64,000 nt of DNA from an uncultured Candidatus Rokubacteria bacterium (GTDB lineage Bacteria; Methylomirabilota; Methylomirabilia; Rokubacteriales; DASRDR01), in assembly GCA_963826115.1 (NCBI GenBank), contig CAWGVS010000005.1:1888001-1952000 (forward strand), in the 5' to 3' direction. Positions within the stretch are counted from its first letter, which is position 1. Each line of letters starts with the position of its first letter. Below, in pieces: positions 1 to 64,000 of the stretch. A program made the translations under genes and the position numbers. Under the pieces are notes generated by a model. It made no database searches. It was not told the origin of the DNA and was given only the letters and a program-made list of their open reading frames with translations.

Positions 1-585
1 GCCGCTGGGGTCGCAGTTCGTGTCCACGATCGCGATGATGGGGATCTGGAGCTTCTGCGCCTCGGCCACCGCGATCCGCTCCTTGCGCGGATCGATGATG
101 TAGACCGCCGAGGGCAGGCCGTCCATCTGCTTGATCCCGAAGAGAGACTTCTCGAGTTTCCCGCGCTCCCGCTCGAGACCCGCCGCCTCCTTCTTGGTGA
201 CGCGGTCGAACTCGCCGGTGTCCCGCATGTCCTCGAGGCGCTTCAGGTGATTGATCGACTTCCGGATGGTGGTGAAGTTCGTGAGCGTGCCGCCGAGCCA
301 GCGCTGGTTCACGTAGAACATCCCGCAGCGCGCTGCCTCGTCGGCGATCGTCTCCTGCGCCTGCTTCTTGGTGCCGACGAACAGGAGCGTGCCGCCGTTG
401 GCCGCCAGGTCGCGCGCGAACACCTGCGCGTCGCGGAACTTCTTGAGCGTCTTCTGGAGGTCGATGATGTAGATGCCGTTGCGCTCACCGAAGATGTACT
501 TCGCCATCTTCGGGTTCCAGCGCTTGGTCTGATGGCCGAAGTGGACCCCGGCCTCGAGGAGCTCCTTCATGGTGATCTGAGCCAT
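1..585 (-). CDS. rpsB: 30S ribosomal protein S2 (3' part outside window)
   Basis: Manual translation from ATG at 585: [27 protein letters not shown]...WLGGTLTNF...IVDTNCDP, the S2 signature motifs. Not in the ORF track because it is truncated. Confidence 0.98.
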
Positions 586-596
586 CGCGGGTGGTT

Positions 597-678
597 CCTC
601 CCGGTCGGTTCGCCTCCGCGCTCCCGGCGGTCCCCGGCGTCGCCGCGGCCCACCACCGACCCTGGAGCGCGTGTGTGG
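597..678 (-). ncRNA. Putative ribosomal protein S2 (rpsB) leader, autoregulatory 5' UTR
   Basis: Minus strand reads CACACACGCGCTCC...GGGAGCGCGGAGGCGAACC, a closing stem (CGCGCTCC/GGAGCGCG) flanked by ACACAC and GGAGGC..AACC as in known rpsB leaders, directly upstream of rpsB. Confidence 0.7.
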
Positions 679-681
679 TAG

Positions 682-1899
682 TTAGCTGGTACCCGTGTTT
701 ATCTTAACGTAGTCGGTGGTGAAGTCGCAGGTCCAGATGTGGTCCTGCGCGGCCCCGAGACCGAGGTCGACCGTGACGGCCACCTCGGGCTTCGCGAGCT
801 CCGCCTTGACCCGGTCCCAGCGAACGCCGTCCCGGATCCGCCCCCCCGCCGCTACCTGCTCGTCGCCGTACCAGATCGCGATTCGGTCCTCCTGCACGGT
901 GACGCCCGCGGCGCCGAGCGCCGACATCACCCGGCCCCAGTTGGGGTCGCGGCCCGCCATCGCGGTCTTGAACAGGTTCGAGTTCGCGATGGAGCGGGCG
1001 ACCGCCTCGGCGTCGCCCCGCGTCTTGGCGCCGCGCACGCGCACGTCGATCAGGAGGCTCGCGCCCTCACCGTCCTTGACCAGCATCACGGCCAGGCGCT
1101 GGGTCAACGCGTCGAGAGCCTGCTGGAACGGGCGCAGGCGACGGTCACCGCGGGCCAGCGACCGGTTCTCCGCCAGCCCGTTGGCCAGGAGCACGACGGT
1201 GTCGCTCGTGCTCCGGTCGCCGTCGACGCTGATGCGGTTGAACGATCCTCCCACCGCGCGCCGGATGGCCCCTTGCAGCGCCTCGCGCTCCACCGCCAGG
1301 TCGGTAGCGACGAAGCAGAACATCGTCGCCATCATCGGATGGATCATGCCCGTGCCCTTGGCGATGCCCCCGATCGTCACCCTCCGGCCGCCGATCTCCA
1401 CCCGGAGCGCGGCCTCCTTCGGATGGGTATCGGTGGTCATGATCCCTTCGGCCGCCGCGCGGCTCCCCTGCGGGGACAGCGCCTTGACCAGCTTCGGCAG
1501 GGCCGGCCGGATCTTGTCCATCGGCAAGGGGCGCCCGATGACACCGGTGGAGGCCACCAGCACCCGCTCGTCCGGGATTCGCAGGTGCTTGGCGACGATC
1601 TCGGTCATCTCGCGGGCGTCGCGGATCCCCTGCTCGCCGGTGGCGACGTTCGAGCAGCCGCTGGACGCGACGATCGCCTGGGCCACCCCGCTCCGGATCC
1701 GCTCGCGGGTGACCTTCACCGGCGCCCCCACGATGCGGTTGGACGTGAAGACCCCCGCGGCGACCGCCGGGTTCGAGGAGTAGATGAGCGCGAGGTCCTT
1801 CGCGGGCGCCGCCTTGATGCCGGCGTGGAGCCCCGCCGCCAGGATGCCCGGAACCGCGGTGATCCCGCCGTCGGTCCACTCGTGGTCGGCGCCCGTCAT
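682..1899 (-). CDS. argJ: Ornithine acetyltransferase ArgJ family protein
   Basis: GIK..DLAL, VASTGVIG, IMTTDT, KGTGMIHP.MATM, KDGEGA, DPNWGR motifs. Confidence 0.93.
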   Translation of the reverse strand: MTGADHEWTDGGITAVPGILAAGLHAGIKAAPAKDLALIYSSNPAVAAGVFTSNRIVGAPVKVTRERIRSGVAQAIVASSGCSNVATGEQGIRDAREMTEIVAKHLRIPDERVLVASTGVIGRPLPMDKIRPALPKLVKALSPQGSRAAAEGIMTTDTHPKEAALRVEIGGRRVTIGGIAKGTGMIHPMMATMFCFVATDLAVEREALQGAIRRAVGGSFNRISVDGDRSTSDTVVLLANGLAENRSLARGDRRLRPFQQALDALTQRLAVMLVKDGEGASLLIDVRVRGAKTRGDAEAVARSIANSNLFKTAMAGRDPNWGRVMSALGAAGVTVQEDRIAIWYGDEQVAAGGRIRDGVRWDRVKAELAKPEVAVTVDLGLGAAQDHIWTCDFTTDYVKINTGTS

Positions 1900-1911
1900 C
1901 GTGTCCTCTCC

Positions 1912-1947
1912 AAAAAAATACCGGGAAGGTCGCCAGGACCTTCCCGG
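1912..1947 (-). terminator. Rho-independent terminator after rpsI
   Basis: Perfect 11-bp stem CCGGGAAGGTC/GACCTTCCCGG with a 5-nt loop, followed on the minus strand by TATTTTTTT. Confidence 0.8.
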
Positions 1948-1969
1948 GAATGTCTCCGAGGGATCCGGA

Positions 1970-2365
1970 CTACCGCTTGGAGAACTGGAAGCGCTTGCGC
2001 GCGCCCGGCTGTCCGTACTTCTTCCGCTCCTTCATCCGCGGGTCGCGGGTGAGCATCCCCGCGCGCTTCAGCTGGGGCCTGAGCTCGGTGTTGAACTCGA
2101 GCAGCGCTCTCGCGATGCCATGCCGCACCGCCCCCGCCTGCCCCGACAGCCCGCCGCCCCGGACGTTCACCTTGGCGTCGAGCTGCGACGTCGTCCCGGT
2201 GAGCTCGAGGGGCTGGGTCACGATCAGCCGCAGCGTCTCGCGGGGAAAGTAGTCCTCGAACGGCCGCCGGTTGACGAGGATTCGCCCCTGGCCCGGCCGG
2301 AGGAACACGCGCGCGACGGAGGTCTTCCGCCGTCCCGTTCCGTAGAACTGCACCACCTCCGCCAT
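1970..2365 (-). CDS. rpsI: 30S ribosomal protein S9
   Basis: [20 protein letters not shown]...[19 protein letters not shown]...RKRFQFSKR. Start overlaps the rplM stop (TGATG). Confidence 0.98.
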
Positions 2366-2808
2366 CACGACTCCTTCTTGCGTGCGGGCAGCGCCTGCGG
2401 CTGCTGCGCCTGATGCGGGTGCTCGGCACCGCGGTACACCTTGAGCTTCTTCACCATGGCGCGTCCGAGCTTGGTCTTCGGCAGCATGCCGGACACCGCC
2501 CACTCGACGACACGCTCCGGGTGCGTGCGGAGCATGGTGTCGGCGCGCGTCTCGGTGAGCCCGCCGATGTAGCCGGAATGGGTCCGGTAGAGCTTCCCGG
2601 AGAGCTTCCGGCCCGAGAGGGCGACCTTGGCCGCGTTGATGACCACGACGTGGTCGCCGGTGTCCACGTGCGGCGCCCAGATCGCCTTGTGCTTCCCCAT
2701 GAGGAGGGTGGCCACGCGAGCGGCCAGCCGGCCGAGGATCTGCCCCTCGGCGTCAATCAGGTGCCAACTCCGCGCCACCGCGTCCTTCTTCGGCATGACC
2801 GTCGGCAT
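2365..2808 (-). CDS. rplM: 50S ribosomal protein L13
   Basis: [47 protein letters not shown]. Start set at ATG 2808. Confidence 0.98.
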
Positions 2809-2896
2809 ACGACGTCCGTCTCCACGAGCTCGAGAGAGGTAAATGAGCGAACGGCCACTCCGGGGCGGACCGCTCGGGCACAATCCGCAAGCCGTA

Positions 2897-2925
2897 ACCT
2901 TATCGGAGGCGCCTCAGGGTGTCAA
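2897..2925 (-). promoter_or_regulatory. Sigma70-type promoter of rplM-rpsI
   Basis: TTGACA (2925-2920), 17-bp spacer, TAAGGT (2902-2897) on the minus strand. Confidence 0.7.
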
Positions 2926-2984
2926 CCCCTGATACACCCTGGAGCCCGGTCCGACGCGTCGGGATGCCGACCCGGGCTGCGGGA

Positions 2985-3686
2985 TCAGGCGCGGCGGCGT
3001 CCGCGGGCGGGCGCGCCGGTGCGCACCGCGCCCCGGCCGCCAGTTTTCCCGGGCCAGGGACAGAGCGCGCGGACCGGGCACGCCGGACACTCCGGAGTCC
3101 GGGCGTGACACACCTGCCGGCCGTGCGCCTGGATGAGGTGGCAGAAGCGGGTCCACTTGGGGCGCGGCACCACCTCGGCGAGCTGGGCCTCGATCTCGTC
3201 GGGATCGTCGGCCTTCGCGAGTCCGAGCCGCTGCGTCACGCGGAACACGTGCGTGTCCACCGCGATGCCCGGCACGCCGAACGCGTTGCCGAGCACGACG
3301 TTCGCCGTCTTGCGGCCGACGCCGGGCAGCGCGACGAGCGCCTCGAGCGTCCGCGGCACCTCGCCGCCGTGCCGCTCGACGAGCGCCCGCGCCATCCCGA
3401 GGACCGACCGCGTCTTGGCCCGGAAGAAGCCCGTCGAGCGGATCTCGCCCTCGAAGATCGCCGCGTCGGCGCGCGCGTAGTCCTCCGCGCGCCGGTACTT
3501 CTGGAAGAGCGACTGGGTGACCTGGTTCACGCGCTCGTCCGTGCACTGGGCGGCCAGAATCGTCGCGACCAAGAGCTCGAGCGGCGTCGTGAAGCGGAGC
3601 GCGCACGCGGCGTCCGGGTAGGCGCGCTCGAGGTGCCGGATGAGGGACCGCGTCCGGGCGCGGCGGGCGTCGACCGACTCCCTCAA
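2985..3686 (-). CDS. nth: Endonuclease III
   Basis: LLVATILAAQCTD, HhH motif LPGVGRKTANVVL, VDTHV, FeS motif C-x6-C-x2-C-x5-C. Confidence 0.95.
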   Translation of the reverse strand: MRESVDARRARTRSLIRHLERAYPDAACALRFTTPLELLVATILAAQCTDERVNQVTQSLFQKYRRAEDYARADAAIFEGEIRSTGFFRAKTRSVLGMARALVERHGGEVPRTLEALVALPGVGRKTANVVLGNAFGVPGIAVDTHVFRVTQRLGLAKADDPDEIEAQLAEVVPRPKWTRFCHLIQAHGRQVCHARTPECPACPVRALCPWPGKTGGRGAVRTGAPARGRRRA

Positions 3687-3702
3687 TCCGATCCCTCGGT
3701 CC

Positions 3703-4446
3703 TCAGGGCGTCCGCAGCACCTGGTAGAAGTGGACGCCGACGACGGTCGCGTAGCTGACGGCGGCGGCCGAGAGAACGAACCACGCCAGCCCGCCGAGAA
3801 CCGGAATCATCCCGAGGACCGAGCTCGCGATCGCGAGCCCCACCAGGACGAGCAGCAGCCCCACCACCAGGCCCACGACCGATCCGACATGCGCGCGAAC
3901 GACCGCGACACTCCGGCGCATCCCATCGATCGCGCCCAGCCCGTCGAGCAGCACGGCGGGCAGCGTGAACATGAGGCATACGCCGGCCACCAGCCCTGGA
4001 ATCAGGAGAAGGAGGAATCCGATCCAGACGACGAGCCCCACCAGGCTGGACGCCGCAACGACCGCGCCGAGCCGGCCGAGGACGGTGTTGAGCGCGTCTC
4101 CCAGGGTCGGCTCGCGGCCGGCGAGCGCGTCGCGCGCCATCACGACGACCATCCCGGAGCTCAGGAGCCACAGCACGCCCATCACCAGGGCGAGGACCAG
4201 GACTCCGAGGATGATGCCGACGATGCCCCCGAGGGCCGCGCCCGGACCGCCGCCCACCGCGCCCCCCATCAAGCCGCCCAGCAGCACCGCCGCGCCGCCG
4301 ATGAAGAAGACCAGCGCGAGCGGGATGACGCCGACGGCGAGCGGAGGCACGATCAGGACCGGAAAGCGGGCCACCGCCTGGTAGGCCAGTCGGAAGTGCC
4401 CGACGACGTCGCCGTCCGCCACGTTGCCCATCGGTTTCTCGCTCAC
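3703..4446 (-). CDS. Integral membrane protein of unknown function
   Basis: Several hydrophobic helices and GC-typical codon usage, co-oriented with neighbours. Confidence 0.75.
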   Translation of the reverse strand: MSEKPMGNVADGDVVGHFRLAYQAVARFPVLIVPPLAVGVIPLALVFFIGGAAVLLGGLMGGAVGGGPGAALGGIVGIILGVLVLALVMGVLWLLSSGMVVVMARDALAGREPTLGDALNTVLGRLGAVVAASSLVGLVVWIGFLLLLIPGLVAGVCLMFTLPAVLLDGLGAIDGMRRSVAVVRAHVGSVVGLVVGLLLVLVGLAIASSVLGMIPVLGGLAWFVLSAAAVSYATVVGVHFYQVLRTP

Positions 4447-4489
4447 CCGGGCGAGGCGGGACCGAGCCTAGGGCGACGCATGCCGCGCG

Positions 4490-5155
4490 TCAACCGGCCC
4501 TCGTGGCCGCCCGGTCGACCGGCGCCGCGGTGGCGGATCGTCGGGCGAGGGCGCACCACAGGACCCAGAGGAGGAACGCGGGAGCGCCTACCGCCGCCGC
4601 CGCGAGGAACGGCGGCAGGAGGCCCAGCCACGCGACGGGCCCGACCATGTAGAGGAGATCCTCCGGCTCGAAGCCCAGCCAGTTCCCCTGGGCGACCATC
4701 GCCTTGCCCGACGTCTCCTCCAGGAAGACGCGGATCACGAAGACAACCGCGATCGAGCCGGCCGCGAGCGCGCCCGCCACCGGCGCCCAGCCGTCGAGCC
4801 ACGAGGCGCGGAGGCCGACGCCGAGGCCCGCGAAGAGGCTCACGTAGCCCAGGCCCGCCGCCACGTGATCGTAGTAGTGGCCGAAGCGGCTCGTCAGGCC
4901 GGTCAGGCGGGCGAACTCGCCGTCCATGTGGTCGACGAGGACGCCCAGCATGAAGAGCCCCCCGCCCAGCGCCGCGCGCCCGGGATCGCCGGAGGCCATG
5001 AGCCAGGCCGCGGTGAGGGACGAGAGGAGGCCGAGCGTGGTGAGGCCGTTCGGGGTGAGCGGAGTGTGCCGGAGCGGGCGGACGAGGAGCCGCGCGAGCC
5101 GGACGTCCCAGGGGGGCGGCGGCCCCGCCTTCGGCCGAGGCTCAGCGGACGGCAT
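4490..5155 (-). CDS. CDP-alcohol phosphatidyltransferase family protein
   Basis: TPNGLT and D-x2-DG-x2-AR-x6-FG-x3-D motif (DHMDGEFARLTGLTSRFGHYYD). Confidence 0.9.
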   Translation of the reverse strand: MPSAEPRPKAGPPPPWDVRLARLLVRPLRHTPLTPNGLTTLGLLSSLTAAWLMASGDPGRAALGGGLFMLGVLVDHMDGEFARLTGLTSRFGHYYDHVAAGLGYVSLFAGLGVGLRASWLDGWAPVAGALAAGSIAVVFVIRVFLEETSGKAMVAQGNWLGFEPEDLLYMVGPVAWLGLLPPFLAAAAVGAPAFLLWVLWCALARRSATAAPVDRAATRAG

Positions 5156-6323
5156 CGCGGTCTCGCAGGAACTCGCCCAGGCGGACGAGCGCCTCGCGGA
5201 TTCGGGGCAGGCCGTTCGCGTACGAGAAGCGCAGGTACCCCTCGCCGCCCGCCCCGAAGTCGATGCCCGGCGTCACCGCCACGCGCGCGCCGGCGAGGAT
5301 CTCGAAGGCGAGGTCGTACGACCGCTCGCCGAAGCGCCGGGCGTCGGCGAAGACGTAGAAGGCGCCGTTGGGCTCGGCGACGATTCCGAGCCCGATCGCG
5401 CGGAGACCATCGATCATGACGCGGCGGCGCTCGTCGAAGATCGCCCGGAACCGGCGCACGTCGTCGGCCGCCTCGCGCAGCGCCGCCACGCCCGCCCACT
5501 GCACGAACTCGTTCGACGAGATGAAGAAGTTCTGGTGGAGTCGCTGGAGGGCGCGCACGTACGACTTGGGCGCGATCAGGTAGCCCAGGCGCCAGCCGGT
5601 CATCGCGTACGCCTTGGAGAAGCCGTTGAACACGAAGGCGCGGTCCGTGAACTCCAGCACCGTGTGATCGGGCTCGCCGTAGCTCAGGCCGTGGTAGATC
5701 TCGTCCGAGACGATCCAGCACCCGTGCCGCTCCGCGAGATCCGCAAGGGCCGCCAGCCGGTCCCTGGGGGTCACCACGCCGGTCGGGTTTGCCGGCGAGT
5801 TCACCATCACCGCCCTGGTGCGAGGCGACAGGCGCTCACGCACCCCGTCGGCTCCCAGGCTCCAGCCCTCGGCCTCGGGGGTCGGCACGTACACGGGCGT
5901 CGCGTCCGCGTAGCGCACGAAGTTCGGGTAGCAGGCGTAGTGCGGGTCGGACAGGATCACCTCGTCGCCCGCGGACAGGAGCCCGGTGAACAGGAGCAGC
6001 ATGCCCGGCGAGGTGCCCGCGGTGACCAGTACCTGGTCCGGCGACACCGCGACCCGGTACGTCCGCTGGTAGTGCTCGGCGATGGCCTCCCGCAGCGGCA
6101 GGATGCCGAGGCTGTGGGCGTACTTCGTGCGGCCGTCCCGGATGGCGCGGACCGCGGCCTCGCGGACCACCTCCGGCGTCTCGAAATCGGGCTCGCCGAA
6201 CTCGAGGTGGATCACCTCGTGCCCCTGGCGCTCGAGCTCCTGGGCACGCTCGAAGACCTCGACCGCCAGGAACGGCGTGATCTCCTCGGTGCGCTTCGCC
6301 AGCTCCGCGAACGCGTGGGACAT
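5142..6323 (-). CDS. PLP-dependent aminotransferase class I/II
   Basis: GEPDF, NSPANPTG, SDEIY, GFSKAYAMTGWRLGY. Start reset to ATG 6323 (MSHAFAEL). Confidence 0.93.
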   Translation of the reverse strand: MSHAFAELAKRTEEITPFLAVEVFERAQELERQGHEVIHLEFGEPDFETPEVVREAAVRAIRDGRTKYAHSLGILPLREAIAEHYQRTYRVAVSPDQVLVTAGTSPGMLLLFTGLLSAGDEVILSDPHYACYPNFVRYADATPVYVPTPEAEGWSLGADGVRERLSPRTRAVMVNSPANPTGVVTPRDRLAALADLAERHGCWIVSDEIYHGLSYGEPDHTVLEFTDRAFVFNGFSKAYAMTGWRLGYLIAPKSYVRALQRLHQNFFISSNEFVQWAGVAALREAADDVRRFRAIFDERRRVMIDGLRAIGLGIVAEPNGAFYVFADARRFGERSYDLAFEILAGARVAVTPGIDFGAGGEGYLRFSYANGLPRIREALVRLGEFLRDRDAVR

Positions 6324-6328
6324 CGGCC

Positions 6329-7753
6329 TCAGTGCGCCGCGCGGCGGCGCCGGCGCGCGAAGCCGGCGCGCTGGGCGGCCCGCACGACCTCGCGGGCGAC
6401 CGCCGGGGCCACCTTCCTGTTGAACACGCTGGGGATGACGTACTCCTCGTGCAGCTCCTTGCGGCCCACCACCGAGGCGATGGCGTGGGCGGCGGCGATC
6501 TTCATCTCGTCGGTGACCCGGCTGGCCCGGCAGTCGAGGAGCCCCCGGAAGAAGCCGGGGAAGCAGAGAACGTTGTTGATCTGGTTCGGATAGTCGGACC
6601 GACCGGTCGCCATGACGCGGACGTGGGACTCGACCTCCTCGGGCATGATCTCGGGCACCGGGTTGGCCATCGCGAAGACGATCGGGTCCCGAGCCATCGC
6701 CTTGACGTCCTGCGGCCGCAGCACGCCGGGGACCGAAAGGCCGATGAACACGTCGCTGCCCTGGACGGCGTCGCTCAGGCTGCCCTGGCGGCCCGCCGGG
6801 TTGGTCTCCTGCGCCACGCGGGTCTTCATCGCGTCGAGCGGTCCCGGGCGCCCGATGGCCAGGATGCCGTGCTCGTCGACCCCGAGGATCCGCCGCACGC
6901 CCACCGACCGGAGGATCCGGATCGTGGCCGTGCCCGCCGCCCCGACCCCGCACACCACCACGGAGATATCGGCCAGCTCCTTGCGCACGATCCGGAGCGC
7001 GTTGAGGAGCGCCGCCAGGACGACGACCGCCGTCCCGTGCTGATCGTCGTGGAAGACCGGCACGTCCAGCTCCTGCCGCAGCCGCTCCTCGATCTCGAAG
7101 CACCGGGGCGCCGAGATGTCCTCGAGGTTGATCCCGCCGTACACCGGGGCGATGTGCTTCACCGTCCGCACGATCTCGTCCACGTCCTTCGTCGCCAGGC
7201 ACACCGGGAAGGCGTCGACGTCGGCGAGCTCCTTGAACAGGAGCGACTTGCCCTCCATGACCGGCAGCGCCGCCTGGGGGCCGATGTCGCCAAGACCCAG
7301 CACGGCCGTCCCGTCGGTCACGATCGCCACGGTGTTCTGCTTGATGGTGAGCGCGTAGGCGCGCTCCGGATCCTCCCGGATGGCGAGGCAGACGCGGGCC
7401 ACGCCCGGCGTATAGGCCATCGACAGGTCGTCGCGCGTCTTGAGCGGCACCTTGCTGCGGATCGCGATCTTGCCGCCCAGGTGCATGAGGAACGTCCGGT
7501 CGGACACGCTGACGATCCGGATGCCGTCGACGCTGCGGATGGCGGCGACGATGGCCTGACCGTGCTGCTCGTCGCGCGCGTTGATCGTGAAGTCGCGGAC
7601 GATCAGGTCCTTGACGAGCTCGACCAGGTCGACGGCGCGGATGTCGCCGCCTGCCTCGCCGATCGCCGACGTCAGGCGGCCGAGCATGCCCGGCCGGTTC
7701 TTGATCGCCGCCCGGATGGTGAGGCTGTACGAGGCGCTCGGGGTGAGGGCCAC
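6329..7753 (-). CDS. NAD(P)-dependent malic enzyme with N-terminal ACT domain
   Basis: ACT motif NRPGMLGRL, AYTPGVA, TDGTAVLGLGDIG, NLEDI, FHDDQHGTA, GRSDYPNQINN. Confidence 0.93.
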   Translation of the reverse strand: MALTPSASYSLTIRAAIKNRPGMLGRLTSAIGEAGGDIRAVDLVELVKDLIVRDFTINARDEQHGQAIVAAIRSVDGIRIVSVSDRTFLMHLGGKIAIRSKVPLKTRDDLSMAYTPGVARVCLAIREDPERAYALTIKQNTVAIVTDGTAVLGLGDIGPQAALPVMEGKSLLFKELADVDAFPVCLATKDVDEIVRTVKHIAPVYGGINLEDISAPRCFEIEERLRQELDVPVFHDDQHGTAVVVLAALLNALRIVRKELADISVVVCGVGAAGTATIRILRSVGVRRILGVDEHGILAIGRPGPLDAMKTRVAQETNPAGRQGSLSDAVQGSDVFIGLSVPGVLRPQDVKAMARDPIVFAMANPVPEIMPEEVESHVRVMATGRSDYPNQINNVLCFPGFFRGLLDCRASRVTDEMKIAAAHAIASVVGRKELHEEYVIPSVFNRKVAPAVAREVVRAAQRAGFARRRRRAAH

Positions 7754-7757
7754 GGCG

Positions 7758-8294
7758 TCAGGCCGGCCGCATCAGCGCGCGGCCGACCACCGGCGGCAGC
7801 TCGGGATACCGCGCCCGCAGCTCGGGAACGAGGCGGTCGAACTCGTCCTGGACCGTGACCCTGAGCTTGCGGGCGAAGACGACGCGCTCGAGCTGGAGCG
7901 TGCCCACGTAGACCGCCGTCTGGCCGACCGAGAATTCCGCCCCGACCTGGAACCACGGCTCCTCGGGAAACGACGGTCCGCTCTCGTTGATGCGCAGGCG
8001 CTGGACCAGGTACCGGCCCGGAGGCAGCGTGATCAGGAACGGGCTCCGGGCGAGGTCGATCGGCAGCTCGTGCCGGAAGGCGCCGTCCTCCCGCGCGATG
8101 TCCAGCACCACGTGCGGCGGCGCGCCGAAGCCCATCACCACGACCTCACCCATGACCGCCTGGTGTCCCGGCGGCACGTCGAGCGGCTCCCGCCGGAAGA
8201 CGGAGCACCCCGCCGCCAGCAGCATGCCCGCGGCCAGGACCGCGAGAGGTCCCCGCCACGCCCACCCGGCCAGCCTCCCCGGCAGTCGCGTCAC
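7758..8294 (-). CDS. Putative lipoprotein
   Basis: GTG start overlapping the upstream stop, hydrophobic signal with lipobox LAAGC, and LPPGRY/YVGTL beta-rich domain. Confidence 0.7.
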   Translation of the reverse strand: MTRLPGRLAGWAWRGPLAVLAAGMLLAAGCSVFRREPLDVPPGHQAVMGEVVVMGFGAPPHVVLDIAREDGAFRHELPIDLARSPFLITLPPGRYLVQRLRINESGPSFPEEPWFQVGAEFSVGQTAVYVGTLQLERVVFARKLRVTVQDEFDRLVPELRARYPELPPVVGRALMRPA

Positions 8295-9358
8295 GCGCTC
8301 GGCTTCTTCCAGATCCCCCGGTCGTGCAGCAGGCGGATCTGACGCCGGATCACCTTCTGGCGGTACTCGGCGTGCTTCATGGGCGCGCGCTTCAAGTAGA
8401 GATTCTTCGGGTAGATCGGCTTCTCGTAGAGCAAGCCGTAGAGCTCGGTCCGGACGTCTTTCAGCCAGTTGTCCCACTGCGCCGAAGCGCGATGGTGCCG
8501 GAGCGCCTCGATGTCGACCGGGCCGGCCACGTAGGTCGAGCCGGCCCCGTAGTCCTGCCGCCCGACGATGCGCCCCTTGTAGTCTATGATGAAGGAGCGG
8601 CCGCCGAACGTGTCGATGGGGGTGGTCTCCTCCGGAAACAGGTAGTAGGTCCCCATGTTCGGCGCGACCACGTACATGTTGTTGTCGAGGGCGCGGGCGC
8701 GGCTCTGGATCTCGAAGTACTCGTTGCCGGTCGCTGGGTGCGGGTAGGACGCGCGGTAGACGACCTCCGCGCCGTTGAGGGCGAGCGCGCGCGCATTCTC
8801 CGGGTACGAGCCCTCGTTGGCCATCATGATGCCGAGCCGCCCGATGTCGGTGTCGACCACCGGCCAGAACGCCTGCAGGTTCCGCCCGTACTTCTCGACC
8901 CACCAGTCGTAGACGTCATGCGGGCACATCGAGTGCTCGACGGGGAAGAGCGGAGAGACCTTGTAGTGCTGGAGGATGACCCGTCCCCGCGGGTTGAGGA
9001 TGAACCCGACGTTGAAGTACCGATCCTTCCAGTCGGGGTGACGCGCCTTGGCCTGGGCGATGATGAAGACGTTGTACTCGCGGGCGATCTTGCCGAGCTC
9101 CTCGGTCTCCTCCCCCGGGATGTCGATCGCGCACTCCCGCGCGAAGGTGGCGTGGTCGAGGTCCAGGACCTCGTCGTTGAACGCCTGCAGCGCCCCCTCG
9201 GGAAACGCGATCAGCCGGACGGGGATGGAGAGGCTGGAAAGCCACGCGGCCGCCTTGACCAGGTGGTGGAGGTGCTCGAGGTTGATCTTGATGTCGCGCC
9301 GCTTCCGGATGCCTCGCACCGTGGGAATGAGGCCGACCGCCATGTACGGCTTGATCAT
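8291..9358 (-). CDS. Nitrilase/carbon-nitrogen hydrolase superfamily protein with catalytic Cys replaced by Ala
   Basis: FPEG (Glu), HYK (Lys), GIMMANEGSYPENARALALNGAEV, RARALDN. Confidence 0.88.
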   Translation of the reverse strand: MIKPYMAVGLIPTVRGIRKRRDIKINLEHLHHLVKAAAWLSSLSIPVRLIAFPEGALQAFNDEVLDLDHATFARECAIDIPGEETEELGKIAREYNVFIIAQAKARHPDWKDRYFNVGFILNPRGRVILQHYKVSPLFPVEHSMCPHDVYDWWVEKYGRNLQAFWPVVDTDIGRLGIMMANEGSYPENARALALNGAEVVYRASYPHPATGNEYFEIQSRARALDNNMYVVAPNMGTYYLFPEETTPIDTFGGRSFIIDYKGRIVGRQDYGAGSTYVAGPVDIEALRHHRASAQWDNWLKDVRTELYGLLYEKPIYPKNLYLKRAPMKHAEYRQKVIRRQIRLLHDRGIWKKPSA

Positions 9359-9434
9359 CCGTCGTCCCTCCCGCGCAGGCGATATGGTTGAGGACCCGGC
9401 GTGCGGACCCTGGCGGGCACTGCGGCGGCGGCCC

Positions 9435-9914
9435 TCACGGACCCTCCCGCGCCACGCGCGCCAGCCGCGCGCGCGACGTGATCTTGTCGCCGCGCCAGTA
9501 TTCTCCCACCAGCGTGCCGTCGGATTGCATCGTATAGACGACCCTCGCCTGGACGCGCGGGAGCTCGAGCCGCAGCGCGCCGTCCTCGATGCGGCCGCGG
9601 ACCCGCGTCCAGCCCGGGAAGCCCACCCCGAGGGCGCCCGACACGCCCCACGAGTACACCGCGATGACCTCGGTGGCCTGCTCGTTCTGGATCTCGATCT
9701 CGACCACCAAGACGTGGTCGAGCGCGTCGTCCCACTTGCCGACCCACCGACCCGAGAACTTGGCGTTCTCGCGCGGAACGCTGGTGGGCGGCGGCACCAC
9801 GCGGAGGTCGGGCGGCATGGGCGGCACCGGGATCGGATCCTCGGCGCAGCCCGCCAGGACGATACCCAGCCCTAGCCCCGCGAAGAGCATCGCGGCGCGG
9901 CGGCCGCGCGTCAT
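9435..9914 (-). CDS. Putative lipoprotein
   Basis: MTRGRRAAMLFAGLGLGIVLAGC lipobox, FSGRWVGKW beta-rich domain. Start overlaps the ABC ATPase stop. Confidence 0.75.
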   Translation of the reverse strand: MTRGRRAAMLFAGLGLGIVLAGCAEDPIPVPPMPPDLRVVPPPTSVPRENAKFSGRWVGKWDDALDHVLVVEIEIQNEQATEVIAVYSWGVSGALGVGFPGWTRVRGRIEDGALRLELPRVQARVVYTMQSDGTLVGEYWRGDKITSRARLARVAREGP

Positions 9915-10663
9915 GGCGCGGCGACCCGATCGCCCTGCTGACGAAGCACTTCTTCCATGATCACCTGATTCAGATGGTCCACCAGGGCGTGGCGGTCGCG
10001 CCCTGCGTCGTTCCGGACGAGCTCCCGCACGCGAGCCGGGCGCGCGGACATCAGAACGAGCATGGTGCCGATCGACACGGCTTCCTCGATGGCGTGGGTC
10101 ACGAACACGATGGTCTTCCCCGTCTCTGCCCAGATGCGTCGGATCTCGGCCTGCATGATCCGCCGGTTCTGCGCGTCCAGCGAGCCGAACGGCTCGTCCA
10201 TGAGCAGGAGCTCCGGCTCGATCGCAAGCGCGCGGGCAATGGCGGCCCGCTGTCGCATCCCGCCGGAGACCCGATTCGGATAGTAGCCCTCGAAGCCCGT
10301 GAGGCCCACGAACCGGAGGTAGCGGTGGGCGGCCTCCCGGCGGGCGGCCGGGTCGACCCCGCGCGCCTTGAGCACGAGGGCGACGTTGTCGGCCAGCGTC
10401 ATCCACGGCAACAGCCGGTCCTCCTGGAAGACGACCCCGACGTGGAGGTCGTTGACGCCGCCGTAGGCGATCGGCCGGCCGTCGACTCTCACCTCGCCCG
10501 TGGTCGGCGGCTCGAGCCCGCCCAGGATTCTGAGGAGCGTCGTCTTGCCGCACCCGTTCGGGCCGAGCAGGCACACGAACTCACCCTTCTCGGCCTGGAG
10601 CGAGACCGCCTCCAGGACCGGGATCGAGTACCGCTTCGAGACCTCGCGCACCTCGAGCTTCAT
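9911..10663 (-). CDS. NitT/TauT-type ABC transporter ATP-binding protein
   Basis: GPNGCGKT, VFQEDRLLPW, VSGGMRQR, LLMDEPF, VTH. Start at ATG 10663. Confidence 0.93.
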   Translation of the reverse strand: MKLEVREVSKRYSIPVLEAVSLQAEKGEFVCLLGPNGCGKTTLLRILGGLEPPTTGEVRVDGRPIAYGGVNDLHVGVVFQEDRLLPWMTLADNVALVLKARGVDPAARREAAHRYLRFVGLTGFEGYYPNRVSGGMRQRAAIARALAIEPELLLMDEPFGSLDAQNRRIMQAEIRRIWAETGKTIVFVTHAIEEAVSIGTMLVLMSARPARVRELVRNDAGRDRHALVDHLNQVIMEEVLRQQGDRVAAP

Positions 10664-10731
10664 CGGAGGTTCATCGTACCGTACCGGTCGACCCCCGTGG
10701 AGCTTTCGAAAGGGCCGCGGGGGGGGCGGAA

Positions 10732-11502
10732 TCAGCGCCAGCGCTCGAGCCGGCGCGTCAGCGCATCGAACACGAGCTTGTCGGTCACGAGCATGATGGC
10801 GACCATCACCAGCGCCCAGGCGAAGACCATCTGGGTCGCGAGGATCTCTCGGCTGTAGTTCATGACGTAGCCGATGCCGCTGGTCACGCCGAAGATCTCC
10901 GCGACCACCGAGACCTTGAGCGCGAGCCCGAAGCCCACCTTCATGCCCGCGACCAGGTGAGGCACCGTCGACGGGATGACGATCGACCGGAAGCTCTCCC
11001 ACCCCGAGAGACGGTACACCTGGCCCATCTCCAGGAGACGGCGGTCGACGCTCGCGACCCCTTCCACCACGTTGGCCGCCACGACGGGCAGCGTGATCAT
11101 GAACGTGGTGAAGATCGGCGCCATGTTGGTCAGCCCGAACCAGATGAGTGACACGACGATCCACACGAAGACCGAGGTCGAGTTGAGGACCGTCACCACG
11201 TCGGCGACCGCGATCCGCGCCGACCGCCACAGGAAGGAGGCGAGCCCCATCAGGAGCGCGACGACCAGCGCGCTCCCGAAGCCGATCACGATGCGGTAGA
11301 GGGACGCGCCCGCGTGCGTCCACACCTCGCCCGTGCGGATGACGCCCGCCAGGCCCTGCGCCACGGACCAGGGCGACGGCATCACGTACGCCCCGTAGCG
11401 GCGCGCGACTGCCTCCCAGACGACCAGGACGACCGCCAGGACCAGGAACGACGGAAGCCGGAGCCGCTCGCTCCAGCGCGCCGCCGACCCCGGCGAGCTC
11501 AG
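10732..11502 (-). CDS. NitT/TauT-type ABC transporter permease (probable CTG start)
   Basis: WE...PSPWSV, SLYRIVIGF, LKVSVVAEIFG..SGIGY. No in-frame ATG near the expected start; CTG at 11502. Confidence 0.85.
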   Translation of the reverse strand: MSSPGSAARWSERLRLPSFLVLAVVLVVWEAVARRYGAYVMPSPWSVAQGLAGVIRTGEVWTHAGASLYRIVIGFGSALVVALLMGLASFLWRSARIAVADVVTVLNSTSVFVWIVVSLIWFGLTNMAPIFTTFMITLPVVAANVVEGVASVDRRLLEMGQVYRLSGWESFRSIVIPSTVPHLVAGMKVGFGLALKVSVVAEIFGVTSGIGYVMNYSREILATQMVFAWALVMVAIMLVTDKLVFDALTRRLERWR

Positions 11503-11521
11503 CCCCGCCAGAAGAGCTCCT
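11496..11521. repeat. Imperfect direct repeat of the substrate-binding gene 3' end (partner at 13921-13949)
   Basis: AGCTCAGCCCCGCCAGAAGAGCTCCT versus AGCTCAGGCGGGCCGCCAGAAGAACTCCT. Confidence 0.7.
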
Positions 11522-11915
11522 CGGTGGCAGACCGCGAATGCCACGCGGACTTGACGGACATCGGGTCGCAGATCACGGCGAATCGTGGCATGAGACGCAA
11601 CCTCCCCGCAACCGACCGACCCACGCGTCCGGCCCGCTGGCCCCCAGGGCAAACCGACTTGCCCTCGTGCTCGGCCGGGACCGAGCCTGGAGCAATGACC
11701 CCCGGCCAAGCCCGCCTCCCTCCGACCACCACCCCACTGACCAACCGGACCTCCACGCCGGGCATCGGTCGGGTGCGGACAATCTCGTGAGACTTCACAG
11801 CTAGTTCCCGTCTCGTGGCCGGTGGCGATCGACCATGCCCATTGCCGAATGCCCAGTGGCTGGTAGGCTCGGGCCAGGGAAACGGCCACACCCCCTGGAC
11901 AGTGGCCCCTACCTC

Positions 11916-11944
11916 TTGACACAAGGTGAATGATAGTTCACTAT
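11916..11944 (+). promoter_or_regulatory. Putative XRE promoter with palindromic operator
   Basis: TTGACA 11916-11921, 17-bp spacer, CACTAT 11939-11944. Inverted repeat GTGAA-N6-TTCAC at 11926-11941. Confidence 0.55.
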
Positions 11945-12149
11945 GGCAACGACACCGAGACAGATGGGCATGCGACTCAAGCGGCTCCGCACGGTGAAGA
12001 AGATGAGTCAGGCGGCCCTGGCGAAGCGGGCCGGGCTGACCCGGGAATACGTGAACAAGCTGGAAGCGGGAAAGCAGGACCCGTCTTTGACCACGATCAA
12101 CGCGCTCGCCAAAGCCCTCGGCGTGCCGGTGACCGCGCTGCTGGAATGA
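11943..12149 (+). CDS. XRE-family helix-turn-helix regulator (controller-protein-like)
   Basis: GMRLKRLR...SQAALAKRAGLTREYVNKLEAGKQDPSLTTINALAKAL. The true start may be ATG 11964. Confidence 0.9.
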   Translation: MATTPRQMGMRLKRLRTVKKMSQAALAKRAGLTREYVNKLEAGKQDPSLTTINALAKALGVPVTALLE

Positions 12150-12175
12150 CCTTCATGGCTGGAGTGACTTTCATG
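12140..12175 (+). repeat. 18-bp tandem duplication over the XRE stop codon
   Basis: GCTGGAATGACCTTCATG then GCTGGAGTGACTTTCATG (16/18 identical). Confidence 0.8.
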
Positions 12176-12189
12176 TAAGGGAGGCTCTT

Positions 12190-12603
12190 ATGCGTCGGAG
12201 ACGTCAACCTCAGAACTTTCAGCACCGGGCGCCAAGACGGAGTTCAGCGAAGAACGTTACGGCGCCAGTCCCTGTCAACTCGCCCCGCGATGAGCGTCTG
12301 GTGGCGCTCGAGGTCGGTTTGATCCAGGGGACCGTATCCGTGCTCCGGGCCACGGTCCCGCTGGCGTCACTTCTGGTGCATCACCCGCAGACTCTCCATC
12401 GCGCTCGGGCATCGCTCCGCGATGAGTCCTCGCACCACGCGGCCGTCGTCCAGCGCGTCTTGGCGGGAGCCATGGTGTGGCACGTCTACCGAGACGAGGC
12501 TGGTGCGCTCGTGATGTACGACGACTACGCGGCGTATCTCGTAGCCCAGGAACTGGGGCACCAGACAATCGAGGTCGACATTCTCGCGCCGAACGCGGCC
12601 TAG
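12190..12603 (+). CDS. Hypothetical protein, possible ParB/sulfiredoxin-like fold
   Basis: SD AGGGAGG upstream. C-terminal LVMYDDYAAYLVAQELGHQTIEVDIL resembles the ParB-N pattern (I.DGHHR..A...LG...I.V.I). Confidence 0.6.
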   Translation: MRRRRQPQNFQHRAPRRSSAKNVTAPVPVNSPRDERLVALEVGLIQGTVSVLRATVPLASLLVHHPQTLHRARASLRDESSHHAAVVQRVLAGAMVWHVYRDEAGALVMYDDYAAYLVAQELGHQTIEVDILAPNAA

Positions 12604-12791
12604 ACACGAACACGCCCCCGCGCGGTGTCGGCGCACCGCCGGGGGCTGGCCCACCGCACACCGTTACCCGCCGGCCAGTGGCCGAAGCACATCTGCCGGG
12701 ACGACGGCGGGGCCACCTTCCACGCCCGGCGATTCCGGTCACCAGCCGCCGCCCCCGCGCAATCCGGTCAGGGACTTCTGCGATTGGTGGG

Positions 12792-13045
12792 CTTCCCCAT
12801 GTTGGCCGCCACGACGTGCAGCGTGATCACGAACGTCGTGGAGTCGCGATGCGGCAGAGCGAGGCGCCCGTGCGCTTCCACACCTCGCCGGTGGCGACGA
12901 GGCCGACGAGGCCCCGAGCAACCGATCCCAGGGACGGTGCATGACATAGGCGCCGTAGTGGCGCGAGGCGGCCTCCCACACCACGAGGAGCACCGCCCAG
13001 GACAACCAGCGGCGGGAGCCGGAGCCCGACGCTCCAGCTCCCGCC
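12792..13045 (-). pseudogene. Decayed, internally deleted copy of the NitT/TauT permease 5' half
   Basis: 12801-12840 matches 11071-11110 at 37/40 nt. Broken-frame translations AVLLVVWEAASRHYGAYVM and TTFVITLHVVAAN match the intact permease. Confidence 0.88.
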
Positions 13046-13199
13046 GCCAGCGCTTACCGGAAGGGCCGTCAGGCAGACAGGCGCCGCGCGAACGCGCCGA
13101 ATTTCGGAGGGTCGTGAAGCACGGCGAATCCTGGCACGGCCCGCGACCCGTCTGCAACCTGGGCGAGCTTGCGGCAGCTTCGCCTGTCCCCCAGCGCGA

Positions 13200-13748
13200 T
13201 CAGAGGTCCTCGAGATATCCGGCCACGACGAACTGCCCCTGGCCGATCCCGGTCCCGCTGCTACGGAACGCGAACACGTGGATCGAGCCCTCGGCGGGGA
13301 TCTTGACGACCTGGCCTACGACGAAAGCGTCCGAGGAAGCCCCCGAGGGGAGGGGGAAGGTGCCATGGGGATGTGCCAGGACGCGGTGAAACACGGACGT
13401 TGTCCCGAAGCCCGTGTTGAGCTCGATCTGGACCTTCTGGCCGACAGGCACCCCGAAGGTTCCCGAGACGTACTCGATGATCAGCCGCTTCCCCTCCGGG
13501 ACTGGGATGTCCCCGTGGCCCCCCGGGCCCGCCTGCGCCAGTCCGTCTTCCCAGAACATGTCGACGGACCCGTGGAAGGGCTGGCGCGCCGGGCGCACCG
13601 GAACCGGGCTCTCCGTCGGGTTCACGACGATGACCTCGCGGGGCGGCGGGGCGGCGGCGCTCCCGCCAGGCCCGAGGGCGGGCGCGAAACCGGCGAGCAC
13701 CAGGACCACAGTTAGGGCGCGGACGAGCCTTGACGACGATCCGTTCAT
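13200..13748 (-). CDS. Secreted hypothetical protein
   Basis: SD GGGAGG, signal peptide, V.VVN...PVPV, RQPF, VPEGKRLIIEYVSG and terminal GYL.D. Confidence 0.75.
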   Translation of the reverse strand: MNGSSSRLVRALTVVLVLAGFAPALGPGGSAAAPPPREVIVVNPTESPVPVRPARQPFHGSVDMFWEDGLAQAGPGGHGDIPVPEGKRLIIEYVSGTFGVPVGQKVQIELNTGFGTTSVFHRVLAHPHGTFPLPSGASSDAFVVGQVVKIPAEGSIHVFAFRSSGTGIGQGQFVVAGYLEDL

Positions 13749-13923
13749 CGCGGACCTCCCTGTTCTGCGCGTTGCGGAACACCGACACCGCGCAGCCTGT
13801 CGTGCATGCTCCCCGGCAACGAGGAGCGGGGCCACACGGGCTGCGCAGCCGCGGGCCCGGTCCACTCCGAGCAAGGCCCGCCCCTTCGGCCGGCCCACGG
13901 AGCTCGGCGACGGGAGGACTAGC

Positions 13924-14943
13924 TCAGGCGGGCCGCCAGAAGAACTCCTTCTTGATGCGGTCCGGGCTGTCCCAGACGTCCGACTTCAGGAAGCCGGTCT
14001 CCTTGATGAGCTTGAGCTGGACCACCAGGGTGTCGATCTGCTCGTCGGACAGGCCGTGCATCATCTGGACCGTCTGTCCGTGCGCGTATTCCACGACCGG
14101 GCGCGGCATCTTCGTGATCTCGGTCGCGATGTCGATCGCCTTCGCCTTGTTCCCGTTCCAGATCTCGACTGCCTCGCGCTGGGCGTCGTTCAGATCCCGG
14201 GGGAAGGTCGGGTGCTTCTCGATGAAGCTCGGGTTCACCACGTAGCACACGTGCACCGGGTAACCCGTGGCACGGCCGGTGGCCTTGCGCCACAGGTCGA
14301 TCTGCTTGGCGACGTACACGCCGTCGCCGCGCTGGACGATGAGGTCGGACACCGGCTGCCACGCGATCACCGCGTCGACGTCCTTCTTCGCGAGCATGGT
14401 CGCCATGTCCGGCGGCGCCTGGGCGGTGATGAGCTGGGTGTCCTTCTGCACGTCGAGCCCGTAGCCCTTGAGCGTCAGGGACCGGATGTCCAGGAAGGTC
14501 GTCGTCCCGACCACCGCCGCGATCTTGCGACCCTTCAGGTCCTCGACCTTGGCGATGCCCGAGTCCTTCCCGGCGACGATCGCCCCCAGCACGGCCGTCG
14601 CCACGCCGGTGACCTTCACGGGAACCCCGTCCTCGAACATCTTCGCCGAGAGCGCGAACGACATGTCGATCGCGTCGACGTGACCGGCAGCGAACGTGTT
14701 GACGAGGCCGGCCGGCGAGCCCGGCACGACACTGTACTCCGCCTGCCAGCCGCGCTTCCCGAGGAGGTCCTCCTTGTGGACGATCTCGCACGCCGCCCAT
14801 CCGAGCTGGAGGTATGCGAAGCGGACCTTGCCCTTGCCCTGCGCCGCGGCGCGGCGCGCGGCGAAGCCGGCCAGCGCGGCGCCGGCCGCCACGCCGGACC
14901 GCAGGAAGTCTCGACGTCTCACCTGCCCTGCCTCAGGTCGCAT
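13924..14943 (-). CDS. NitT/TauT (NMT1/THI5-like) ABC substrate-binding protein, Tat-exported
   Basis: RRRDFL Tat signal, DLKGRKIA, VDAVIAWQP. Confidence 0.9.
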   Translation of the reverse strand: MRPEAGQVRRRDFLRSGVAAGAALAGFAARRAAAQGKGKVRFAYLQLGWAACEIVHKEDLLGKRGWQAEYSVVPGSPAGLVNTFAAGHVDAIDMSFALSAKMFEDGVPVKVTGVATAVLGAIVAGKDSGIAKVEDLKGRKIAAVVGTTTFLDIRSLTLKGYGLDVQKDTQLITAQAPPDMATMLAKKDVDAVIAWQPVSDLIVQRGDGVYVAKQIDLWRKATGRATGYPVHVCYVVNPSFIEKHPTFPRDLNDAQREAVEIWNGNKAKAIDIATEITKMPRPVVEYAHGQTVQMMHGLSDEQIDTLVVQLKLIKETGFLKSDVWDSPDRIKKEFFWRPA

Positions 14944-17029
14944 CGCTCGCCCTCCCTGACTCCGGATTCTCGGGATTCACCAGCACGAGCGCGTCCACGG
15001 CCACCAGCCGGCCGCCCGACGCGATCAGGGGATTCAGGTCTAGCTCCGCTACCTCCGGATGATCCAGCAAGAGGTCACCGACGCGGGTCACGATGTCCGC
15101 CAGCGCGCCCTCGTCCACCGCCGGCGCCCCCCGGTACCCCTCGAGGAGCGCCGCTCGCCGGCCCTCGCGCACCATCGCGCGCGCGTCCTCGGGCGCGAGC
15201 GGCGCGAGCCCGACCGACACGTCGCGGAGCAGCTCGGCCAGCACGCCGCCGAGACCCACCAGCACCACGGGCCCGAAGGTCGGGTCCCGCCGACCTCCCA
15301 CGAGGAGCTCGAGGCCCTGCCGTACTTCCTCCTGCACCAGGAGGGGCCCGGGACCGACGCGGGCCTCGAGGGCGCGCACGGCCCGCGTCAGCGCAGCACC
15401 GTCCCCGACGCCCAGCACGACCCCGCCTCGATCGCTCCGGTGAAGCACGTCGGCGCGCGCCGTCTTGACGACCAGAGGGTAGCCGATCTCCCCGGCGGCC
15501 GACAGGGCCTCGTCCGCCGTGGCGACGATCCGCTCGCGCGGGAACGGCACTCCGTAGGCTTCGAGGAGCAGGCGGGCCTCCTCATGCTCGAGAGGGCCGT
15601 GGGCGGCGCCGAGGCGCACGATCAGGCCCGCGGGCAGAACCGGCGCGTGCCGGCCGGCGGGCATCACGTCCGCGCCCCGCTGGAGCTCGCTGCGTCGGAC
15701 GAGCGCCCGGTACGCCCGCACGGCGCGCTCGGGGCCCGGCACGAGGGGGATCCCGGCCGCGCGGAGACGCGCGTCCATCTCCCGGGTGTCCACCGTGAAC
15801 GCGACGACAGGCTTTCCCGTGGCGGCCTGGGCCGTCACGAGCGCGTCCGCGTACGCGGGGCGGTCCAGGCCGACGTCGATCGCGACGGCGCCCGAGATCT
15901 CGGGCGCCTCGAGGACGAGGCGCACGCTCGGCTCGAAGCCGGCCGGCTCGATCTGGGGCGTCATGTCGACGGGATTTCCGTCGGCGCCGAAGTCCGGCAG
16001 CTGGGCCCGGAGCGCCCGCCGCCGCTCCTCGGACAGGGCCGGCACGCGGAGCCCCGCCGCCTCCGCGGCGTCGGCGGCGACCACCGAGGGTCCGCCCGAG
16101 ATCGTGAGGATCGCGATCGACCGGTCGCGCGGCAGACGCGTCGCGTGGGCCTCGAGCGTCACCATCGCGTCGAACAGCTCCTCGGTCTCGTCGACGGCGA
16201 CGACGCCGGCGGACGCGAACGCGGCGCGGTAGGTCTCCCACGCGCCGGCGAGCGAGCCCGTGTGAGAGCCCACGGCCCGCCGCCCCGCCTCCGCCCGTCC
16301 GCCCTTCAGCGCGACGACCGGCTTCGCCCGGGCGAGGCGACGTGCCGCGGCCACGAACGCCCGACCGTCGCGGATTCCCTCGACGAAGAGTCCCACGACC
16401 CGCGTGTCGGGATCGTCGGCGAGCCATCCGAGGCAGTCCGCGAACCCGAGGTCGGACTGGTTGCCGATCGAGAGGAACTTGGCGACCCCGAGCGAGCGCG
16501 CGCGCACCTCGCGGAAGAAGAGCCCGCCGTAGGCGCCGCTCTGCGACACGAAGGAGATGCCGCCCGGCTGCGCGGGCACGTCCCAGAAGTAGGAGGCATT
16601 GAGCCTCCCGGGGACGTTCACGACTCCCATGCAGTTCGGGCCGACGACGCGCATCCCGCTCGTCCGGGCGATCGCCTCGATCTCGTCCTGGACGGCCCGC
16701 CCGGCGCGTCCCGTCTCCCCGAACCCCGAGGAGAGAACCACGCACATCCGACAGCCCCGCGCGGCCAGCTCGCGCACGGCGGGCAGCACGGCCTTCGCGG
16801 GCAGGCTGACGAGCGCCAGGTCCAGCCCGCGCGGGAGGTCCTCGACGCGCGTCACGGAGGGGCGGCCGAGGATGGGCTCGCCGCTCGGGTTGACGGGGAA
16901 CACCTCGCCCGGGAAACCCGGAGCAACGAGGTTCTGGACGAGCCGGTGGCCGAGCTTCGCCGGGTTCCGCGAGGCCCCGAGGACCGCCACCCCGCGCGGG
17001 GCGAAGAGCGGCGCGAGATCGACGGTCAC
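14933..17029 (-). CDS. ADP-forming acyl-CoA synthetase (acetate-CoA ligase family, alpha+beta fusion)
   Basis: VAVLGAS, VVGPNCMG, SQSGA, SIGNQSD, phospho-His motif SHTGSLAG, C-terminal ATP-grasp DPTFGP/ELDLNP. GTG start 17029. Confidence 0.92.
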   Translation of the reverse strand: MTVDLAPLFAPRGVAVLGASRNPAKLGHRLVQNLVAPGFPGEVFPVNPSGEPILGRPSVTRVEDLPRGLDLALVSLPAKAVLPAVRELAARGCRMCVVLSSGFGETGRAGRAVQDEIEAIARTSGMRVVGPNCMGVVNVPGRLNASYFWDVPAQPGGISFVSQSGAYGGLFFREVRARSLGVAKFLSIGNQSDLGFADCLGWLADDPDTRVVGLFVEGIRDGRAFVAAARRLARAKPVVALKGGRAEAGRRAVGSHTGSLAGAWETYRAAFASAGVVAVDETEELFDAMVTLEAHATRLPRDRSIAILTISGGPSVVAADAAEAAGLRVPALSEERRRALRAQLPDFGADGNPVDMTPQIEPAGFEPSVRLVLEAPEISGAVAIDVGLDRPAYADALVTAQAATGKPVVAFTVDTREMDARLRAAGIPLVPGPERAVRAYRALVRRSELQRGADVMPAGRHAPVLPAGLIVRLGAAHGPLEHEEARLLLEAYGVPFPRERIVATADEALSAAGEIGYPLVVKTARADVLHRSDRGGVVLGVGDGAALTRAVRALEARVGPGPLLVQEEVRQGLELLVGGRRDPTFGPVVLVGLGGVLAELLRDVSVGLAPLAPEDARAMVREGRRAALLEGYRGAPAVDEGALADIVTRVGDLLLDHPEVAELDLNPLIASGGRLVAVDALVLVNPENPESGRASDAT

Positions 17030-17049
17030 CGGATTCTCGCGTCGCGCCG

Positions 17050-18378
17050 TCAGGCGCGGCCGGGGCGCGTGAGCTCCCGGAGGTCCTCGATCTCGTCGAC
17101 GCGGCCGAGCGCGTCGCGGAGACGCCGGGTCTCGGCCGCGCCCATCCGGGGCCCGACGAGGGCCTCGAACTTCGCGCCGAGCTCGCGCCGGAGTCGCTCC
17201 GGATCTCGGCCGAGCCGGAGGTCCCCGACCCGCTCCCGGACCGACCCGTCGCGGAGCCGCACGACGGCCCGCGCGCGGGACTCGTCGAGCTCGGCCTGGG
17301 GCGAGAGGCGCACGCGCTCCGCCAGCGCCCGCGTCGCGAGATCCCGGACCGCCTCGGCGGTGAAGTGCTCCTCGACGACGCGGCCGCGGAGGAGCGCGCT
17401 CGCGGCGCAGTAGGTCATGCTGAACTTGCCGCCGAGGCCCGTCTCGGGACGGCGCTGGTCGGCCACCAGGAGGGTCGTGCGGCAGACATCGAGGTCCACG
17501 CTCTCGATCGCCGCGGGGTCGACCTCCGTGCGGAGATCGAGGAGCGCCGTGAGAGCCGCGTGCGTCGCGAAGCAGCACGGGAAGCGCTTGAAGAACACCT
17601 CGTTCACGGCCCAGTCGCGGCCGAGCCCCTCGGCCAGGCGGGCGGGCGCCCAGTCCGGCGACAGCCGCCGCGCCCAGGTGTCGCGGTCGAGCACGCCCGC
17701 CGGGCCCGTCACGCCGCGCGCGGCAAGCATCGCGGCCAGGAGCCCGTCCGCCGCCGCGCGACCGACCTGGAACGGCTTCCCCATCGTGCCGAACGACTCG
17801 TGAATCCCGCCGAGCTGGGCGGCCGCCAGCCCGACTGCGCGATCGATCCCCGCCGCGTCCAGGCCCAGGAGCCGCCCGCACGCCGCCGCACCCCCGAGCC
17901 TGCCCAGGGTCGCCGTGGCGTGCCAGCCGGCACGGTAGTGCCCCGGCGCGAGCGCGCGCGAGATCCGGCACATCACCTCGACGCCCAGCACGAACGCGGC
18001 GAGGACGTCGCGACCCTCCGCCCCCGTCGTCTCCCCGAGCGCGAGGAGCCCCGGCAGGAGCGGCGCCGTCACGTGACCCGGCAACGCGAGCACGGTGTCG
18101 TCGTAGTCGAGCGCGTGCGACGCGGTCCCGTTCCAGAGGGCCGCGGTCACCGGCGAGGCCGTGCGGTCCGTCCCCAGGACCGACGCCGGGCCGGCCGGCT
18201 CCGGCACGGCCTCGCGGAGCAGCTGGGCGACCGGCTCGTCGACGCCGCCCACCGTGACGCCCCACCAGTCGAGCACGGCCAGGCGGCCCATCTCGACCGC
18301 CGCCTTCGGCAGCGCCTCGAAGGGCGTCTCCGCCACCAGGGCGAGCAGCTCGGCCCCCGGAGTCCTCGCGCCGCTCAT
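17050..18378 (-). CDS. MmgE/PrpD family protein
   Basis: NGTASHALDYDD, GWHAT, FGTMGKP, KRFPCCFATH, KFSM. Confidence 0.9.
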   Translation of the reverse strand: MSGARTPGAELLALVAETPFEALPKAAVEMGRLAVLDWWGVTVGGVDEPVAQLLREAVPEPAGPASVLGTDRTASPVTAALWNGTASHALDYDDTVLALPGHVTAPLLPGLLALGETTGAEGRDVLAAFVLGVEVMCRISRALAPGHYRAGWHATATLGRLGGAAACGRLLGLDAAGIDRAVGLAAAQLGGIHESFGTMGKPFQVGRAAADGLLAAMLAARGVTGPAGVLDRDTWARRLSPDWAPARLAEGLGRDWAVNEVFFKRFPCCFATHAALTALLDLRTEVDPAAIESVDLDVCRTTLLVADQRRPETGLGGKFSMTYCAASALLRGRVVEEHFTAEAVRDLATRALAERVRLSPQAELDESRARAVVRLRDGSVRERVGDLRLGRDPERLRRELGAKFEALVGPRMGAAETRRLRDALGRVDEIEDLRELTRPGRA

Positions 18379-18944
18379 GATCCGCCTCCCGTCCGCGAGA
18401 AGAACGCCTCGGCCCGCCGGGCGATCTCGCGCGCCGACAGGTCTTCCTTGTGCGTGGCCAGCCCCCATTCGTGGCCGAACGGGTCGGCAACCTTGGCGTA
18501 GCGGTCCCCCCAGAACATGTCCGTTACCGGCATCCGGACCTCGGCGCCCGCCGCCACCGCGCGCCGGAACGCGCGGTCCACGTCCCGGACGTAGAGGTGC
18601 AGCGTGCCGGTCGCTCCGCCGAGTGTCTGCGGGGCGCGGCAGCCCATGTCCGGGAACTCGTCGGCCAGGAACACGATCGAGTCTCCGATCTGCAGCTCCG
18701 CGTGCATGATCGTCTTGCCGTCCGGGAGCGGCATGCGCCCGCGCTCGCGGGCGCCGAAGGCGCGGCGGTAGAACTCGATCGCGTCGGCCGCTCCGCGTAC
18801 GGTCAGGTGGGGCGTGACGGTGTGGTAGCCCCGCGGGATCGCCGCCGCACGACCGACCGCCCGCGCCGCGTGGCGCCGCCTGCGGCGCTCGGGTCCGACG
18901 ACCTTCGCCCGCGCGGTCGCCTTCCTGCTGGCCGCCTTCCTCAT
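18375..18944 (-). CDS. VOC/glyoxalase (PhnB-like) protein with basic N-terminal tail
   Basis: GYHTVTPHL, AIEFYRRAFGA, HAELQIGDS, DMFWGDRY..VADPFGHEW. Confidence 0.88.
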   Translation of the reverse strand: MRKAASRKATARAKVVGPERRRRRHAARAVGRAAAIPRGYHTVTPHLTVRGAADAIEFYRRAFGARERGRMPLPDGKTIMHAELQIGDSIVFLADEFPDMGCRAPQTLGGATGTLHLYVRDVDRAFRRAVAAGAEVRMPVTDMFWGDRYAKVADPFGHEWGLATHKEDLSAREIARRAEAFFSRTGGGS

Positions 18945-20224
18945 GGCGCTCCCGTCCTTTCTCGCCGGTCCACCACCCGGACCGACTTGCCGGTGGGCCG
19001 CGGGATCTCCCCGGGGGCCATCGGCCGGATCTCCGGCGTGAGACTGAGCCGATCTCTCAGCTCGCGCAAGAGGCGGGTCTCCGCGGCCGGGTCGAACGCG
19101 GGGCCGGCCTCGACGCACAGGACCAGATGGTCGCCGCGCTGGGCGTCCCGGTCCAGCACGATCTGGTACTCGTGGTCGAGCCCCGGTTGGCGGAGGAGAA
19201 TCTGCTCGACCTGGCTCGGATAGAAGTTCACGCCCTTGAAGATGACCATGTCGTCCGTGCGGCCGTGGAAGCGGTCCAGGCGGACGCCGGTGCGTCCGCA
19301 CGCGCACCGCTCCCGCGACCGGATGCGCGTGACGTCCCGCGTCCGGTAGCGGACCAGCGGCAGCCCCTGCCGCGTGAGCGTGGTCACGACCAGCTCGCCC
19401 CGCTCGGCGTCGGGCAGCACCCGGCCGGTCGCGGGATCGATGATCTCCGGGAGGTAGTGGTCGTCCCACACGTGGATGCCGTCGCGCGCCTCGCACTCGA
19501 TCCCCATGCCGGGGCCGCCCGTCTCCGTCATGCCAATGAGGTCGTGGGTCCGGACGCCCATCTCCGTCTCGATCCGGGCCCTGAGCGCATCGGACCACGG
19601 CTCGGATCCGAGGAGGGCGACGCGCAGCCGGGTCGACCGGAAGTCGAACCCTTCCTCGCGCGCCACCTCGATCATGCGCAAGGGGTACGTCGCGATCGCC
19701 GCGAGCGCGGTCGCCCCGAGGTCCCGCAGGAGCTGGAGCTGGAGGAGCGTCCGGCCGGCCCCGACCGGGATCACCATGGCGCCGAGCGCCTCGGCCCCGA
19801 AGTGGAAGCCGAAGCCGCCCGTGAACAGGCCGAACGACGCGGTTACCAGCAGCACGTCCCGCGCCGTGACCCCGGCCACCGCGAGCGAGCGCGCCATGAC
19901 CTCGCGCCACTGGTCGATGTCGGCGGCGGTGTACGGGTTGACGACCGGCGAGCCCGTCGTCCCGGACGACATCTGTATCCGGCGGATCGGCTCGGGCCCG
20001 TGACAGGCCATCTCGAACGGATACCCGTCGCGGAGCCGCTCCTTCGTCAGGAAGGGCAGCCGCCGGAGATCGTCGAGCGAGGTCAGATCGCCCGGGGCGA
20101 CCGCGCCGAGGTGCCGCCGGTAGGCCGGATTCCGGGCGACGCGACCAAGCGTGTCCCGGAGCCGCTCGAGCTGGAGGGCATCGAGCGCCGCCCGATCGCG
20201 CGTCTCCTCGGTCGGCTGGAACAT
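18941..20224 (-). CDS. Phenylacetate-CoA ligase (PaaK) family aryl-acetate CoA ligase
   Basis: SSGTTG, FGLFTGGFG, GSEPWS, GMTE, RYRTRD, GRTDDM...KGVN. Confidence 0.92.
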   Translation of the reverse strand: MFQPTEETRDRAALDALQLERLRDTLGRVARNPAYRRHLGAVAPGDLTSLDDLRRLPFLTKERLRDGYPFEMACHGPEPIRRIQMSSGTTGSPVVNPYTAADIDQWREVMARSLAVAGVTARDVLLVTASFGLFTGGFGFHFGAEALGAMVIPVGAGRTLLQLQLLRDLGATALAAIATYPLRMIEVAREEGFDFRSTRLRVALLGSEPWSDALRARIETEMGVRTHDLIGMTETGGPGMGIECEARDGIHVWDDHYLPEIIDPATGRVLPDAERGELVVTTLTRQGLPLVRYRTRDVTRIRSRERCACGRTGVRLDRFHGRTDDMVIFKGVNFYPSQVEQILLRQPGLDHEYQIVLDRDAQRGDHLVLCVEAGPAFDPAAETRLLRELRDRLSLTPEIRPMAPGEIPRPTGKSVRVVDRRERTGAP

Positions 20225-20237
20225 GACGGCGGCCCGG

Positions 20238-20348
20238 TCAGGCCCCGAGCGTCCGGCGAGCGAGCCGGCGTCGTCGCGGCCGGGCCAACGCCGGCAGGCC
20301 CGGTCCGGCCGCCGTCACCGCCTCGACACCCACGCGAGAGCGGTCCAT
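20238..20348 (-). CDS. Putative 36-aa upstream small ORF
   Basis: SD GGAGGAGG (20364-20357) before ATG 20348 and a TACAAT -10-like box at 20416-20411. Ends 13 nt before the ligase start. Confidence 0.35.
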   Translation of the reverse strand: MDRSRVGVEAVTAAGPGLPALARPRRRRLARRTLGA

Positions 20349-20533
20349 TCGGTCTGCCTCCTCCGGCGCCCGGCCGACGACCACCCGCGGGATCGGCCAG
20401 GAAGGGGCCCATTGTATGTCAGGAGATCGCGGCGCCGCCCGGAGGGCCCGGAATCCCGGCGCAGCCCGGACGCGTCCAATAGGCGGCGTCAGGAACCGGC
20501 CCGTGGTGGGCCGGCCATCGCCGGGAGGATCCG

Positions 20534-20872
20534 ATGACGAACGCAACTTCCGAGTCCGCGACGCTCCGGCTCACGGAGCGCAACTTTGCCGAGATCGTCG
20601 CGGCCACGCCGCTGCTCCTCGTGGACTTCTGGGCTCCGTGGTGCGGGCCTTGCCGCGCGGTCGCCCCGACCCTCGAGGAGATCGCCCGCGCCGAGGCGGG
20701 GCGCGTCGTGGTGGCGAAGGTGAACGTGGACGAGGAGCCGACCCTCGCGCAGCGCTACCAGGTGCAGGCCATCCCGACCCTGATGTTCTTCAAGGATGGC
20801 CAGGTCGTCGACACGCTGGTGGGAGCGCCGCCGAAGGCCGACCTCGCCCGCCGCGTCGCCGCCCTCGTCTAG
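20534..20872 (+). CDS. trxA: Thioredoxin
   Basis: VDFWAPWCGPC, KVNVDE, IPTL. SD GGAGG. Confidence 0.95.
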   Translation: MTNATSESATLRLTERNFAEIVAATPLLLVDFWAPWCGPCRAVAPTLEEIARAEAGRVVVAKVNVDEEPTLAQRYQVQAIPTLMFFKDGQVVDTLVGAPPKADLARRVAALV

Positions 20873-20995
20873 CCCGGAGGGCCGGATCCCGGGCCTCGCG
20901 GGTCCGGCCGGCTCTCCGTCCCGCATCGCCGCCGGGCCGCGCCTTGCGGCCGGCGCCGGCCGCGCCGTATCCTCGGCTCCGGAGGGAACGGAGAC

Positions 20996-22261
20996 GTGAG
21001 GGTGCTGGTGCTGGGCGGTGGCATCGCGGGCGTCACGGCCGCGTACTTCCTCGCGAAGGACGGCCACGAGGTCACCCTCCTCGAGGAGCAAGAGGGTGTC
21101 GGCCGCGACGCGAGTGCCGCCAACGCCGGCATCATCGCTCCCGGCCACTCGTTCGCGTGGGCCTCCCCCAAGGCCCCCGGCATGCTCGTCCGGTCGCTCT
21201 TCGGCCACGAGACCGCCATCCGCGTCCGTCCTCGACTCGATCCCGCGCTGATCGCCTGGGGGATCCGCTTCCTCCGCGAGTGCACGGCGACGCGCGCCCG
21301 CCGGAACACGCTCGTGAAGCTCCGTCTGTGCCAGTACAGCCAGGCCGTGATGACGGACCTCGTGGGCGCCGAGGGCATCGAGTACCACGCGGTGAGCCGC
21401 GGCGCCCTCTACCTCTTCCGAGACCCGCGGGAGCTCGAGGCCGGCGCGCGGAAGATGGCCCTCCTCGCCGAGCACGGGCAGCGCCAGGAGGTCCTCGACC
21501 CGGCGCAGGTCGCGCGGCTCGATCCCGCCTTCGAGCCGGTCCGCGACAAGATCGCGGGCGCCGTGCGGGACCTCGGCGACACCAGCGGGGACTCGCAGCT
21601 GTTCACGGAGAACCTGGCCCGGATCTGCCGCGACAAGCTGGGGGTCACCGTGCGGCTCGGCGTGCGCGTCACGGGACTGCAGGCCGAGGGCGACCACGTC
21701 ACCGCAGCCGTCACCACGGCCGGCGTGTTCGCGGCCGACGCGTACGTCCTGGCGCTCGGGGTCGGGGCCCCGCTCGTCGCGCGCACCATCGGCGTGCGGC
21801 TCGGGATCTATCCGGCGAAGGGATACTCGTCCACGTTTCCCGTTCGCGCGGACGGCCTGGCGCCGACGGTCCCTGGGGTCGACGAGCAGTGGCTCGTGGG
21901 CTGGTCGCGGCAGGGCGACCGCCTCCGGCTCACGTCGACCGCCGAGTTCGCGGGCTACGACCGGAGCCACACGCCGCGCGACTTCAACAACATCCTGCGG
22001 CTCGCGCGGGACCTCTTCCCCGACGCCGCGGACTGGACGCGCGGCCAGTACCGGGCGTGTCTCCGGCCCATGACTCCTGACGGTCCGCCCGTGCTGGGGC
22101 GGGGACGGCACCGGAACCTCTACTTCAACGCCGGCCACGGACACATGGGCTGGACGATGGCGTTCGGCACCGCGCGGATCGTGACGGACCTGATCGCGGG
22201 ACGGACACCGGATCACGATCCGGCCGGACTCGGGCCGCGGCCGGTCGCCGGGGGACTCTGA
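20996..22261 (+). CDS. D-amino acid dehydrogenase (DadA family)
   Basis: GGGIAG FAD motif, ASAANAG, IYPAKGYS, ACLRPMTPDG, GHGHMGWT. Confidence 0.9.
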   Translation: MRVLVLGGGIAGVTAAYFLAKDGHEVTLLEEQEGVGRDASAANAGIIAPGHSFAWASPKAPGMLVRSLFGHETAIRVRPRLDPALIAWGIRFLRECTATRARRNTLVKLRLCQYSQAVMTDLVGAEGIEYHAVSRGALYLFRDPRELEAGARKMALLAEHGQRQEVLDPAQVARLDPAFEPVRDKIAGAVRDLGDTSGDSQLFTENLARICRDKLGVTVRLGVRVTGLQAEGDHVTAAVTTAGVFAADAYVLALGVGAPLVARTIGVRLGIYPAKGYSSTFPVRADGLAPTVPGVDEQWLVGWSRQGDRLRLTSTAEFAGYDRSHTPRDFNNILRLARDLFPDAADWTRGQYRACLRPMTPDGPPVLGRGRHRNLYFNAGHGHMGWTMAFGTARIVTDLIAGRTPDHDPAGLGPRPVAGGL

Positions 22262-22302
22262 GGCGCGGCGGCAGCGCCGCTGCCGCGATCAGCTCTCGTC
22301 CG

Positions 22303-24498
22303 ATGGCGCCGGACTCGCCGGACCGGGCGCCTCGATTCCGGCTCGGCGGCGCGATGGTCGTGGCCGTCCTCCTCGCGCTCTGCCTGCGCCTCTACTTCGT
22401 CTTGACCCCTCACGGCGTGCTCGACGCCGACGAGGCGATCGTCGGCCTCATGGGGCGCCACATCCTCCAGGGTGAGTTCCCGACCTTCTACTACGGTCAG
22501 CGGTACATGGGCGCGCTCGAGCCCTCGCTCGCCGCCCTGGGCTTCGCCATCGGCGGCGCGACCCCGGTCGTGCTCAAGCTCGTCTGCCTGGTGACCTCGC
22601 TCCTTCTCATCGGGCTCACGATGGAGCTCGGGCGACGCGCCCTCGGGACCGGCCCCGCGGTCATGGCCGGACTCCTGGCGGCGCTGCCGTCGCTCTTCGT
22701 GACCGTGTGGAGCGTCAAGGCCCGCGGTGGATTCGTCGAGACGCTCGTCCTCGGCATGGTCGCCCTCCTGCTCGCGCATCGCACCGTGCGTGGCGCCGCC
22801 ATCGGCCGCCGCCGCGCCGCCCTGGTCCTCGGTCTCGTCGGGGGTCTCGCGTGGTGGACGTGCCAGCTGGTCGTGTCCTTCCTGGCGGCGGCGGGGATCC
22901 TGATCCTCCGCGGCGCCGGATGGCGCGGCGCGCTCCGCATCGCGCCGGCCACGGCGACGGGCTTCGCCCTCGGCGGCCTCCCGATGTGGCTCGTCGGCCT
23001 GTTCGGCGACCTCGGCCTGGCGTCGATGTGGGAAGCGGCCTCGCCGGTCACGGCGGCCGCGCAGCTCGGGAACGTCCTGACGATCGGGCTGCCCGGCCTC
23101 CTCGGGCCCGCGGGGACGTGGCCCGCGGCCCCCGCGATCGGAGGGCTCACGGCGCCGCTGCTCACGCTCTACGCGGTGGCCTGGCTCTCGCTCGCGTGGA
23201 CCCGCATGCAGACGTGGCGGCGCGGCCAGCCGGGGGCAGCCGGCGCCGCCGGCGCGGCCCTGGAGGCGATCCTCGCCCTCCCGCTCTTCACCATCCTCGC
23301 GTGTGCGCTGAGCAGCTTCGGATGGTTCGTGTCGGAGCCGCGCTACCTCCTGCCGGTCGCGACGGCGATGCCTCTCGTGGTCGCCGCCTGGCTCGCGGGG
23401 CTGTGGCAGCTGGGCTGGCGACCCGCGGCCGCCGTCCTCGGTGCAGCGGTCCTCGCCGCGAACCTCGCGGGACACCTCCTCGCGCCCTGGACCGCGGCGC
23501 GCGAGGCGCCGGCCTCGCTGGCGGACGCCGTGGCGTTCTTCGAGACCCACCGGATCCCCGTCGTGGCGACGACTTACTGGATCGCGTCGAGGCTCTCGTT
23601 CGAGAGCGGCGAGCGGGTCATCGGCGTCGCGCTACGGGACGCGCCCGATCGCTACCCGCCCTACTCCGCGCGGGCCCGCCGCGAGGGCCGGCTCGCCTAC
23701 GCCTTCTTTCCTGGAACCGCCGATATCGGCGCCGTCGACCAAAAGCTCGCCGCCCTCGGCATGCGGCACGCCCGGACCCCGGTCTCGGAGCTGGTCGTGC
23801 TCCACGACCTCCGCCTACCCGGACTGGACGCGCCGCCGCCGGGGCTCTTGTTCGAAGCGCTCGAGCGCCTGCCGGTCCCGGACGCGCGGCTCAGGATCGC
23901 CGCGGCGTACGAGGCCGCCGGCCTGTCCGCGCAGGCCATCGCTCACCTCGAGGCCGTTCTCGACTCCGACTTCACGGCCGGGGCCGCGGGGTTCGACCGC
24001 CTCCTGACGCTCTACCGGTCGAGCGGCCAGTCGCGCAAGGCGATCGCGCTCGCGACGCGCCGGGCCGCGCTCTTCACCCCGGCCGTGGCCCGCGAGGTGA
24101 GCTTCGGCGAGGTCGTGCGGCTGATCGGTTACACCCTGAGCGCATCGACCGTACGCGCCGGCGACCGTCTGCGGCTCGTCTGCTTCTGGTCGACGCGCCG
24201 CAACCTGCCGATCGACCTCTACCTCGGCGTCCAGCTGACCGGCGACGGGGACGCGCGTCATGCGGCGACCTTCGGCCCGATCACCGGCGCCTACGGCTCG
24301 ACGTCCTGGTATCCGGACGAGGTGACCCGCGGGAGCCACGAGATCCCGATCCCCCGGGACTTGGCTCCCGGGCGGTATGCTCTCCGGCTCCGCCTGTGGG
24401 AGCCGGAAGAGGTGGAGCCCGACCTACGGCCGCGGGTGTCAGGCACGAGCAGCCGGTGGCTCACTCTGACGGAGATCGACGTCGCGCCGGCGCCCTGA
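22303..24498 (+). CDS. GT-C (ArnT/PMT-like) membrane glycosyltransferase with C-terminal periplasmic domain
   Basis: DADEAIVGLM, FYYGQRYMG, many TM helices, PRYLLP, C-terminal FGEVVRLIGY...PGRY.L domain. Confidence 0.8.
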   Translation: MAPDSPDRAPRFRLGGAMVVAVLLALCLRLYFVLTPHGVLDADEAIVGLMGRHILQGEFPTFYYGQRYMGALEPSLAALGFAIGGATPVVLKLVCLVTSLLLIGLTMELGRRALGTGPAVMAGLLAALPSLFVTVWSVKARGGFVETLVLGMVALLLAHRTVRGAAIGRRRAALVLGLVGGLAWWTCQLVVSFLAAAGILILRGAGWRGALRIAPATATGFALGGLPMWLVGLFGDLGLASMWEAASPVTAAAQLGNVLTIGLPGLLGPAGTWPAAPAIGGLTAPLLTLYAVAWLSLAWTRMQTWRRGQPGAAGAAGAALEAILALPLFTILACALSSFGWFVSEPRYLLPVATAMPLVVAAWLAGLWQLGWRPAAAVLGAAVLAANLAGHLLAPWTAAREAPASLADAVAFFETHRIPVVATTYWIASRLSFESGERVIGVALRDAPDRYPPYSARARREGRLAYAFFPGTADIGAVDQKLAALGMRHARTPVSELVVLHDLRLPGLDAPPPGLLFEALERLPVPDARLRIAAAYEAAGLSAQAIAHLEAVLDSDFTAGAAGFDRLLTLYRSSGQSRKAIALATRRAALFTPAVAREVSFGEVVRLIGYTLSASTVRAGDRLRLVCFWSTRRNLPIDLYLGVQLTGDGDARHAATFGPITGAYGSTSWYPDEVTRGSHEIPIPRDLAPGRYALRLRLWEPEEVEPDLRPRVSGTSSRWLTLTEIDVAPAP

Positions 24499-24518
24499 CC
24501 GCCCCTCGGCAGTTTTGG

Positions 24519-24546
24519 TTGACACACAACACATGACGAGTACTAT
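24519..24546 (+). promoter_or_regulatory. Sigma70 promoter, probably leaderless, for the alkB-like gene
   Basis: TTGACA 24519-24524, 16-bp spacer, TACTAT 24541-24546, ATG 6 nt later, no SD. Confidence 0.7.
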
Positions 24547-24552
24547 CGCCTC

Positions 24553-25170
24553 ATGTCCGCCCTCGCCGAGCAGGCCTGTCTCTTCGGCTCCGGGGCGCCC
24601 CGCCTCGACCCCGCGTTCGCCGGTCTCCGCCGGCTGACACTCGGCGCCGGCGCCTGGGTGGAGCACCTCCCCGGCTGGCTCGCGGGACACGACGCCGTCT
24701 TCGAGACCCTCCGTCAAACGACGCGCTGGGAGCATCACCGGCGGCGGATGTACGAGCGGATCGTCGACGTTCCGCGTCTCGTCGCGAGCCTGCCGGACGA
24801 CGGTCCGGGCCACCCCGTTCTCGAGGAGGCTGCGGCCGCGCTCTCCCGGCGCTACGGGCTCGACCTCACGAGCGTCTCGCTCGCCTACTACCGGGACGGC
24901 CGTGACAGCGTCGCCTGGCACGGCGACCGTCTGGGCCGGCTGGCCGACGACACGGTGGTCGCCATCCTCTCGCTCGGGGAGCCGCGCCGCTTCCTGCTGC
25001 GGCCCGCGGCGGGCGGCGCGTCCCGCGCGTTCGAGCTGGGCTGGGGCGATCTCCTCGTCATGGGCGGGGCCTGCCAGCGGACGTGGCAGCACGCCGTGCC
25101 CAAGGCAACCCGGGCCGGGCCGCGGATGAGCGTGCAGTTCCGGCCGATCGCGGTCGACGAGGAGGCGTGA
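24553..25170 (+). CDS. AlkB-family 2OG-Fe(II) dioxygenase (ALKBH2/3-like)
   Basis: VPRL, YYRDGRDSVAWHGD, LSLG..R.F, WQHAVPK, RMSVQFR. Confidence 0.92.
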   Translation: MSALAEQACLFGSGAPRLDPAFAGLRRLTLGAGAWVEHLPGWLAGHDAVFETLRQTTRWEHHRRRMYERIVDVPRLVASLPDDGPGHPVLEEAAAALSRRYGLDLTSVSLAYYRDGRDSVAWHGDRLGRLADDTVVAILSLGEPRRFLLRPAAGGASRAFELGWGDLLVMGGACQRTWQHAVPKATRAGPRMSVQFRPIAVDEEA

Positions 25171-25189
25171 GCCGGAGCGGCGGCAGCCG

Positions 25190-25969
25190 TCAGCCGCCCG
25201 TGAACCGGGGCGCGCGCTTCGCGAGGAAGGCGTCCATCCCTTCCCGCGCGTCCGCCGTGCGGATGAGCTCCGCGACCGCGGCCGCCTCGATCGCCAGCCC
25301 CTCGTCGAGGGGGCGCCCGTAGCCCTGGTAGACGCAGCGCTTCAGGAGGCCGATCGCGCGCGTGGGGCCGGCCGCCAGGCGCTCCGCGACGTCGCGCGCG
25401 GTCTGGGGCAGGAGATCGGGGGGCACGACGTCGTCGACGAGGCCGACCGCGCGCGCCTCGTCCGCCGTGAGGCGGCGGCCCTCGATCATGAGCCGGAGGG
25501 CCCGGGCGGGCCCGATCAGGCGGGCGAGGCGCTGGGTCCCCCCGGCGCCCGGGAAGAACCCGAGCCGGATCTCCGGGAAGCCGATCTCCGCGCCCCGGGC
25601 CATCAGGCGGAAGTCGCATGCCAGCGCCAGCTCGGCGCCACCCCCGAGCGCGTAGCCGTTGATGGCGGCCACCACCGGCTTCTCCATGCCCTCGAAGGCC
25701 GCTTGCACCTCGACCCACCGGCGCGCGCGGCGCTGGTTCTCCGGAGACAGGTCGCGGAGCATCGTGATGTCCGCGCCGGCGCAGAACCGGCGCTCCCGGC
25801 CGGTCACGATCACGGCCCGGACGGCGCGGTCGGCGCCCACCTCGGCGACGACCCGCAGGAACTCGTCGATCACCGCGAGGTCGACGGCGTTCACCGGGGG
25901 CCGATCGAGGGTGACGATGGCGACGGCGCCGGCCCGCGTGACGGTGAGGTGGCGGATCGGATCGGTCAT
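25190..25969 (-). CDS. Enoyl-CoA hydratase/isomerase
   Basis: FCAGADI, AAINGYALGGGAELALACD, PEIRLG..PGAGGTQRL. Start ATG 25969. Confidence 0.93.
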   Translation of the reverse strand: MTDPIRHLTVTRAGAVAIVTLDRPPVNAVDLAVIDEFLRVVAEVGADRAVRAVIVTGRERRFCAGADITMLRDLSPENQRRARRWVEVQAAFEGMEKPVVAAINGYALGGGAELALACDFRLMARGAEIGFPEIRLGFFPGAGGTQRLARLIGPARALRLMIEGRRLTADEARAVGLVDDVVPPDLLPQTARDVAERLAAGPTRAIGLLKRCVYQGYGRPLDEGLAIEAAAVAELIRTADAREGMDAFLAKRAPRFTGG

Positions 25970-26018
25970 CCTCGTGCCTCCCCGCCGGTGCGGGCGACGC
26001 GCCGCCGAGCTTCGGGCG

Positions 26019-26753
26019 TCACAGGCCCCAGCCTCCGCTGACATGGACGTTCGCGCCGGTGACGTACCCCGAATCGTCGGACAGGAGGAACCGGGCCGCC
26101 GCAACCACGTCGTCCACCTGCCCGAGGTGTCCCGCGGGGATTCGCCGGAGGAGCGCCTCGAGGTCGGGGCGCGGGTATCCCTCCGTCTCGAGAATGCCCG
26201 GAGAGACCGCGTTCACGGTGATGCCGTCGGGCGCCAGGACCGCGGCCAGGGAGCGCACCAGCACGAGCAGCCCCGCCTTCGCGATGAAGTAGGCGGTGAC
26301 GTTCGGCTGGGCGCCCAGGCGATCCGCGGTCGCCAGGCCGAGCCCGAGGATCCGGCCCCAGCGGCGCTCCCGCATCCTCGGCGCCGCGGCCTGCGCGAGG
26401 AAGAGCAGCGGGTCCAGGTTCTGGCGGAAGGCCTCGCGCCACCGCTCGGGCGTCTCCTCGAGGAGCGGGCCGTCGTGGTACGGCCCGGCGCCGTGGACGA
26501 CGGCGTCGACACGGCCCCAGGCGGCCCCCACTCGCTCGACGAGCGCGCGGGCCTCCGACGGCTCGCCGAGGTCGGCCTGGAGCGCGAGGCCCGGCACCCC
26601 TTCGGCCTCGACGGCGGCCCGCGTCGCCTCCCCCGCGCGGGCGTTCGTCTTGAAGGACACGGCCACCGACCAGCCCTGGCGCGCAAGATCGAGCGCGATG
26701 CCCCGGGCGATGCCGCGCGTGGCGCCGGTAACCAGGGCCACCCGACCGGTCAT
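26019..26753 (-). CDS. Short-chain dehydrogenase/reductase
   Basis: TGATRGIA, YFIAK catalytic YxxxK, VNAVSPG, YVTGANVHVSGG. Confidence 0.88.
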   Translation of the reverse strand: MTGRVALVTGATRGIARGIALDLARQGWSVAVSFKTNARAGEATRAAVEAEGVPGLALQADLGEPSEARALVERVGAAWGRVDAVVHGAGPYHDGPLLEETPERWREAFRQNLDPLLFLAQAAAPRMRERRWGRILGLGLATADRLGAQPNVTAYFIAKAGLLVLVRSLAAVLAPDGITVNAVSPGILETEGYPRPDLEALLRRIPAGHLGQVDDVVAAARFLLSDDSGYVTGANVHVSGGWGL

Positions 26754-27234
26754 CAGTTCAGGCGGCCGCGGAGCGTGTGGAGCGCCTTCCGCGCCTCCGG
26801 GTCGGTCGGCGCCGCGCGGACGGCGCCTTCGAACTCGCGGAGCGCTTCCCACCAGCGCCCTCGTCGGAGATGGATTCGGCCGAGGTTCATGTACGGGAAC
26901 TGGCGCGGCTCGTAGCGCTTGGCGAGCTTCGCCTTCTGGAGCCAGGGGATGGCGTCATCCAGCCGGTCTCGCTGCATCAGGTACACGCCGATGTCGTTGT
27001 ATGGATTGCCGAACTCCGGATCGATCTCGATCGCCCTGAGACACTCGGCGGTCGCCTCGTCGAGCTTGCCCTGGAAGCTGTAGGTCCACCCGAGGTAGGT
27101 GTGGGCCTCGGCCGTCGGGCGGATCTCGATCGAGCGCCGGTAGGCCTCGATCGCGCGGTCGAGCTGGCCGGCCATCTGGAGGCGGCAGCCCTCCTGCCAG
27201 AGCCCGGTCGCCTGGCGGAGCGGCTCGTCGTCGG

Positions 27235-27238
<4 letters not shown>
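26753..27238 (-). CDS. Tetratricopeptide repeat protein
   Basis: Tandem TPR units (AEAHTYLGW, GNPYNDIGVYL, PYMNLGRI). Confidence 0.88.
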
Positions 27239-28199
<961 letters not shown>

Positions 28200-28200
<1 letters not shown>

Positions 28201-29159
28201 CAGGCGCCTCCGTGGAGGTGACAGGCGGCGAGATGGCCCGGCGCGATCTCCCGGAGCGGCGGCATCGCCTCGGCGCAGACCGGAACCCTGACCGGACACC
28301 GCTCGCGGAAGGGGCAGGCCGCCGGCGCGCCGGACAGGGCCGGCATGAGTCCGTCGAGCGCGGGGTTCGCGTCGTCCCGGACATCCGCCCGCACCACCTG
28401 GGCCAGGAGCCCCTGCGTGTAGGGGTGGGCGGCCGCCCGGAACAGCTCCCGGGTCGGCGCGGACTCCACCAGGCAGCCGGCATACATCACGGCAACGCGG
28501 TCGGCGAGGTGGGCCACGACACCCAGGTCGTGCGTGACGAAGAGCGTCGAGGCGCGGTGCTGGGCGTGGAGTTCCTCGAGCAGCCGCAGGATCTGCGCCT
28601 GCGTGGTCACGTCCAGCGCCGTGGTCGGCTCGTCCGCGATGACAAGCGTCGGCTCGCAGGAGAACGCCATCGCGATGAGGACACGCTGCCGCATGCCCCC
28701 CGAGAGCTCGTGCGGGTAGCGCCGGAACACCTCCGCTGGATCGGGGATCCCCATGCTCGCGAGGATCCGCGCCATCTCGGCCCGGGCGGCATCGCGCGAG
28801 AGCCCGCGATGGATCCTGAGCGCGTCGGCGGCCTGGAGGCCCACGCGGAATGCGGGGTTGAGCGCCGAGAGCGGGTCCTGGGGGATCAGGGCGATGCGGT
28901 CGCCCCTCAACCGTCGCATCTCGCCCTCCGACAGCCCGAGGAGGTCGCGCCCCTCGAGGCGGATCGCGCCGGCCTGTACCCGTCCGGGCTCGGGCAGGAG
29001 TCGCACGACGGCGCGGCCGACGGTCGACTTCCCGGCCCCGGATTCGCCGACCAGGCCGAGAACCTCCCCCGCGTCGAGCACGATGTCGACGGACCACGTG
29101 GCCAGTCGCGGCCCGTAGCGCACGGTCAGGCCGCGGATCTCGAGGGTCGGCGTGGTCAT
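28200..29159 (-). CDS. Oligopeptide/dipeptide ABC ATP-binding protein (DppD-like)
   Basis: GESGAGKS, LSGGMRQR, DEPTTALDVTTQ, HPYT. Confidence 0.93.
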
Positions 29160-29169
29160 CCGCAGCGCC

Positions 29170-29994
29170 TCACGCGGACGTCCGGAGGCGGGGGTCGAGC
29201 CGCTCGCGCAGCCCCTCGCCCAGGAGGTTGAAGCCGACCACCGCCACGATGAGCGCGAGCATCGGCACGCCCATGCCCCACCAGCTCACCATCAGGTAGC
29301 CGCGTCCCTCGGCGATCATCGCGCCCCACGACGGCGTGGCCGCCTGGACGCCGAGCCCCACGAACGACAGGAGCGCCTCGACGCCGACCGCGATGGCCAT
29401 CTCGAGCGACACCAGCACGATGATGAGGGGCACGAGATTGGGCAGGAGCTCCTCGACCATCACGCGGAGCGGCGGAAGGCCCACCGCCCGCGCGGCGTCG
29501 ACAAACTCGCGCTCGCGGAGCGCCAGGACCTCGCCGCGGATCACGCGGGCGAAGCGCGTCCAGTCGACGATCACGATCGCCAGGACGACCTTCCAGAGCC
29601 CGAGGCCCAGCACCGCCATGAGGGCGATCGCCAGCAGGACGGCAGGGATCGACATCCACACGTCGACCACGCGCATCAGGATCGTGTCGACCCGGCCACG
29701 GGCGTATCCGGCGACGAGGGCCACCGGGACGCCGGCCAGCGCCGAGATGACGGCGCTGGCCACGGCGACCACGACGGCCACGCGAGCGCCCCACAGGAGG
29801 CGAGAGAGAATGTCGCGGCCAAGGCTGTCGGTGCCCAGCGCGTGGCGCCAGGCGCCGCCGGCCCAGACCGGCGGCTGGCGCACCGAGACCAGGTCCTGTC
29901 GGTTCGGGTCGTGCGGCGCCACGGTGGGGCCCACGATCGCGAGCACGACCAGGAGAAGCGCGATCGCGCCGCCGGCCCAGAGCCTCCCGTTCAC
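29170..29994 (-). CDS. Peptide ABC permease (DppC-like)
   Basis: LGTDSLGRDILSRL, EFVDAARAVG, EALLSFVGLG, PSWG. Confidence 0.93.
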   Translation of the reverse strand: MNGRLWAGGAIALLLVVLAIVGPTVAPHDPNRQDLVSVRQPPVWAGGAWRHALGTDSLGRDILSRLLWGARVAVVVAVASAVISALAGVPVALVAGYARGRVDTILMRVVDVWMSIPAVLLAIALMAVLGLGLWKVVLAIVIVDWTRFARVIRGEVLALREREFVDAARAVGLPPLRVMVEELLPNLVPLIIVLVSLEMAIAVGVEALLSFVGLGVQAATPSWGAMIAEGRGYLMVSWWGMGVPMLALIVAVVGFNLLGEGLRERLDPRLRTSA

Positions 29995-30001
29995 GGCGCG
30001 A

Positions 30002-31011
30002 TCACGTCGCCAGGCGGACTCGCGGATTGAGGAGCGCGTACGCGACGTCGACGGCCAGGTTGGAGAGGATGACCGTGACCGCGTAGACGAGCACGATCCC
30101 CTGGATCAGGGGAAAGTCCCGGTACTGGAACGCCTGGAGGGTGAGCTGCCCGATGCCGGGCCAGGAGAAGATCGTCTCGATCAGCACGGTCCCGCCGATC
30201 AGGAACCCGAACTGGACGCCGATCAGGGTCACCGTCGGGATCAACGCGTTCCGGAGCGCGCGCCAGAGCAGGATCCGGGCCTCGCCGAGGCCCTTCATCC
30301 GCTCGGTGACGACGTACTCCTCGCCGAGGGCGCCGATCAGGTCCGAGCGGACCGTGCGGAACACCGCGGCCAGGAGCGGCAGGGCCAGGGCGGTCGCGGG
30401 GAGGAGCAGGTGGGCGAGGACCGATCCGAGCGCCACCGGGTCGCGACGGAGGAGCACGTCGACCACCGCCGAGCCGGTCACCTCGGCCGCCTCGTACTCG
30501 GGCGCGATCCGCCCCGAGATCGGAAGGAGCTGCAAGATGGCGCCGAAGACGACGATGAGGAGGAGCCCCCAGACGAAGTTCGGCACCGCGATCCCGAGCG
30601 TCCCCAGCGACACCGCGCCCGACTCCAGCCAGCCGCGCCGTCGCCACACCGAGCCGGCCCCGAGCAGGACGCCCCCCCCGTCGCGAGGAAGAGCGCGCTC
30701 ACCGCGAGCTCGAGCGTCGCCGGGAGCCGCTCCAGGATCACCCGGAGCGCGTCCTGCTGCAGCCACAGGGACCGCCCGAAGTTCCCGCGGCAGAGGCTCA
30801 GAAAGAACGCGCCGTACTGCGCCCACCAGGATCCGGTCAGGCCGAACTCCCGGCGGACCCGCTCGATGTCCTGCGCGCTCGATCCCACCGGCGCCATCAG
30901 GATCGCGGGATCGCCGGGCAGGATCCGGAGGAGCACGAACACGAGGACACTGACGCCCCACAGCGAGAGAACCGCCAGGAGGAGCCGGCTCAGCAGGAAG
31001 CGGAGAGACAT
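30002..31011 (-). pseudogene. Peptide ABC permease (DppB-like), frameshifted at a G8 tract
   Basis: N-half (PGDPA...RLPATLELA) in the frame starting at 31011 and C-half (PNFVWG...ETIFSWPGIG...DFPLIQG) in the frame ending at 30002. The switch is at C8, 30672-30679. Confidence 0.88.
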
Positions 31012-31124
31012 GACGCGGGCTCGGGTCCAGCACTCGCCACGAGCATGTCAACGATTGGCCGGACTGTAACGCAAGTTCTCCGGGGTCGCAAGGTGGTTGC
31101 GGCCGTCGGGGGCCCCGTCATACC

Positions 31125-32384
31125 GTGGGACCCGTGCTAGACGGCCCTCTGCCCCCGTACACGGTCGTCCCGTTCGTGGCGATGCTCCTCGCGATCGCGG
31201 TCTGCCCCCTTCTGACCCCGCACTGGTGGGAGTCGAACCGGAACAAGCTCGTCCTGGCGTGCGTGCTCGGGCTTCCCGTGGTGGGGCTCTACGTCGTGCG
31301 CCACCCGCACGCGCTCCTGGAGACGGCCGAGGAGTACGTGTCGTTCATGCTGCTGCTCTCCGCCCTGTACGTCATCGCGGGCGGCACGCGTCTCACCGGA
31401 GATCTGGAGGCGACGCCCCTCGTCAACACCGCGTTCCTCGGAGCCGGGAGCCTCCTCGCCTCGTTTCTCGGCACGACCGGAGCCTCCATGGTCCTGATCC
31501 GTCCGGTGCTCCAGACCAACCGCCAGCGCACGCACATGACCCACACCGTGGTCTTCTTCATCTTCCTCGTCTCGAACGTCGGCGGCCTCCTGACCCCGCT
31601 GGGCGACCCACCGCTCTTCCTCGGGTACCTCCGGGGCGTGCCCTTCACCTGGACGTTCCGCCTCCTGCCGCACTGGTTATTCGCCGTGGGCCTGCTACTA
31701 CTCGTCTACTTCATCTGGGACTCGGTGGCGTACGGATGGGAGCCGGCCCGGGCCATCGCCAAGGACGAGGCCGAGCGTCGCCCGCTCCGCCTGCAAGGAA
31801 CGCTGAACTTCGTGTGGCTCGGCGGCGTCGTGCTGGCCGTCGCGTTCCTCCACGCGCCCTGGCGGGAGGCGCTGATCCTCGCCCTCGCCGGGCTCTCGCT
31901 CTGGCAGACGCCGCACGCGGTACACCGCGAAAACGAGTTCTCGGCCGGCCCGATGATCGAGGTCGCCGTCCTGTTCTTCGGGATCTTCCTCACGATGATC
32001 CCCGCCCTCGACCTCCTCCGGGCCCGGGGCTCGGACCTGGGAGTGGTGAAGCCCTGGCAGTTCTTCTGGGCGACCGGGCTACTCTCGTCCTTCCTCGACA
32101 ACGCCCCCACCTACCTGACCTTCCTCGCGCTGGGCCAGGGCCTCCGCCTGGCCGACGAGGTGGTGGGCGTGCCTCACGCGATCCTCGCCGCGATCAGCGT
32201 CGGCGCGGTGTTCATGGGGGCCAACACCTACATCGGCAACGCGCCGAACTTCATGGTGAAGGCGATCGCCGAGGCCGGCCGAGTCCGGATGCCCTCGTTC
32301 TTCGGCTACATGCTGTACAGCGGCGGCGTCCTGCTCCCGGTCTTCGCCGTCGTGACCTGGCTGTTCTTCGCCGGCCGGCCCTGA
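31125..32384 (+). CDS. Putative sodium:proton antiporter / IT-superfamily transporter
   Basis: GTTGASM, SNVGGLLTPLGDPPLFLG, LSSFLDNAPTY, GANTYIGNAPNFMVK. Start may be GTG 31134. Confidence 0.85.
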   Translation: MGPVLDGPLPPYTVVPFVAMLLAIAVCPLLTPHWWESNRNKLVLACVLGLPVVGLYVVRHPHALLETAEEYVSFMLLLSALYVIAGGTRLTGDLEATPLVNTAFLGAGSLLASFLGTTGASMVLIRPVLQTNRQRTHMTHTVVFFIFLVSNVGGLLTPLGDPPLFLGYLRGVPFTWTFRLLPHWLFAVGLLLLVYFIWDSVAYGWEPARAIAKDEAERRPLRLQGTLNFVWLGGVVLAVAFLHAPWREALILALAGLSLWQTPHAVHRENEFSAGPMIEVAVLFFGIFLTMIPALDLLRARGSDLGVVKPWQFFWATGLLSSFLDNAPTYLTFLALGQGLRLADEVVGVPHAILAAISVGAVFMGANTYIGNAPNFMVKAIAEAGRVRMPSFFGYMLYSGGVLLPVFAVVTWLFFAGRP

Positions 32385-32414
32385 CCGCGACCGTCTCCGG
32401 CGCCCGTGCCGGGC

Positions 32415-33158
32415 TCAGACCGCGAGAAGCCGGTGCTTGAGCGCCAGATCCGCCTCGAGCGCGGCGGCGGCGCCCGCGTGGACGATGCGGCCGTCGTCGA
32501 TGACGTACGCGCGGTCTGCCAGGCCGAGCGCCATCGAGGAGTTCTGCTCGACGAGCAGAATGGCCGTCCCGTCGGCGCGAATCTCCTCGATCACCGCAAT
32601 GATGTCCTCGACGATCCTCGGGGCCAGGCCCTGGGACGGCTCGTCCATGAGGACGAGTCGGGGATGGAGGAGGAGGGCCCGGGCGATCGCGACCAGCTGG
32701 GCCTCGCCGCCCGAGAGATGCTCGCCGGATCGATGCCGGAGTCGCGCCAGGATCGGAAACCGATCGTAGACGCGCTCGAGGCTCCAGGCGCGCCCTCCCG
32801 CCGGCGGTGGCAGAGCGCGCGGAAGCGCCATCGCGAGGTTCCGCTCGACCGTCAGGGTCGGGAAGACGCGGCGATTGTCCGGCACCCAGGCGATCCCGTG
32901 CCGCGCGATCAGGTGCGTCGGGAGCGCGGTGACGTCGGCGCCGGCGAACACGATCCGGCCCCGGCGGACCGGCACCAGCCCGAGGATGCTCTTGATCGTC
33001 GTGGTCTTGCCCCGCCCGTTCCGGCCCAGGAGGCACACGGTCTCCCCCGCGCCGACCTCGAGCGAGAGCCCGCGCAGGATCTGGGCGTCGCCGTAGAAGG
33101 TGTCGATGGCCTCCACCACCAGCAGCGGAGACCGCGAAGCGACGCCGGGAGCCGTCAC
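32415..33158 (-). CDS. livF: Branched-chain amino acid-type ABC ATP-binding protein
   Basis: GRNGRGKTT, LSGGE, DEPSQGLAP, LLVEQN. Confidence 0.9.
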   Translation of the reverse strand: MTAPGVASRSPLLVVEAIDTFYGDAQILRGLSLEVGAGETVCLLGRNGRGKTTTIKSILGLVPVRRGRIVFAGADVTALPTHLIARHGIAWVPDNRRVFPTLTVERNLAMALPRALPPPAGGRAWSLERVYDRFPILARLRHRSGEHLSGGEAQLVAIARALLLHPRLVLMDEPSQGLAPRIVEDIIAVIEEIRADGTAILLVEQNSSMALGLADRAYVIDDGRIVHAGAAAALEADLALKHRLLAV

Positions 33159-33955
33159 GATCGCGCGGCCCGCGAGACCGTTCCGGGGCGGCCGAGGTAC
33201 GCCTCGCGAACCTCGGGGTGGTCCCGGATGGAGGCCGGCGGCCCCTCGGCGATGACCCGGCCCCGGTGGAGCACCGCGACGTGGTGCGAAAGCGTGAGGA
33301 CGAAGTCCATGTCGTGCTCGATCACGACGACCGTGAGACGCTCCGAGAGCTGGCGCACCAGGTCGCGGAGCGTCTCCATCGGGCGCATCCCGAGACCGCT
33401 GGTCGGCTCGTCGAGCAGGAGCACCTCCGGCTCCCCGGCCAGTGCCACGCCGATCTCGAGCAGCCGGCGCTGCCCGTAGGAGAGGTAGCGAGCGGCGACG
33501 CGCTCGCGACCGGCCAGGCCGATGAGGCGGACGATGCGCGCCGCCCGGTCCTGAGCCTCGGACAGGGCCCCCGCGGGCGTCCAGCAGTCGAAACCGCGCG
33601 CGCGCATGGCCGGCACCGCCAGCCGGACGTTCTCGAGCACGGTGTCCTCGTCGAAGAGATTCAGCACCTGGAAAGACCGGCAGATGCCCAGACGCGCCCG
33701 GAGGTGCGGCGGCTGGCCGGTGACGTCCTGACCCTTGTAGCGGATCTCGCCCGCGTCGGCGGCGAGGAAGCCGGTCAGGATGTTGAAGCACGTCGTCTTC
33801 CCGGCGCCGTTCGGCCCGATGAGCGCCGACAGCCGGCCGGTCGGAAACACGAGGTCCACGTCGTCCAGCACGACGTGTCCGCCGAACGCCTTGCGGAGAC
33901 CGCGCGCCTCGAGAACGGGCGCCAACGGCTGCGTGACGGACTCGCCGGACGTCAC
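33155..33955 (-). CDS. livG: Branched-chain amino acid-type ABC ATP-binding protein
   Basis: GPNGAGKTT, LSYGQRR, IEHDM, VREAYLG. Confidence 0.9.
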   Translation of the reverse strand: MTSGESVTQPLAPVLEARGLRKAFGGHVVLDDVDLVFPTGRLSALIGPNGAGKTTCFNILTGFLAADAGEIRYKGQDVTGQPPHLRARLGICRSFQVLNLFDEDTVLENVRLAVPAMRARGFDCWTPAGALSEAQDRAARIVRLIGLAGRERVAARYLSYGQRRLLEIGVALAGEPEVLLLDEPTSGLGMRPMETLRDLVRQLSERLTVVVIEHDMDFVLTLSHHVAVLHRGRVIAEGPPASIRDHPEVREAYLGRPGTVSRAARS

Positions 33956-34983
33956 GGCTCGGGCTCGTTCGGCGCCCCGGCAGGTCTCGGCGCGTCCCCC
34001 GCGCGCGCCTCGTGCGCCGCGGCCGTGTCGTGGAATCCCGCCGGCTGGCGCAGACGCCGCGCGACGCCGAGGATGCCCTCGGGCATGAAGAGGATGACCG
34101 CCATGAACAGGGCGCCGTAGGCGAGCATCCAGTGGTCCGTCAGGGTCGACAGCACGTCCCGCAGGACCAGGAACACGACAACCCCGAGCACGGGCCCGTA
34201 GAAGCTCGCGAACCCGCCGCCGATCAGGCACATGAGCACGACGTTGCCCGACTGGGACAGGCTCATCGGCTCGGCGAACGCGCCGAACCTCGCCAGCGCG
34301 TACAGGCCCCCCGCCAGCCCGGCGAACCCGCAGGAGAGCGTGAAGACGGCCCACTTGTACCGGGCCGTGTCGTAGCCCACGGCGCGCGCCCGCGTCTCGC
34401 TCTGCCGGATCGCCCGGATGACCTGGCCGAACGGGGAGTTGACGATCCGCCACAGCACGACGGTCGCCCCCACGAACCACGCGTAGACGAAGTAGTAGAA
34501 GGGGACGTTGTCCCGCAGCGCATGGCCCAGCACGGAGAGGCGGTTGATGCCGGTGAGCCCGTCCTCCCCGCCCGTCCACCCGTCGAAGACGAACACCATG
34601 AACCAGAACATGACGCCGAAGGCGATCGTGAGCAGGGAGAAGTAGATGCCCCGGCGGCGAGCGACGAAGAGTCCGACGCACGCGCCCGCGAGGAGCGTGC
34701 CGAGGATCGCGGCCAGGAGCGGCAGGGCGAGGCCGCCGGTGGCCCACTTCTGGGTCAGCCCGAGGACGTAGCCGCCGATGCCGAAGAAGGCCCCGTGGCC
34801 GAAGGCCGGGAGGCCCGTGTAGCCGAGGAGCAGGTTGTAGCCGAGGGCGAAGATCGCCCAGATCATCACCTCGGCGCCGAGGTAGGTGTAGCCGAACCGC
34901 GGGAGGACCACCGGGAGAAGGAGGAAGAGCGCGAACATCGCCAGCATGGGGGGCGGAGCCCAGCGGGCGAGCGCGCGACTCAC
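33952..34983 (-). CDS. livM: Branched-chain amino acid-type ABC permease
   Basis: GYTGLPAFGHGAFFG, GIYFSLLT, TGGEDG, SPFG. Confidence 0.9.
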   Translation of the reverse strand: MSRALARWAPPPMLAMFALFLLLPVVLPRFGYTYLGAEVMIWAIFALGYNLLLGYTGLPAFGHGAFFGIGGYVLGLTQKWATGGLALPLLAAILGTLLAGACVGLFVARRRGIYFSLLTIAFGVMFWFMVFVFDGWTGGEDGLTGINRLSVLGHALRDNVPFYYFVYAWFVGATVVLWRIVNSPFGQVIRAIRQSETRARAVGYDTARYKWAVFTLSCGFAGLAGGLYALARFGAFAEPMSLSQSGNVVLMCLIGGGFASFYGPVLGVVVFLVLRDVLSTLTDHWMLAYGALFMAVILFMPEGILGVARRLRQPAGFHDTAAAHEARAGDAPRPAGAPNEPEP

Positions 34984-34988
34984 CGGCC

Positions 34989-35867
34989 TTAGAGCTCCAG
35001 CACGGACTTCTGGCCCATCAGGCCGCGCGGGCGCCACAGCAGGACGACCACCATGAGCACGTACATCACCAGGATCGAGCCCCGGGGCACGACGAGGTTC
35101 GAGAGGCCGCTGACGGTACCGAGCAAGAGCCCCCCGATGACGGCGCCCCAGAAGGACCCGATGCCGCCGATCACCACCACGATGAACGCGGGCATCACCG
35201 CCTCGGCGCCGACCGTCGGCTTGAGGCTCCACATGGGCGCGGCGATCACGCCGGCGACGCCGGCCATGGCCGTCCCGAGCGCGAAGACCAGGCTACGGAG
35301 CCGGCCCAGGTCGATCCCGAGCGCCCGCACCATCTCACCGTCATGCGCGCCGGCCTTGGTGATCGCGCCGTAGGGCGTCCGCTCGAGAAACCACCAGGCC
35401 AAGCCGAGCAGCACGACGGCGAGCACCGCGACGAGGATCCGGTAGCGCGAGTAGACGAGGAATCCCCACTGGAAGCGGCCGGCCACGAAAGCGGGGGCGG
35501 AGATCGTGTAGCCGCGCGGGGTCCAGACGATCCGGATGATCTCCTCCAACGCCAGAGCCGCGCCGAAGGTGAACAGGAGGCCGAACAGCGGGTCTCTCCC
35601 GTAGGTCCGGCGGACCCCGCGCTCGAGCACGAGGCCCACGAGCCCCACGCCGAGGGGCGCCAGCACGAGGGCGCCCCACCATCCGACGTGGGGCTGGAGC
35701 GCCAGGGCGAAGTAGCCGCCCAAGGCGAACAGCACGCCGTGGGCGAAGTTGATCACCTCCATCGTGCCCAGGATCAGCATGAACCCGAGCGCGATGATGG
35801 CGTAGAGGAGCCCGAGCACGACCCCGTTGAGGAGCTGGGTGACCAGCTCGGCCAGCCCGGGCATCAT
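34989..35867 (-). CDS. livH: Branched-chain amino acid-type ABC permease
   Basis: LNGVVLG, INFAHG, FIVVVIGGIGS. Confidence 0.9.
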   Translation of the reverse strand: MMPGLAELVTQLLNGVVLGLLYAIIALGFMLILGTMEVINFAHGVLFALGGYFALALQPHVGWWGALVLAPLGVGLVGLVLERGVRRTYGRDPLFGLLFTFGAALALEEIIRIVWTPRGYTISAPAFVAGRFQWGFLVYSRYRILVAVLAVVLLGLAWWFLERTPYGAITKAGAHDGEMVRALGIDLGRLRSLVFALGTAMAGVAGVIAAPMWSLKPTVGAEAVMPAFIVVVIGGIGSFWGAVIGGLLLGTVSGLSNLVVPRGSILVMYVLMVVVLLWRPRGLMGQKSVLEL

Positions 35868-35987
35868 GGCCGAGCGCCCTCGGGCGGCGTAGCCCTCACG
35901 CCGGGCGGACGGCCTCGATGTCGACGCCCTTCACGAGGCCCCGCCGCGGGAAGGTCCACGCCGCCCGGACATCGGACGCCGACGGTC

Positions 35988-37274
35988 CTAGCCCCCGTAC
36001 ACCGGGGTGTCGGCCAGCGACTGCATCTTGCACTTGGAGAGGTCGCGGGGCGGCGACACCTCCTCCGGCGACAGCTCGGCGATCATCTCGATCAGGTCGT
36101 ACTTCTCCTTCATGTCCTTCTCTTTCTTCGCCCGGGCGAGGAAGAGCATCTGGCCGACCAGGTGATCCCACTCGCGGATCGTCGACGGGTGCTTGCGGAA
36201 GTTGTCCTTGATGACGTGCCCCTCGAGCGCCTTGATGACCTCGTGGTTCCGGGTCGTGCCCGCTCGCTCGATCGCGCGGAACAGCTCGCGGGTCGCGATG
36301 TACCCGTTGCACGACACGTTGTCGGGCACCTCGATGGGAGCGCCGGCCCAGCGCTTGCGGAACCGCTGGACGAAGTCCTGGGAGCCGGGGTCGGTGAGCG
36401 TGTAGTGCCACGTGGTCGTGAAGTACCCGAAGGCCTTCTTGGCCCCGAGCGCGTACAGGTCCGGGTAGTCCTGCTGGGGGAACACCCAGTGGGCGTCCTT
36501 CTCGGAGCCGAACTCGTTCGCCTGCTCCCGCAGCGCGGTCTGCTCGATTCCCGCCACGTTGGCGAAGACGACCTCGGGTTTCGCGCTGCGGATCCGGAGG
36601 AGCTGGGCGCTGAAGTCGCGGGTCCCCTGGGGCACCATCAGCTCGCCGGCCTCCTCGGCGCCGACCTTCTTCATGATGTCGCGCGTGCCGGCAGTGACGT
36701 TCTTCCCCCACACGTAGTCGTGGGTCAGGAGGAACCATTTCTTCCCGAGGTTCTTGGCGACGAGCGGGCCCAGCGCCTGGTTGAACATGTAGCCGTTCGC
36801 GTCCCAGACGAAGTTGACGCGCTGGCACTTCTCGTTCGTGACGGTGTCGGCGCTCGAGTTCGAGTTGAAGTAGATGATCCCGTACCGCTGGGCGAGCTCC
36901 GAGAGGGGGGCGGCGACGCCGCTCGAGAGCGCGCCGATCATGAAGTCGATCTTGTCGCGCTCGATGAGCTTCTGCGCCTTGCGGACCGCCACCGACGGGT
37001 CGGTCTCCGTGTCCTCCCAGCGCGCCTCGATCGGGCGCCCCAGCACGCCTCCCCGCGCGTTCTGCTCGTCGATGGCGAGCAGCATCCCGCGCCGGTCCGC
37101 CTGGCCGCTGTCGGCGAAGGTCCCGGTCGCGTCGCAGGTGAGGCCGATGATCAAAGGCTTCTTGGCCTGGGCGCGCGCCCAGCGCCAGTTCCCCATGAAG
37201 CCCACGCCGGCCCCGAACGCCGCCGCGCCCTTCAGCACCTGCCGTCGGTTCGGTCCCGAGCCCTGGTCAGCCAT
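35988..37274 (-). CDS. LivK/LivJ-type ABC substrate-binding protein, Tat-exported
   Basis: NRRQVLK Tat signal, NARGGVLGRPIE, DYVWG, GTRDFS. Confidence 0.9.
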   Translation of the reverse strand: MADQGSGPNRRQVLKGAAAFGAGVGFMGNWRWARAQAKKPLIIGLTCDATGTFADSGQADRRGMLLAIDEQNARGGVLGRPIEARWEDTETDPSVAVRKAQKLIERDKIDFMIGALSSGVAAPLSELAQRYGIIYFNSNSSADTVTNEKCQRVNFVWDANGYMFNQALGPLVAKNLGKKWFLLTHDYVWGKNVTAGTRDIMKKVGAEEAGELMVPQGTRDFSAQLLRIRSAKPEVVFANVAGIEQTALREQANEFGSEKDAHWVFPQQDYPDLYALGAKKAFGYFTTTWHYTLTDPGSQDFVQRFRKRWAGAPIEVPDNVSCNGYIATRELFRAIERAGTTRNHEVIKALEGHVIKDNFRKHPSTIREWDHLVGQMLFLARAKKEKDMKEKYDLIEMIAELSPEEVSPPRDLSKCKMQSLADTPVYGG

Positions 37275-37313
37275 CGTGCCGTCCTCCTCTCTCGGGGTGG
37301 TCGATCGCTCGTC

Positions 37314-38090
37314 TCACGTCGTCTCGGCGAGCCGCTCCATGGCGCGGAGCCGGTGGGTCTCCACCGCGCGGGCCGCGCGGGGCCAGTCCGCCGCCTCGAG
37401 GGCGGTCAGGATCTCCTCGTGCTCGGCGAGGGACTCCGCCGCGAATCCGCCGCGCCGCGCGTGCATGATGACGCGGTAGTACTCGCCGCGATCCCACACG
37501 TTCTGGAGCAGCTGGCGCACCTGCCGGAGGCCCGACGCCTCCCAGAGGCGCTGGTGGAACGCGCTGTCCGCCGCCACGGCCTGCGCGGTATCGCCCGCCG
37601 CCCGGGCGGCGATCATGTCCTTCTGGAGCGTTCGGAGGCCGACCAGGAACCGCGCCGTGATGCGCGGCGCGGCCTCGCGGAGGCACAGGGCCTCGAGCGC
37701 CGCCATCAGGAGGAAGCGCTCGCGAAACTCCTCCCGGGACAGGCCCGCCACCACGACGTCCCGGTGCGGGTTGATGCGAACGAAGCCCTCGCTCTCGAGC
37801 CGGCGGAGCGCCTGGAGGACGGGGATGCGGCTGATCCCCGCCGCCTGCGCCACCGCGCCGGCCACGATCCGCTCGCCAGGGGCCAGGCGACCGCCTACCA
37901 GGGCCTGACGGAGGTGGCGATAGGCGAGCTCCTCGAGGGTCTCCCGGCGGATCGGCTCCTCGAAGAGCGGACGTCGCACCGTCTCGGGAGCGCGGCCGGG
38001 CCGGGCGCCACGCGTGGGCGCCGCCCGCCCGGCCTCGGCGGCCGGGCGGCGAAGACGCGCTCCCGCGGTCCGGCGGGCTCCGGTCTTCAT
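37314..38090 (-). CDS. GntR (FadR/FCD) family transcriptional regulator
   Basis: LAPGERI...ISRIPVLQALRRLESEG winged HTH. FCD motifs DSAFH and EHEEI. Confidence 0.9.
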   Translation of the reverse strand: MKTGARRTAGARLRRPAAEAGRAAPTRGARPGRAPETVRRPLFEEPIRRETLEELAYRHLRQALVGGRLAPGERIVAGAVAQAAGISRIPVLQALRRLESEGFVRINPHRDVVVAGLSREEFRERFLLMAALEALCLREAAPRITARFLVGLRTLQKDMIAARAAGDTAQAVAADSAFHQRLWEASGLRQVRQLLQNVWDRGEYYRVIMHARRGGFAAESLAEHEEILTALEAADWPRAARAVETHRLRAMERLAETT

Positions 38091-38093
38091 GGC

Positions 38094-38127
38094 GTGTATA
38101 CAATATTCAGTCGCCGATCGCTGTCAA
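38094..38127 (-). promoter_or_regulatory. GntR gene promoter with overlapping GntR-type operator
   Basis: TTGACA (38127-38122), 16-bp spacer, TATTGT (38105-38100). Near-palindrome TTGTATACAC at 38103-38094. Confidence 0.7.
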
Positions 38128-38206
38128 GCCGGCGTCGGCCCCCGGCACGCCGCGCCGGGAACGTCGGCTCCGGGAAGCCCGCGGGCTCCCCGGAGCCGCT
38201 GAAACG

Positions 38207-39766
38207 CTACATCCAGGACATCTCCTGGGGGATGAGCACGCCGGTCGGGAACGGCTGGTAGGCGAGATCCTTCTTCATCACGATCGGCTGGACGACCTGG
38301 AAGAGCGGCACGATGTAACCCTTCTCCACGACGTAGCGCGCCGCCTTCTTCGCCGCCGCGATGCGCTTCGGCTCGTCCCGCTCGTCGAAGATCGGGTCGA
38401 TGAGCGGCTGGAGATCCTCCGACTCCCACACCCGGAACGGCCCCTTCGCATTGTTCTGGAACCCGACCGAGTTGATCGGGTCGCCGGTCGGGTTCGACCA
38501 GAAGTAGAGCGACAGCGGGGCGAGGTCCTGGCCCCCCTGCCCGCGCGCGGTCCGGAACTGGAACCACTGCGGGATCGTGATGACCTCGAGCTCGCCCTCG
38601 ATTCCCACGTCCTTCCACATCTGGGTGATCGCGGACATGAACTCGAAGTCCTTCGCGCGGACACCGCGCGTCGTCATGATCTTGAGCTTGAGGGGGGCTG
38701 CCGCCGAGTAGCCGGCCGTCTGCAGGAGCTGCCGGGCCTTGGCGGGATCGTAGGGGAAGTTGAAGGAGCCGTCATACGCGTCGTAGAGGGGCGCCTCGGT
38801 GAGGGACAGCGGCATGCCGAACCCGAGCAGCACCTTCTCGACGATCGCCTTCTTGTCGATCGCGTAGTGGACGGCCAGCCGGACCTCCTCCTTCTTGAAC
38901 GGCTCGAACCGGGGGTTCAGGAAGATCTGTGCCATGTCGGCGACCGGCTGCTTCACGCCCTTGAGCGTCGGCTGGGTGGAGAGCCGCCCGAACTCCTCGA
39001 CGGGAACCTCGGACGTGATGTCGGCGTTCCCCGACACGATCTCGGCCACGCGCGCGGTCGGGTCGGTGACCATCTTGAACACCGCCCGCTTGATCGGCGG
39101 CGCGCCCTTCCAGTACTGCTCGAACGCCTCGAGCACGAGCGTGCTGCCCGGCGTGAAGGCCACGACCTTGTACGGGCCCGACCCCACCGGCTTCCGCGCG
39201 AACTCCTCGCTCCGCGCCTTGTCGTCCGCGCCGAGCGACTTGAAGTACGCCTGGGGCACGACGAAACCGGCCAGGAAGCCGAGCCAGCGCGGGAACGACG
39301 GGTCGAAGCGCTCGAAGACCAGCTGGAGGGTCGCCTTGTCCTTGACCTGGTACTCCTTGACCCTCGCGTACGTCGCCTTGTAGATGGAGATCTCCTTGAG
39401 CCGGTTCATGCTGAAGGCGACGTCCTCGGCGGTCAGCTCGGACCCGTCGTGGAACTTCACGCCCTGGCGGATCTTGACGGCCATCCCCATCTTGTTGTCG
39501 GTCCACTGCCAGCTCTCGATGATGTGCCCGCCGTACTTGCCCTGCCGGTCCTGCTGGAGGAAGCGGTCGAACACCGCCTCGTACAGCGACTCGCGCGGGC
39601 TGTTGCGCGGGGCCGCGTGCGGGTCCATCGACGTGACCGTCTCCGGGAAGGCGATCGTCACCACCTGCTTCTTCTGGGCGTGGGCAGGGCGCCCGAATCC
39701 GGTCGCCGCCAACGCCACGGCGCCCGTCCCGGTGGTCCTGAGGAATGCTCGGCGGCTCACTCGCAT
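38207..39766 (-). CDS. Peptide/nickel ABC substrate-binding protein (family 5), Tat-exported
   Basis: SRRAFL Tat signal, GVKFHDG..LTAEDV.FS, PVGSGPY, VRLAVHYAID. Confidence 0.92.
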   Translation of the reverse strand: MRVSRRAFLRTTGTGAVALAATGFGRPAHAQKKQVVTIAFPETVTSMDPHAAPRNSPRESLYEAVFDRFLQQDRQGKYGGHIIESWQWTDNKMGMAVKIRQGVKFHDGSELTAEDVAFSMNRLKEISIYKATYARVKEYQVKDKATLQLVFERFDPSFPRWLGFLAGFVVPQAYFKSLGADDKARSEEFARKPVGSGPYKVVAFTPGSTLVLEAFEQYWKGAPPIKRAVFKMVTDPTARVAEIVSGNADITSEVPVEEFGRLSTQPTLKGVKQPVADMAQIFLNPRFEPFKKEEVRLAVHYAIDKKAIVEKVLLGFGMPLSLTEAPLYDAYDGSFNFPYDPAKARQLLQTAGYSAAAPLKLKIMTTRGVRAKDFEFMSAITQMWKDVGIEGELEVITIPQWFQFRTARGQGGQDLAPLSLYFWSNPTGDPINSVGFQNNAKGPFRVWESEDLQPLIDPIFDERDEPKRIAAAKKAARYVVEKGYIVPLFQVVQPIVMKKDLAYQPFPTGVLIPQEMSWM

Positions 39767-39856
39767 GGTTCGTCTCCTCCCGGGGTCATCCGCCCCGTCT
39801 CTGACGGCGCTGGTCACGATCGACGCCCCTGCCGGGCCGACCTCGTGGGAACCAGT

Positions 39857-40858
39857 CTATCCGAGCGATCCAGGCCGACGCGAGTGCGGCGCGCTGCGGC
39901 CGAAACCGGGTCGCACCACCCGGATCAGGCGCTTCACCGTCGCCCGGGCCGACACCCGCGGTTGATCCAGGAGCCGTCGGACCGTCTGGGGCGACGACAG
40001 GGTCACGAACGGGGGCCTGAACCACTTGGTGACCGTGATCTCGAGCTCGTCATCGGCCGAGACGACGGCATGCCACCACGGATCCGGGATGTACACGGCG
40101 TCCCCAACCCCGACCACCGCCCTCCAAGGGCGCGTGTCGGCAAACCGTGGGAACCGGTCGAGGTCGACGTCGAAGAACCGGACCGGTGACCAGTTGCGCG
40201 TCCATCGGCTCGCGTAGAGCCTTCGGCAGTGGAACGCGTCCGGCGGGTGCAGGATGATCTCCTTCGCCCCGCGGACCTGGCACATCAAGGCATCGGCTCC
40301 CTGGTGCTCGTGCGAATCGGTGTAGGAGCGTCGTCCGACGAAGCAAGTGTGGTGGTCGTTCGCCGCGTCGTCGGTCCGGACGGAGACCAGCCCGACGTCG
40401 CTCGCGATCGACCTCGGCAGGAGGATGTTGCGGGCGTAGAGGATCTCCGCGGGGTCGAAGCGCGCGGTGCAGCGCTCCAGGTAGTCGCTCAGCGGCAGGG
40501 TGTCGAACCAGGTCCGCTCTTCCTGCGCTCGGGCCTTGCGGCCCAGTCCGCCAGTCCAGATCCTCAGGAGATAGTCCAGCATCAGGCATCGGGTCACTCG
40601 GACGGGCGCGGCGCCGGCGACCGTCCGCAGGTAGTCCAGGTCCCAGTCGGCCAGTGCCTTCCAGTGTCGGATTCCCCCACGGATGACGACCGGCTTTCGT
40701 TTGCTCACATACCGGTCGCGAAAGTCGTGCGGGGAGAGGGCGTCGCTCGAGACGGACTCCACGGGGGTGGCCTCTGCGTAGCGAGGCATCGATCGCACGC
40801 GCTCCGCCGAGACGCGCGGGCGTTTCATCTGGTAGTCGAAGCTTGGTGGACGGAACAC
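39857..40858 (-). CDS. JmjC/cupin-like 2OG-Fe(II) hydroxylase (start uncertain)
   Basis: KPVVIRG..W..WDLDYL, TDSHEH, QVRGAK, GDAVYIP..WWH.V. Confidence 0.85.
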   Translation of the reverse strand: MFRPPSFDYQMKRPRVSAERVRSMPRYAEATPVESVSSDALSPHDFRDRYVSKRKPVVIRGGIRHWKALADWDLDYLRTVAGAAPVRVTRCLMLDYLLRIWTGGLGRKARAQEERTWFDTLPLSDYLERCTARFDPAEILYARNILLPRSIASDVGLVSVRTDDAANDHHTCFVGRRSYTDSHEHQGADALMCQVRGAKEIILHPPDAFHCRRLYASRWTRNWSPVRFFDVDLDRFPRFADTRPWRAVVGVGDAVYIPDPWWHAVVSADDELEITVTKWFRPPFVTLSSPQTVRRLLDQPRVSARATVKRLIRVVRPGFGRSAPHSRRPGSLG

Positions 40859-40894
40859 GTCGGCCGGAAGTATGGCGTCCGCGGCACCGTCGGG

Positions 40895-42031
40895 TCAAGG
40901 CGCGCGCCCGGGCCATCCTTCCCGGTGCAGGCGCTGCGCGTCGTCGTACGCCGCCTCGAGCGCCTCCATCGACAGGGTGATATCGAACTCCCGCTCCATC
41001 TTGCGGCGGGCGGCCGCTCCCATCCTCGCCCGCAGCACGGCATCCGTGCACGCACGCTCCAGCCTCTCCACCATGCCGGCCACGTCCCGCTCGGCGACCA
41101 GGAAGCCCGTGACGCCGTCCTCGACCGAGTCGGGCAGCCCGCCGTGCCGCGTCGCGATCGCGACCAGCCCGGACGCCGCCGCCTCGCGCAACACCATCAA
41201 GCCCGACTCGCGATCGCCGTCTCCGGCCACCGTGCTCGGCGCCATCAACACGTCGTGCGAGCGCATGATCTCCGGCACCTGATCGTGCGGAACGGCTCCG
41301 ACGAATCGCGTCCGGCTCTCCACCCCGAGCTCGCGGGCCTGCGCGCGCAGCCGCTCGTCGAGGGGTCCTGCGCCCACGATCGTGAGCGTCGCCGAACGCT
41401 CACGCAGGGCGCCCGCAAACGCCGCGAGGCCGTACGCAAAGCCCTTCTTCTCCACGAGGCGGCCGATCATGAGCACGCGCGCGCACTCCCGCGGACCGCG
41501 CGCCGCGGGCTGAAAGCGCTGCGTGTCGATGCCGAGGCGGTGAACGCGCAAGCGCGCCGGCGAAGCCCCGCGCGCGATCAGGATGTCCCGGAGCTCCGTC
41601 GATGCGCACAACCCGAGCGCCATGCGCCGCAGCAGGCGCCCACCGAGCCAGGCATAGCGCCGCGAGGGTCCGCGAATCCGGCGGGCCCGCGCCAGCAGCG
41701 GAACGTCGTGGCCGTGAAAGCTCACGACCAGCGGCCGCCGCGCGAGCTGTGCGTAGGTGAGCGCGTATACGGCCGAGGGGCCGAACTGCGCGTGGACGAC
41801 GGCGAAGCGCTCACGCGCGAAGGCGTAGAGGAAGTTCGGCGCGATCGTCGTGGACAGGTACCCAGGCCAGCCGATGCGCACGTCCTCGAACGGGAACTGA
41901 TCCGCATGCTTGCGCCGGGCGCAGAAGACGGTCGCCGAGTAGCGCGTCAGCCGCGTGACCGCGTCGTACACGAACGTCTGGGAGAGCGGCAGGAAGGCCC
42001 GGCAAAACACCGCGACTCGCCGGCGCTCCAT
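40895..42031 (-). CDS. Glycosyltransferase family 4 (WcaL-like)
   Basis: SQTFV, VHAQFG, SFHGHD, GRLVEKKG, DGDRESG..LREA, TRHGG. Start may lie further upstream (42151). Confidence 0.9.
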   Translation of the reverse strand: MERRRVAVFCRAFLPLSQTFVYDAVTRLTRYSATVFCARRKHADQFPFEDVRIGWPGYLSTTIAPNFLYAFARERFAVVHAQFGPSAVYALTYAQLARRPLVVSFHGHDVPLLARARRIRGPSRRYAWLGGRLLRRMALGLCASTELRDILIARGASPARLRVHRLGIDTQRFQPAARGPRECARVLMIGRLVEKKGFAYGLAAFAGALRERSATLTIVGAGPLDERLRAQARELGVESRTRFVGAVPHDQVPEIMRSHDVLMAPSTVAGDGDRESGLMVLREAAASGLVAIATRHGGLPDSVEDGVTGFLVAERDVAGMVERLERACTDAVLRARMGAAARRKMEREFDITLSMEALEAAYDDAQRLHREGWPGRAP

Positions 42032-42252
42032 TGGCGTGGAGGGCGCGCTGGCGCGCGCCGTCCCGTCCGTGGCGCCGGGACCGACGGGAAGTCCTTCTTC
42101 AGAGGCAGAGACGGCCACGGCGCCTCCCGCTGGGCCTCGGAGCCGCGTCATGATCCGGTTGATCGCGTGTTCCGGCGCGTGCCGTCCGGGGACGCTGGCG
42201 GACCTCCGGAGGTCCGGCCACGTGCTGGTCGATGCCTCGCCGGGGACCCGCG

Positions 42253-43452
42253 CTACGCGCGTCGTTCGAGCAGCCCGGAGGTGATCCTCCTTCCCGCCGC
42301 GATCGCGGGAGCCTCGACCAGCCGATGCAGGAGCGCCGCCAGCGCGAGAGTCGTGAACCCGGCGAGCAGGAGTCGAACGTTGGGGGGAAGTCCGGTCCGC
42401 GCGAAGCCGTTGAGCACGTTCAGGTGGATCAGGTAGACGCCGAAGCTGATGCGGCCGACCCACGCCAGCGGGCGCCAGGAGAGGCCCCCTGCCAGCAGGC
42501 CGATCCCGCGTGGAAGAGCCACGAAAAGACAGCCCAGGATGAGGCCGATCCAGGGGATCCGGGCGTGCCAGAACGCCTCGTATTCGGGGGACGTCGCCGA
42601 GTACGAGGCGATCGAAGTCCCCGTCGTGATCGCATGGTAGACCGCAGGCACGGACGAGCAGACAAAGACGATCGCTGACAGCCAGGCGAGACATTCGAGT
42701 CCGATTCCGGCGCCGCGGCCCGGTCGACGGGCGCCGAGCTCGTTCGCGACGAACGCGGCGAACAGCCCCGCGACGAATATCGGCGCGTGGGCGTCGATCC
42801 CGAGCTCCAGGAGGAAGCCCTGTCGCAGGATCCCCCGCGCGACGCCGGCCAGCCACGCCGAGCCCACGAGGAGGACGAGCAGCCGCCCTCCCGGGATCCG
42901 GCCGATCGTGAGCGCGGTCAGCACCAGGAGAACCGGAAGCACGACGTAGAACCGCATCTCCACGACGATCGTCCAGAAGACACCCAGGCCCTCTTGAAAG
43001 GCCAGGTGTCGGAACAGGACGGAGAGCGCCGTCGTCTCGCCAAACGGATAGAAGCCCAGGACGAAGACGACGAGGACGACGCCGTAGTAGAGAGGAACGA
43101 TCCGACAGGCCCTTCTGATCCCGTAGGTCGCCCACTCTCGCCACGAGCGCGCCCGCTCGAGCTGCCGAAAGAAGAGGCCGCTGAGCAAGAAGGCACTGAG
43201 GAAGAAGAACAGGATCACGCCTCCCCGCCCCGCGCCCCTGAAGTTGAGGAGGGGCGGCAGCAAGCCGGCGTACGTCGCGTGCGCCGCGAAGACCCAGAGC
43301 GCCGCGATGCCACGGAGCCCGTCCAGGGACGCGTCCCGCGCAGCGCGAGCGGGGACGGGCGTGAAGTCCGGCGCCGGCGTGAAGGACGGGGTCAGGCTCG
43401 AACGCGACGGACCCGCTGGCTCGACATCCTCCGCGACCGCGGTGCCCCTCAC
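42253..43452 (-). CDS. Acyltransferase family 3 (OafA-like) membrane O-acyltransferase
   Basis: SLDGLRGIAAL, GVILFFFLSAFL, FWTIVVEMRFY, GRISFGVYLIH, VEAP. Confidence 0.9.
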   Translation of the reverse strand: MRGTAVAEDVEPAGPSRSSLTPSFTPAPDFTPVPARAARDASLDGLRGIAALWVFAAHATYAGLLPPLLNFRGAGRGGVILFFFLSAFLLSGLFFRQLERARSWREWATYGIRRACRIVPLYYGVVLVVFVLGFYPFGETTALSVLFRHLAFQEGLGVFWTIVVEMRFYVVLPVLLVLTALTIGRIPGGRLLVLLVGSAWLAGVARGILRQGFLLELGIDAHAPIFVAGLFAAFVANELGARRPGRGAGIGLECLAWLSAIVFVCSSVPAVYHAITTGTSIASYSATSPEYEAFWHARIPWIGLILGCLFVALPRGIGLLAGGLSWRPLAWVGRISFGVYLIHLNVLNGFARTGLPPNVRLLLAGFTTLALAALLHRLVEAPAIAAGRRITSGLLERRA

Positions 43453-43509
43453 GGCAATCCGGGCTCTTGCGCGGAGCCCGCCGACCTGACGCGCCGAACG
43501 CGCACGGCC

Positions 43510-45792
43510 TCAGCCGCTGCGTTGCCGGAGGGCACGGTACACGCGCTCCGGCGTCATCGGGAGCTCCGTCATCCGCACGCCGGTCGCGTCCTTCACCGCG
43601 TTCGCGACCGCCGCGGATATGGGGATCGTGCCCGCCTCGCCGAGCCCTTTCGCCCCGAAGGGTCCGGCCTCGTCGACCGTCTCGATCAGCGTGATCAGGA
43701 TCTCGGGCATGTCCGGGGCGGTGAGGAGCTTGTAGTCGAGGAAGCCGGGATTCAGCACGCGGCCCTCCCGGAACCGGAGCTCCTCGGTGAGGCAGTACCC
43801 GAGCCCCATGTGGATGCCGCCCTCGATCTGGCCCTCGCACCCGACGGGGTTGAGCGCGCGCCCGACGTCGTGCGCCGAGGCGATCCGCACCACCTCGACC
43901 TTCCCGGTGGCCGCCTCCACCTCGACCAGCGCCGCCTGCGCGGCGAAGGCGTAGGTGACCGAGACGTTGCCCCGGAAGTCCTTGTCGAGCATCTGCGTCG
44001 GAGGGTCGTAGAAGGCCTGGCCCATCAGGATCCGGCCGCCCTCCCGGAAGTGGCCGGCCCGGACGACACGCTCGTACGCGATCCGGCGCTGTGGGGCGGC
44101 CGTCACGCAAACGTGCCCGTCGTCGACGTCCAGCGCGTCGGCCGGCTCGTCGAGCTGCTGGGCGGCCAGCGCGAGCAGCTGCCGCTTCACGTCCCGCGCC
44201 GCCAGCAGCGCGGCGTTGCCCGCGATGAACGTCGTGCGGCTCGCGTGGACGCCGACGTCCCAGGGCTTGAGCGCGGTGTCGCTGTTGACGACGTCGATTC
44301 GCCCGAACGGGATCCCGAGCTCCTCGGCCACGATCATCGCCAGAACCGTCTCCGACCCCTGCCCGATCTCGCTGGCCCCGGTGATCAGGGTGACTCGCCC
44401 GAAGTCGTCGAGCTTGACGATCGCGCCGCAGCCGTCGGAGCGGTAGACGCGCGCCCCGCCCGCGACGTGGAACATGCCGGCGTATCCGACCCCGCGCGTC
44501 CAGCCGGGCCGGAGGGGTCGGCCCACCGGGCCGCCGATGTCGCGGGCCACCGCGTCGAAGCACTCGACGAGGGCGCAGCTCGTGATCTTGAGGCCCTGCG
44601 GGGTGACGTCGCCCGAGCGGTTCGCGTTCCGGCGACGGATCTCCAGGCGGTCCAGGCCGAGCCGCTCGGCGAGGTCGTCCATCTGCGCCTCCACGGCGAA
44701 GGTGGACTCGAGGTTCCCGTACCCCCGCATCGAGCCGGAGTACACGTTGTTCGTGTAGACGATGGATGTGTCGAAGCGGATGTTCGGACACCGGTAGAAG
44801 CCGGCGAGCGTCGTCATCATCACGTACGGGGTCGTCGACCCCCACGACACGTACGCGCCGTTGTCGATCAGCACCCGGGCGTCCCGCGCCAGCAGGGTGC
44901 CGTCCGCGCGGGCCGCCGTGCGGAGCGTGAACACGCAGGGCTCCCGGGTCGGGCTCGCGAGGAACTCCTCTTCGCGGTCGAACACGATCTTCACCGGCCG
45001 GTGGACGTGTCGCGCCAGGAGCGCCGCGATCACGTCGATCGGATAGAGGTCGAGGCCCCGGCCGAAGTTGCCGCCCACCGGCGGCTGGATCACCCGGACG
45101 CGGTCGCCCGAGACACCGAGCGCCTCCGCCAGGTCCCGCTGGTAGAGGAACGGGATCTGCGTCGTCGACCACATCGTCAGGTTGCCCCGCGGGTCCCACT
45201 GGGCCATCGCGGCCATCGTCCCGATGCAGGCCGTGGTGACGTAGTTCAGGCGGTAGGTCCCCTCGACCACCGCGTCGGCCTCCCGGAAGGCACGGTCGAC
45301 GTCGCCCGCGTTGAACTTGTAGGCGAAGTTCACGAGGTTGCCCGGGAACTGCGCATGGATCCGCGGCGCATCCGGCCGGAGCGCCGCCTCCGGGTCGAAC
45401 ACCGCGGGCAGCTCCTCGTACTCGATCTCGATCAGCCGGCAGGCCTCCTCCGCGATCTCCTCGGTCTCGGCCGCGACCGCCGCGACCTCGTCCCGGATGC
45501 AGCGGACGACGTCGGGCTTCAGGGCGAGGTGGTCCTTGGCGTACCCGAACGGGCGCTGGTCGACGTTCCGGCCCGTGACGACCCCCAGGACTCCGGGGAG
45601 CGCCTCGGCGCGGGCGGTGTCGAGCCGCGCGATGCGGGCGTGGGGCATGCGCGTCCGGAGGATCTTGCCCCACACCATGCCGGGCACCTCGAGGTCCGGC
45701 AGGTACTGGACGCTGCCCGTCACCTTCTCGACCGCGTCGAGCTTGGCGACGCGGGTGCCGATGACGCGGAACGGCCGCGCGGCTTGGCTCAC
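43510..45792 (-). CDS. Xanthine dehydrogenase family molybdopterin-binding subunit
   Basis: PHARI, STTQIP, GGNFG, MRGYG, EIGQG, ASRTT, GQIEGG, AKGLGEAG. GTG start 45792. Confidence 0.95.
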   Translation of the reverse strand: MSQAARPFRVIGTRVAKLDAVEKVTGSVQYLPDLEVPGMVWGKILRTRMPHARIARLDTARAEALPGVLGVVTGRNVDQRPFGYAKDHLALKPDVVRCIRDEVAAVAAETEEIAEEACRLIEIEYEELPAVFDPEAALRPDAPRIHAQFPGNLVNFAYKFNAGDVDRAFREADAVVEGTYRLNYVTTACIGTMAAMAQWDPRGNLTMWSTTQIPFLYQRDLAEALGVSGDRVRVIQPPVGGNFGRGLDLYPIDVIAALLARHVHRPVKIVFDREEEFLASPTREPCVFTLRTAARADGTLLARDARVLIDNGAYVSWGSTTPYVMMTTLAGFYRCPNIRFDTSIVYTNNVYSGSMRGYGNLESTFAVEAQMDDLAERLGLDRLEIRRRNANRSGDVTPQGLKITSCALVECFDAVARDIGGPVGRPLRPGWTRGVGYAGMFHVAGGARVYRSDGCGAIVKLDDFGRVTLITGASEIGQGSETVLAMIVAEELGIPFGRIDVVNSDTALKPWDVGVHASRTTFIAGNAALLAARDVKRQLLALAAQQLDEPADALDVDDGHVCVTAAPQRRIAYERVVRAGHFREGGRILMGQAFYDPPTQMLDKDFRGNVSVTYAFAAQAALVEVEAATGKVEVVRIASAHDVGRALNPVGCEGQIEGGIHMGLGYCLTEELRFREGRVLNPGFLDYKLLTAPDMPEILITLIETVDEAGPFGAKGLGEAGTIPISAAVANAVKDATGVRMTELPMTPERVYRALRQRSG

Positions 45793-46310
45793 GCGCGCGC
45801 CTCCCGCGCCTCGCGGATGCGCCGGGCGGCGAGCTCGACCGCGCGGACGATCTTGACGTAGCCGGTGCAGCGGCAGAGGTTCCCCTCGAGCCCGGCCCGG
45901 ATCTCCGCCTCGCTGGGGTCCGGCGTGGCCTCGAGGAGGCCCGCGGCCGCCATGATCATCCCTGCCGTGCAGAACCCGCACTGGGCGCCGCCCTCGTCGA
46001 GGAACCCCTGCTGGACCGGGTGGAGGGTCGGCGGCCGGGCGTCCGAGCGCGCGTGCCAGCGTGCGGCGAGTCCCTCGACCGTCGTCACGTCGCCGCCGTC
46101 GACGTCGAGCGCCAGGAGGAGGCACGCGGTGACCGGCCGCCCGTCGAGCAGGACCGTGCACGCGCCGCAGTCGCCCGTGTCGCACGCGAGGTTCGTTCCG
46201 GTGAGGCGGAGGTCTCCGCGGAGGAGCTCCAGGAGCGTCCGGGAGCCCGGGACCTCGCGGTGGACCCGTCGCCCGTTGACCGTCAGCTCGAGCGGGTACC
46301 CGTCCACCAC
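45789..46310 (-). CDS. Xanthine dehydrogenase family (2Fe-2S) subunit
   Basis: CDTGDCGACTV, QCGFCT, GNLCRCTGY. Confidence 0.95.
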   Translation of the reverse strand: MVDGYPLELTVNGRRVHREVPGSRTLLELLRGDLRLTGTNLACDTGDCGACTVLLDGRPVTACLLLALDVDGGDVTTVEGLAARWHARSDARPPTLHPVQQGFLDEGGAQCGFCTAGMIMAAAGLLEATPDPSEAEIRAGLEGNLCRCTGYVKIVRAVELAARRIREAREARA

Positions 46311-46317
46311 GGTCCCC

Positions 46318-47169
46318 TCACCCGCCGGCGAGCGCCCGCCGGACCAGGGCGCCCACCATCTCGCGGCGGTACTCGGCCGTCGCGCGCACGTCGTCGACCG
46401 GTCGCGCCGCCGCCATCGCGAGCTCAGCGGCACGCTCGACGCCGGGCGGCCCCAGCCCGCCGTCCACGAGCGCGCGCTCGGCCTCCGGCACGCGAACCGG
46501 CGTGGGCGCCACGGCGCCGAGCGCCAGGCGCGCCTCGGCGACGCGGCCCCCGTCATGGCGGAGCGCCAGCGCGACCGCGGCGATGGCGATGTCCATTGCG
46601 CGCCTGACGTCGAGGCGCTCGTAGCGAACGGTCCACCCGGCGTGCTTCCGGGGAATCTCCACCCAGGCCAGCAGCTCGCCCGTCTGGAGCGCCGTCTGTC
46701 CCGGGCCACGGAAGAAGCGGTCGAGCGAGAGCCGTCGCGGCCCCGAGGGGCCCACGACGCCGACCTCGGCGTCCAGCACGAGCAGCACCGGGGAGAGATC
46801 GGCCGCCGGCGACGCGTTACAGAGATTCCCGCCGACCGTCGCGAGGTGCCGGATCGCCGGCGAGCCCATGTAGCGCGCCGTGAACGGCAGCACCGGATAC
46901 TCGGCGCGAACGATCGGATGCTCCAGGAGCGCCGTGAGGGTCGTGAGCGCGCCGATGCGGATCGCGCGCTCGCCCGCGTCGATCCGGTCGAGTCCGGGGA
47001 TGTGCCGGACGCTGATCACCGCGGGGGGCCGCTTCCCCCGCTGGGTCTGCCGCAGGTGGACCATGAGGTCGGTACCGCCCGCGAGGACGGCGGCGCGCGG
47101 CTCCGCGGCGAGGAGCCGGCACGCGTCCTCGAGCGTGGCCGGGCGATGATACGCGAACGAGGGCCTCAG
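46318..47169 (-). CDS. Xanthine dehydrogenase family FAD-binding subunit (probable CTG start)
   Basis: AGGTDL, IGALTT, ATVGGNLCNASPAAD, DDVRAT.EYR. SD GAGGAGG just before CTG 47169. Confidence 0.92.
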   Translation of the reverse strand: MRPSFAYHRPATLEDACRLLAAEPRAAVLAGGTDLMVHLRQTQRGKRPPAVISVRHIPGLDRIDAGERAIRIGALTTLTALLEHPIVRAEYPVLPFTARYMGSPAIRHLATVGGNLCNASPAADLSPVLLVLDAEVGVVGPSGPRRLSLDRFFRGPGQTALQTGELLAWVEIPRKHAGWTVRYERLDVRRAMDIAIAAVALALRHDGGRVAEARLALGAVAPTPVRVPEAERALVDGGLGPPGVERAAELAMAAARPVDDVRATAEYRREMVGALVRRALAGG

Positions 47170-47200
47170 GCGTCCTCCTCGGCGGTCGGTCGGCGCCAGT

Positions 47201-47887
47201 CTAGCACCGCCCATCCGGGACGACGTTTCGCGCTCGGCGCGAATCGATACGGAAGGACCCGTCCGGCTCGAGCCGAATACCGCCCGAGGCGAAATATCGC
47301 CGCCACGGACCCAGGGCCCAGTACCCCACCGCCCCGTGGACGTGCGCCGCCATCTGATCGGCCAACGCGAACGAGCGCCTGTTCCACCAGGCGGCGAGCC
47401 ACACCCAGCGCCGGACGCCGGCGGCTCGGGCGCGCAGGGCGGTGTCGTGCATGACGGCGCCCGCGACGCCACGACCGCGGAAGACGGGCGCCGTGTAGAT
47501 GCCCACGACGATCTGGCTACCATGCCCGGGCCGGAGGACCCGCCCGAGATACGGGAGGTGGACCGGCACGAGGCTGTCCCAGCGGGCGTGGGCAAGCTCG
47601 CGCCCCCACCAGCCCAGCGTGCACTGTTGCCCTTCATCGAGACGCCGGGCAATCTCCTCGCGGGTCATCGCGGGATTGAGCGCGCGGAGCGCGGGCAGGT
47701 CGGCGGGCGCGAGCGTGGCCATCCGGATCTCCGGTCGCGACGGATGATCGAGCGCCAAGCCGTGCAGGTCGGCCGCGAAGCCGAGATACCGACGGCAGAC
47801 GAGCCACAGTGGCGCGATCCTGAGAACCTCACCCCACCCGATGTCCATCGAGACGTCTTGGACCCGGCGAAACGTCGCGGAAGCCAT
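47201..47887 (-). CDS. GNAT-family acetyltransferase
   Basis: IYTAPVFRGRGVA acetyl-CoA motif A and WNRRS motif B. Confidence 0.75.
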   Translation of the reverse strand: MASATFRRVQDVSMDIGWGEVLRIAPLWLVCRRYLGFAADLHGLALDHPSRPEIRMATLAPADLPALRALNPAMTREEIARRLDEGQQCTLGWWGRELAHARWDSLVPVHLPYLGRVLRPGHGSQIVVGIYTAPVFRGRGVAGAVMHDTALRARAAGVRRWVWLAAWWNRRSFALADQMAAHVHGAVGYWALGPWRRYFASGGIRLEPDGSFRIDSRRARNVVPDGRC

Positions 47888-49084
47888 TCAGACGATGATC
47901 CCGCGCTCCCGCAGGACGCCGATCCGCTCGGCCGGATACCCGAGGAGGTCCCGGAGCACCGGATCGGTGTCCTGCCCCAGCGCGCGCGGCGCGGCGGGGC
48001 GGAACGGCGGCGCGCCGTCCGGTCTCACCGGCGTCCCCAGGGTCCTGAGCCTTCCGAGCGAGGGGTGGTCCAGGTCCACCACCATCTCGCGGAGCAGCAC
48101 CTGGGGGTCGCTGACGACCTGGTCCACCGAGTTGATCGGCGCGACGGGCACGCCCTCCTGCTGGAGCCGGGCGAGCCACTCGGCGGTCGTGCGCGACGGG
48201 AAGACGGCCTCGAGCGTCGGGACCAGTTCCGCGCGGCGCTCCACGCGCTTCGGGTTCGAGTCGAACCGGGGGTCGGTCGCGAGGTCGGGGCGCTCGATCG
48301 CCCGGCAGAACCCCGTCCAAAACTTCTCGGCGAAGACGGCGACGACGACGTGGCCGTCCCGCGTGGAGAAGGCCTGGTAGGGCACGACCGACGCGTGCCC
48401 CGAGCCGACCCGCCCCGGCACGCGCCCGTCCGCCCAGAAGTACTGGGCGACGTAGGTCAGGAGCGACACCTGGCAGTCGAGAAGCGAGAGGTCGAAGTGC
48501 GTCCCCTCGCCCGTCTGGGCGCGCCGGAAGAGCGCGCTCGCCACCGCGAGCGCGCCGAACATCCCGCCCGCCAGGTCGCCCATGGGCAGGCCCATCCGCG
48601 CGGGCGCACGGCCCGCCTCGCCGGTGAGGCTCATCGCGCCGCCCATGGCCTGGAGGGCAAGGTCGAACGCCGGCCACTCCCGGTACGGCCCCTCCTGGCC
48701 GAAGGCGGAGATCGAGCACACCACGAGGCGGGGGTTGAGCCGCCGGAGGGTCGCGGGCGCGCAGCCGAGCCGCTCCATCACCCCGGGGCGGAAGTTCTCC
48801 CACACGACATCCGACACGCGGCAGAGGTCGTGCAAGACGTCCCGGCCCTCGGGCGTCTCGAGGTCGAGGGCCACGCTCTTCTTGTTCCGGTTGATGGACA
48901 GGAAGTACGCGCTCTCGCGCTCGGGCCCGAGGAACGGCGGCCCCATCGCGCGCATCGGGTCGCCGCCCCGGGGGTCCTCGATCTTGATGACCTCCGCGCC
49001 CAGGTCGGCCAGGAGCATCGAGCCGTAGGGCCCGGCCAGCATGCGGGAGAGGTCCAGGACCCGGACGCCGGCGAGGAGCATCAC
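47888..49084 (-). CDS. CaiB/BaiF class III CoA-transferase
   Basis: VLDLSRMLAGP, LADLGAEVIKIE, NRNKKS, ENFRPG, catalytic GD. Confidence 0.95.
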   Translation of the reverse strand: MMLLAGVRVLDLSRMLAGPYGSMLLADLGAEVIKIEDPRGGDPMRAMGPPFLGPERESAYFLSINRNKKSVALDLETPEGRDVLHDLCRVSDVVWENFRPGVMERLGCAPATLRRLNPRLVVCSISAFGQEGPYREWPAFDLALQAMGGAMSLTGEAGRAPARMGLPMGDLAGGMFGALAVASALFRRAQTGEGTHFDLSLLDCQVSLLTYVAQYFWADGRVPGRVGSGHASVVPYQAFSTRDGHVVVAVFAEKFWTGFCRAIERPDLATDPRFDSNPKRVERRAELVPTLEAVFPSRTTAEWLARLQQEGVPVAPINSVDQVVSDPQVLLREMVVDLDHPSLGRLRTLGTPVRPDGAPPFRPAAPRALGQDTDPVLRDLLGYPAERIGVLRERGIIV

Positions 49085-49088
49085 GCTG

Positions 49089-49856
49089 TCAGCGCCGGCG
49101 CGCCAGCACGTCGTAGGACGGCTGGTGGGCCTGGAACGAGACGCCGGGGCCGTCGTAGAGGTCGGTGACGACCACCACGTCGAACCCGTGGCGCCGGAGC
49201 GCGGCCTCGATCTCCTCCACGGTGTGAAGACGCATCACGTGGCGCTCGCGCGCGACGTGCTCCGGCGTCTCCAGCGTGAGGTCAACCGTCAGGGTCCGCG
49301 CGTCGTCGTCGAACCGGCCGCGGCTGTCGGCCACGACGCGGCCGCCCGCCACCATCCGCGAGTTCCGGAAGGTGTAGCGACGCCGGCCGTCAGGCGTGAT
49401 GAAGTCGAACAGGAAGAGGCCGCCGGGACGGAGGCGGGCCCGGAGCGCTTCGAGGAAGACCTCGAGCCCGCCGTCCTGCGCTCCCACGTACGCGACAACG
49501 TCGTCGATCGCGGTCACCAGGTCGAAAGTCGGTGCGGCACGGAGGCAGTCGAGGGTGCCGCACACCCGGACGAGGCGGCCCTCCGTCCCGCCGAGCCGCG
49601 CGCGCACCAGCATCGCGTGGAGCAGGTCGAGACACAGCGACCGGTACCCGGCGCGCGCCCAGTACCGGCTGTACCGGCAGGTCCCGGCGCCCACGTCCAG
49701 GTGGCGCCCGCCGACGAGACCGGCGGACGCGACGAGCCGGGAGGAGCTCACGAACCAGCGCCGGATCCCCCGTGGCTCGAACAGCTGCGCGAAATACGGC
49801 GCGAGGGTCGCGTACGGCCGCTCGGCGGGCGAGGTCACCGGGGCGAGCGCGCTCAC
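49089..49856 (-). CDS. Class I SAM-dependent methyltransferase
   Basis: LDVGAGT, FDLVT, LRPGGLFLFD, ERHVMR. Confidence 0.82.
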   Translation of the reverse strand: MSALAPVTSPAERPYATLAPYFAQLFEPRGIRRWFVSSSRLVASAGLVGGRHLDVGAGTCRYSRYWARAGYRSLCLDLLHAMLVRARLGGTEGRLVRVCGTLDCLRAAPTFDLVTAIDDVVAYVGAQDGGLEVFLEALRARLRPGGLFLFDFITPDGRRRYTFRNSRMVAGGRVVADSRGRFDDDARTLTVDLTLETPEHVARERHVMRLHTVEEIEAALRRHGFDVVVVTDLYDGPGVSFQAHQPSYDVLARRR

Positions 49857-50584
49857 CGGACGCGACCGCAGACGGTGAGGACGACCTGCGCGCAGAGGAA
49901 CCGGCCCGCCCGGTCCGCGTCGATCAGGCTCTCCACCCACCTCGCCGCGTCCGCGGCGGAGACCGCGCCGGCCTTGGCGGCACGCTCGGCCTTGTCGCGA
50001 AGCTTCAGCACCTCTTCGTCGTACTCCGTCGCGACGGCCGCGTAGGGCGTCACCGAGACCGCGTCGAGGCCCGCGTCGAGGAACAGCCCCGGGAGCTTCC
50101 GCCCCACGCGACCGCTCTCCATGCGGTCCGAGTGGTGCGCCAGGATCCGGCGCGTGACCTCGGCGTCGGCCGCCTCGACCACCAGGGTGTCGTAGTCCGT
50201 ATCGCTGACCGCGATCCGCCCGCCGCCTCTCGTCACGCGCGCCATCTCGGCGAGCGCCTTCGGCGGGTCCGTCAGGTGGTGAAACACGCGGTCGGCCCGG
50301 CACGCGTCGAACGTCCGGTCCTCGAAGGGGAGCGCGTACGCGTCGGCGACGCGGAAGTCCACGGGCCGGGGAAGGCCGAGTGTCTGCGCCCGAGCCTCGC
50401 GGACCTTGTCCTCGGTCCAGTCGATCCCGATCACGGAGACACCGCGAACCAGGCCGGCGATCGCCCGGACGTCCTCCCCGGTGCCGCAGCCGACGTCCAG
50501 GACCTGGTCCCCCTCGGCCAGCGTCAGGAGCTCGAAGCTCCGCGCCTTGTAGCCGAGCCAGGCAGCCTCCGCGGTGCGCCCCAT
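49853..50584 (-). CDS. Class I SAM-dependent methyltransferase (UbiE-like)
   Basis: VLDVGCGTG, ADAYALPFED..FD, EMARVTRGGG. Confidence 0.88.
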   Translation of the reverse strand: MGRTAEAAWLGYKARSFELLTLAEGDQVLDVGCGTGEDVRAIAGLVRGVSVIGIDWTEDKVREARAQTLGLPRPVDFRVADAYALPFEDRTFDACRADRVFHHLTDPPKALAEMARVTRGGGRIAVSDTDYDTLVVEAADAEVTRRILAHHSDRMESGRVGRKLPGLFLDAGLDAVSVTPYAAVATEYDEEVLKLRDKAERAAKAGAVSAADAARWVESLIDADRAGRFLCAQVVLTVCGRVR

Positions 50585-50588
50585 CTTG

Positions 50589-52214
50589 TCAGAACGCGGT
50601 GGGTTCCTTGTGCTCGCCCCACACGTCGCGGAGGGCGCCAGCCATCTCTCCGAGCGTGGCGTAAGCCCGCACCGCCTCCAGGATCGGCGGCATGAGGTTG
50701 TCACGGCCCCGCGCCGTGTCGCGGAGACGCCCCAGCGTTCCGTCCACCGCGCCCTGGTCCCGCTCGCGGCGAAGGCGCCGGAGCCGGGCGACCTGCGCCT
50801 CGGCCACGCCCGGATCGGACGCGTAGAGCTCGATCGCGTCCGACGTCTCGCGCCCGGCGTCGGGAGCGACGTGGCGGTTCACCCCGACCTTCGGGTACTC
50901 CCCGGACAGCATCATCTGCTCGAACCGGTAGGCCTGCCGGGCGACCTCCGCCTGGATCGCGCCCGACTTCACGCCCTCGACGATGCCGCCCATGCGCTCG
51001 ACCCGCTCCATCTCGACCCGGATCCGCGCCTCCATCTCGTTCGTGAGCGCCTCGACGAAGTACGATCCGGCGAGCGGGTCGACGGTGTCCGCCACCCCCG
51101 TCTCCTCCGCGCAGATCTGCATCGTGCGGAGCGCGATCAGCTGGGCCTTGGGCGACGGGATGGTGTAGGCCTCGTCGTACGTCGGCAAGGCGCTCGTCTG
51201 ACACCCCGAGAGCGCCGCCGCGAGGCTGTAGTAGGCGCCGCGCACGATGTTGTTCTCGGGCTCCTGCACCGTGAAGCCGGAGCCGCCGCCGCCGATCAGC
51301 GAGCGGAACATCATCGACCGCGGGTTCTTCGCCCCGAAGCGCTCCTTCATGAGCCGCGCGTACAGCCGCCGGCCGGCCCGGAACTTCGCGACCTCCTCGA
51401 ACAGCCTGCCCCAGCACGTGAAATTGAACGACAGACGGGGCGCGAACTCGTCGACCGGCAGGCCGCGCTTCACCAGGAGGTCGGTGTAGGCGGCGACGAT
51501 CAGGAGCCCGTAGGCCATCTCCTGGGCCGGCGTGCACCCGGCCTCGCGGATGTGGTAGCCGCAGACCGAGATCGGGTTGACCTTCGGCGCGTGCCGCGCG
51601 CAGAACTCGGCGATGTCGCAGACGAGGCGGAGCGAGGGGTCCACGGGGTAGACCCACGTCCCGCGCGCGACGAACTCCTTGAGGATGTCGTTCTGGGGCG
51701 TGGTGACGACGCGATCCCAGGCAACGCCCTGCTTCTCGGCGACCACCAGGAACATCGCCTGGATGAAGGCCGCCATGGAGTTGATCGTGAACGAGATGGA
51801 GACCCGATCGGCCGCGATGCCGTCGAACGCCTCCTCCATGTCGAGGAGGGAGTCGATCGCCATCCCCACCCGGCCGACCTCGCCCTCCGCGCGGGGGTCG
51901 TCGGAGTCGAGACCGAGCTGCGTGGGCAGATCGAACGCGACGTTGAGCGCGTCCTGGCCGTGGGCCATCAGGTACTTGAAGCGGGCGTTCGTCTCCGCGG
52001 GGGTCCCGAAGCCGACGTACTGGCGCATCGTCCACACCCGCGAGCGGTACATGTGCGGGTGGATCCCGCGGGTGAAGGGGTACTCGCCGGGGTCGCCGAG
52101 ATCGCGACCGTAGTCGAGCCCGGCGAGGTCAGCGGGCCCGTAGACGGGCTTCACCTCGATGCCGTCGAGATAGGTGACGTCCCTCGGCTTCTTCTCCCCG
52201 CGCGGCTCCGCCAT
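50589..52214 (-). CDS. B12-dependent acyl-CoA mutase large subunit (methylmalonyl-CoA mutase family, atypical active site)
   Basis: [48 protein letters not shown]. Confidence 0.95.
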
Positions 52215-52226
52215 CGGCCCGCCCTC

Positions 52227-52631
52227 CTACGCCTCGGCCCGCCGGAGCGACCGGAAGTACGACACGATCTCGGGCAAGGGCGTCCCCATGGGGAAGACGG
52301 CGCGCACTCCCATGGCCCGCAGCGTCTCGGCGTCGCGCGCCGGGATCGTGCCCCCGACCACCACGGTGACGTCGGCCGCGTCCGCCGCCTGGAGCCCGTG
52401 GAGCAGGCGACGCGACAAGGTCAGGTGCGCGCCGGACAGCACCGACAACCCGATGACGTCCACGTCTTCCTGGACCGCCTCGGCGACCAGCTCGTCGGGG
52501 GTGCGCTTCAGGCCCGAGTACACCACCTCGATGCCCGCGTCGCGGAGGGCGTGCGCCACGACCTTGGCGCCGCGGTCGTGGCCGTCGAGCCCCGGCTTCG
52601 CGATCAGCACCCTGAGCGGACGGTCCGTCAC
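52227..52631 (-). CDS. Acyl-CoA mutase small cobalamin-binding subunit
   Basis: [25 protein letters not shown]. Confidence 0.95.
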
Positions 52632-53101
52632 GAGGAGCCCTTCGCCGGCGTGAAGGCGAGCAGGTGTCGTGGCTGCCCCTGGGGGTCGTCCGCGACCCGC
52701 ACCGGGGTGAAGCGGACGTCGGCACCCACCGCGAGCGTCGCGGGGTCTCCCACGCCCAGGAGGGGCGTGAACACACGCAGCCCCGCGACGTCCACGATCG
52801 CGAAGACGCGGGGCCGCGGGAAGCCGGCGGGCACGCCGGTCTCTTGGATGCTGAACCCGCGGATCCGGCCGACGTGCGGGAGGTCCACCCAGTCGAAGGC
52901 ATCGGACGTGCACGCCGGGCAGAAGCCGCGCGGCGGCCAGTCGACCCGGCCGCAGCCCCGGCACCGGGTGGTCGTGAGACGTCCCTCCGCCAGGTGCGCG
53001 TAGAACGGGTGGAGCTTGTTGTGCTCCGGCGACTCGAGCGGCAGCGGGTCCACCACCCGGGCGTATGGACGCTGGGGTGACGCGGCAGCGGGCTCCGTCA
53101 T
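52628..53101 (-). CDS. DUF35 Zn-ribbon/OB-fold protein (thiolase partner)
   Basis: CRGCG..WPPR.FCPAC followed by an OB-fold region. Confidence 0.9.
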
Positions 53102-53160
53102 GGGATTCGGCTCTCCACGCGGCAGTCTATCACCGCCACGCGGGCCCGCGGCCGCACCGA

Positions 53161-53691
53161 TCAGCGCGTGAGGACGGCGCGGACGAAGGCCTCCTGGACG
53201 GGCTCCTGCATCGCGCTGGCCCGGTAGATCCGCCGTAGCTCCGTGACCGGATCGGCCGCGAGCCCGTGGTCCTTCAGGATGGACGCGAGCACCACGGCGG
53301 TCCGGCCGAGCCCGGCGTTACAGTGGACCAGGACGCCGCCGCCGGCTGCGAGCCGCGCGCCCGCGTCCCGGAGCACCTGGCGGAAGCCCGGCGCCTCGCG
53401 CGGCACGCCGAAGTCGGCGATCGGGTATCGGCGGAGCTCGATGCCGTCCCGGGCGAGCGCCTCGAAGAGGCCCGGCGCGCGCCGGGGCACCTCCCAGTCC
53501 TCGATGAGGCTCAGCACCAGGCCGACGCCCGAGGCCCGCCAGGCGCGGACGCCCGCCACGACCGCATCGGCCTTGGGCGGCTCGTCCGGGTAGCTGGGCC
53601 GCCCGGCGCCCCACAGACGCCCACCGGCCGGGAGGATGGGGTGGAGCAGCTGGAGCGGTTGCCCCACCGGAGGCGTGACGACGGTGTTCAC
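53161..53691 (-). CDS. Protein-tyrosine/dual-specificity phosphatase
   Basis: PIADF acid loop and HCNAGLGRT P-loop. GTG start 53691 lies 8 nt after TATACT. Confidence 0.85.
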   Translation of the reverse strand: MNTVVTPPVGQPLQLLHPILPAGGRLWGAGRPSYPDEPPKADAVVAGVRAWRASGVGLVLSLIEDWEVPRRAPGLFEALARDGIELRRYPIADFGVPREAPGFRQVLRDAGARLAAGGGVLVHCNAGLGRTAVVLASILKDHGLAADPVTELRRIYRASAMQEPVQEAFVRAVLTR

Positions 53692-53810
53692 CAGGCGGGA
53701 GTATAACAGCCGGGTCCCCCCGCCCCCGCCCCGGTCCGGGGGGCCCGGAACGCCGCGGCATCGTCGGAGGCGCGCGAACCGACCGTCATGCGTTACACTG
53801 TGGGCCGACC

Positions 53811-55259
53811 GTGACGACCAGCTCGAATCGAGACGGCAGGCAGAGGAAGACGCGAGGCAGCGCTTCCCGCTCGGCGGCAAGCAAGCGGGGCACCCGGAAG
53901 CCAGCGGAGCGACCTCGCCGGCCGGTCGTCGAGGAGCCCGCCCCCGAGCCCGTCGCGCCGGCGCCCCCCGAGATCATCGAGGAGTCCGAGCCGCTCCAGG
54001 TATCCGTCTCCCGGATCGAGAGCGCATTCGCCGCGCGCATGCCACCGCCCGAGCCCGAGCGGCCGCGGCCGCCCGGGCGCCGCGCGATCTTCCTGGACGT
54101 CGAGAACACGAGCCGCGCCCAGCACCTCGCGCACGTGATCGAGCACCTCGGGGTGGACCCCTGGGACCGTCGAACCGAGCTCGTGGCCGTCGCCAACTGG
54201 CGCGTGGTGGGACACGAGGCGGCGCGGTTACTCGCCGCAGGCGGCGCACACCTGGTCCACAGCGCGCCCTCGACGGGCGTGCGCGACTGGAGCGACCTGC
54301 GCATCGCGGTCGCCGCGGGCATCTGGCTGGCCTCGGCGCGGCCCGGGGACATCATCGAGATCGTCTCCGACGACCGCGCGTTCGACGCCGTCGGCGACGT
54401 CGCCGCCAGCCTGGGGATCGAGTTCCGGCGGCTGTCGTACCGTCGACTGCGGGAGCAGTCGCCGGAGACCCCCGAGGAGCCGGAGAGCCCGCCTCCGCCT
54501 CCGGCAAGCGCGTCGGGATCGCGCCGGCGGCGACGGCGCCGGGGTCGTGGCCCTGCCGGCCCGCCGCAGGCATCCGGAGGCGAGCGCCGTCCCGCCGACT
54601 CGCGCGACGGTGGCCGCCATGGGGGCCCGGCTCCTCCGCACGGCCGATCCGGCGGTGGCCGGCGGCGGCCGGGTGGCCCGCCGGCGGCTCGCCCGCAGCC
54701 CGAACCCTCCCACACCACGGCGCCCCACGACGAGCTGGTCTCGGTCGTGCGCGGGATGGTGGAGGCGTCGCCCCGGCGCGCTGTCAGCATCGACGCCGTG
54801 GCCAATGCGCTCAAGGCACGGGGATTCCAGCGGTCGCCGGGTTCGCCCCGGTTGGTCACGCGCCTCCGGCGGATCCGCGAGCTGCTCGTGAGCCCGTCCG
54901 GCGTGATCACCCTGGCGGAGGACGGCGCTCCGCCGCCAAGTCAGAGCCGGGTGGAGAGCGCGCCGACCGTCGAGACCGAGTCGCCGCGCCACGACGACGA
55001 GACACCGGCCGCCCCCGAGCCGGCCGACGAGATCGAGGACGACGACGGCCAGCCGGCCTACCTGAGCTATGCGGACGCGGAGGAGGAGCCGCCCGAGGTC
55101 GACGGTAACCGGGCCGAGCCTCGTTCCTCGCCCTCGCACGCAGCCGCCGCAGCCCGTCCGCAGCGGCCGCCGCCGGCGCCGCCGGCGCTGGCGTGGCGGA
55201 CCGCGCCAGCCCGCGACCGGGCAGTCCCCGGGCTGATCCCCGCCGCGCCGCGACGCTGA
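53811..55259 (+). CDS. NYN-domain (PIN-like) protein with OST-HTH/LOTUS-like domain and disordered linkers
   Basis: IFLDVEN, DWSDLRI, IVSDDRAF, then a helical DAVANALKARGF domain. The 3' end frame is uncertain. Confidence 0.75.
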   Translation: MTTSSNRDGRQRKTRGSASRSAASKRGTRKPAERPRRPVVEEPAPEPVAPAPPEIIEESEPLQVSVSRIESAFAARMPPPEPERPRPPGRRAIFLDVENTSRAQHLAHVIEHLGVDPWDRRTELVAVANWRVVGHEAARLLAAGGAHLVHSAPSTGVRDWSDLRIAVAAGIWLASARPGDIIEIVSDDRAFDAVGDVAASLGIEFRRLSYRRLREQSPETPEEPESPPPPPASASGSRRRRRRRGRGPAGPPQASGGERRPADSRDGGRHGGPAPPHGRSGGGRRRPGGPPAARPQPEPSHTTAPHDELVSVVRGMVEASPRRAVSIDAVANALKARGFQRSPGSPRLVTRLRRIRELLVSPSGVITLAEDGAPPPSQSRVESAPTVETESPRHDDETPAAPEPADEIEDDDGQPAYLSYADAEEEPPEVDGNRAEPRSSPSHAAAAARPQRPPPAPPALAWRTAPARDRAVPGLIPAAPRR

Positions 55260-55273
55260 CCGCGAGGCCCGGC

Positions 55274-56443
55274 TCAGGCCGGGTCGCGACCGTACAGCAT
55301 GACGACGTGCTCGCCCATCCCCGAGTTGTTGTGGGTGAGGGCAAGCCGCGCGCCCGGGACCTGGCGAGGGCCAGCCTCGTCGCGGAGCTGCCAGAAGGCC
55401 TCGCTCGCCTGGGCGATGCCGGTGGCGCCAAGAGGGTGGCCGCAGCCGATGAGTCCGCCGCGCGGGTTGACGACGACCTTTCCGCCGTAGTCCGACAGGC
55501 CCTTCTCGACGAACCGGCCGCCCTCGCCCTTCGGGCAGAACCCGAGCTCCTCGTACGCGATGATCTCGGCGATGGCGAAGCAGTCGTGCACCTCGGCCAG
55601 GTCCACGTCGTCGGGGCCGACGCCGGCCATGCGGTACGCCTGTTCCCCCGCCCGCCGGAGCGCCGGCCAGCTCGCGTAGTCCTCGGGCAGCGAGGAGAGC
55701 GTGAACCCGTCCAGCGCCTGGCCGGTCCCGCGGATCCACACCGGCCGGTCCGTGAGGTCGCGGGCCCGCTCCTCGCTGGCGACGATCACGGCGGCGGCCC
55801 CATCCGTGATGGGCGAGCACATGAACAGCCGGAAGGGCGTCGCGATCATGCGGGAACACAGCACCTGGTCGAGGGTCGCGCCCTTCCGGAAGTGCGCGTA
55901 GGGGTTCCGGGCCGCGTGGTTGTGGTTCTTCACGCTGACCAGCGCCATCTGCTCCTCGGTCGTGCCGTGTCGCGCCATGTGGGCCTGGGCCGCGAGGGCG
56001 AAGCACGGCGGCGCCGTGAGGCCGTGGGCCGCCTCCCACTCGCGGTCGACGCCCGTGCCCATGTTGAGGATGGCCTCGTCCGGCGTCGGGACGTTCAGCT
56101 TCTCGACACCGAGCACCATGACCAGGTCGGCGAGTCCGGCGGCGATGAAGGCGTACGCGTACCGGAGCCCGACCGTCCCCGACGCGCACATGTGCTCGGT
56201 GCGGGCCGACAGCCGGCTCGGCTTGATGCCGAGCGCCTCGGCGGCGAGAGAGGCGACGTGGCTCTGGAAGGCCGTGCGCTCGGGCATGACCGAGCCCACC
56301 ACGATCCCCTCGAGATCGGCCGGGCGCACGCCAGGAATGGAGTCGAAGCAGGCCTTCCCGGCTTCCCAGATCAGGTCCCGGTACGTCGCCTTGCGCACCC
56401 CGAACGGTGTCATGCCGGCTCCGACCAGGGCCACTCGTCGCAT
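55274..56443 (-). CDS. SCP-x/SCP2-type thiolase domain protein
   Basis: EHMCASG, KNH.HA.RNP.A, CSPITDGAAA, EVHDCF, GHPLGATG. Confidence 0.92.
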   Translation of the reverse strand: MRRVALVGAGMTPFGVRKATYRDLIWEAGKACFDSIPGVRPADLEGIVVGSVMPERTAFQSHVASLAAEALGIKPSRLSARTEHMCASGTVGLRYAYAFIAAGLADLVMVLGVEKLNVPTPDEAILNMGTGVDREWEAAHGLTAPPCFALAAQAHMARHGTTEEQMALVSVKNHNHAARNPYAHFRKGATLDQVLCSRMIATPFRLFMCSPITDGAAAVIVASEERARDLTDRPVWIRGTGQALDGFTLSSLPEDYASWPALRRAGEQAYRMAGVGPDDVDLAEVHDCFAIAEIIAYEELGFCPKGEGGRFVEKGLSDYGGKVVVNPRGGLIGCGHPLGATGIAQASEAFWQLRDEAGPRQVPGARLALTHNNSGMGEHVVMLYGRDPA

Positions 56444-56620
56444 TGTCCGGGCTCCTCTCGGCCGCCGCTCCCGGCGATCGGCTCCACCTTACCCCAGGGC
56501 GCGGCCCGGTCGCGAGGCCCGGGCGTGGTGGCGTCTCACGATTCCGTGGTTTCCCGCGATCGGAGAGGGTTTTACCGCGACTGGAGCCCGCCGCGCCGTC
56601 CGTGTTACCATCCGCCGCCC

Positions 56621-57837
56621 ATGACGCCGAAACCCATCTCGCCCACTGCCGACGCGCTCCCGCTCCGGCGGACGCCGGCGGCGAAGCTTCGCTTCCGGGC
56701 GTGGAGCGCCTTGCAGCAGGACCAGTGGGCGCTGGCTCGGGTGGCCGCCGCCTTCATCCTCACCCGAGCGATCCTCTACGTGCGGGCGCTCTCGCCGTCC
56801 GCATGGCGCCGACGAGCTCCTGGACCCGCGCCGAGGCCGGCAAGAACCTGTCGCTCGTGCCGTGGATGGGCTGGGACGCCGGCTGGTACCTCTCGATCGC
56901 GCAGCGCGGCTACTCGTTCGACCCGCACGGCGCGTCGAACGTCGCCTTCTTCCCCCTGTTTCCCCTCCTGATCAAGGTCGTTGCCGCCATCACCGGGAGC
57001 GTCGCCACGGCCGGGCTCCTGATCGCCAACCTGGCGGCGCTGGGCGCGGTTCTCGTGCTCTGGCGCTGGGTTCGCGCGGAAGCAGGATCGGTTGCGGCGG
57101 AGCGGTCCGCGCTCTGGCTCCTCGTCTACCCGTTCTCCTTCTACCAGAACTCGATCTACGCCGAGTCGCTGTTCTTCCTGCTCGCGACGCTGGCGCTCGA
57201 GGCCAGTTCCCGCGGCCGGCGGCTGACCGCGGGGCTCTGGGGCGCCCTCGCCGCGACCACGCGCCCCATGGGAGTCCTCCTGACCCCCGCGCTGGCCTGG
57301 GGGCTCTGGTCGGACTGGCGCGCCGGTCGCCCGGTCGGGCCGCGCGACGTGGCGGCGGTCGCGCTGCCGGCCGCGGGCCTGGCGGCCTACATGGCCTATC
57401 TCTGGGTGGCGGTCGGCGACCCGCTCGCGTTCTGGACGGCCCACGTCGTCGGCTGGCACGTCCAGTTCCAGTGGGCCGTGGCCAAGTACTGGCGCGAGAC
57501 CTACTGGGTGCTCACGCGGCTGGTGCGAGTGCACACGTACTCGCACCTGCTCGACACGATGCGCATCGTGCTGCCCGTGGTGTTCGCCGCCCTCACCGTG
57601 CCGGTGTTCCGCCGGCTGGGCGCGGTGCCGGGGATCTACGCGGCGCTGTCCGTGGCGGTCGGCGTGTTCTTCGCCTTGGAGAGCGTGGGCCGGGAGTTCC
57701 TCGCGGTGGTTCCGGTCTTCGCCGTGATCGGGCTGATCGGGCCCCGCGGCATGCTCGGGGAAGCGCTCCGGTTTTTCTCCCTGGGCCTCCTCCTGCTCTT
57801 CGTCTTCGCCTTCGCGAGCGGTCGGTTCGTCGGCTGA
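56621..57837 (+). pseudogene. PIG-V-like membrane mannosyltransferase (GT-C), single-base frameshift near 56781
   Basis: N-terminus (MTPKP...AFILTRAILYV) in one frame, and WDAGWYLSIAQRGY, AFFPLFP, YAESLF, TRPMG in the frame ending at 57837. Confidence 0.82.
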
Positions 57838-57846
57838 GCGGTCGGC

Positions 57847-59076
57847 TCAGCGGAGGTCGGATCCGAGGCCGGCCAGGAACCACGCGGCGACGTGGTGGAG
57901 CTGGCAGAAGCTCCCCTCCCGGATTCGGTCGAGGATCACGTCGGGTCGGACGTACTCGACGGCGACCCCGGGCTCGGGCACGAACTCCGGAACGGGTCCC
58001 GAAGCCCCGACGCGGAAGATGTGCTCGGTGACCTCGAGACGCCCCACGTCGGGTCGGAGTCCGCCGACGTAGGTGACGCGCTCGGCGCGGAGACCGGTCT
58101 CCTCGAGGAGCTCGCGCCGGCACGCGGCTTCCGGCTCCTCGCCCCGATCGATCAGGCCCGAGGGCAGCTCCCACGTGTAGCGCTCGACGGCCGGGCGGAA
58201 CTGCCGGACGAGCGCGACCCGCCCGTCCGGCGTCCAGGCGACGGCCACCACCCAGTCGAACGGCCCGAACGCATGGTACGTGTCCGGAGGGCGGCCTGCT
58301 GCGAACTCGACGTCCTTCTCGATCAACGTGGTCCACGGGGAAAGCTCGTGCTCGCGCCGCGCCAGGATGCGGGCTCGCTCGCCCCACCAGCTCTCGAGGA
58401 ACCGAGCGGTCGGCTCCCTGCCGCGGGTCCGGGCGAGCTCCGATGCCGCGTGACCGTCGGCGGTCCGCGCCGAGGGGTCGGCGCCCCGGAGGAGGAGCCG
58501 CGTCACCAGGGGCAGCTCGCCCCGGCCCGCGGCGAGGTGGAGCGGCGTGAAGCCGCTGGCATCCCGGGAGTCCACCTCCGCCCCCGCGACGAGGAGCCGC
58601 TCGGCCAGGTCGACGTCGGCGATGCCCGCGAGGGCCGCGTGGAGCGGCGTGTTGTCGAGCGCGTTCCGGGACCGGGCGCGCGGATCGGCGCCACCGGCGA
58701 GCAGCAGAGCAGCGGCCGGGCCGTGGCCGAAATGGGCGGCGAGGTGAAGCGGCGTCCACCCGTCCCGGGCGTGCGAGGCGACCAACTCCGGCGCGCGGGC
58801 GAGCAGAGCCGCGAGCCGGGTGACGTCACCAGCCGCCGCCGCCTCGAAGACGTCGAGAACGGCGCCGCGGGCCCGGAGCAGGCCGAGGACGGCCGGCTGG
58901 CGGTGGTAGCAGGCGAGGAGTGCCGGCGAGGTCCCGCCCTCGACGCCCCGCACGAGCCCGGGATGGCCGTCCAGGAGGGCGGCCGCGCGGGCGACGTCGC
59001 CAGCGCGGATCGCGTCCACGAGAGCCTCACTTGGAGATCCGGACGGGGGCGAACTGCCGGGCGACGGAGTCGTCAC
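57847..59076 (-). CDS. Ankyrin-repeat plus Nudix hydrolase fusion protein
   Basis: GWTPLHLAA, NTPLHAA and GFTPLHLAA repeats, then RQFRP and Nudix box GLIDRGEEPEAACRRELLEETGL. Confidence 0.85.
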   Translation of the reverse strand: MTTPSPGSSPPSGSPSEALVDAIRAGDVARAAALLDGHPGLVRGVEGGTSPALLACYHRQPAVLGLLRARGAVLDVFEAAAAGDVTRLAALLARAPELVASHARDGWTPLHLAAHFGHGPAAALLLAGGADPRARSRNALDNTPLHAALAGIADVDLAERLLVAGAEVDSRDASGFTPLHLAAGRGELPLVTRLLLRGADPSARTADGHAASELARTRGREPTARFLESWWGERARILARREHELSPWTTLIEKDVEFAAGRPPDTYHAFGPFDWVVAVAWTPDGRVALVRQFRPAVERYTWELPSGLIDRGEEPEAACRRELLEETGLRAERVTYVGGLRPDVGRLEVTEHIFRVGASGPVPEFVPEPGVAVEYVRPDVILDRIREGSFCQLHHVAAWFLAGLGSDLR

Positions 59077-59085
59077 CGCGGCCGC

Positions 59086-59829
59086 TCAGACGCCGACGGA
59101 CATGCCGCCGTCGACGAAGAGCACCTGGCCGGTGATGTACGCGGCGTCCTCCGAGGCGAGGAAGGCGTGGACCGCGGCGATCTCGTCGGGGCGGGCGATG
59201 CGTCCGGTCGGCACGCGCGCGACGATCTTCTCGCGGATCGCCTCCGGGACGCTCGCCAGCATGCGCGTCATGACCGGCCCGGGCGCGACACAGTTCACGG
59301 TGATCCCGTACTTGGCGTACTCGAGAGCGAGCGTTCGGGTGAGGCCGATGACTCCCGCCTTCGAGGCGGCGTAGTTGGCCTGGCCGATGTTGCCGAGCGA
59401 CCCGATCGAGGACGTGTTGATGACGCGCCCCCAGCCCCGCTCCCGCATCCGGGCGAGGGCGGCCTGGGCGCAGAGGAACGTGCCCTTCAGGTTGACGGAC
59501 AGGACCTGGTCCCACTGCTCCTCGGTCATCTTGTGGCTCATCGCGTCGCGGTTGATCCCCGCGTTGTTGACGAGGACGTCCAGTCGGCCGAACTCCCCGA
59601 CGACGTGGTTCATCATGGCCTCGACCTCGGCGCGCTTCGTCACGTCCGCCCCGACGGCCAGGGCGCGCACGCCATCCCTCTGGAGATCGGTGACCACCGA
59701 CCGCGCCATCTCGACGTCGACGTCGTTCGCGACGACGATGGCGCCCTCACGCGCGAAGCGCCGGGCCGTCGCCTCGCCGATCCCGCTCCCCGCGCCCGTG
59801 ACCAGCGCCACCTTCCCTTCGAGCCGCAT
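59086..59829 (-). CDS. SDR oxidoreductase (FabG/3-hydroxyacyl-CoA dehydrogenase-like)
   Basis: TGAGSGIG, NNAGINRD, GQANYAASKAG, VDGG. Confidence 0.93.
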   Translation of the reverse strand: MRLEGKVALVTGAGSGIGEATARRFAREGAIVVANDVDVEMARSVVTDLQRDGVRALAVGADVTKRAEVEAMMNHVVGEFGRLDVLVNNAGINRDAMSHKMTEEQWDQVLSVNLKGTFLCAQAALARMRERGWGRVINTSSIGSLGNIGQANYAASKAGVIGLTRTLALEYAKYGITVNCVAPGPVMTRMLASVPEAIREKIVARVPTGRIARPDEIAAVHAFLASEDAAYITGQVLFVDGGMSVGV

Positions 59830-59849
59830 TCCCCCTCCGATGCCCTCGG

Positions 59850-60605
59850 TCAGTCGCCGGCGCGGGCGACCGCGACGAGCCGGGCCGCGTCGAGTCCGTA
59901 GGGGCTGCCGTCCAGCCCTCCATGAAGCGACACCGTCGCGAATCCGGCCTCGCGCAGCCGATCCCGGAGCTCCGACCCCGAGTACATCCTCAGGCGGAAC
60001 CGCGCCGCACGCACCCGATCGCCCTGAATCAGCAGCCACTCGTGTTCGATCGCCGTCCAGTCCTCCACGACCTGGCAGCGCTCGACCAGCACGGCCCCGC
60101 CGGCGAGCGTTCGCGATCGAGTCGGCTGGAAGATTCGCGCGAGATTCTCCTTGCCCATCAGGTCCATCACCAGGGCGCCGCCCGGTCGGAGGCTCTGGCG
60201 CACGTTGCGCAAGACCAGGAGGTCGTCCTCCGGCGCCGCGAAGAACCCGAATGACGTGAAGAGCGACAGCGCGAGGTCATAGGCAGCCGGCCGCCGGAAC
60301 TCACGCATGTCCGCCTGCACCCACTCGACGTCCACCGCGGCGAGACTCGCTCGCTCGCGCGCCCGGTCGAGGAGCTGAGCGGCACGGTCCACGCCGGTGA
60401 CCCGGAGCCCGCGCTGTGCGAGCGGAACGGCGTGCCGGCCCGGGCCGCAGCAGAGGTCGAGGGCCGCCTTCCCCGCGGGTGCCGCGATTCCCGCCAGCGC
60501 GAGCGCTTGCGCGGCCTCGTCCGCGCCCAGGCGGAGCCGCTCCTCGGCGAACAGGAACGGGTAGAAGTCGCTCCAGAGCGCTTCGTCCTCGAACCATTCG
60601 CCCAT
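59850..60605 (-). CDS. Class I SAM-dependent methyltransferase
   Basis: LDLCCGPGRH, ADMR, LFTSFGF, LRPGG. Confidence 0.9.
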   Translation of the reverse strand: MGEWFEDEALWSDFYPFLFAEERLRLGADEAAQALALAGIAAPAGKAALDLCCGPGRHAVPLAQRGLRVTGVDRAAQLLDRARERASLAAVDVEWVQADMREFRRPAAYDLALSLFTSFGFFAAPEDDLLVLRNVRQSLRPGGALVMDLMGKENLARIFQPTRSRTLAGGAVLVERCQVVEDWTAIEHEWLLIQGDRVRAARFRLRMYSGSELRDRLREAGFATVSLHGGLDGSPYGLDAARLVAVARAGD

Positions 60606-60663
60606 GGCGGTCCGTCGCGGCTGGCTCAGAAGGTCCCGGCCGGAATCGATCGGGCCACGGCGC

Positions 60664-61122
60664 TCAGCACCGCCGCGCCATGAGGGTGGTCCACTCCGCC
60701 TGGCACACCGTCTCCCCTCGCTGGTTCCGCACCGCCATGTCCATGACCAGCACGCCCCGGTCGGGCTTCGAGGATGCGCGCGTCTCCCGCACGGTCAAGA
60801 CCGTGTGGATCGTGTCGCCGAGCCGCACCGGCGCCGTCCACCGGATCTTGTCCATGCCGAGAAGTGCGAGCGTCGTCCCCTCGAAGATCCCCAGCTGGTT
60901 GGCCCCGCCGGTGGCCACCGCGAGGACGAGCATGCCGTGGGCGATCCGGCCCTTCATCGGGCTCTGCCGCGCCGATTCCTCGTCGGTGTGCAGCGGGTTG
61001 AAGTCCCCGGAGAGCCCGGCGAAGGAGTCGACGGCGCCCTCGGTGACGGTGCGGGCCGCGGTGGTAAAGGCCTCGCCCACCGTGAACTCCTCGAAGTGGC
61101 GGCCGCGCGGCGCGTAGGTCAT
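60664..61122 (-). CDS. MaoC-family (R)-specific enoyl-CoA hydratase
   Basis: FAGLSGDFNPLH, RIAHG, APVRLGDT. Start overlaps the ACAD stop. Confidence 0.92.
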   Translation of the reverse strand: MTYAPRGRHFEEFTVGEAFTTAARTVTEGAVDSFAGLSGDFNPLHTDEESARQSPMKGRIAHGMLVLAVATGGANQLGIFEGTTLALLGMDKIRWTAPVRLGDTIHTVLTVRETRASSKPDRGVLVMDMAVRNQRGETVCQAEWTTLMARRC

Positions 61123-62273
61123 CCGAAGCTCGGCGGGCGGTCGAGATCGCGCCCGATGATGACGCGCAGGATCTCGCTCGTGCCGCCGCCCCACAGAAGG
61201 AACCGCGCGTCCCGGAAATACCGTTCGATCGGATACTCGGTGGCGAACGAGTACGAAGCGAAGATCCGCGAGGCCTCGTCGCAGATCCGGTTCGCGGCCT
61301 CGGACGCGAAGAGCTTCGTCATCGCGGCCTCCCGCGTCACCGGCCGGCCCTGATCGATGGACCACGCGGCGTGGTAGACGAGCAGGCTCGCCGCGTGGAG
61401 CTGGGTCAGCATGTCGACGAGCCGGAAGGTCACCGCCTGGTGCTCGCCGATCGGCTTGCCGAAGGTCACGCGCTCCTTGGAATAGCGGAGGGCAGCCTCG
61501 TACGCCGCGCGGCCGAGACCGACCGACAGGGCTCCGGTCATCACGCGGATCTCGGACAGGATCCCGCCCACCTTCTCGACGCCCCCGGTCTCGCCGCCGA
61601 GGAGGTGCTCGTCCGGAACCCGCACGTCGTCGAGGATGATCTCTCCAGTGGCCGAGGCCCGCACGCCGAGCTTGTCGATCTTCTTCCCGAGCGTCACGCC
61701 GGGAAACTGCCGGTCGACGAGGAACAGCGCGATGTGCTTCATCCCGCGCTCGGGGGACGTCTTGGCGCACACCGTCAGCATGTCGGCGACCGGGGCGTTC
61801 GTGACCCACGTCTTGGTGCCCCGCAGCCGCCAGCCGCCCTCGACCCGCTCGGCGGTGGTCGCGAGGTTGCCGATGTCCGAGCCGGCGTTGGGCTCGGTGA
61901 GCGCGAACGTCGCGATCTTCTCGCCGCGGAGCGCCGGCGCGAGGTAGCGCTCGCGGAGCGCGTCGCTCCCGTACTTCCAGACGAAGTGCGTCCCCATGAG
62001 GCTCTGCATCGCCGCGAGCGCGGCGACCGACATCGATCCCCGGGCCAGCTCCTCGGCGAAGAGGCAGTAGGTCACGAAGTCGGCTTCGACCCCGCCGTAG
62101 GCCTCGGGGTAGCGGAGCGCGAGGTACCCCAGCTCGCCGAGGCGCCGGAAGAGCGCGCGCGGGAACTCGCCGGCCTCGTCGATCTCGCGCGCGACGGGCG
62201 CGACCTCGGCGTCGACGAAGCGAGCGACGGCCCGGCGGAACTCCTCCTGCTCCGGGCTCAGTCGGAAGTCCAT
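61119..62273 (-). CDS. Acyl-CoA dehydrogenase family protein lacking the canonical catalytic Glu
   Basis: FALTEPNAGSD, GTKTWVTN, KLGVRAS.T, FGKPI..HQ, ERYFRDA, LWGGGTSEI. Confidence 0.93.
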   Translation of the reverse strand: MDFRLSPEQEEFRRAVARFVDAEVAPVAREIDEAGEFPRALFRRLGELGYLALRYPEAYGGVEADFVTYCLFAEELARGSMSVAALAAMQSLMGTHFVWKYGSDALRERYLAPALRGEKIATFALTEPNAGSDIGNLATTAERVEGGWRLRGTKTWVTNAPVADMLTVCAKTSPERGMKHIALFLVDRQFPGVTLGKKIDKLGVRASATGEIILDDVRVPDEHLLGGETGGVEKVGGILSEIRVMTGALSVGLGRAAYEAALRYSKERVTFGKPIGEHQAVTFRLVDMLTQLHAASLLVYHAAWSIDQGRPVTREAAMTKLFASEAANRICDEASRIFASYSFATEYPIERYFRDARFLLWGGGTSEILRVIIGRDLDRPPSFG

Positions 62274-62301
62274 CTCGGGCTCCGCGGCCTCGACCGCCGC
62301 C

Positions 62302-63666
62302 TCAGACCTTGATCTTGGGGAGACCGGCGAGCGCCGCCTTCACCTGGGCTGCCGGATACTCGAAGTCCTCGAGTTTGCCCGCCATGTAGCGCTCGTAGGC
62401 GGAGAGGTCGAAGTGCCCGTGGCCGCAGAAGTTGAACGCGATGACCTTGCGGTCCCCCGAGGCCTTGCAGCGCAGCGCCTCGTCGATCACGACGCGAATG
62501 GCGTGGGCCGCCTCGGGCGCGGGCAGGAAGCCCTCGGCCCGGGCGAAGGTCAGCGCCGCCTCGAAGGTCGGATTCTGGTGGACGGCCACCGCCTCGATCA
62601 CCTTGTGGTCGTAGAGCACGCACACGAGCGGCGCCATGCCGTGGTAGCGGAGCCCGCCCGCGTGGATCGGCGCGGGGATGAACGAGTGGCCCAGCGTGTA
62701 CATCTTGACGAGCGGCGTCATCTGCCCGGTGTCACCGAAGTCGTAGACGTACTCGCCCTTGGTGAGGCTCGGGGCCGCGTGGGGCTCGACGGCGATGACG
62801 CGAAGGTCCTTCCGTTTCCCGCTCAGCTTGTCCTGGAGGAAGGGGAACGTGAACCCGCCGAAGTTCGAGCCGCCGCCGATGCAGCCGACGAGGATGTCCG
62901 GGCGATCGCCGGCCATCTCGAGCTGCCGCTGGGCCTCCAGGCCGATGACCGTCTGGTGCGTCAGGACGTGGTTCAGCACCGAGCCCAGCGCGTACTTCGT
63001 GTCCTCGCGCTGGGCTGCCTCCTCGACCGCCTCCGAGATGGCCATGCCAAGGCTTCCCGGCGAGTGCGGGTCCTTCGTGAGCGCCGCGCGGCCGGCCGCC
63101 GTCTCGCGAGACGGGCTGGCCACGACCTTGGCGCCCCACGCCTCCATCATGATGCGACGATACGGCTTCTGGTCGTAGGAGACCCGCACCATGTAGACCT
63201 TGCACTCGATCCCGAAGATCTGGCAGGCGAATGACAGCGCCGAGCCCCACTGCCCCGCACCCGTTTCCGTCGTGATGCGCCGGACGCCTTCCTGGTGGTT
63301 GTAATAGGCTTGGGCGACCGCGGTGTTCGGCTTGTGGCTCCCCGCGGGGGACACGCCCTCCCACTTGTAGTAGATGCGCGCGGGGGTCCCGAGCGCCTTC
63401 TCCAGGCGATGGGCCCGGTAGAGCGGCGTCGGCCGCCAGAGCCGGTAGACGTCGCGCACGGGCTCCGGGATGTCGATCCAGCGCTCCTGGCTGACCTCCT
63501 GCTTGATGATCTCCATCGGGAACAGGGGCGCCAGGTCCTGCGGGCCGATGGGCTGGAGCGTACCCGGGTGGATCACCGGCGGCAGCGGCGCGGGCAGGTC
63601 GGCCTGGATGTTGTACCAGCGGCTCGGCAGGTCCTTCTCGTCGAGCAGGAACTTGGTCTGTGGCAC
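62302..63666 (-). CDS. trpB2: Tryptophan synthase beta chain type 2 (TrpB2)
   Basis: [70 protein letters not shown] start 63666 with SD AGGAGG. Confidence 0.95.
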
Positions 63667-63677
63667 GGGAACCTCCT

Positions 63678-63998
63678 TCAGCGTTCGAAGGACCGTGACG
63701 GAGCCGGCAGTCCGGCGCGCGCGAGCGCCGTCGCGTACGCGCGCCGTCCAGCCTCGTCGGCGAACAGCTCGTCGGGAATCCGGTGGTCGGTGAACTGCCA
63801 GAGTCGCTCGGGATAGCGCCGGTCGACGGCGAGCCCGGCGCCAAGGCACCCGAGCGGCCGTCGGCGCTCGCGCTCCACCTCGGCCGCCAACGCGTCAAGC
63901 GGCCCGCCGAGCGCGGCGAGCGGGACGCCGAGCCCCAGCACCCGGTACGGCAGGAGGAAGCGCGTCGACTTCGGGGGCAGGAGCGGGCCGTCCGCCCG
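63678..63998 (-). CDS. C-terminal part of a putative SbnI/SerK-like (ParB-fold) serine kinase, 5' end outside window
   Basis: Open frame to the window edge: ...[27 protein letters not shown]...[10 protein letters not shown]... Stops 11 nt before trpB2. Confidence 0.55.
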
Positions 63999-64000
63999 CC

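Follow-up and report, generated by a model that had tools for sequence, protein, structure and literature searches.

Gene content and layout of the locus

The window, a 64,000-nucleotide stretch from the genome of a soil Rokubacterium, has a G+C content of approximately 72%, and third-position G+C was therefore used for gene calling; the called genes were scanned against Pfam. The families named by a first-pass annotation of this DNA were all recovered where it had placed them, on the minus strand. The one departure from its coordinates concerns the XDH-family trio: all subunits are present, but position 47169 is not a start for the FAD subunit, which begins with an ATG at 47214 or 47064. The genes considered here are the following.

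14936–17029, minus strand: ADP-forming acyl-CoA synthetase (Pfam)
18944–20224, minus strand: PaaK-type aryl-acetate-CoA ligase (Pfam AMP-binding and AMP-binding_C_2)
32418–37274, minus strand: Liv-type ABC transporter (Pfam)
37317–38090, minus strand: GntR(FCD) regulator (Pfam)
43513–45792, minus strand: molybdenum (Mo) hydroxylase, molybdopterin subunit (Pfam)
45792–46310, minus strand: Mo hydroxylase, [2Fe-2S] subunit (Pfam Fer2_2/Fer2)
46321–47214, minus strand: XDH-family Mo hydroxylase, FAD subunit (Pfam; full-length alignment with CO-dehydrogenase medium subunits)
47891–49084, minus strand: family III CoA-transferase, succinyl-CoA:dicarboxylate type (Pfam CoA_transf_3)
49092–50584, minus strand: two class I SAM methyltransferases, between mutase and CoA-transferase (Pfam)
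50592–52214, minus strand: IaaH-like mutase large subunit, arylsuccinyl-CoA/benzylmalonyl-CoA type (motifs, clade)
52230–52631, minus strand: IaaG-like B12-binding mutase small subunit (Pfam B12-binding; TIGR00640, 153.2 against a cut-off of 57.45)
52631–53101, minus strand: DUF35/zinc-ribbon thiolase partner (Pfam zf-ChsH2); its stop overlaps the start of the mutase small subunit
55277–56443, minus strand: SCP-x/archaeal-type thiolase (Pfam Thiolase_C_1; NCBIfam PRK06064, 413.5 against a cut-off of 420)
59089–59829, minus strand: SDR (Pfam)
60667–61122, minus strand: MaoC-type (R)-enoyl-CoA hydratase (Pfam); its start overlaps the stop of the dehydrogenase
61122–62273, minus strand: IaaF-type decarboxylating acyl-CoA dehydrogenase, ACAD (Pfam ACAD domains)
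62305–63849, minus strand: TrpB2, a TrpB-like PLP enzyme (NF009057, 745.8 against a cut-off of 366)

The dispersed arrangement reported for these genes is real. Between them the Pfam scan placed three methyltransferases, an ankyrin-NUDIX protein, a phosphatase-like protein, glycosyl- and acyltransferases, a cupin, two further ABC systems and unknowns. Because the pathway genes are interrupted in this way and spread over more than 80 kb, their co-regulation is unproven. The two methyltransferases at 49092–50584 match no specific NCBIfam family; one of them occurs in loci L011–L015, both in the closest relatives, and neither in L016–L035 or in other phyla. They are lineage-specific insertions that lie outside the reference pathway.

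Relationship of the enzymes to those of the iaa pathway

The Aromatoleum reference used for comparison is locus L210 of A. toluclasticum; the strains in which the iaa pathway was studied are A. aromaticum EbN1 and A. evansii KB740. The ACAD of the window carries GGG instead of YEG, in ...FLLWGGGTSEIL..., and lacks the catalytic glutamate. This replacement is given as the IaaF signature in the Discussion of PMC8360864. The protein is 50% identical to the A. toluclasticum enzyme, which is named benzylmalonyl-CoA dehydrogenase in NCBI and UniRef and shares 97% identity with A. evansii proteins, and a FastTree phylogeny unites both in a 74-sequence clade with a support of 0.993. Membership of this subfamily is established, and the enzyme is a candidate (2-aminobenzyl)malonyl-CoA dehydrogenase. 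GGG is found in 27 of the 28 ACAD rows adjoining the mutase (loci L003–L051) and, among generic ACADs, in only two of 87 alignments from 80 loci (L061 and L062); L062 holds the mutase, and the L061 locus ends at its ACAD. The motif is not exclusive to iaa contexts, because a plasmid-borne ACAD of Massilia putida also displays GGG with neither a mutase nor an XDH gene nearby.

The large subunit of the mutase is 54% identical to its Aromatoleum counterpart, against 44–47% to its own paralogues, and the small subunit 49%. The motifs FH[TCA]QT..LT and LHTN are replaced by IGGGGSGFT and ALPT, and residues are retained that align with what we take to be Tyr89, Arg207 and His244 of methylmalonyl-CoA mutase (MCM). 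The mutase tree (FastTree) contains a 120-sequence clade (support 0.99) that includes the window protein and the Aromatoleum iaa mutase and leaves nine canonical mutases outside. The glycine loop is present in 48 of 57 mutase rows and absent from the nine canonical ones, and a DNA pattern designed on it retrieved 78 new loci, 75 of which encode the mutase. Assignment to this mutase subfamily is likewise established. The first-pass annotation had called the active sites of mutase and ACAD atypical, and both indeed share their unusual motifs with the Aromatoleum iaa enzymes.

The Mo subunit is the reciprocal best match of its Aromatoleum equivalent (about 50–51% in either direction; the next paralogue in the genome reaches 38%), and the identities of the FAD and [2Fe-2S] subunits are 38% and 45%. 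Its nearest solved structure is the alpha subunit of 4-hydroxybenzoyl-CoA reductase (447.6 bits, against 299 for the next). It lies in a paralogue-free clade, at a node of weak support (0.54–0.58), and is a candidate indoleacetyl-CoA 2-hydroxylase. Among solved structures, human SUGCT is the closest to the CoA-transferase (307 bits). The transferase is not part of the IaaL clade: it is only 31% identical to the IaaL-type protein of Aromatoleum, and window-type (36 sequences, support 0.99) and IaaL-type (61 sequences, support 1.0) proteins form separate clades. Orthology to IaaL was rejected on these grounds. Its subfamily is nonetheless linked to the same mutase in 36 sequences from several phyla, and it appears to be a functional stand-in for IaaL. 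Clustering at the family level says little, because family III transferases have 20 further copies in the genome and XDH Mo subunits 10; the signal sits at the orthologue level, where the same subfamilies are neighbours in Rokubacteria other than this one and also in different phyla.

The PaaK-type ligase scores 395–402 with the PaaK models, under their cut-offs of 646–700. Its orthologues (60–66%, against 43–46% for the next own paralogue) lie inside the compact Rokubacterial clusters L021, L024, L025 and L034, and it is a candidate indoleacetate-CoA ligase. An IaaB-type identity was rejected, since the match to Aromatoleum IaaB reaches just 30% across 103 residues. The thiolase is similarly retained in compact Rokubacterial clusters (79–87%), all of which have DUF35 between thiolase and mutase; with 26% over 307 residues to Aromatoleum IaaA, it was rejected as an IaaA orthologue. 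Ligase and thiolase are related to IaaB and IaaA at the superfamily level only. The MaoC hydratase adjoins the ACAD in the compact loci L024, L025 and L034 and, at 51–57%, in the archaeal loci L173, L197 and L216. An SDR orthologue follows MaoC in L025 (70%) and is found at 59–62% in archaeal clusters; the SDR is a candidate 3-hydroxyacyl-CoA dehydrogenase of side-chain beta-oxidation.

TrpB2, directly upstream of the ACAD and cited earlier as fitting the pathway, is a recurrent neighbour: within the fetched flanks it occurs in 13 of 126 mutase loci, namely eight Rokubacteria and L032, L211, L038, L039 and L232. The genome holds only the window copy and a twin on contig C11. Its pathway role is unproven. 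Two further proposed components found no support. The GntR/Liv set is absent from the second copy of the gene set on C11, from L003 and from L004, and present in L005, the only close relative keeping it; its Liv system is only 27–42% identical to that of the compact cluster L034, and its GntR 32% over 99 residues to that of the Aromatoleum iaa locus. No homologue of the ADP-forming synthetase was found in any of the 126 mutase loci searched. In the window, this gene, the PaaK-type ligase gene and those for a glyoxalase and an MmgE/PrpD protein form one string.

Linkage in other genomes and proposed route

The hydantoinase, which had been noted as absent from the window, is encoded 32 kb beyond it (HydAB, C5:1984354–1988189). 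It is orthologous to cluster-contiguous copies in four other Rokubacteria and 66–68% identical to cluster-linked Rokubacterial copies. Its identity to Aromatoleum IaaC is no higher than about 38%, and the genome's three best matches to Aromatoleum HydB do not include its HydB; a copy on contig C12, slightly closer to Aromatoleum, has no related neighbours. The genome holds genes for all steps. At C5:1966836–1969178, 15 kb past the window, lies a 781-residue FAD-monooxygenase/OYE fusion (NF006101, 1170.8 against a cut-off of 1078), whose neighbours are an SDR, a crotonase and a gene of the benzoate-CoA ligase family. The genome also has a BoxB match (863.9 against a cut-off of 499.1) and no match for the class I benzoyl-CoA reductase B subunit (BCR-B), which suggests an oxygen-dependent lower pathway in which 2-aminobenzoyl-CoA would be handled aerobically.

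In 126 loci from many phyla, mutase and ACAD occur together with genes for hydantoinase A/B, a CoA-transferase and an XDH-type Mo enzyme; this co-occurrence is strong, and the cross-phylum linkage of the set is established. Of 60 loci that extend 6 kb or more on each side, 47 contain a GGG-type ACAD, 54 CaiB, 50 XDH, 41 hydantoinase and 46 thiolase. IOR-like genes are found in 10 of the 60; an IOR-like enzyme would give indoleacetyl-CoA from indolepyruvate. In compact Rokubacterial clusters, HydAB, ACAD, MaoC, SDR or 3HCDH, thiolase, DUF35, mutase, XDH-Mo, CaiB and the PaaK-type ligase are contiguous.

The iaa-like reading proposed from the sequence is thus largely borne out by the ACAD motif and clade, the mutase clade, the co-occurrence and the external hydantoinase. 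We estimate a probability of about 0.7 that a Rokubacterial version of the iaa pathway is, for the most part, encoded in the window. In Aromatoleum, this pathway converts indoleacetate to 2-aminobenzoyl-CoA independently of oxygen. The reactions were taken from the published pathway as described in secondary sources, and by this analogy we infer every step here and the plant hormone indoleacetate as substrate. The PaaK-type ligase would convert indoleacetate to indoleacetyl-CoA, which the XDH-type enzyme would hydroxylate at C2 to the 2-oxo (lactam) form. The ATP-dependent hydantoinase-like lactamase would open the ring, giving (2-aminophenyl)succinate, free or as the CoA ester, the CoA-transferase would set the right CoA regioisomer with succinyl-CoA, and the mutase would rearrange it to (2-aminobenzyl)malonyl-CoA. 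Oxidation and decarboxylation by the GGG-type dehydrogenase would yield 2-aminocinnamoyl-CoA, whose side chain MaoC hydratase, SDR and thiolase with DUF35 would shorten to 2-aminobenzoyl-CoA and acetyl-CoA.

The same enzyme logic could act on another substrate, either a substituted indoleacetate or a different N-heterocycle forming a 3-carboxymethyl lactam, or else on an aryl- or alkylsuccinate entering at the transferase. In any of these cases, auxin would not be the substrate that Rokubacteria use physiologically. The transferase, ligase, thiolase and hydantoinase, all non-orthologous to or distant from those of Aromatoleum, are compatible with this, as are the GGG-type ACADs outside iaa contexts, loci L160, L168 and L190 with mutase and transferase only, and the acceptance of some medium-chain alkylmalonyl-CoAs by IaaF (abstract of PMC8360864). 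However, the frequent presence of XDH and hydantoinase with the mutase fits hydroxylation and opening of an N-heterocycle to a substituted succinate, and the presence of IOR-like genes and of TrpB2 in several phyla speaks for indole compounds. We regard a different substrate as rather unlikely.

An eroding cluster whose genes no longer cooperate would explain the dispersal and insertions, and the C11 copy is frameshifted in the mutase subunits, transferase and other genes. These frameshifts may, however, be assembly errors, and every copy in the window has an intact open frame and a strong codon bias. Core proteins are 90–96% identical among relatives, against 70–86% for inserted genes, which suggests purifying selection on the core; the stop/start overlaps of ACAD with MaoC and of DUF35 with the mutase small subunit are also kept. 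Decay is accordingly a very improbable explanation. Chance co-location of genes for ordinary propionate metabolism and for the beta-oxidation of fatty acids with an XDH acting on purines or aldehydes scarcely merits belief. The families are all common and multi-copy in this genome, but the mutase, with a score of 488.7, stays below the MCM equivalog cut-off of 876 and has neither the HxQT nor the HTN motif, an MCM-like gene of canonical type lies at C12:854598, and the missing catalytic glutamate of the ACAD, both trees and the orthologue-level synteny across many phyla contradict it.

Comparison with known systems

The C5 fusion passes the equivalog cut-off of the family of 2-aminobenzoyl-CoA monooxygenase/reductase and salicylyl-CoA 5-hydroxylase; it lies outside the window, and its aryl-CoA substrate is putative. 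No such monooxygenase gene was seen in the flanks of the other loci. In A. evansii, an aerobic hybrid pathway employs 2-aminobenzoyl-CoA monooxygenase/reductase.

The bbs system (benzylsuccinate beta-oxidation in anaerobic toluene degraders) shares a family III succinyl-CoA:arylsuccinate CoA-transferase and a thiolase with a DUF35 zinc-ribbon subunit. The window proteins match it at 162 bits (transferase, against the solved benzylsuccinate CoA-transferase subunit), 218 bits (thiolase, BbsB cut-off 750) and 37 bits (DUF35, BbsA cut-off 250). By contrast, the bbs route has no B12 mutase, decarboxylating dehydrogenase, Mo enzyme or lactamase.

Orthologues of IaaF in Thermoplasmatales and Ferroglobus are among those listed in PMC8360864. 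Loci of Thermoplasmatales (L173), Methanomassiliicoccales (L197, L216) and Anaerolineae (L217) resemble the window in ACAD, MaoC, SDR, SCP-x-type thiolase and both mutase subunits, and L197 and L216 also in the window-type transferase (50–51%). They differ in being compact, and XDH was not found within their fetched flanks; in L173, HydAB and an OYE/Pyr_redox reductase adjoin the cluster.

The iaa locus itself (iaaABCDEFGHIJKLMPQR; EbN1/KB740) shares the GGG dehydrogenase, the mutase with the same glycine loop, a three-subunit XDH-family Mo enzyme (38–51%), a family III CoA-transferase, a hydantoinase-like A/B lactamase, a CoA ligase and a beta-oxidation set. In L210 the order is GntR, thiolase, ligase, HydA, HydB, ACAD, mutase small and large subunits, XDH trio and CaiB. 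The Rokubacterial transferase belongs to a different family III subfamily, the ligase is PaaK-type instead of the 519-residue AMP-binding type, the thiolase is of the SCP-x type and has DUF35 as its partner, and the hydantoinase belongs to a distant subtype. In place of MaoC and SDR, some proteobacterial iaa-type loci (L162, L228) have crotonase and 3HCDH-type enzymes, none of which was seen within the fetched flanks of L210. The Rokubacterial lower pathway is likely oxygen-dependent, and the genes are scattered among unrelated ones instead of forming a single operon. The gene set is best read as a scattered, partly re-tooled variant of the described indoleacetate pathway and not a new kind of system.

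Gene content of the window and its surroundings

The source genome comprises 6.24 Mb in 12 contigs (completeness 99%, contamination 5.3%), and its closest relatives by mutase gene are Candidatus Rokubacteria/Methylomirabilota MAGs (72–96% identity). Because the G+C content of the window is about 72%, genes were called by third-position G+C. All families listed by the first-pass annotation were recovered with Pfam on the minus strand, where it had placed them; NCBIfam offers no equivalog-level name for the dehydrogenase, mutase, transferase, Mo enzyme or ligase. The principal genes, accompanied by MaoC, SDR, thiolase and DUF35 genes on the same strand, are:

61122–62273, minus strand, acyl-CoA dehydrogenase (ACAD)
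50592–52631, minus strand, mutase subunits MutS and MutL
47891–49084, minus strand, family III CoA-transferase (CaiB)
43513–47214, minus strand, three-subunit Mo hydroxylase of the XDH family
18944–20224, minus strand, PaaK-type CoA ligase

In contrast to the single iaa operon of Aromatoleum, which converts indoleacetate to 2-aminobenzoyl-CoA, the genes run from position 18944 to C5:1988189, further along the same contig (C5), with unrelated genes interspersed. Those within the window encode three class I methyltransferases, an ankyrin-NUDIX protein, a phosphatase-like protein, a PIG-V-like membrane protein, a glycosyltransferase, an acyltransferase, a cupin, Opp-type and Liv-type ABC systems, a citrate-type transporter and several unknowns. 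Family searches returned nothing specific for the methyltransferases (all three), the unknowns and the phosphatase-like protein; a protein of 228 residues, encoded between the transferase and XDH genes, gave a sub-threshold GNAT match and nothing else. The first 13 kb hold housekeeping genes, including those of ribosomal proteins S2, S9 and L13 and of ArgJ. Two presumed pathway members could not be linked to the rest. No mutase locus among the matches listed encodes a counterpart of the ADP-forming synthetase. The Liv proteins are 27–42% identical to those of the Rokubacterial cluster L034, GntR and Liv are missing from the copy on contig C11 and from the compared loci L003 and L004, and GntR matches the Aromatoleum iaa GntR with only 32% identity over 99 residues.

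Class I SAM methyltransferases (49092–50584 and 59853–60605) lie within tight gene strings of the cluster, with gaps of 4–7 bases to the mutase and transferase genes, and their family matches are all far below the cut-offs. Loci L011–L015 have one of them and the nearest relatives two, more distant loci lack them, and the pattern suggests stepwise gain within the lineage. An OppB-type permease (30005–31011) is broken into two overlapping frames, an N-terminal domain at 30481–31011 and a transporter domain at 30005–30649, the split being a frameshift or an assembly error. Among sequencing runs, no RNA run was listed, and the share of sampled words present in the DNA runs does not exceed 0.29.

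About 80 kb of the region recur in syntenic order as a second copy at C11:153673–238110, corresponding to window positions 20996–63849 and the hydantoinase/monooxygenase part beyond the window. Its proteins are mostly 72–96% identical to those of C5 (63% for one Liv binding protein). It lacks the GntR/Liv, cupin, GT1, MaoC, MT3 and PIG-V-like genes. Five of its genes are broken across reading frames: those of the two mutase subunits, that of the transferase and two others. This copy could reflect co-binning of a related strain, true duplication or indel errors; two copies (L006 and L007) are also present in one related MAG.

The mutase and the dehydrogenase

The window mutase retains residues aligning with those of methylmalonyl-CoA mutase that we take to be Tyr89, Arg207 and Tyr243/His244, and the retained arginine fits a substrate with a free carboxylate. 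Two motifs have been exchanged: FH[TCA]QT..LT reads IGGGGSGFT, and LHTN reads ALPT. Both original motifs are kept in 8 of the 9 canonical mutases of the comparison set, whereas the glycine loop occurs in 48 of 57 aligned mutase rows (the window counted), taking the form AGGGGGGLT with ALC in other phyla. The literature on mutase active-site residues yielded nothing usable, so we infer from sequence that the loop would line the substrate pocket and enlarge it for an aryl group. Methylmalonyl-CoA mutase itself was rejected, given the replaced HxQT and HTN motifs and a score of 488.7 against the NF006944 cut-off of 876. The nearest solved relative is 2-hydroxyisobutyryl-CoA mutase, whose Ile/Asp pair is absent from the window protein. 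Outside the window, a paralogue at C5:1823818–1830366 has the Ile/Asp signature of 2-hydroxyisobutyryl-CoA mutase (RQIAGYG, SVDFDMPT, AQKEW) and adjoins a small subunit and a PaaK-like ligase; an isobutyryl-CoA-mutase-like gene (Phe/Gln signature) at C6:341484–347096 has an ACAD on each side.

A degenerate DNA pattern for the glycine loop matched at least 120 genome-contig stretches; 75 of the 78 new loci among the matches listed encode the mutase. They include Aromatoleum toluclasticum ATCC 700605 (locus L210, our sequence reference) and an Aromatoleum MAG (L163). The L210 gene order is GntR, thiolase, AMP-ligase, HydA, HydB, ACAD, MutS, MutL, XDH FAD/FeS/Mo and CaiB, and the assignments of iaaI, J, K and A presumed here follow it. 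The order agrees with published descriptions: an iaaABCDEFGHIJKLMPQR locus (PMC9613470), IaaCE as a hydantoinase-like hydrolase (PMC8453981), and IaaB, IaaF, IaaGH and IaaL as ligase, dehydrogenase, mutase and transferase (PMC8360864).

Trees were built with FastTree (LG+gamma). All 120 glycine-loop mutases, Aromatoleum included, form one clade (support 0.99), with the 9 canonical mutases outside. MutL is a reciprocal best match of its Aromatoleum counterpart (54% identity, versus 44–47% for the genome's own paralogues), MutS is 49% identical to that of L210, and the protein is a two-subunit B12 mutase linked to an IaaF-type gene, as is IaaGH.

The C-terminal active-site motif of the window ACAD is GGG in place of the YEG of acyl-CoA dehydrogenases. 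According to PMC8360864, this exchange marks the IaaF (benzylmalonyl-CoA dehydrogenase) subclass, in which loss of CO2 at C2 takes over from proton abstraction by the glutamate. GGG was found in 27 of the 28 ACAD rows adjoining a glycine-loop mutase in L003–L051, the 28th row being a mis-called 37-residue fragment. As a control, a profile-guided locus search with 11 GGG ACADs yielded 80 generic, mostly unrelated ACAD loci, in which GGG occurs in only 2 of 87 alignments (L061 and L062); L062 also encodes a mutase, XDH and hydantoinase, and the L061 locus stops at the ACAD. Seventy-four mutase-linked GGG ACADs, including those of the window and Aromatoleum, form one clade (support 0.993), which places the window enzyme on the benzylmalonyl-CoA branch. 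It shares 50% identity with the L210 ACAD; NCBI and UniRef call that protein benzylmalonyl-CoA dehydrogenase, and its identity to A. evansii proteins is 97%. The atypical active sites noted by the first-pass annotation are common to the Aromatoleum-containing clades of both enzymes.

A GGG ACAD 48% identical to that of the window is encoded on a Massilia putida plasmid (L157; NZ_CP019037.1, 15992–17137), among ETF genes, an ADP-forming-type 'acetate--CoA ligase', a BKACE-family protein, a cupin and a FAH-family protein. This best match of the plasmid search was rejected as an iaa cluster, since its surroundings hold no mutase, XDH or hydantoinase. In the tree it is the sister of the 74-sequence clade and falls outside it, and its substrate may be some 2-carboxyacyl-CoA. 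GGG-type dehydrogenases are thus used outside iaa clusters, and the motif is not fully specific. Another ACAD with a Gly-rich motif replacing YEG (C5:1958745–1959992, equivalent to L154:6745–7992) was rejected as an IaaF relative at 32% identity to the IaaF clade; it matches 3-sulfinopropanoyl-CoA desulfinase best (score 516.8, with 600 as the cut-off).

Accessory enzymes and the hydantoinase

The XDH trio was confirmed with Pfam, and its FAD, FeS and Mo subunits are 38%, 45% and 50% identical to those of L210. The Mo subunit is about 50–51% identical to Aromatoleum proteins, against 38% for the next paralogue of the genome. In the tree, 69 Mo subunits from clusters stand apart from the genome's 10 other paralogues, with weak support of 0.54 (0.54–0.58 for the paralogue-free clade). 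The FAD subunit aligns over its full length with CO-dehydrogenase medium subunits. 4-Hydroxybenzoyl-CoA reductase was rejected on equivalog scores (alpha 636.9 versus 994.55, beta 167.3 versus 404.55, gamma 167.3 versus 257.8). The complete trio is present in the window's lineage and in other phyla; the compact Rokubacterial clusters L016, L017, L021, L024, L025, L034 and L035 carry the Mo subunit alone, with no adjoining FAD or FeS genes.

The transferase departs from the Aromatoleum phenylsuccinyl-CoA transferase IaaL, being 31% identical to the L210 CaiB. A window-type clade of 36 sequences (0.99) and an IaaL-type clade of 61 (1.0) are separated by all 20 own paralogues, and a different family III subfamily appears to replace IaaL. 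The proposed membership in Iaa clades therefore stands for the mutase and ACAD, is weak for the Mo subunit and fails for the transferase. The ligase and thiolase are related to IaaB and IaaA at the superfamily level alone: the Aromatoleum ligase is an AMP-binding/AMP-binding_C protein of 519 residues, whereas that of the window is PaaK-type (30% identity over 103 residues). It is 60–66% identical to ligases of the compact Rokubacterial clusters, against 43–46% for the next own paralogue. Phenylacetate-CoA ligase PaaK proper was rejected (TIGR02155, 395.6 versus 646.3; NF041878, 402.3 versus 700).

No hydantoinase is encoded within the window. The first-pass annotation had suggested that it may lie elsewhere, and among seven Hydantoinase_A matches in the genome a HydAB pair is found at C5:1984354–1988189, starting 32 kb beyond the window end, in a unit of Liv ABC, HydA, HydB, DUF6152, DUF6644 and EamA genes. 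It is 65–68% identical to the cluster-contiguous copy of L034 and 66–68% to those of L017, L021 and L024. Its HydA is only about 38% identical to that of Aromatoleum, and at least three other proteins of the genome match Aromatoleum HydB better than its HydB does; a pair on C12 is slightly closer and has no related neighbours. This suggests that two hydantoinase subtypes serve glycine-loop-mutase clusters. Two mutase-linked subtypes are seen in different lineages, one in L175, L179, L182, L186, L211, L217 and L235 and the other in L210, L039 and others, with HydB identities to the L039 type of either about 70% or about 30%. In L017, L021, L024, L025 and L034 the whole set is contiguous, HydAB and PaaK-type ligase included, so the window's lineage carries an ancestral compact cluster in enlarged and interrupted form.

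The stretch from the window end to HydAB encodes a 781-residue FAD-monooxygenase/OYE fusion (NF006101, 1170.8; cut-off 1078). It also holds genes for two crotonases, an SDR, a benzoate-CoA-ligase-family protein and a further transferase. The genome also encodes BoxB, and the B subunit of class I benzoyl-CoA reductase was searched for without a match. Together, the fusion, BoxB and the missing reductase subunit suggest that 2-aminobenzoyl-CoA is processed with oxygen, and the cluster probably feeds an aerobic lower pathway. Such a pathway would suit the oxidase behaviour of IaaF reported in PMC8360864. BoxB itself (C6:280790–290211) adjoins another XDH trio and another PaaK-like ligase.

Distribution and pathway context

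Glycine-loop mutase loci number at least 126, from bacteria and archaea. By record titles, the matches listed cover Methylomirabilota, Chloroflexota, Planctomycetota, Myxococcota, Desulfobacterota-type MAGs, Gemmatimonadota, Bacteroidota, Actinomycetota, Firmicutes-type MAGs, Alpha-, Beta- and Gammaproteobacteria and Thermoplasmatales/Methanomassiliicoccales archaea.

Genes beside the glycine-loop mutase among the matches listed (60 of the at least 126 loci, those with at least 6 kb on each side)
Family III transferase: 54/60
XDH Mo subunit: 50/60
GGG ACAD: 47/60
Thiolase: 46/60
Hydantoinase: 41/60
MaoC: 12/60
IOR-like gene: 10/60
TrpB2: 8/60
PaaK-type ligase: 3/60

The mutase, ACAD, transferase and Mo enzyme thus co-occur in other genomes, as had been predicted (47–54 of 60 loci among the matches listed). 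With this linkage across phyla and the two clades shared with Aromatoleum, the iaa-like reading of the dispersed genes holds; indoleacetate as the substrate, and every reaction in Rokubacteria, we infer from sequence.

A broader function may be considered, in which the cluster forms the core of an indole/tryptophan to anthraniloyl-CoA route with an oxygen-dependent end in Rokubacteria, and does not serve auxin scavenging alone. Indole would be captured by TrpB2 in the form of tryptophan, indoleacetyl-CoA would be supplied by an aminotransferase together with, in other phyla, an IOR-like enzyme, and the oxygen-independent upper part would join an oxygen-dependent 2-aminobenzoyl-CoA monooxygenase/reductase in Rokubacteria. 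Non-orthologous transferase, ligase and thiolase would then mark independent assembly around the conserved mutase–dehydrogenase pair. We regard this broader route as unlikely; if true, it would constitute a hybrid pathway, oxygen-independent above and oxygen-dependent below, undescribed for any organism.

The TrpB2 gene is the sole copy in the genome besides its C11 twin. Among the matches listed, 13 of the 126 loci have TrpB2 close to the mutase, five of them non-Rokubacterial (Anaerolineales L032 and L211, Polyangiaceae L038 and L039, Flavobacteriales L232). By our arithmetic, a single-copy gene falls in a given 20-kb neighbourhood of a 5-Mb genome with a chance of about 0.4%, so the association is unlikely to be accidental. 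The L039 cluster also has IOR-like subunits and a class V aminotransferase, which would complete an entry from indole via tryptophan and indolepyruvate to indoleacetyl-CoA. The Rokubacterial genome has no close IOR (best match 25%).

On the iaa-like reading, a working indoleacetate route would mean that Rokubacteria, abundant uncultured soil bacteria, take part in consuming a plant hormone there. The literature matches listed for Rokubacteria and auxin are community surveys throughout, and these genes are described in none of them; the primary iaa-cluster papers may cover non-proteobacterial forms. As metagenome markers one can use the GGG motif of the dehydrogenase and, for the mutase, its glycine loop together with ALPT or ALC, and the range of the loci extends far beyond the few cultured denitrifiers and sulfate reducers. 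The chemistry described for Aromatoleum is unaltered by these findings. Judged by sequence comparison, only the mutase–dehydrogenase pair appears fixed, with transferase, ligase, thiolase and lactamase swapped. The Rokubacterial system is a variant of the known pathway, with a conserved core of mutase, dehydrogenase and Mo enzyme, exchanged accessory enzymes and a gene order broken up by inserted genes.
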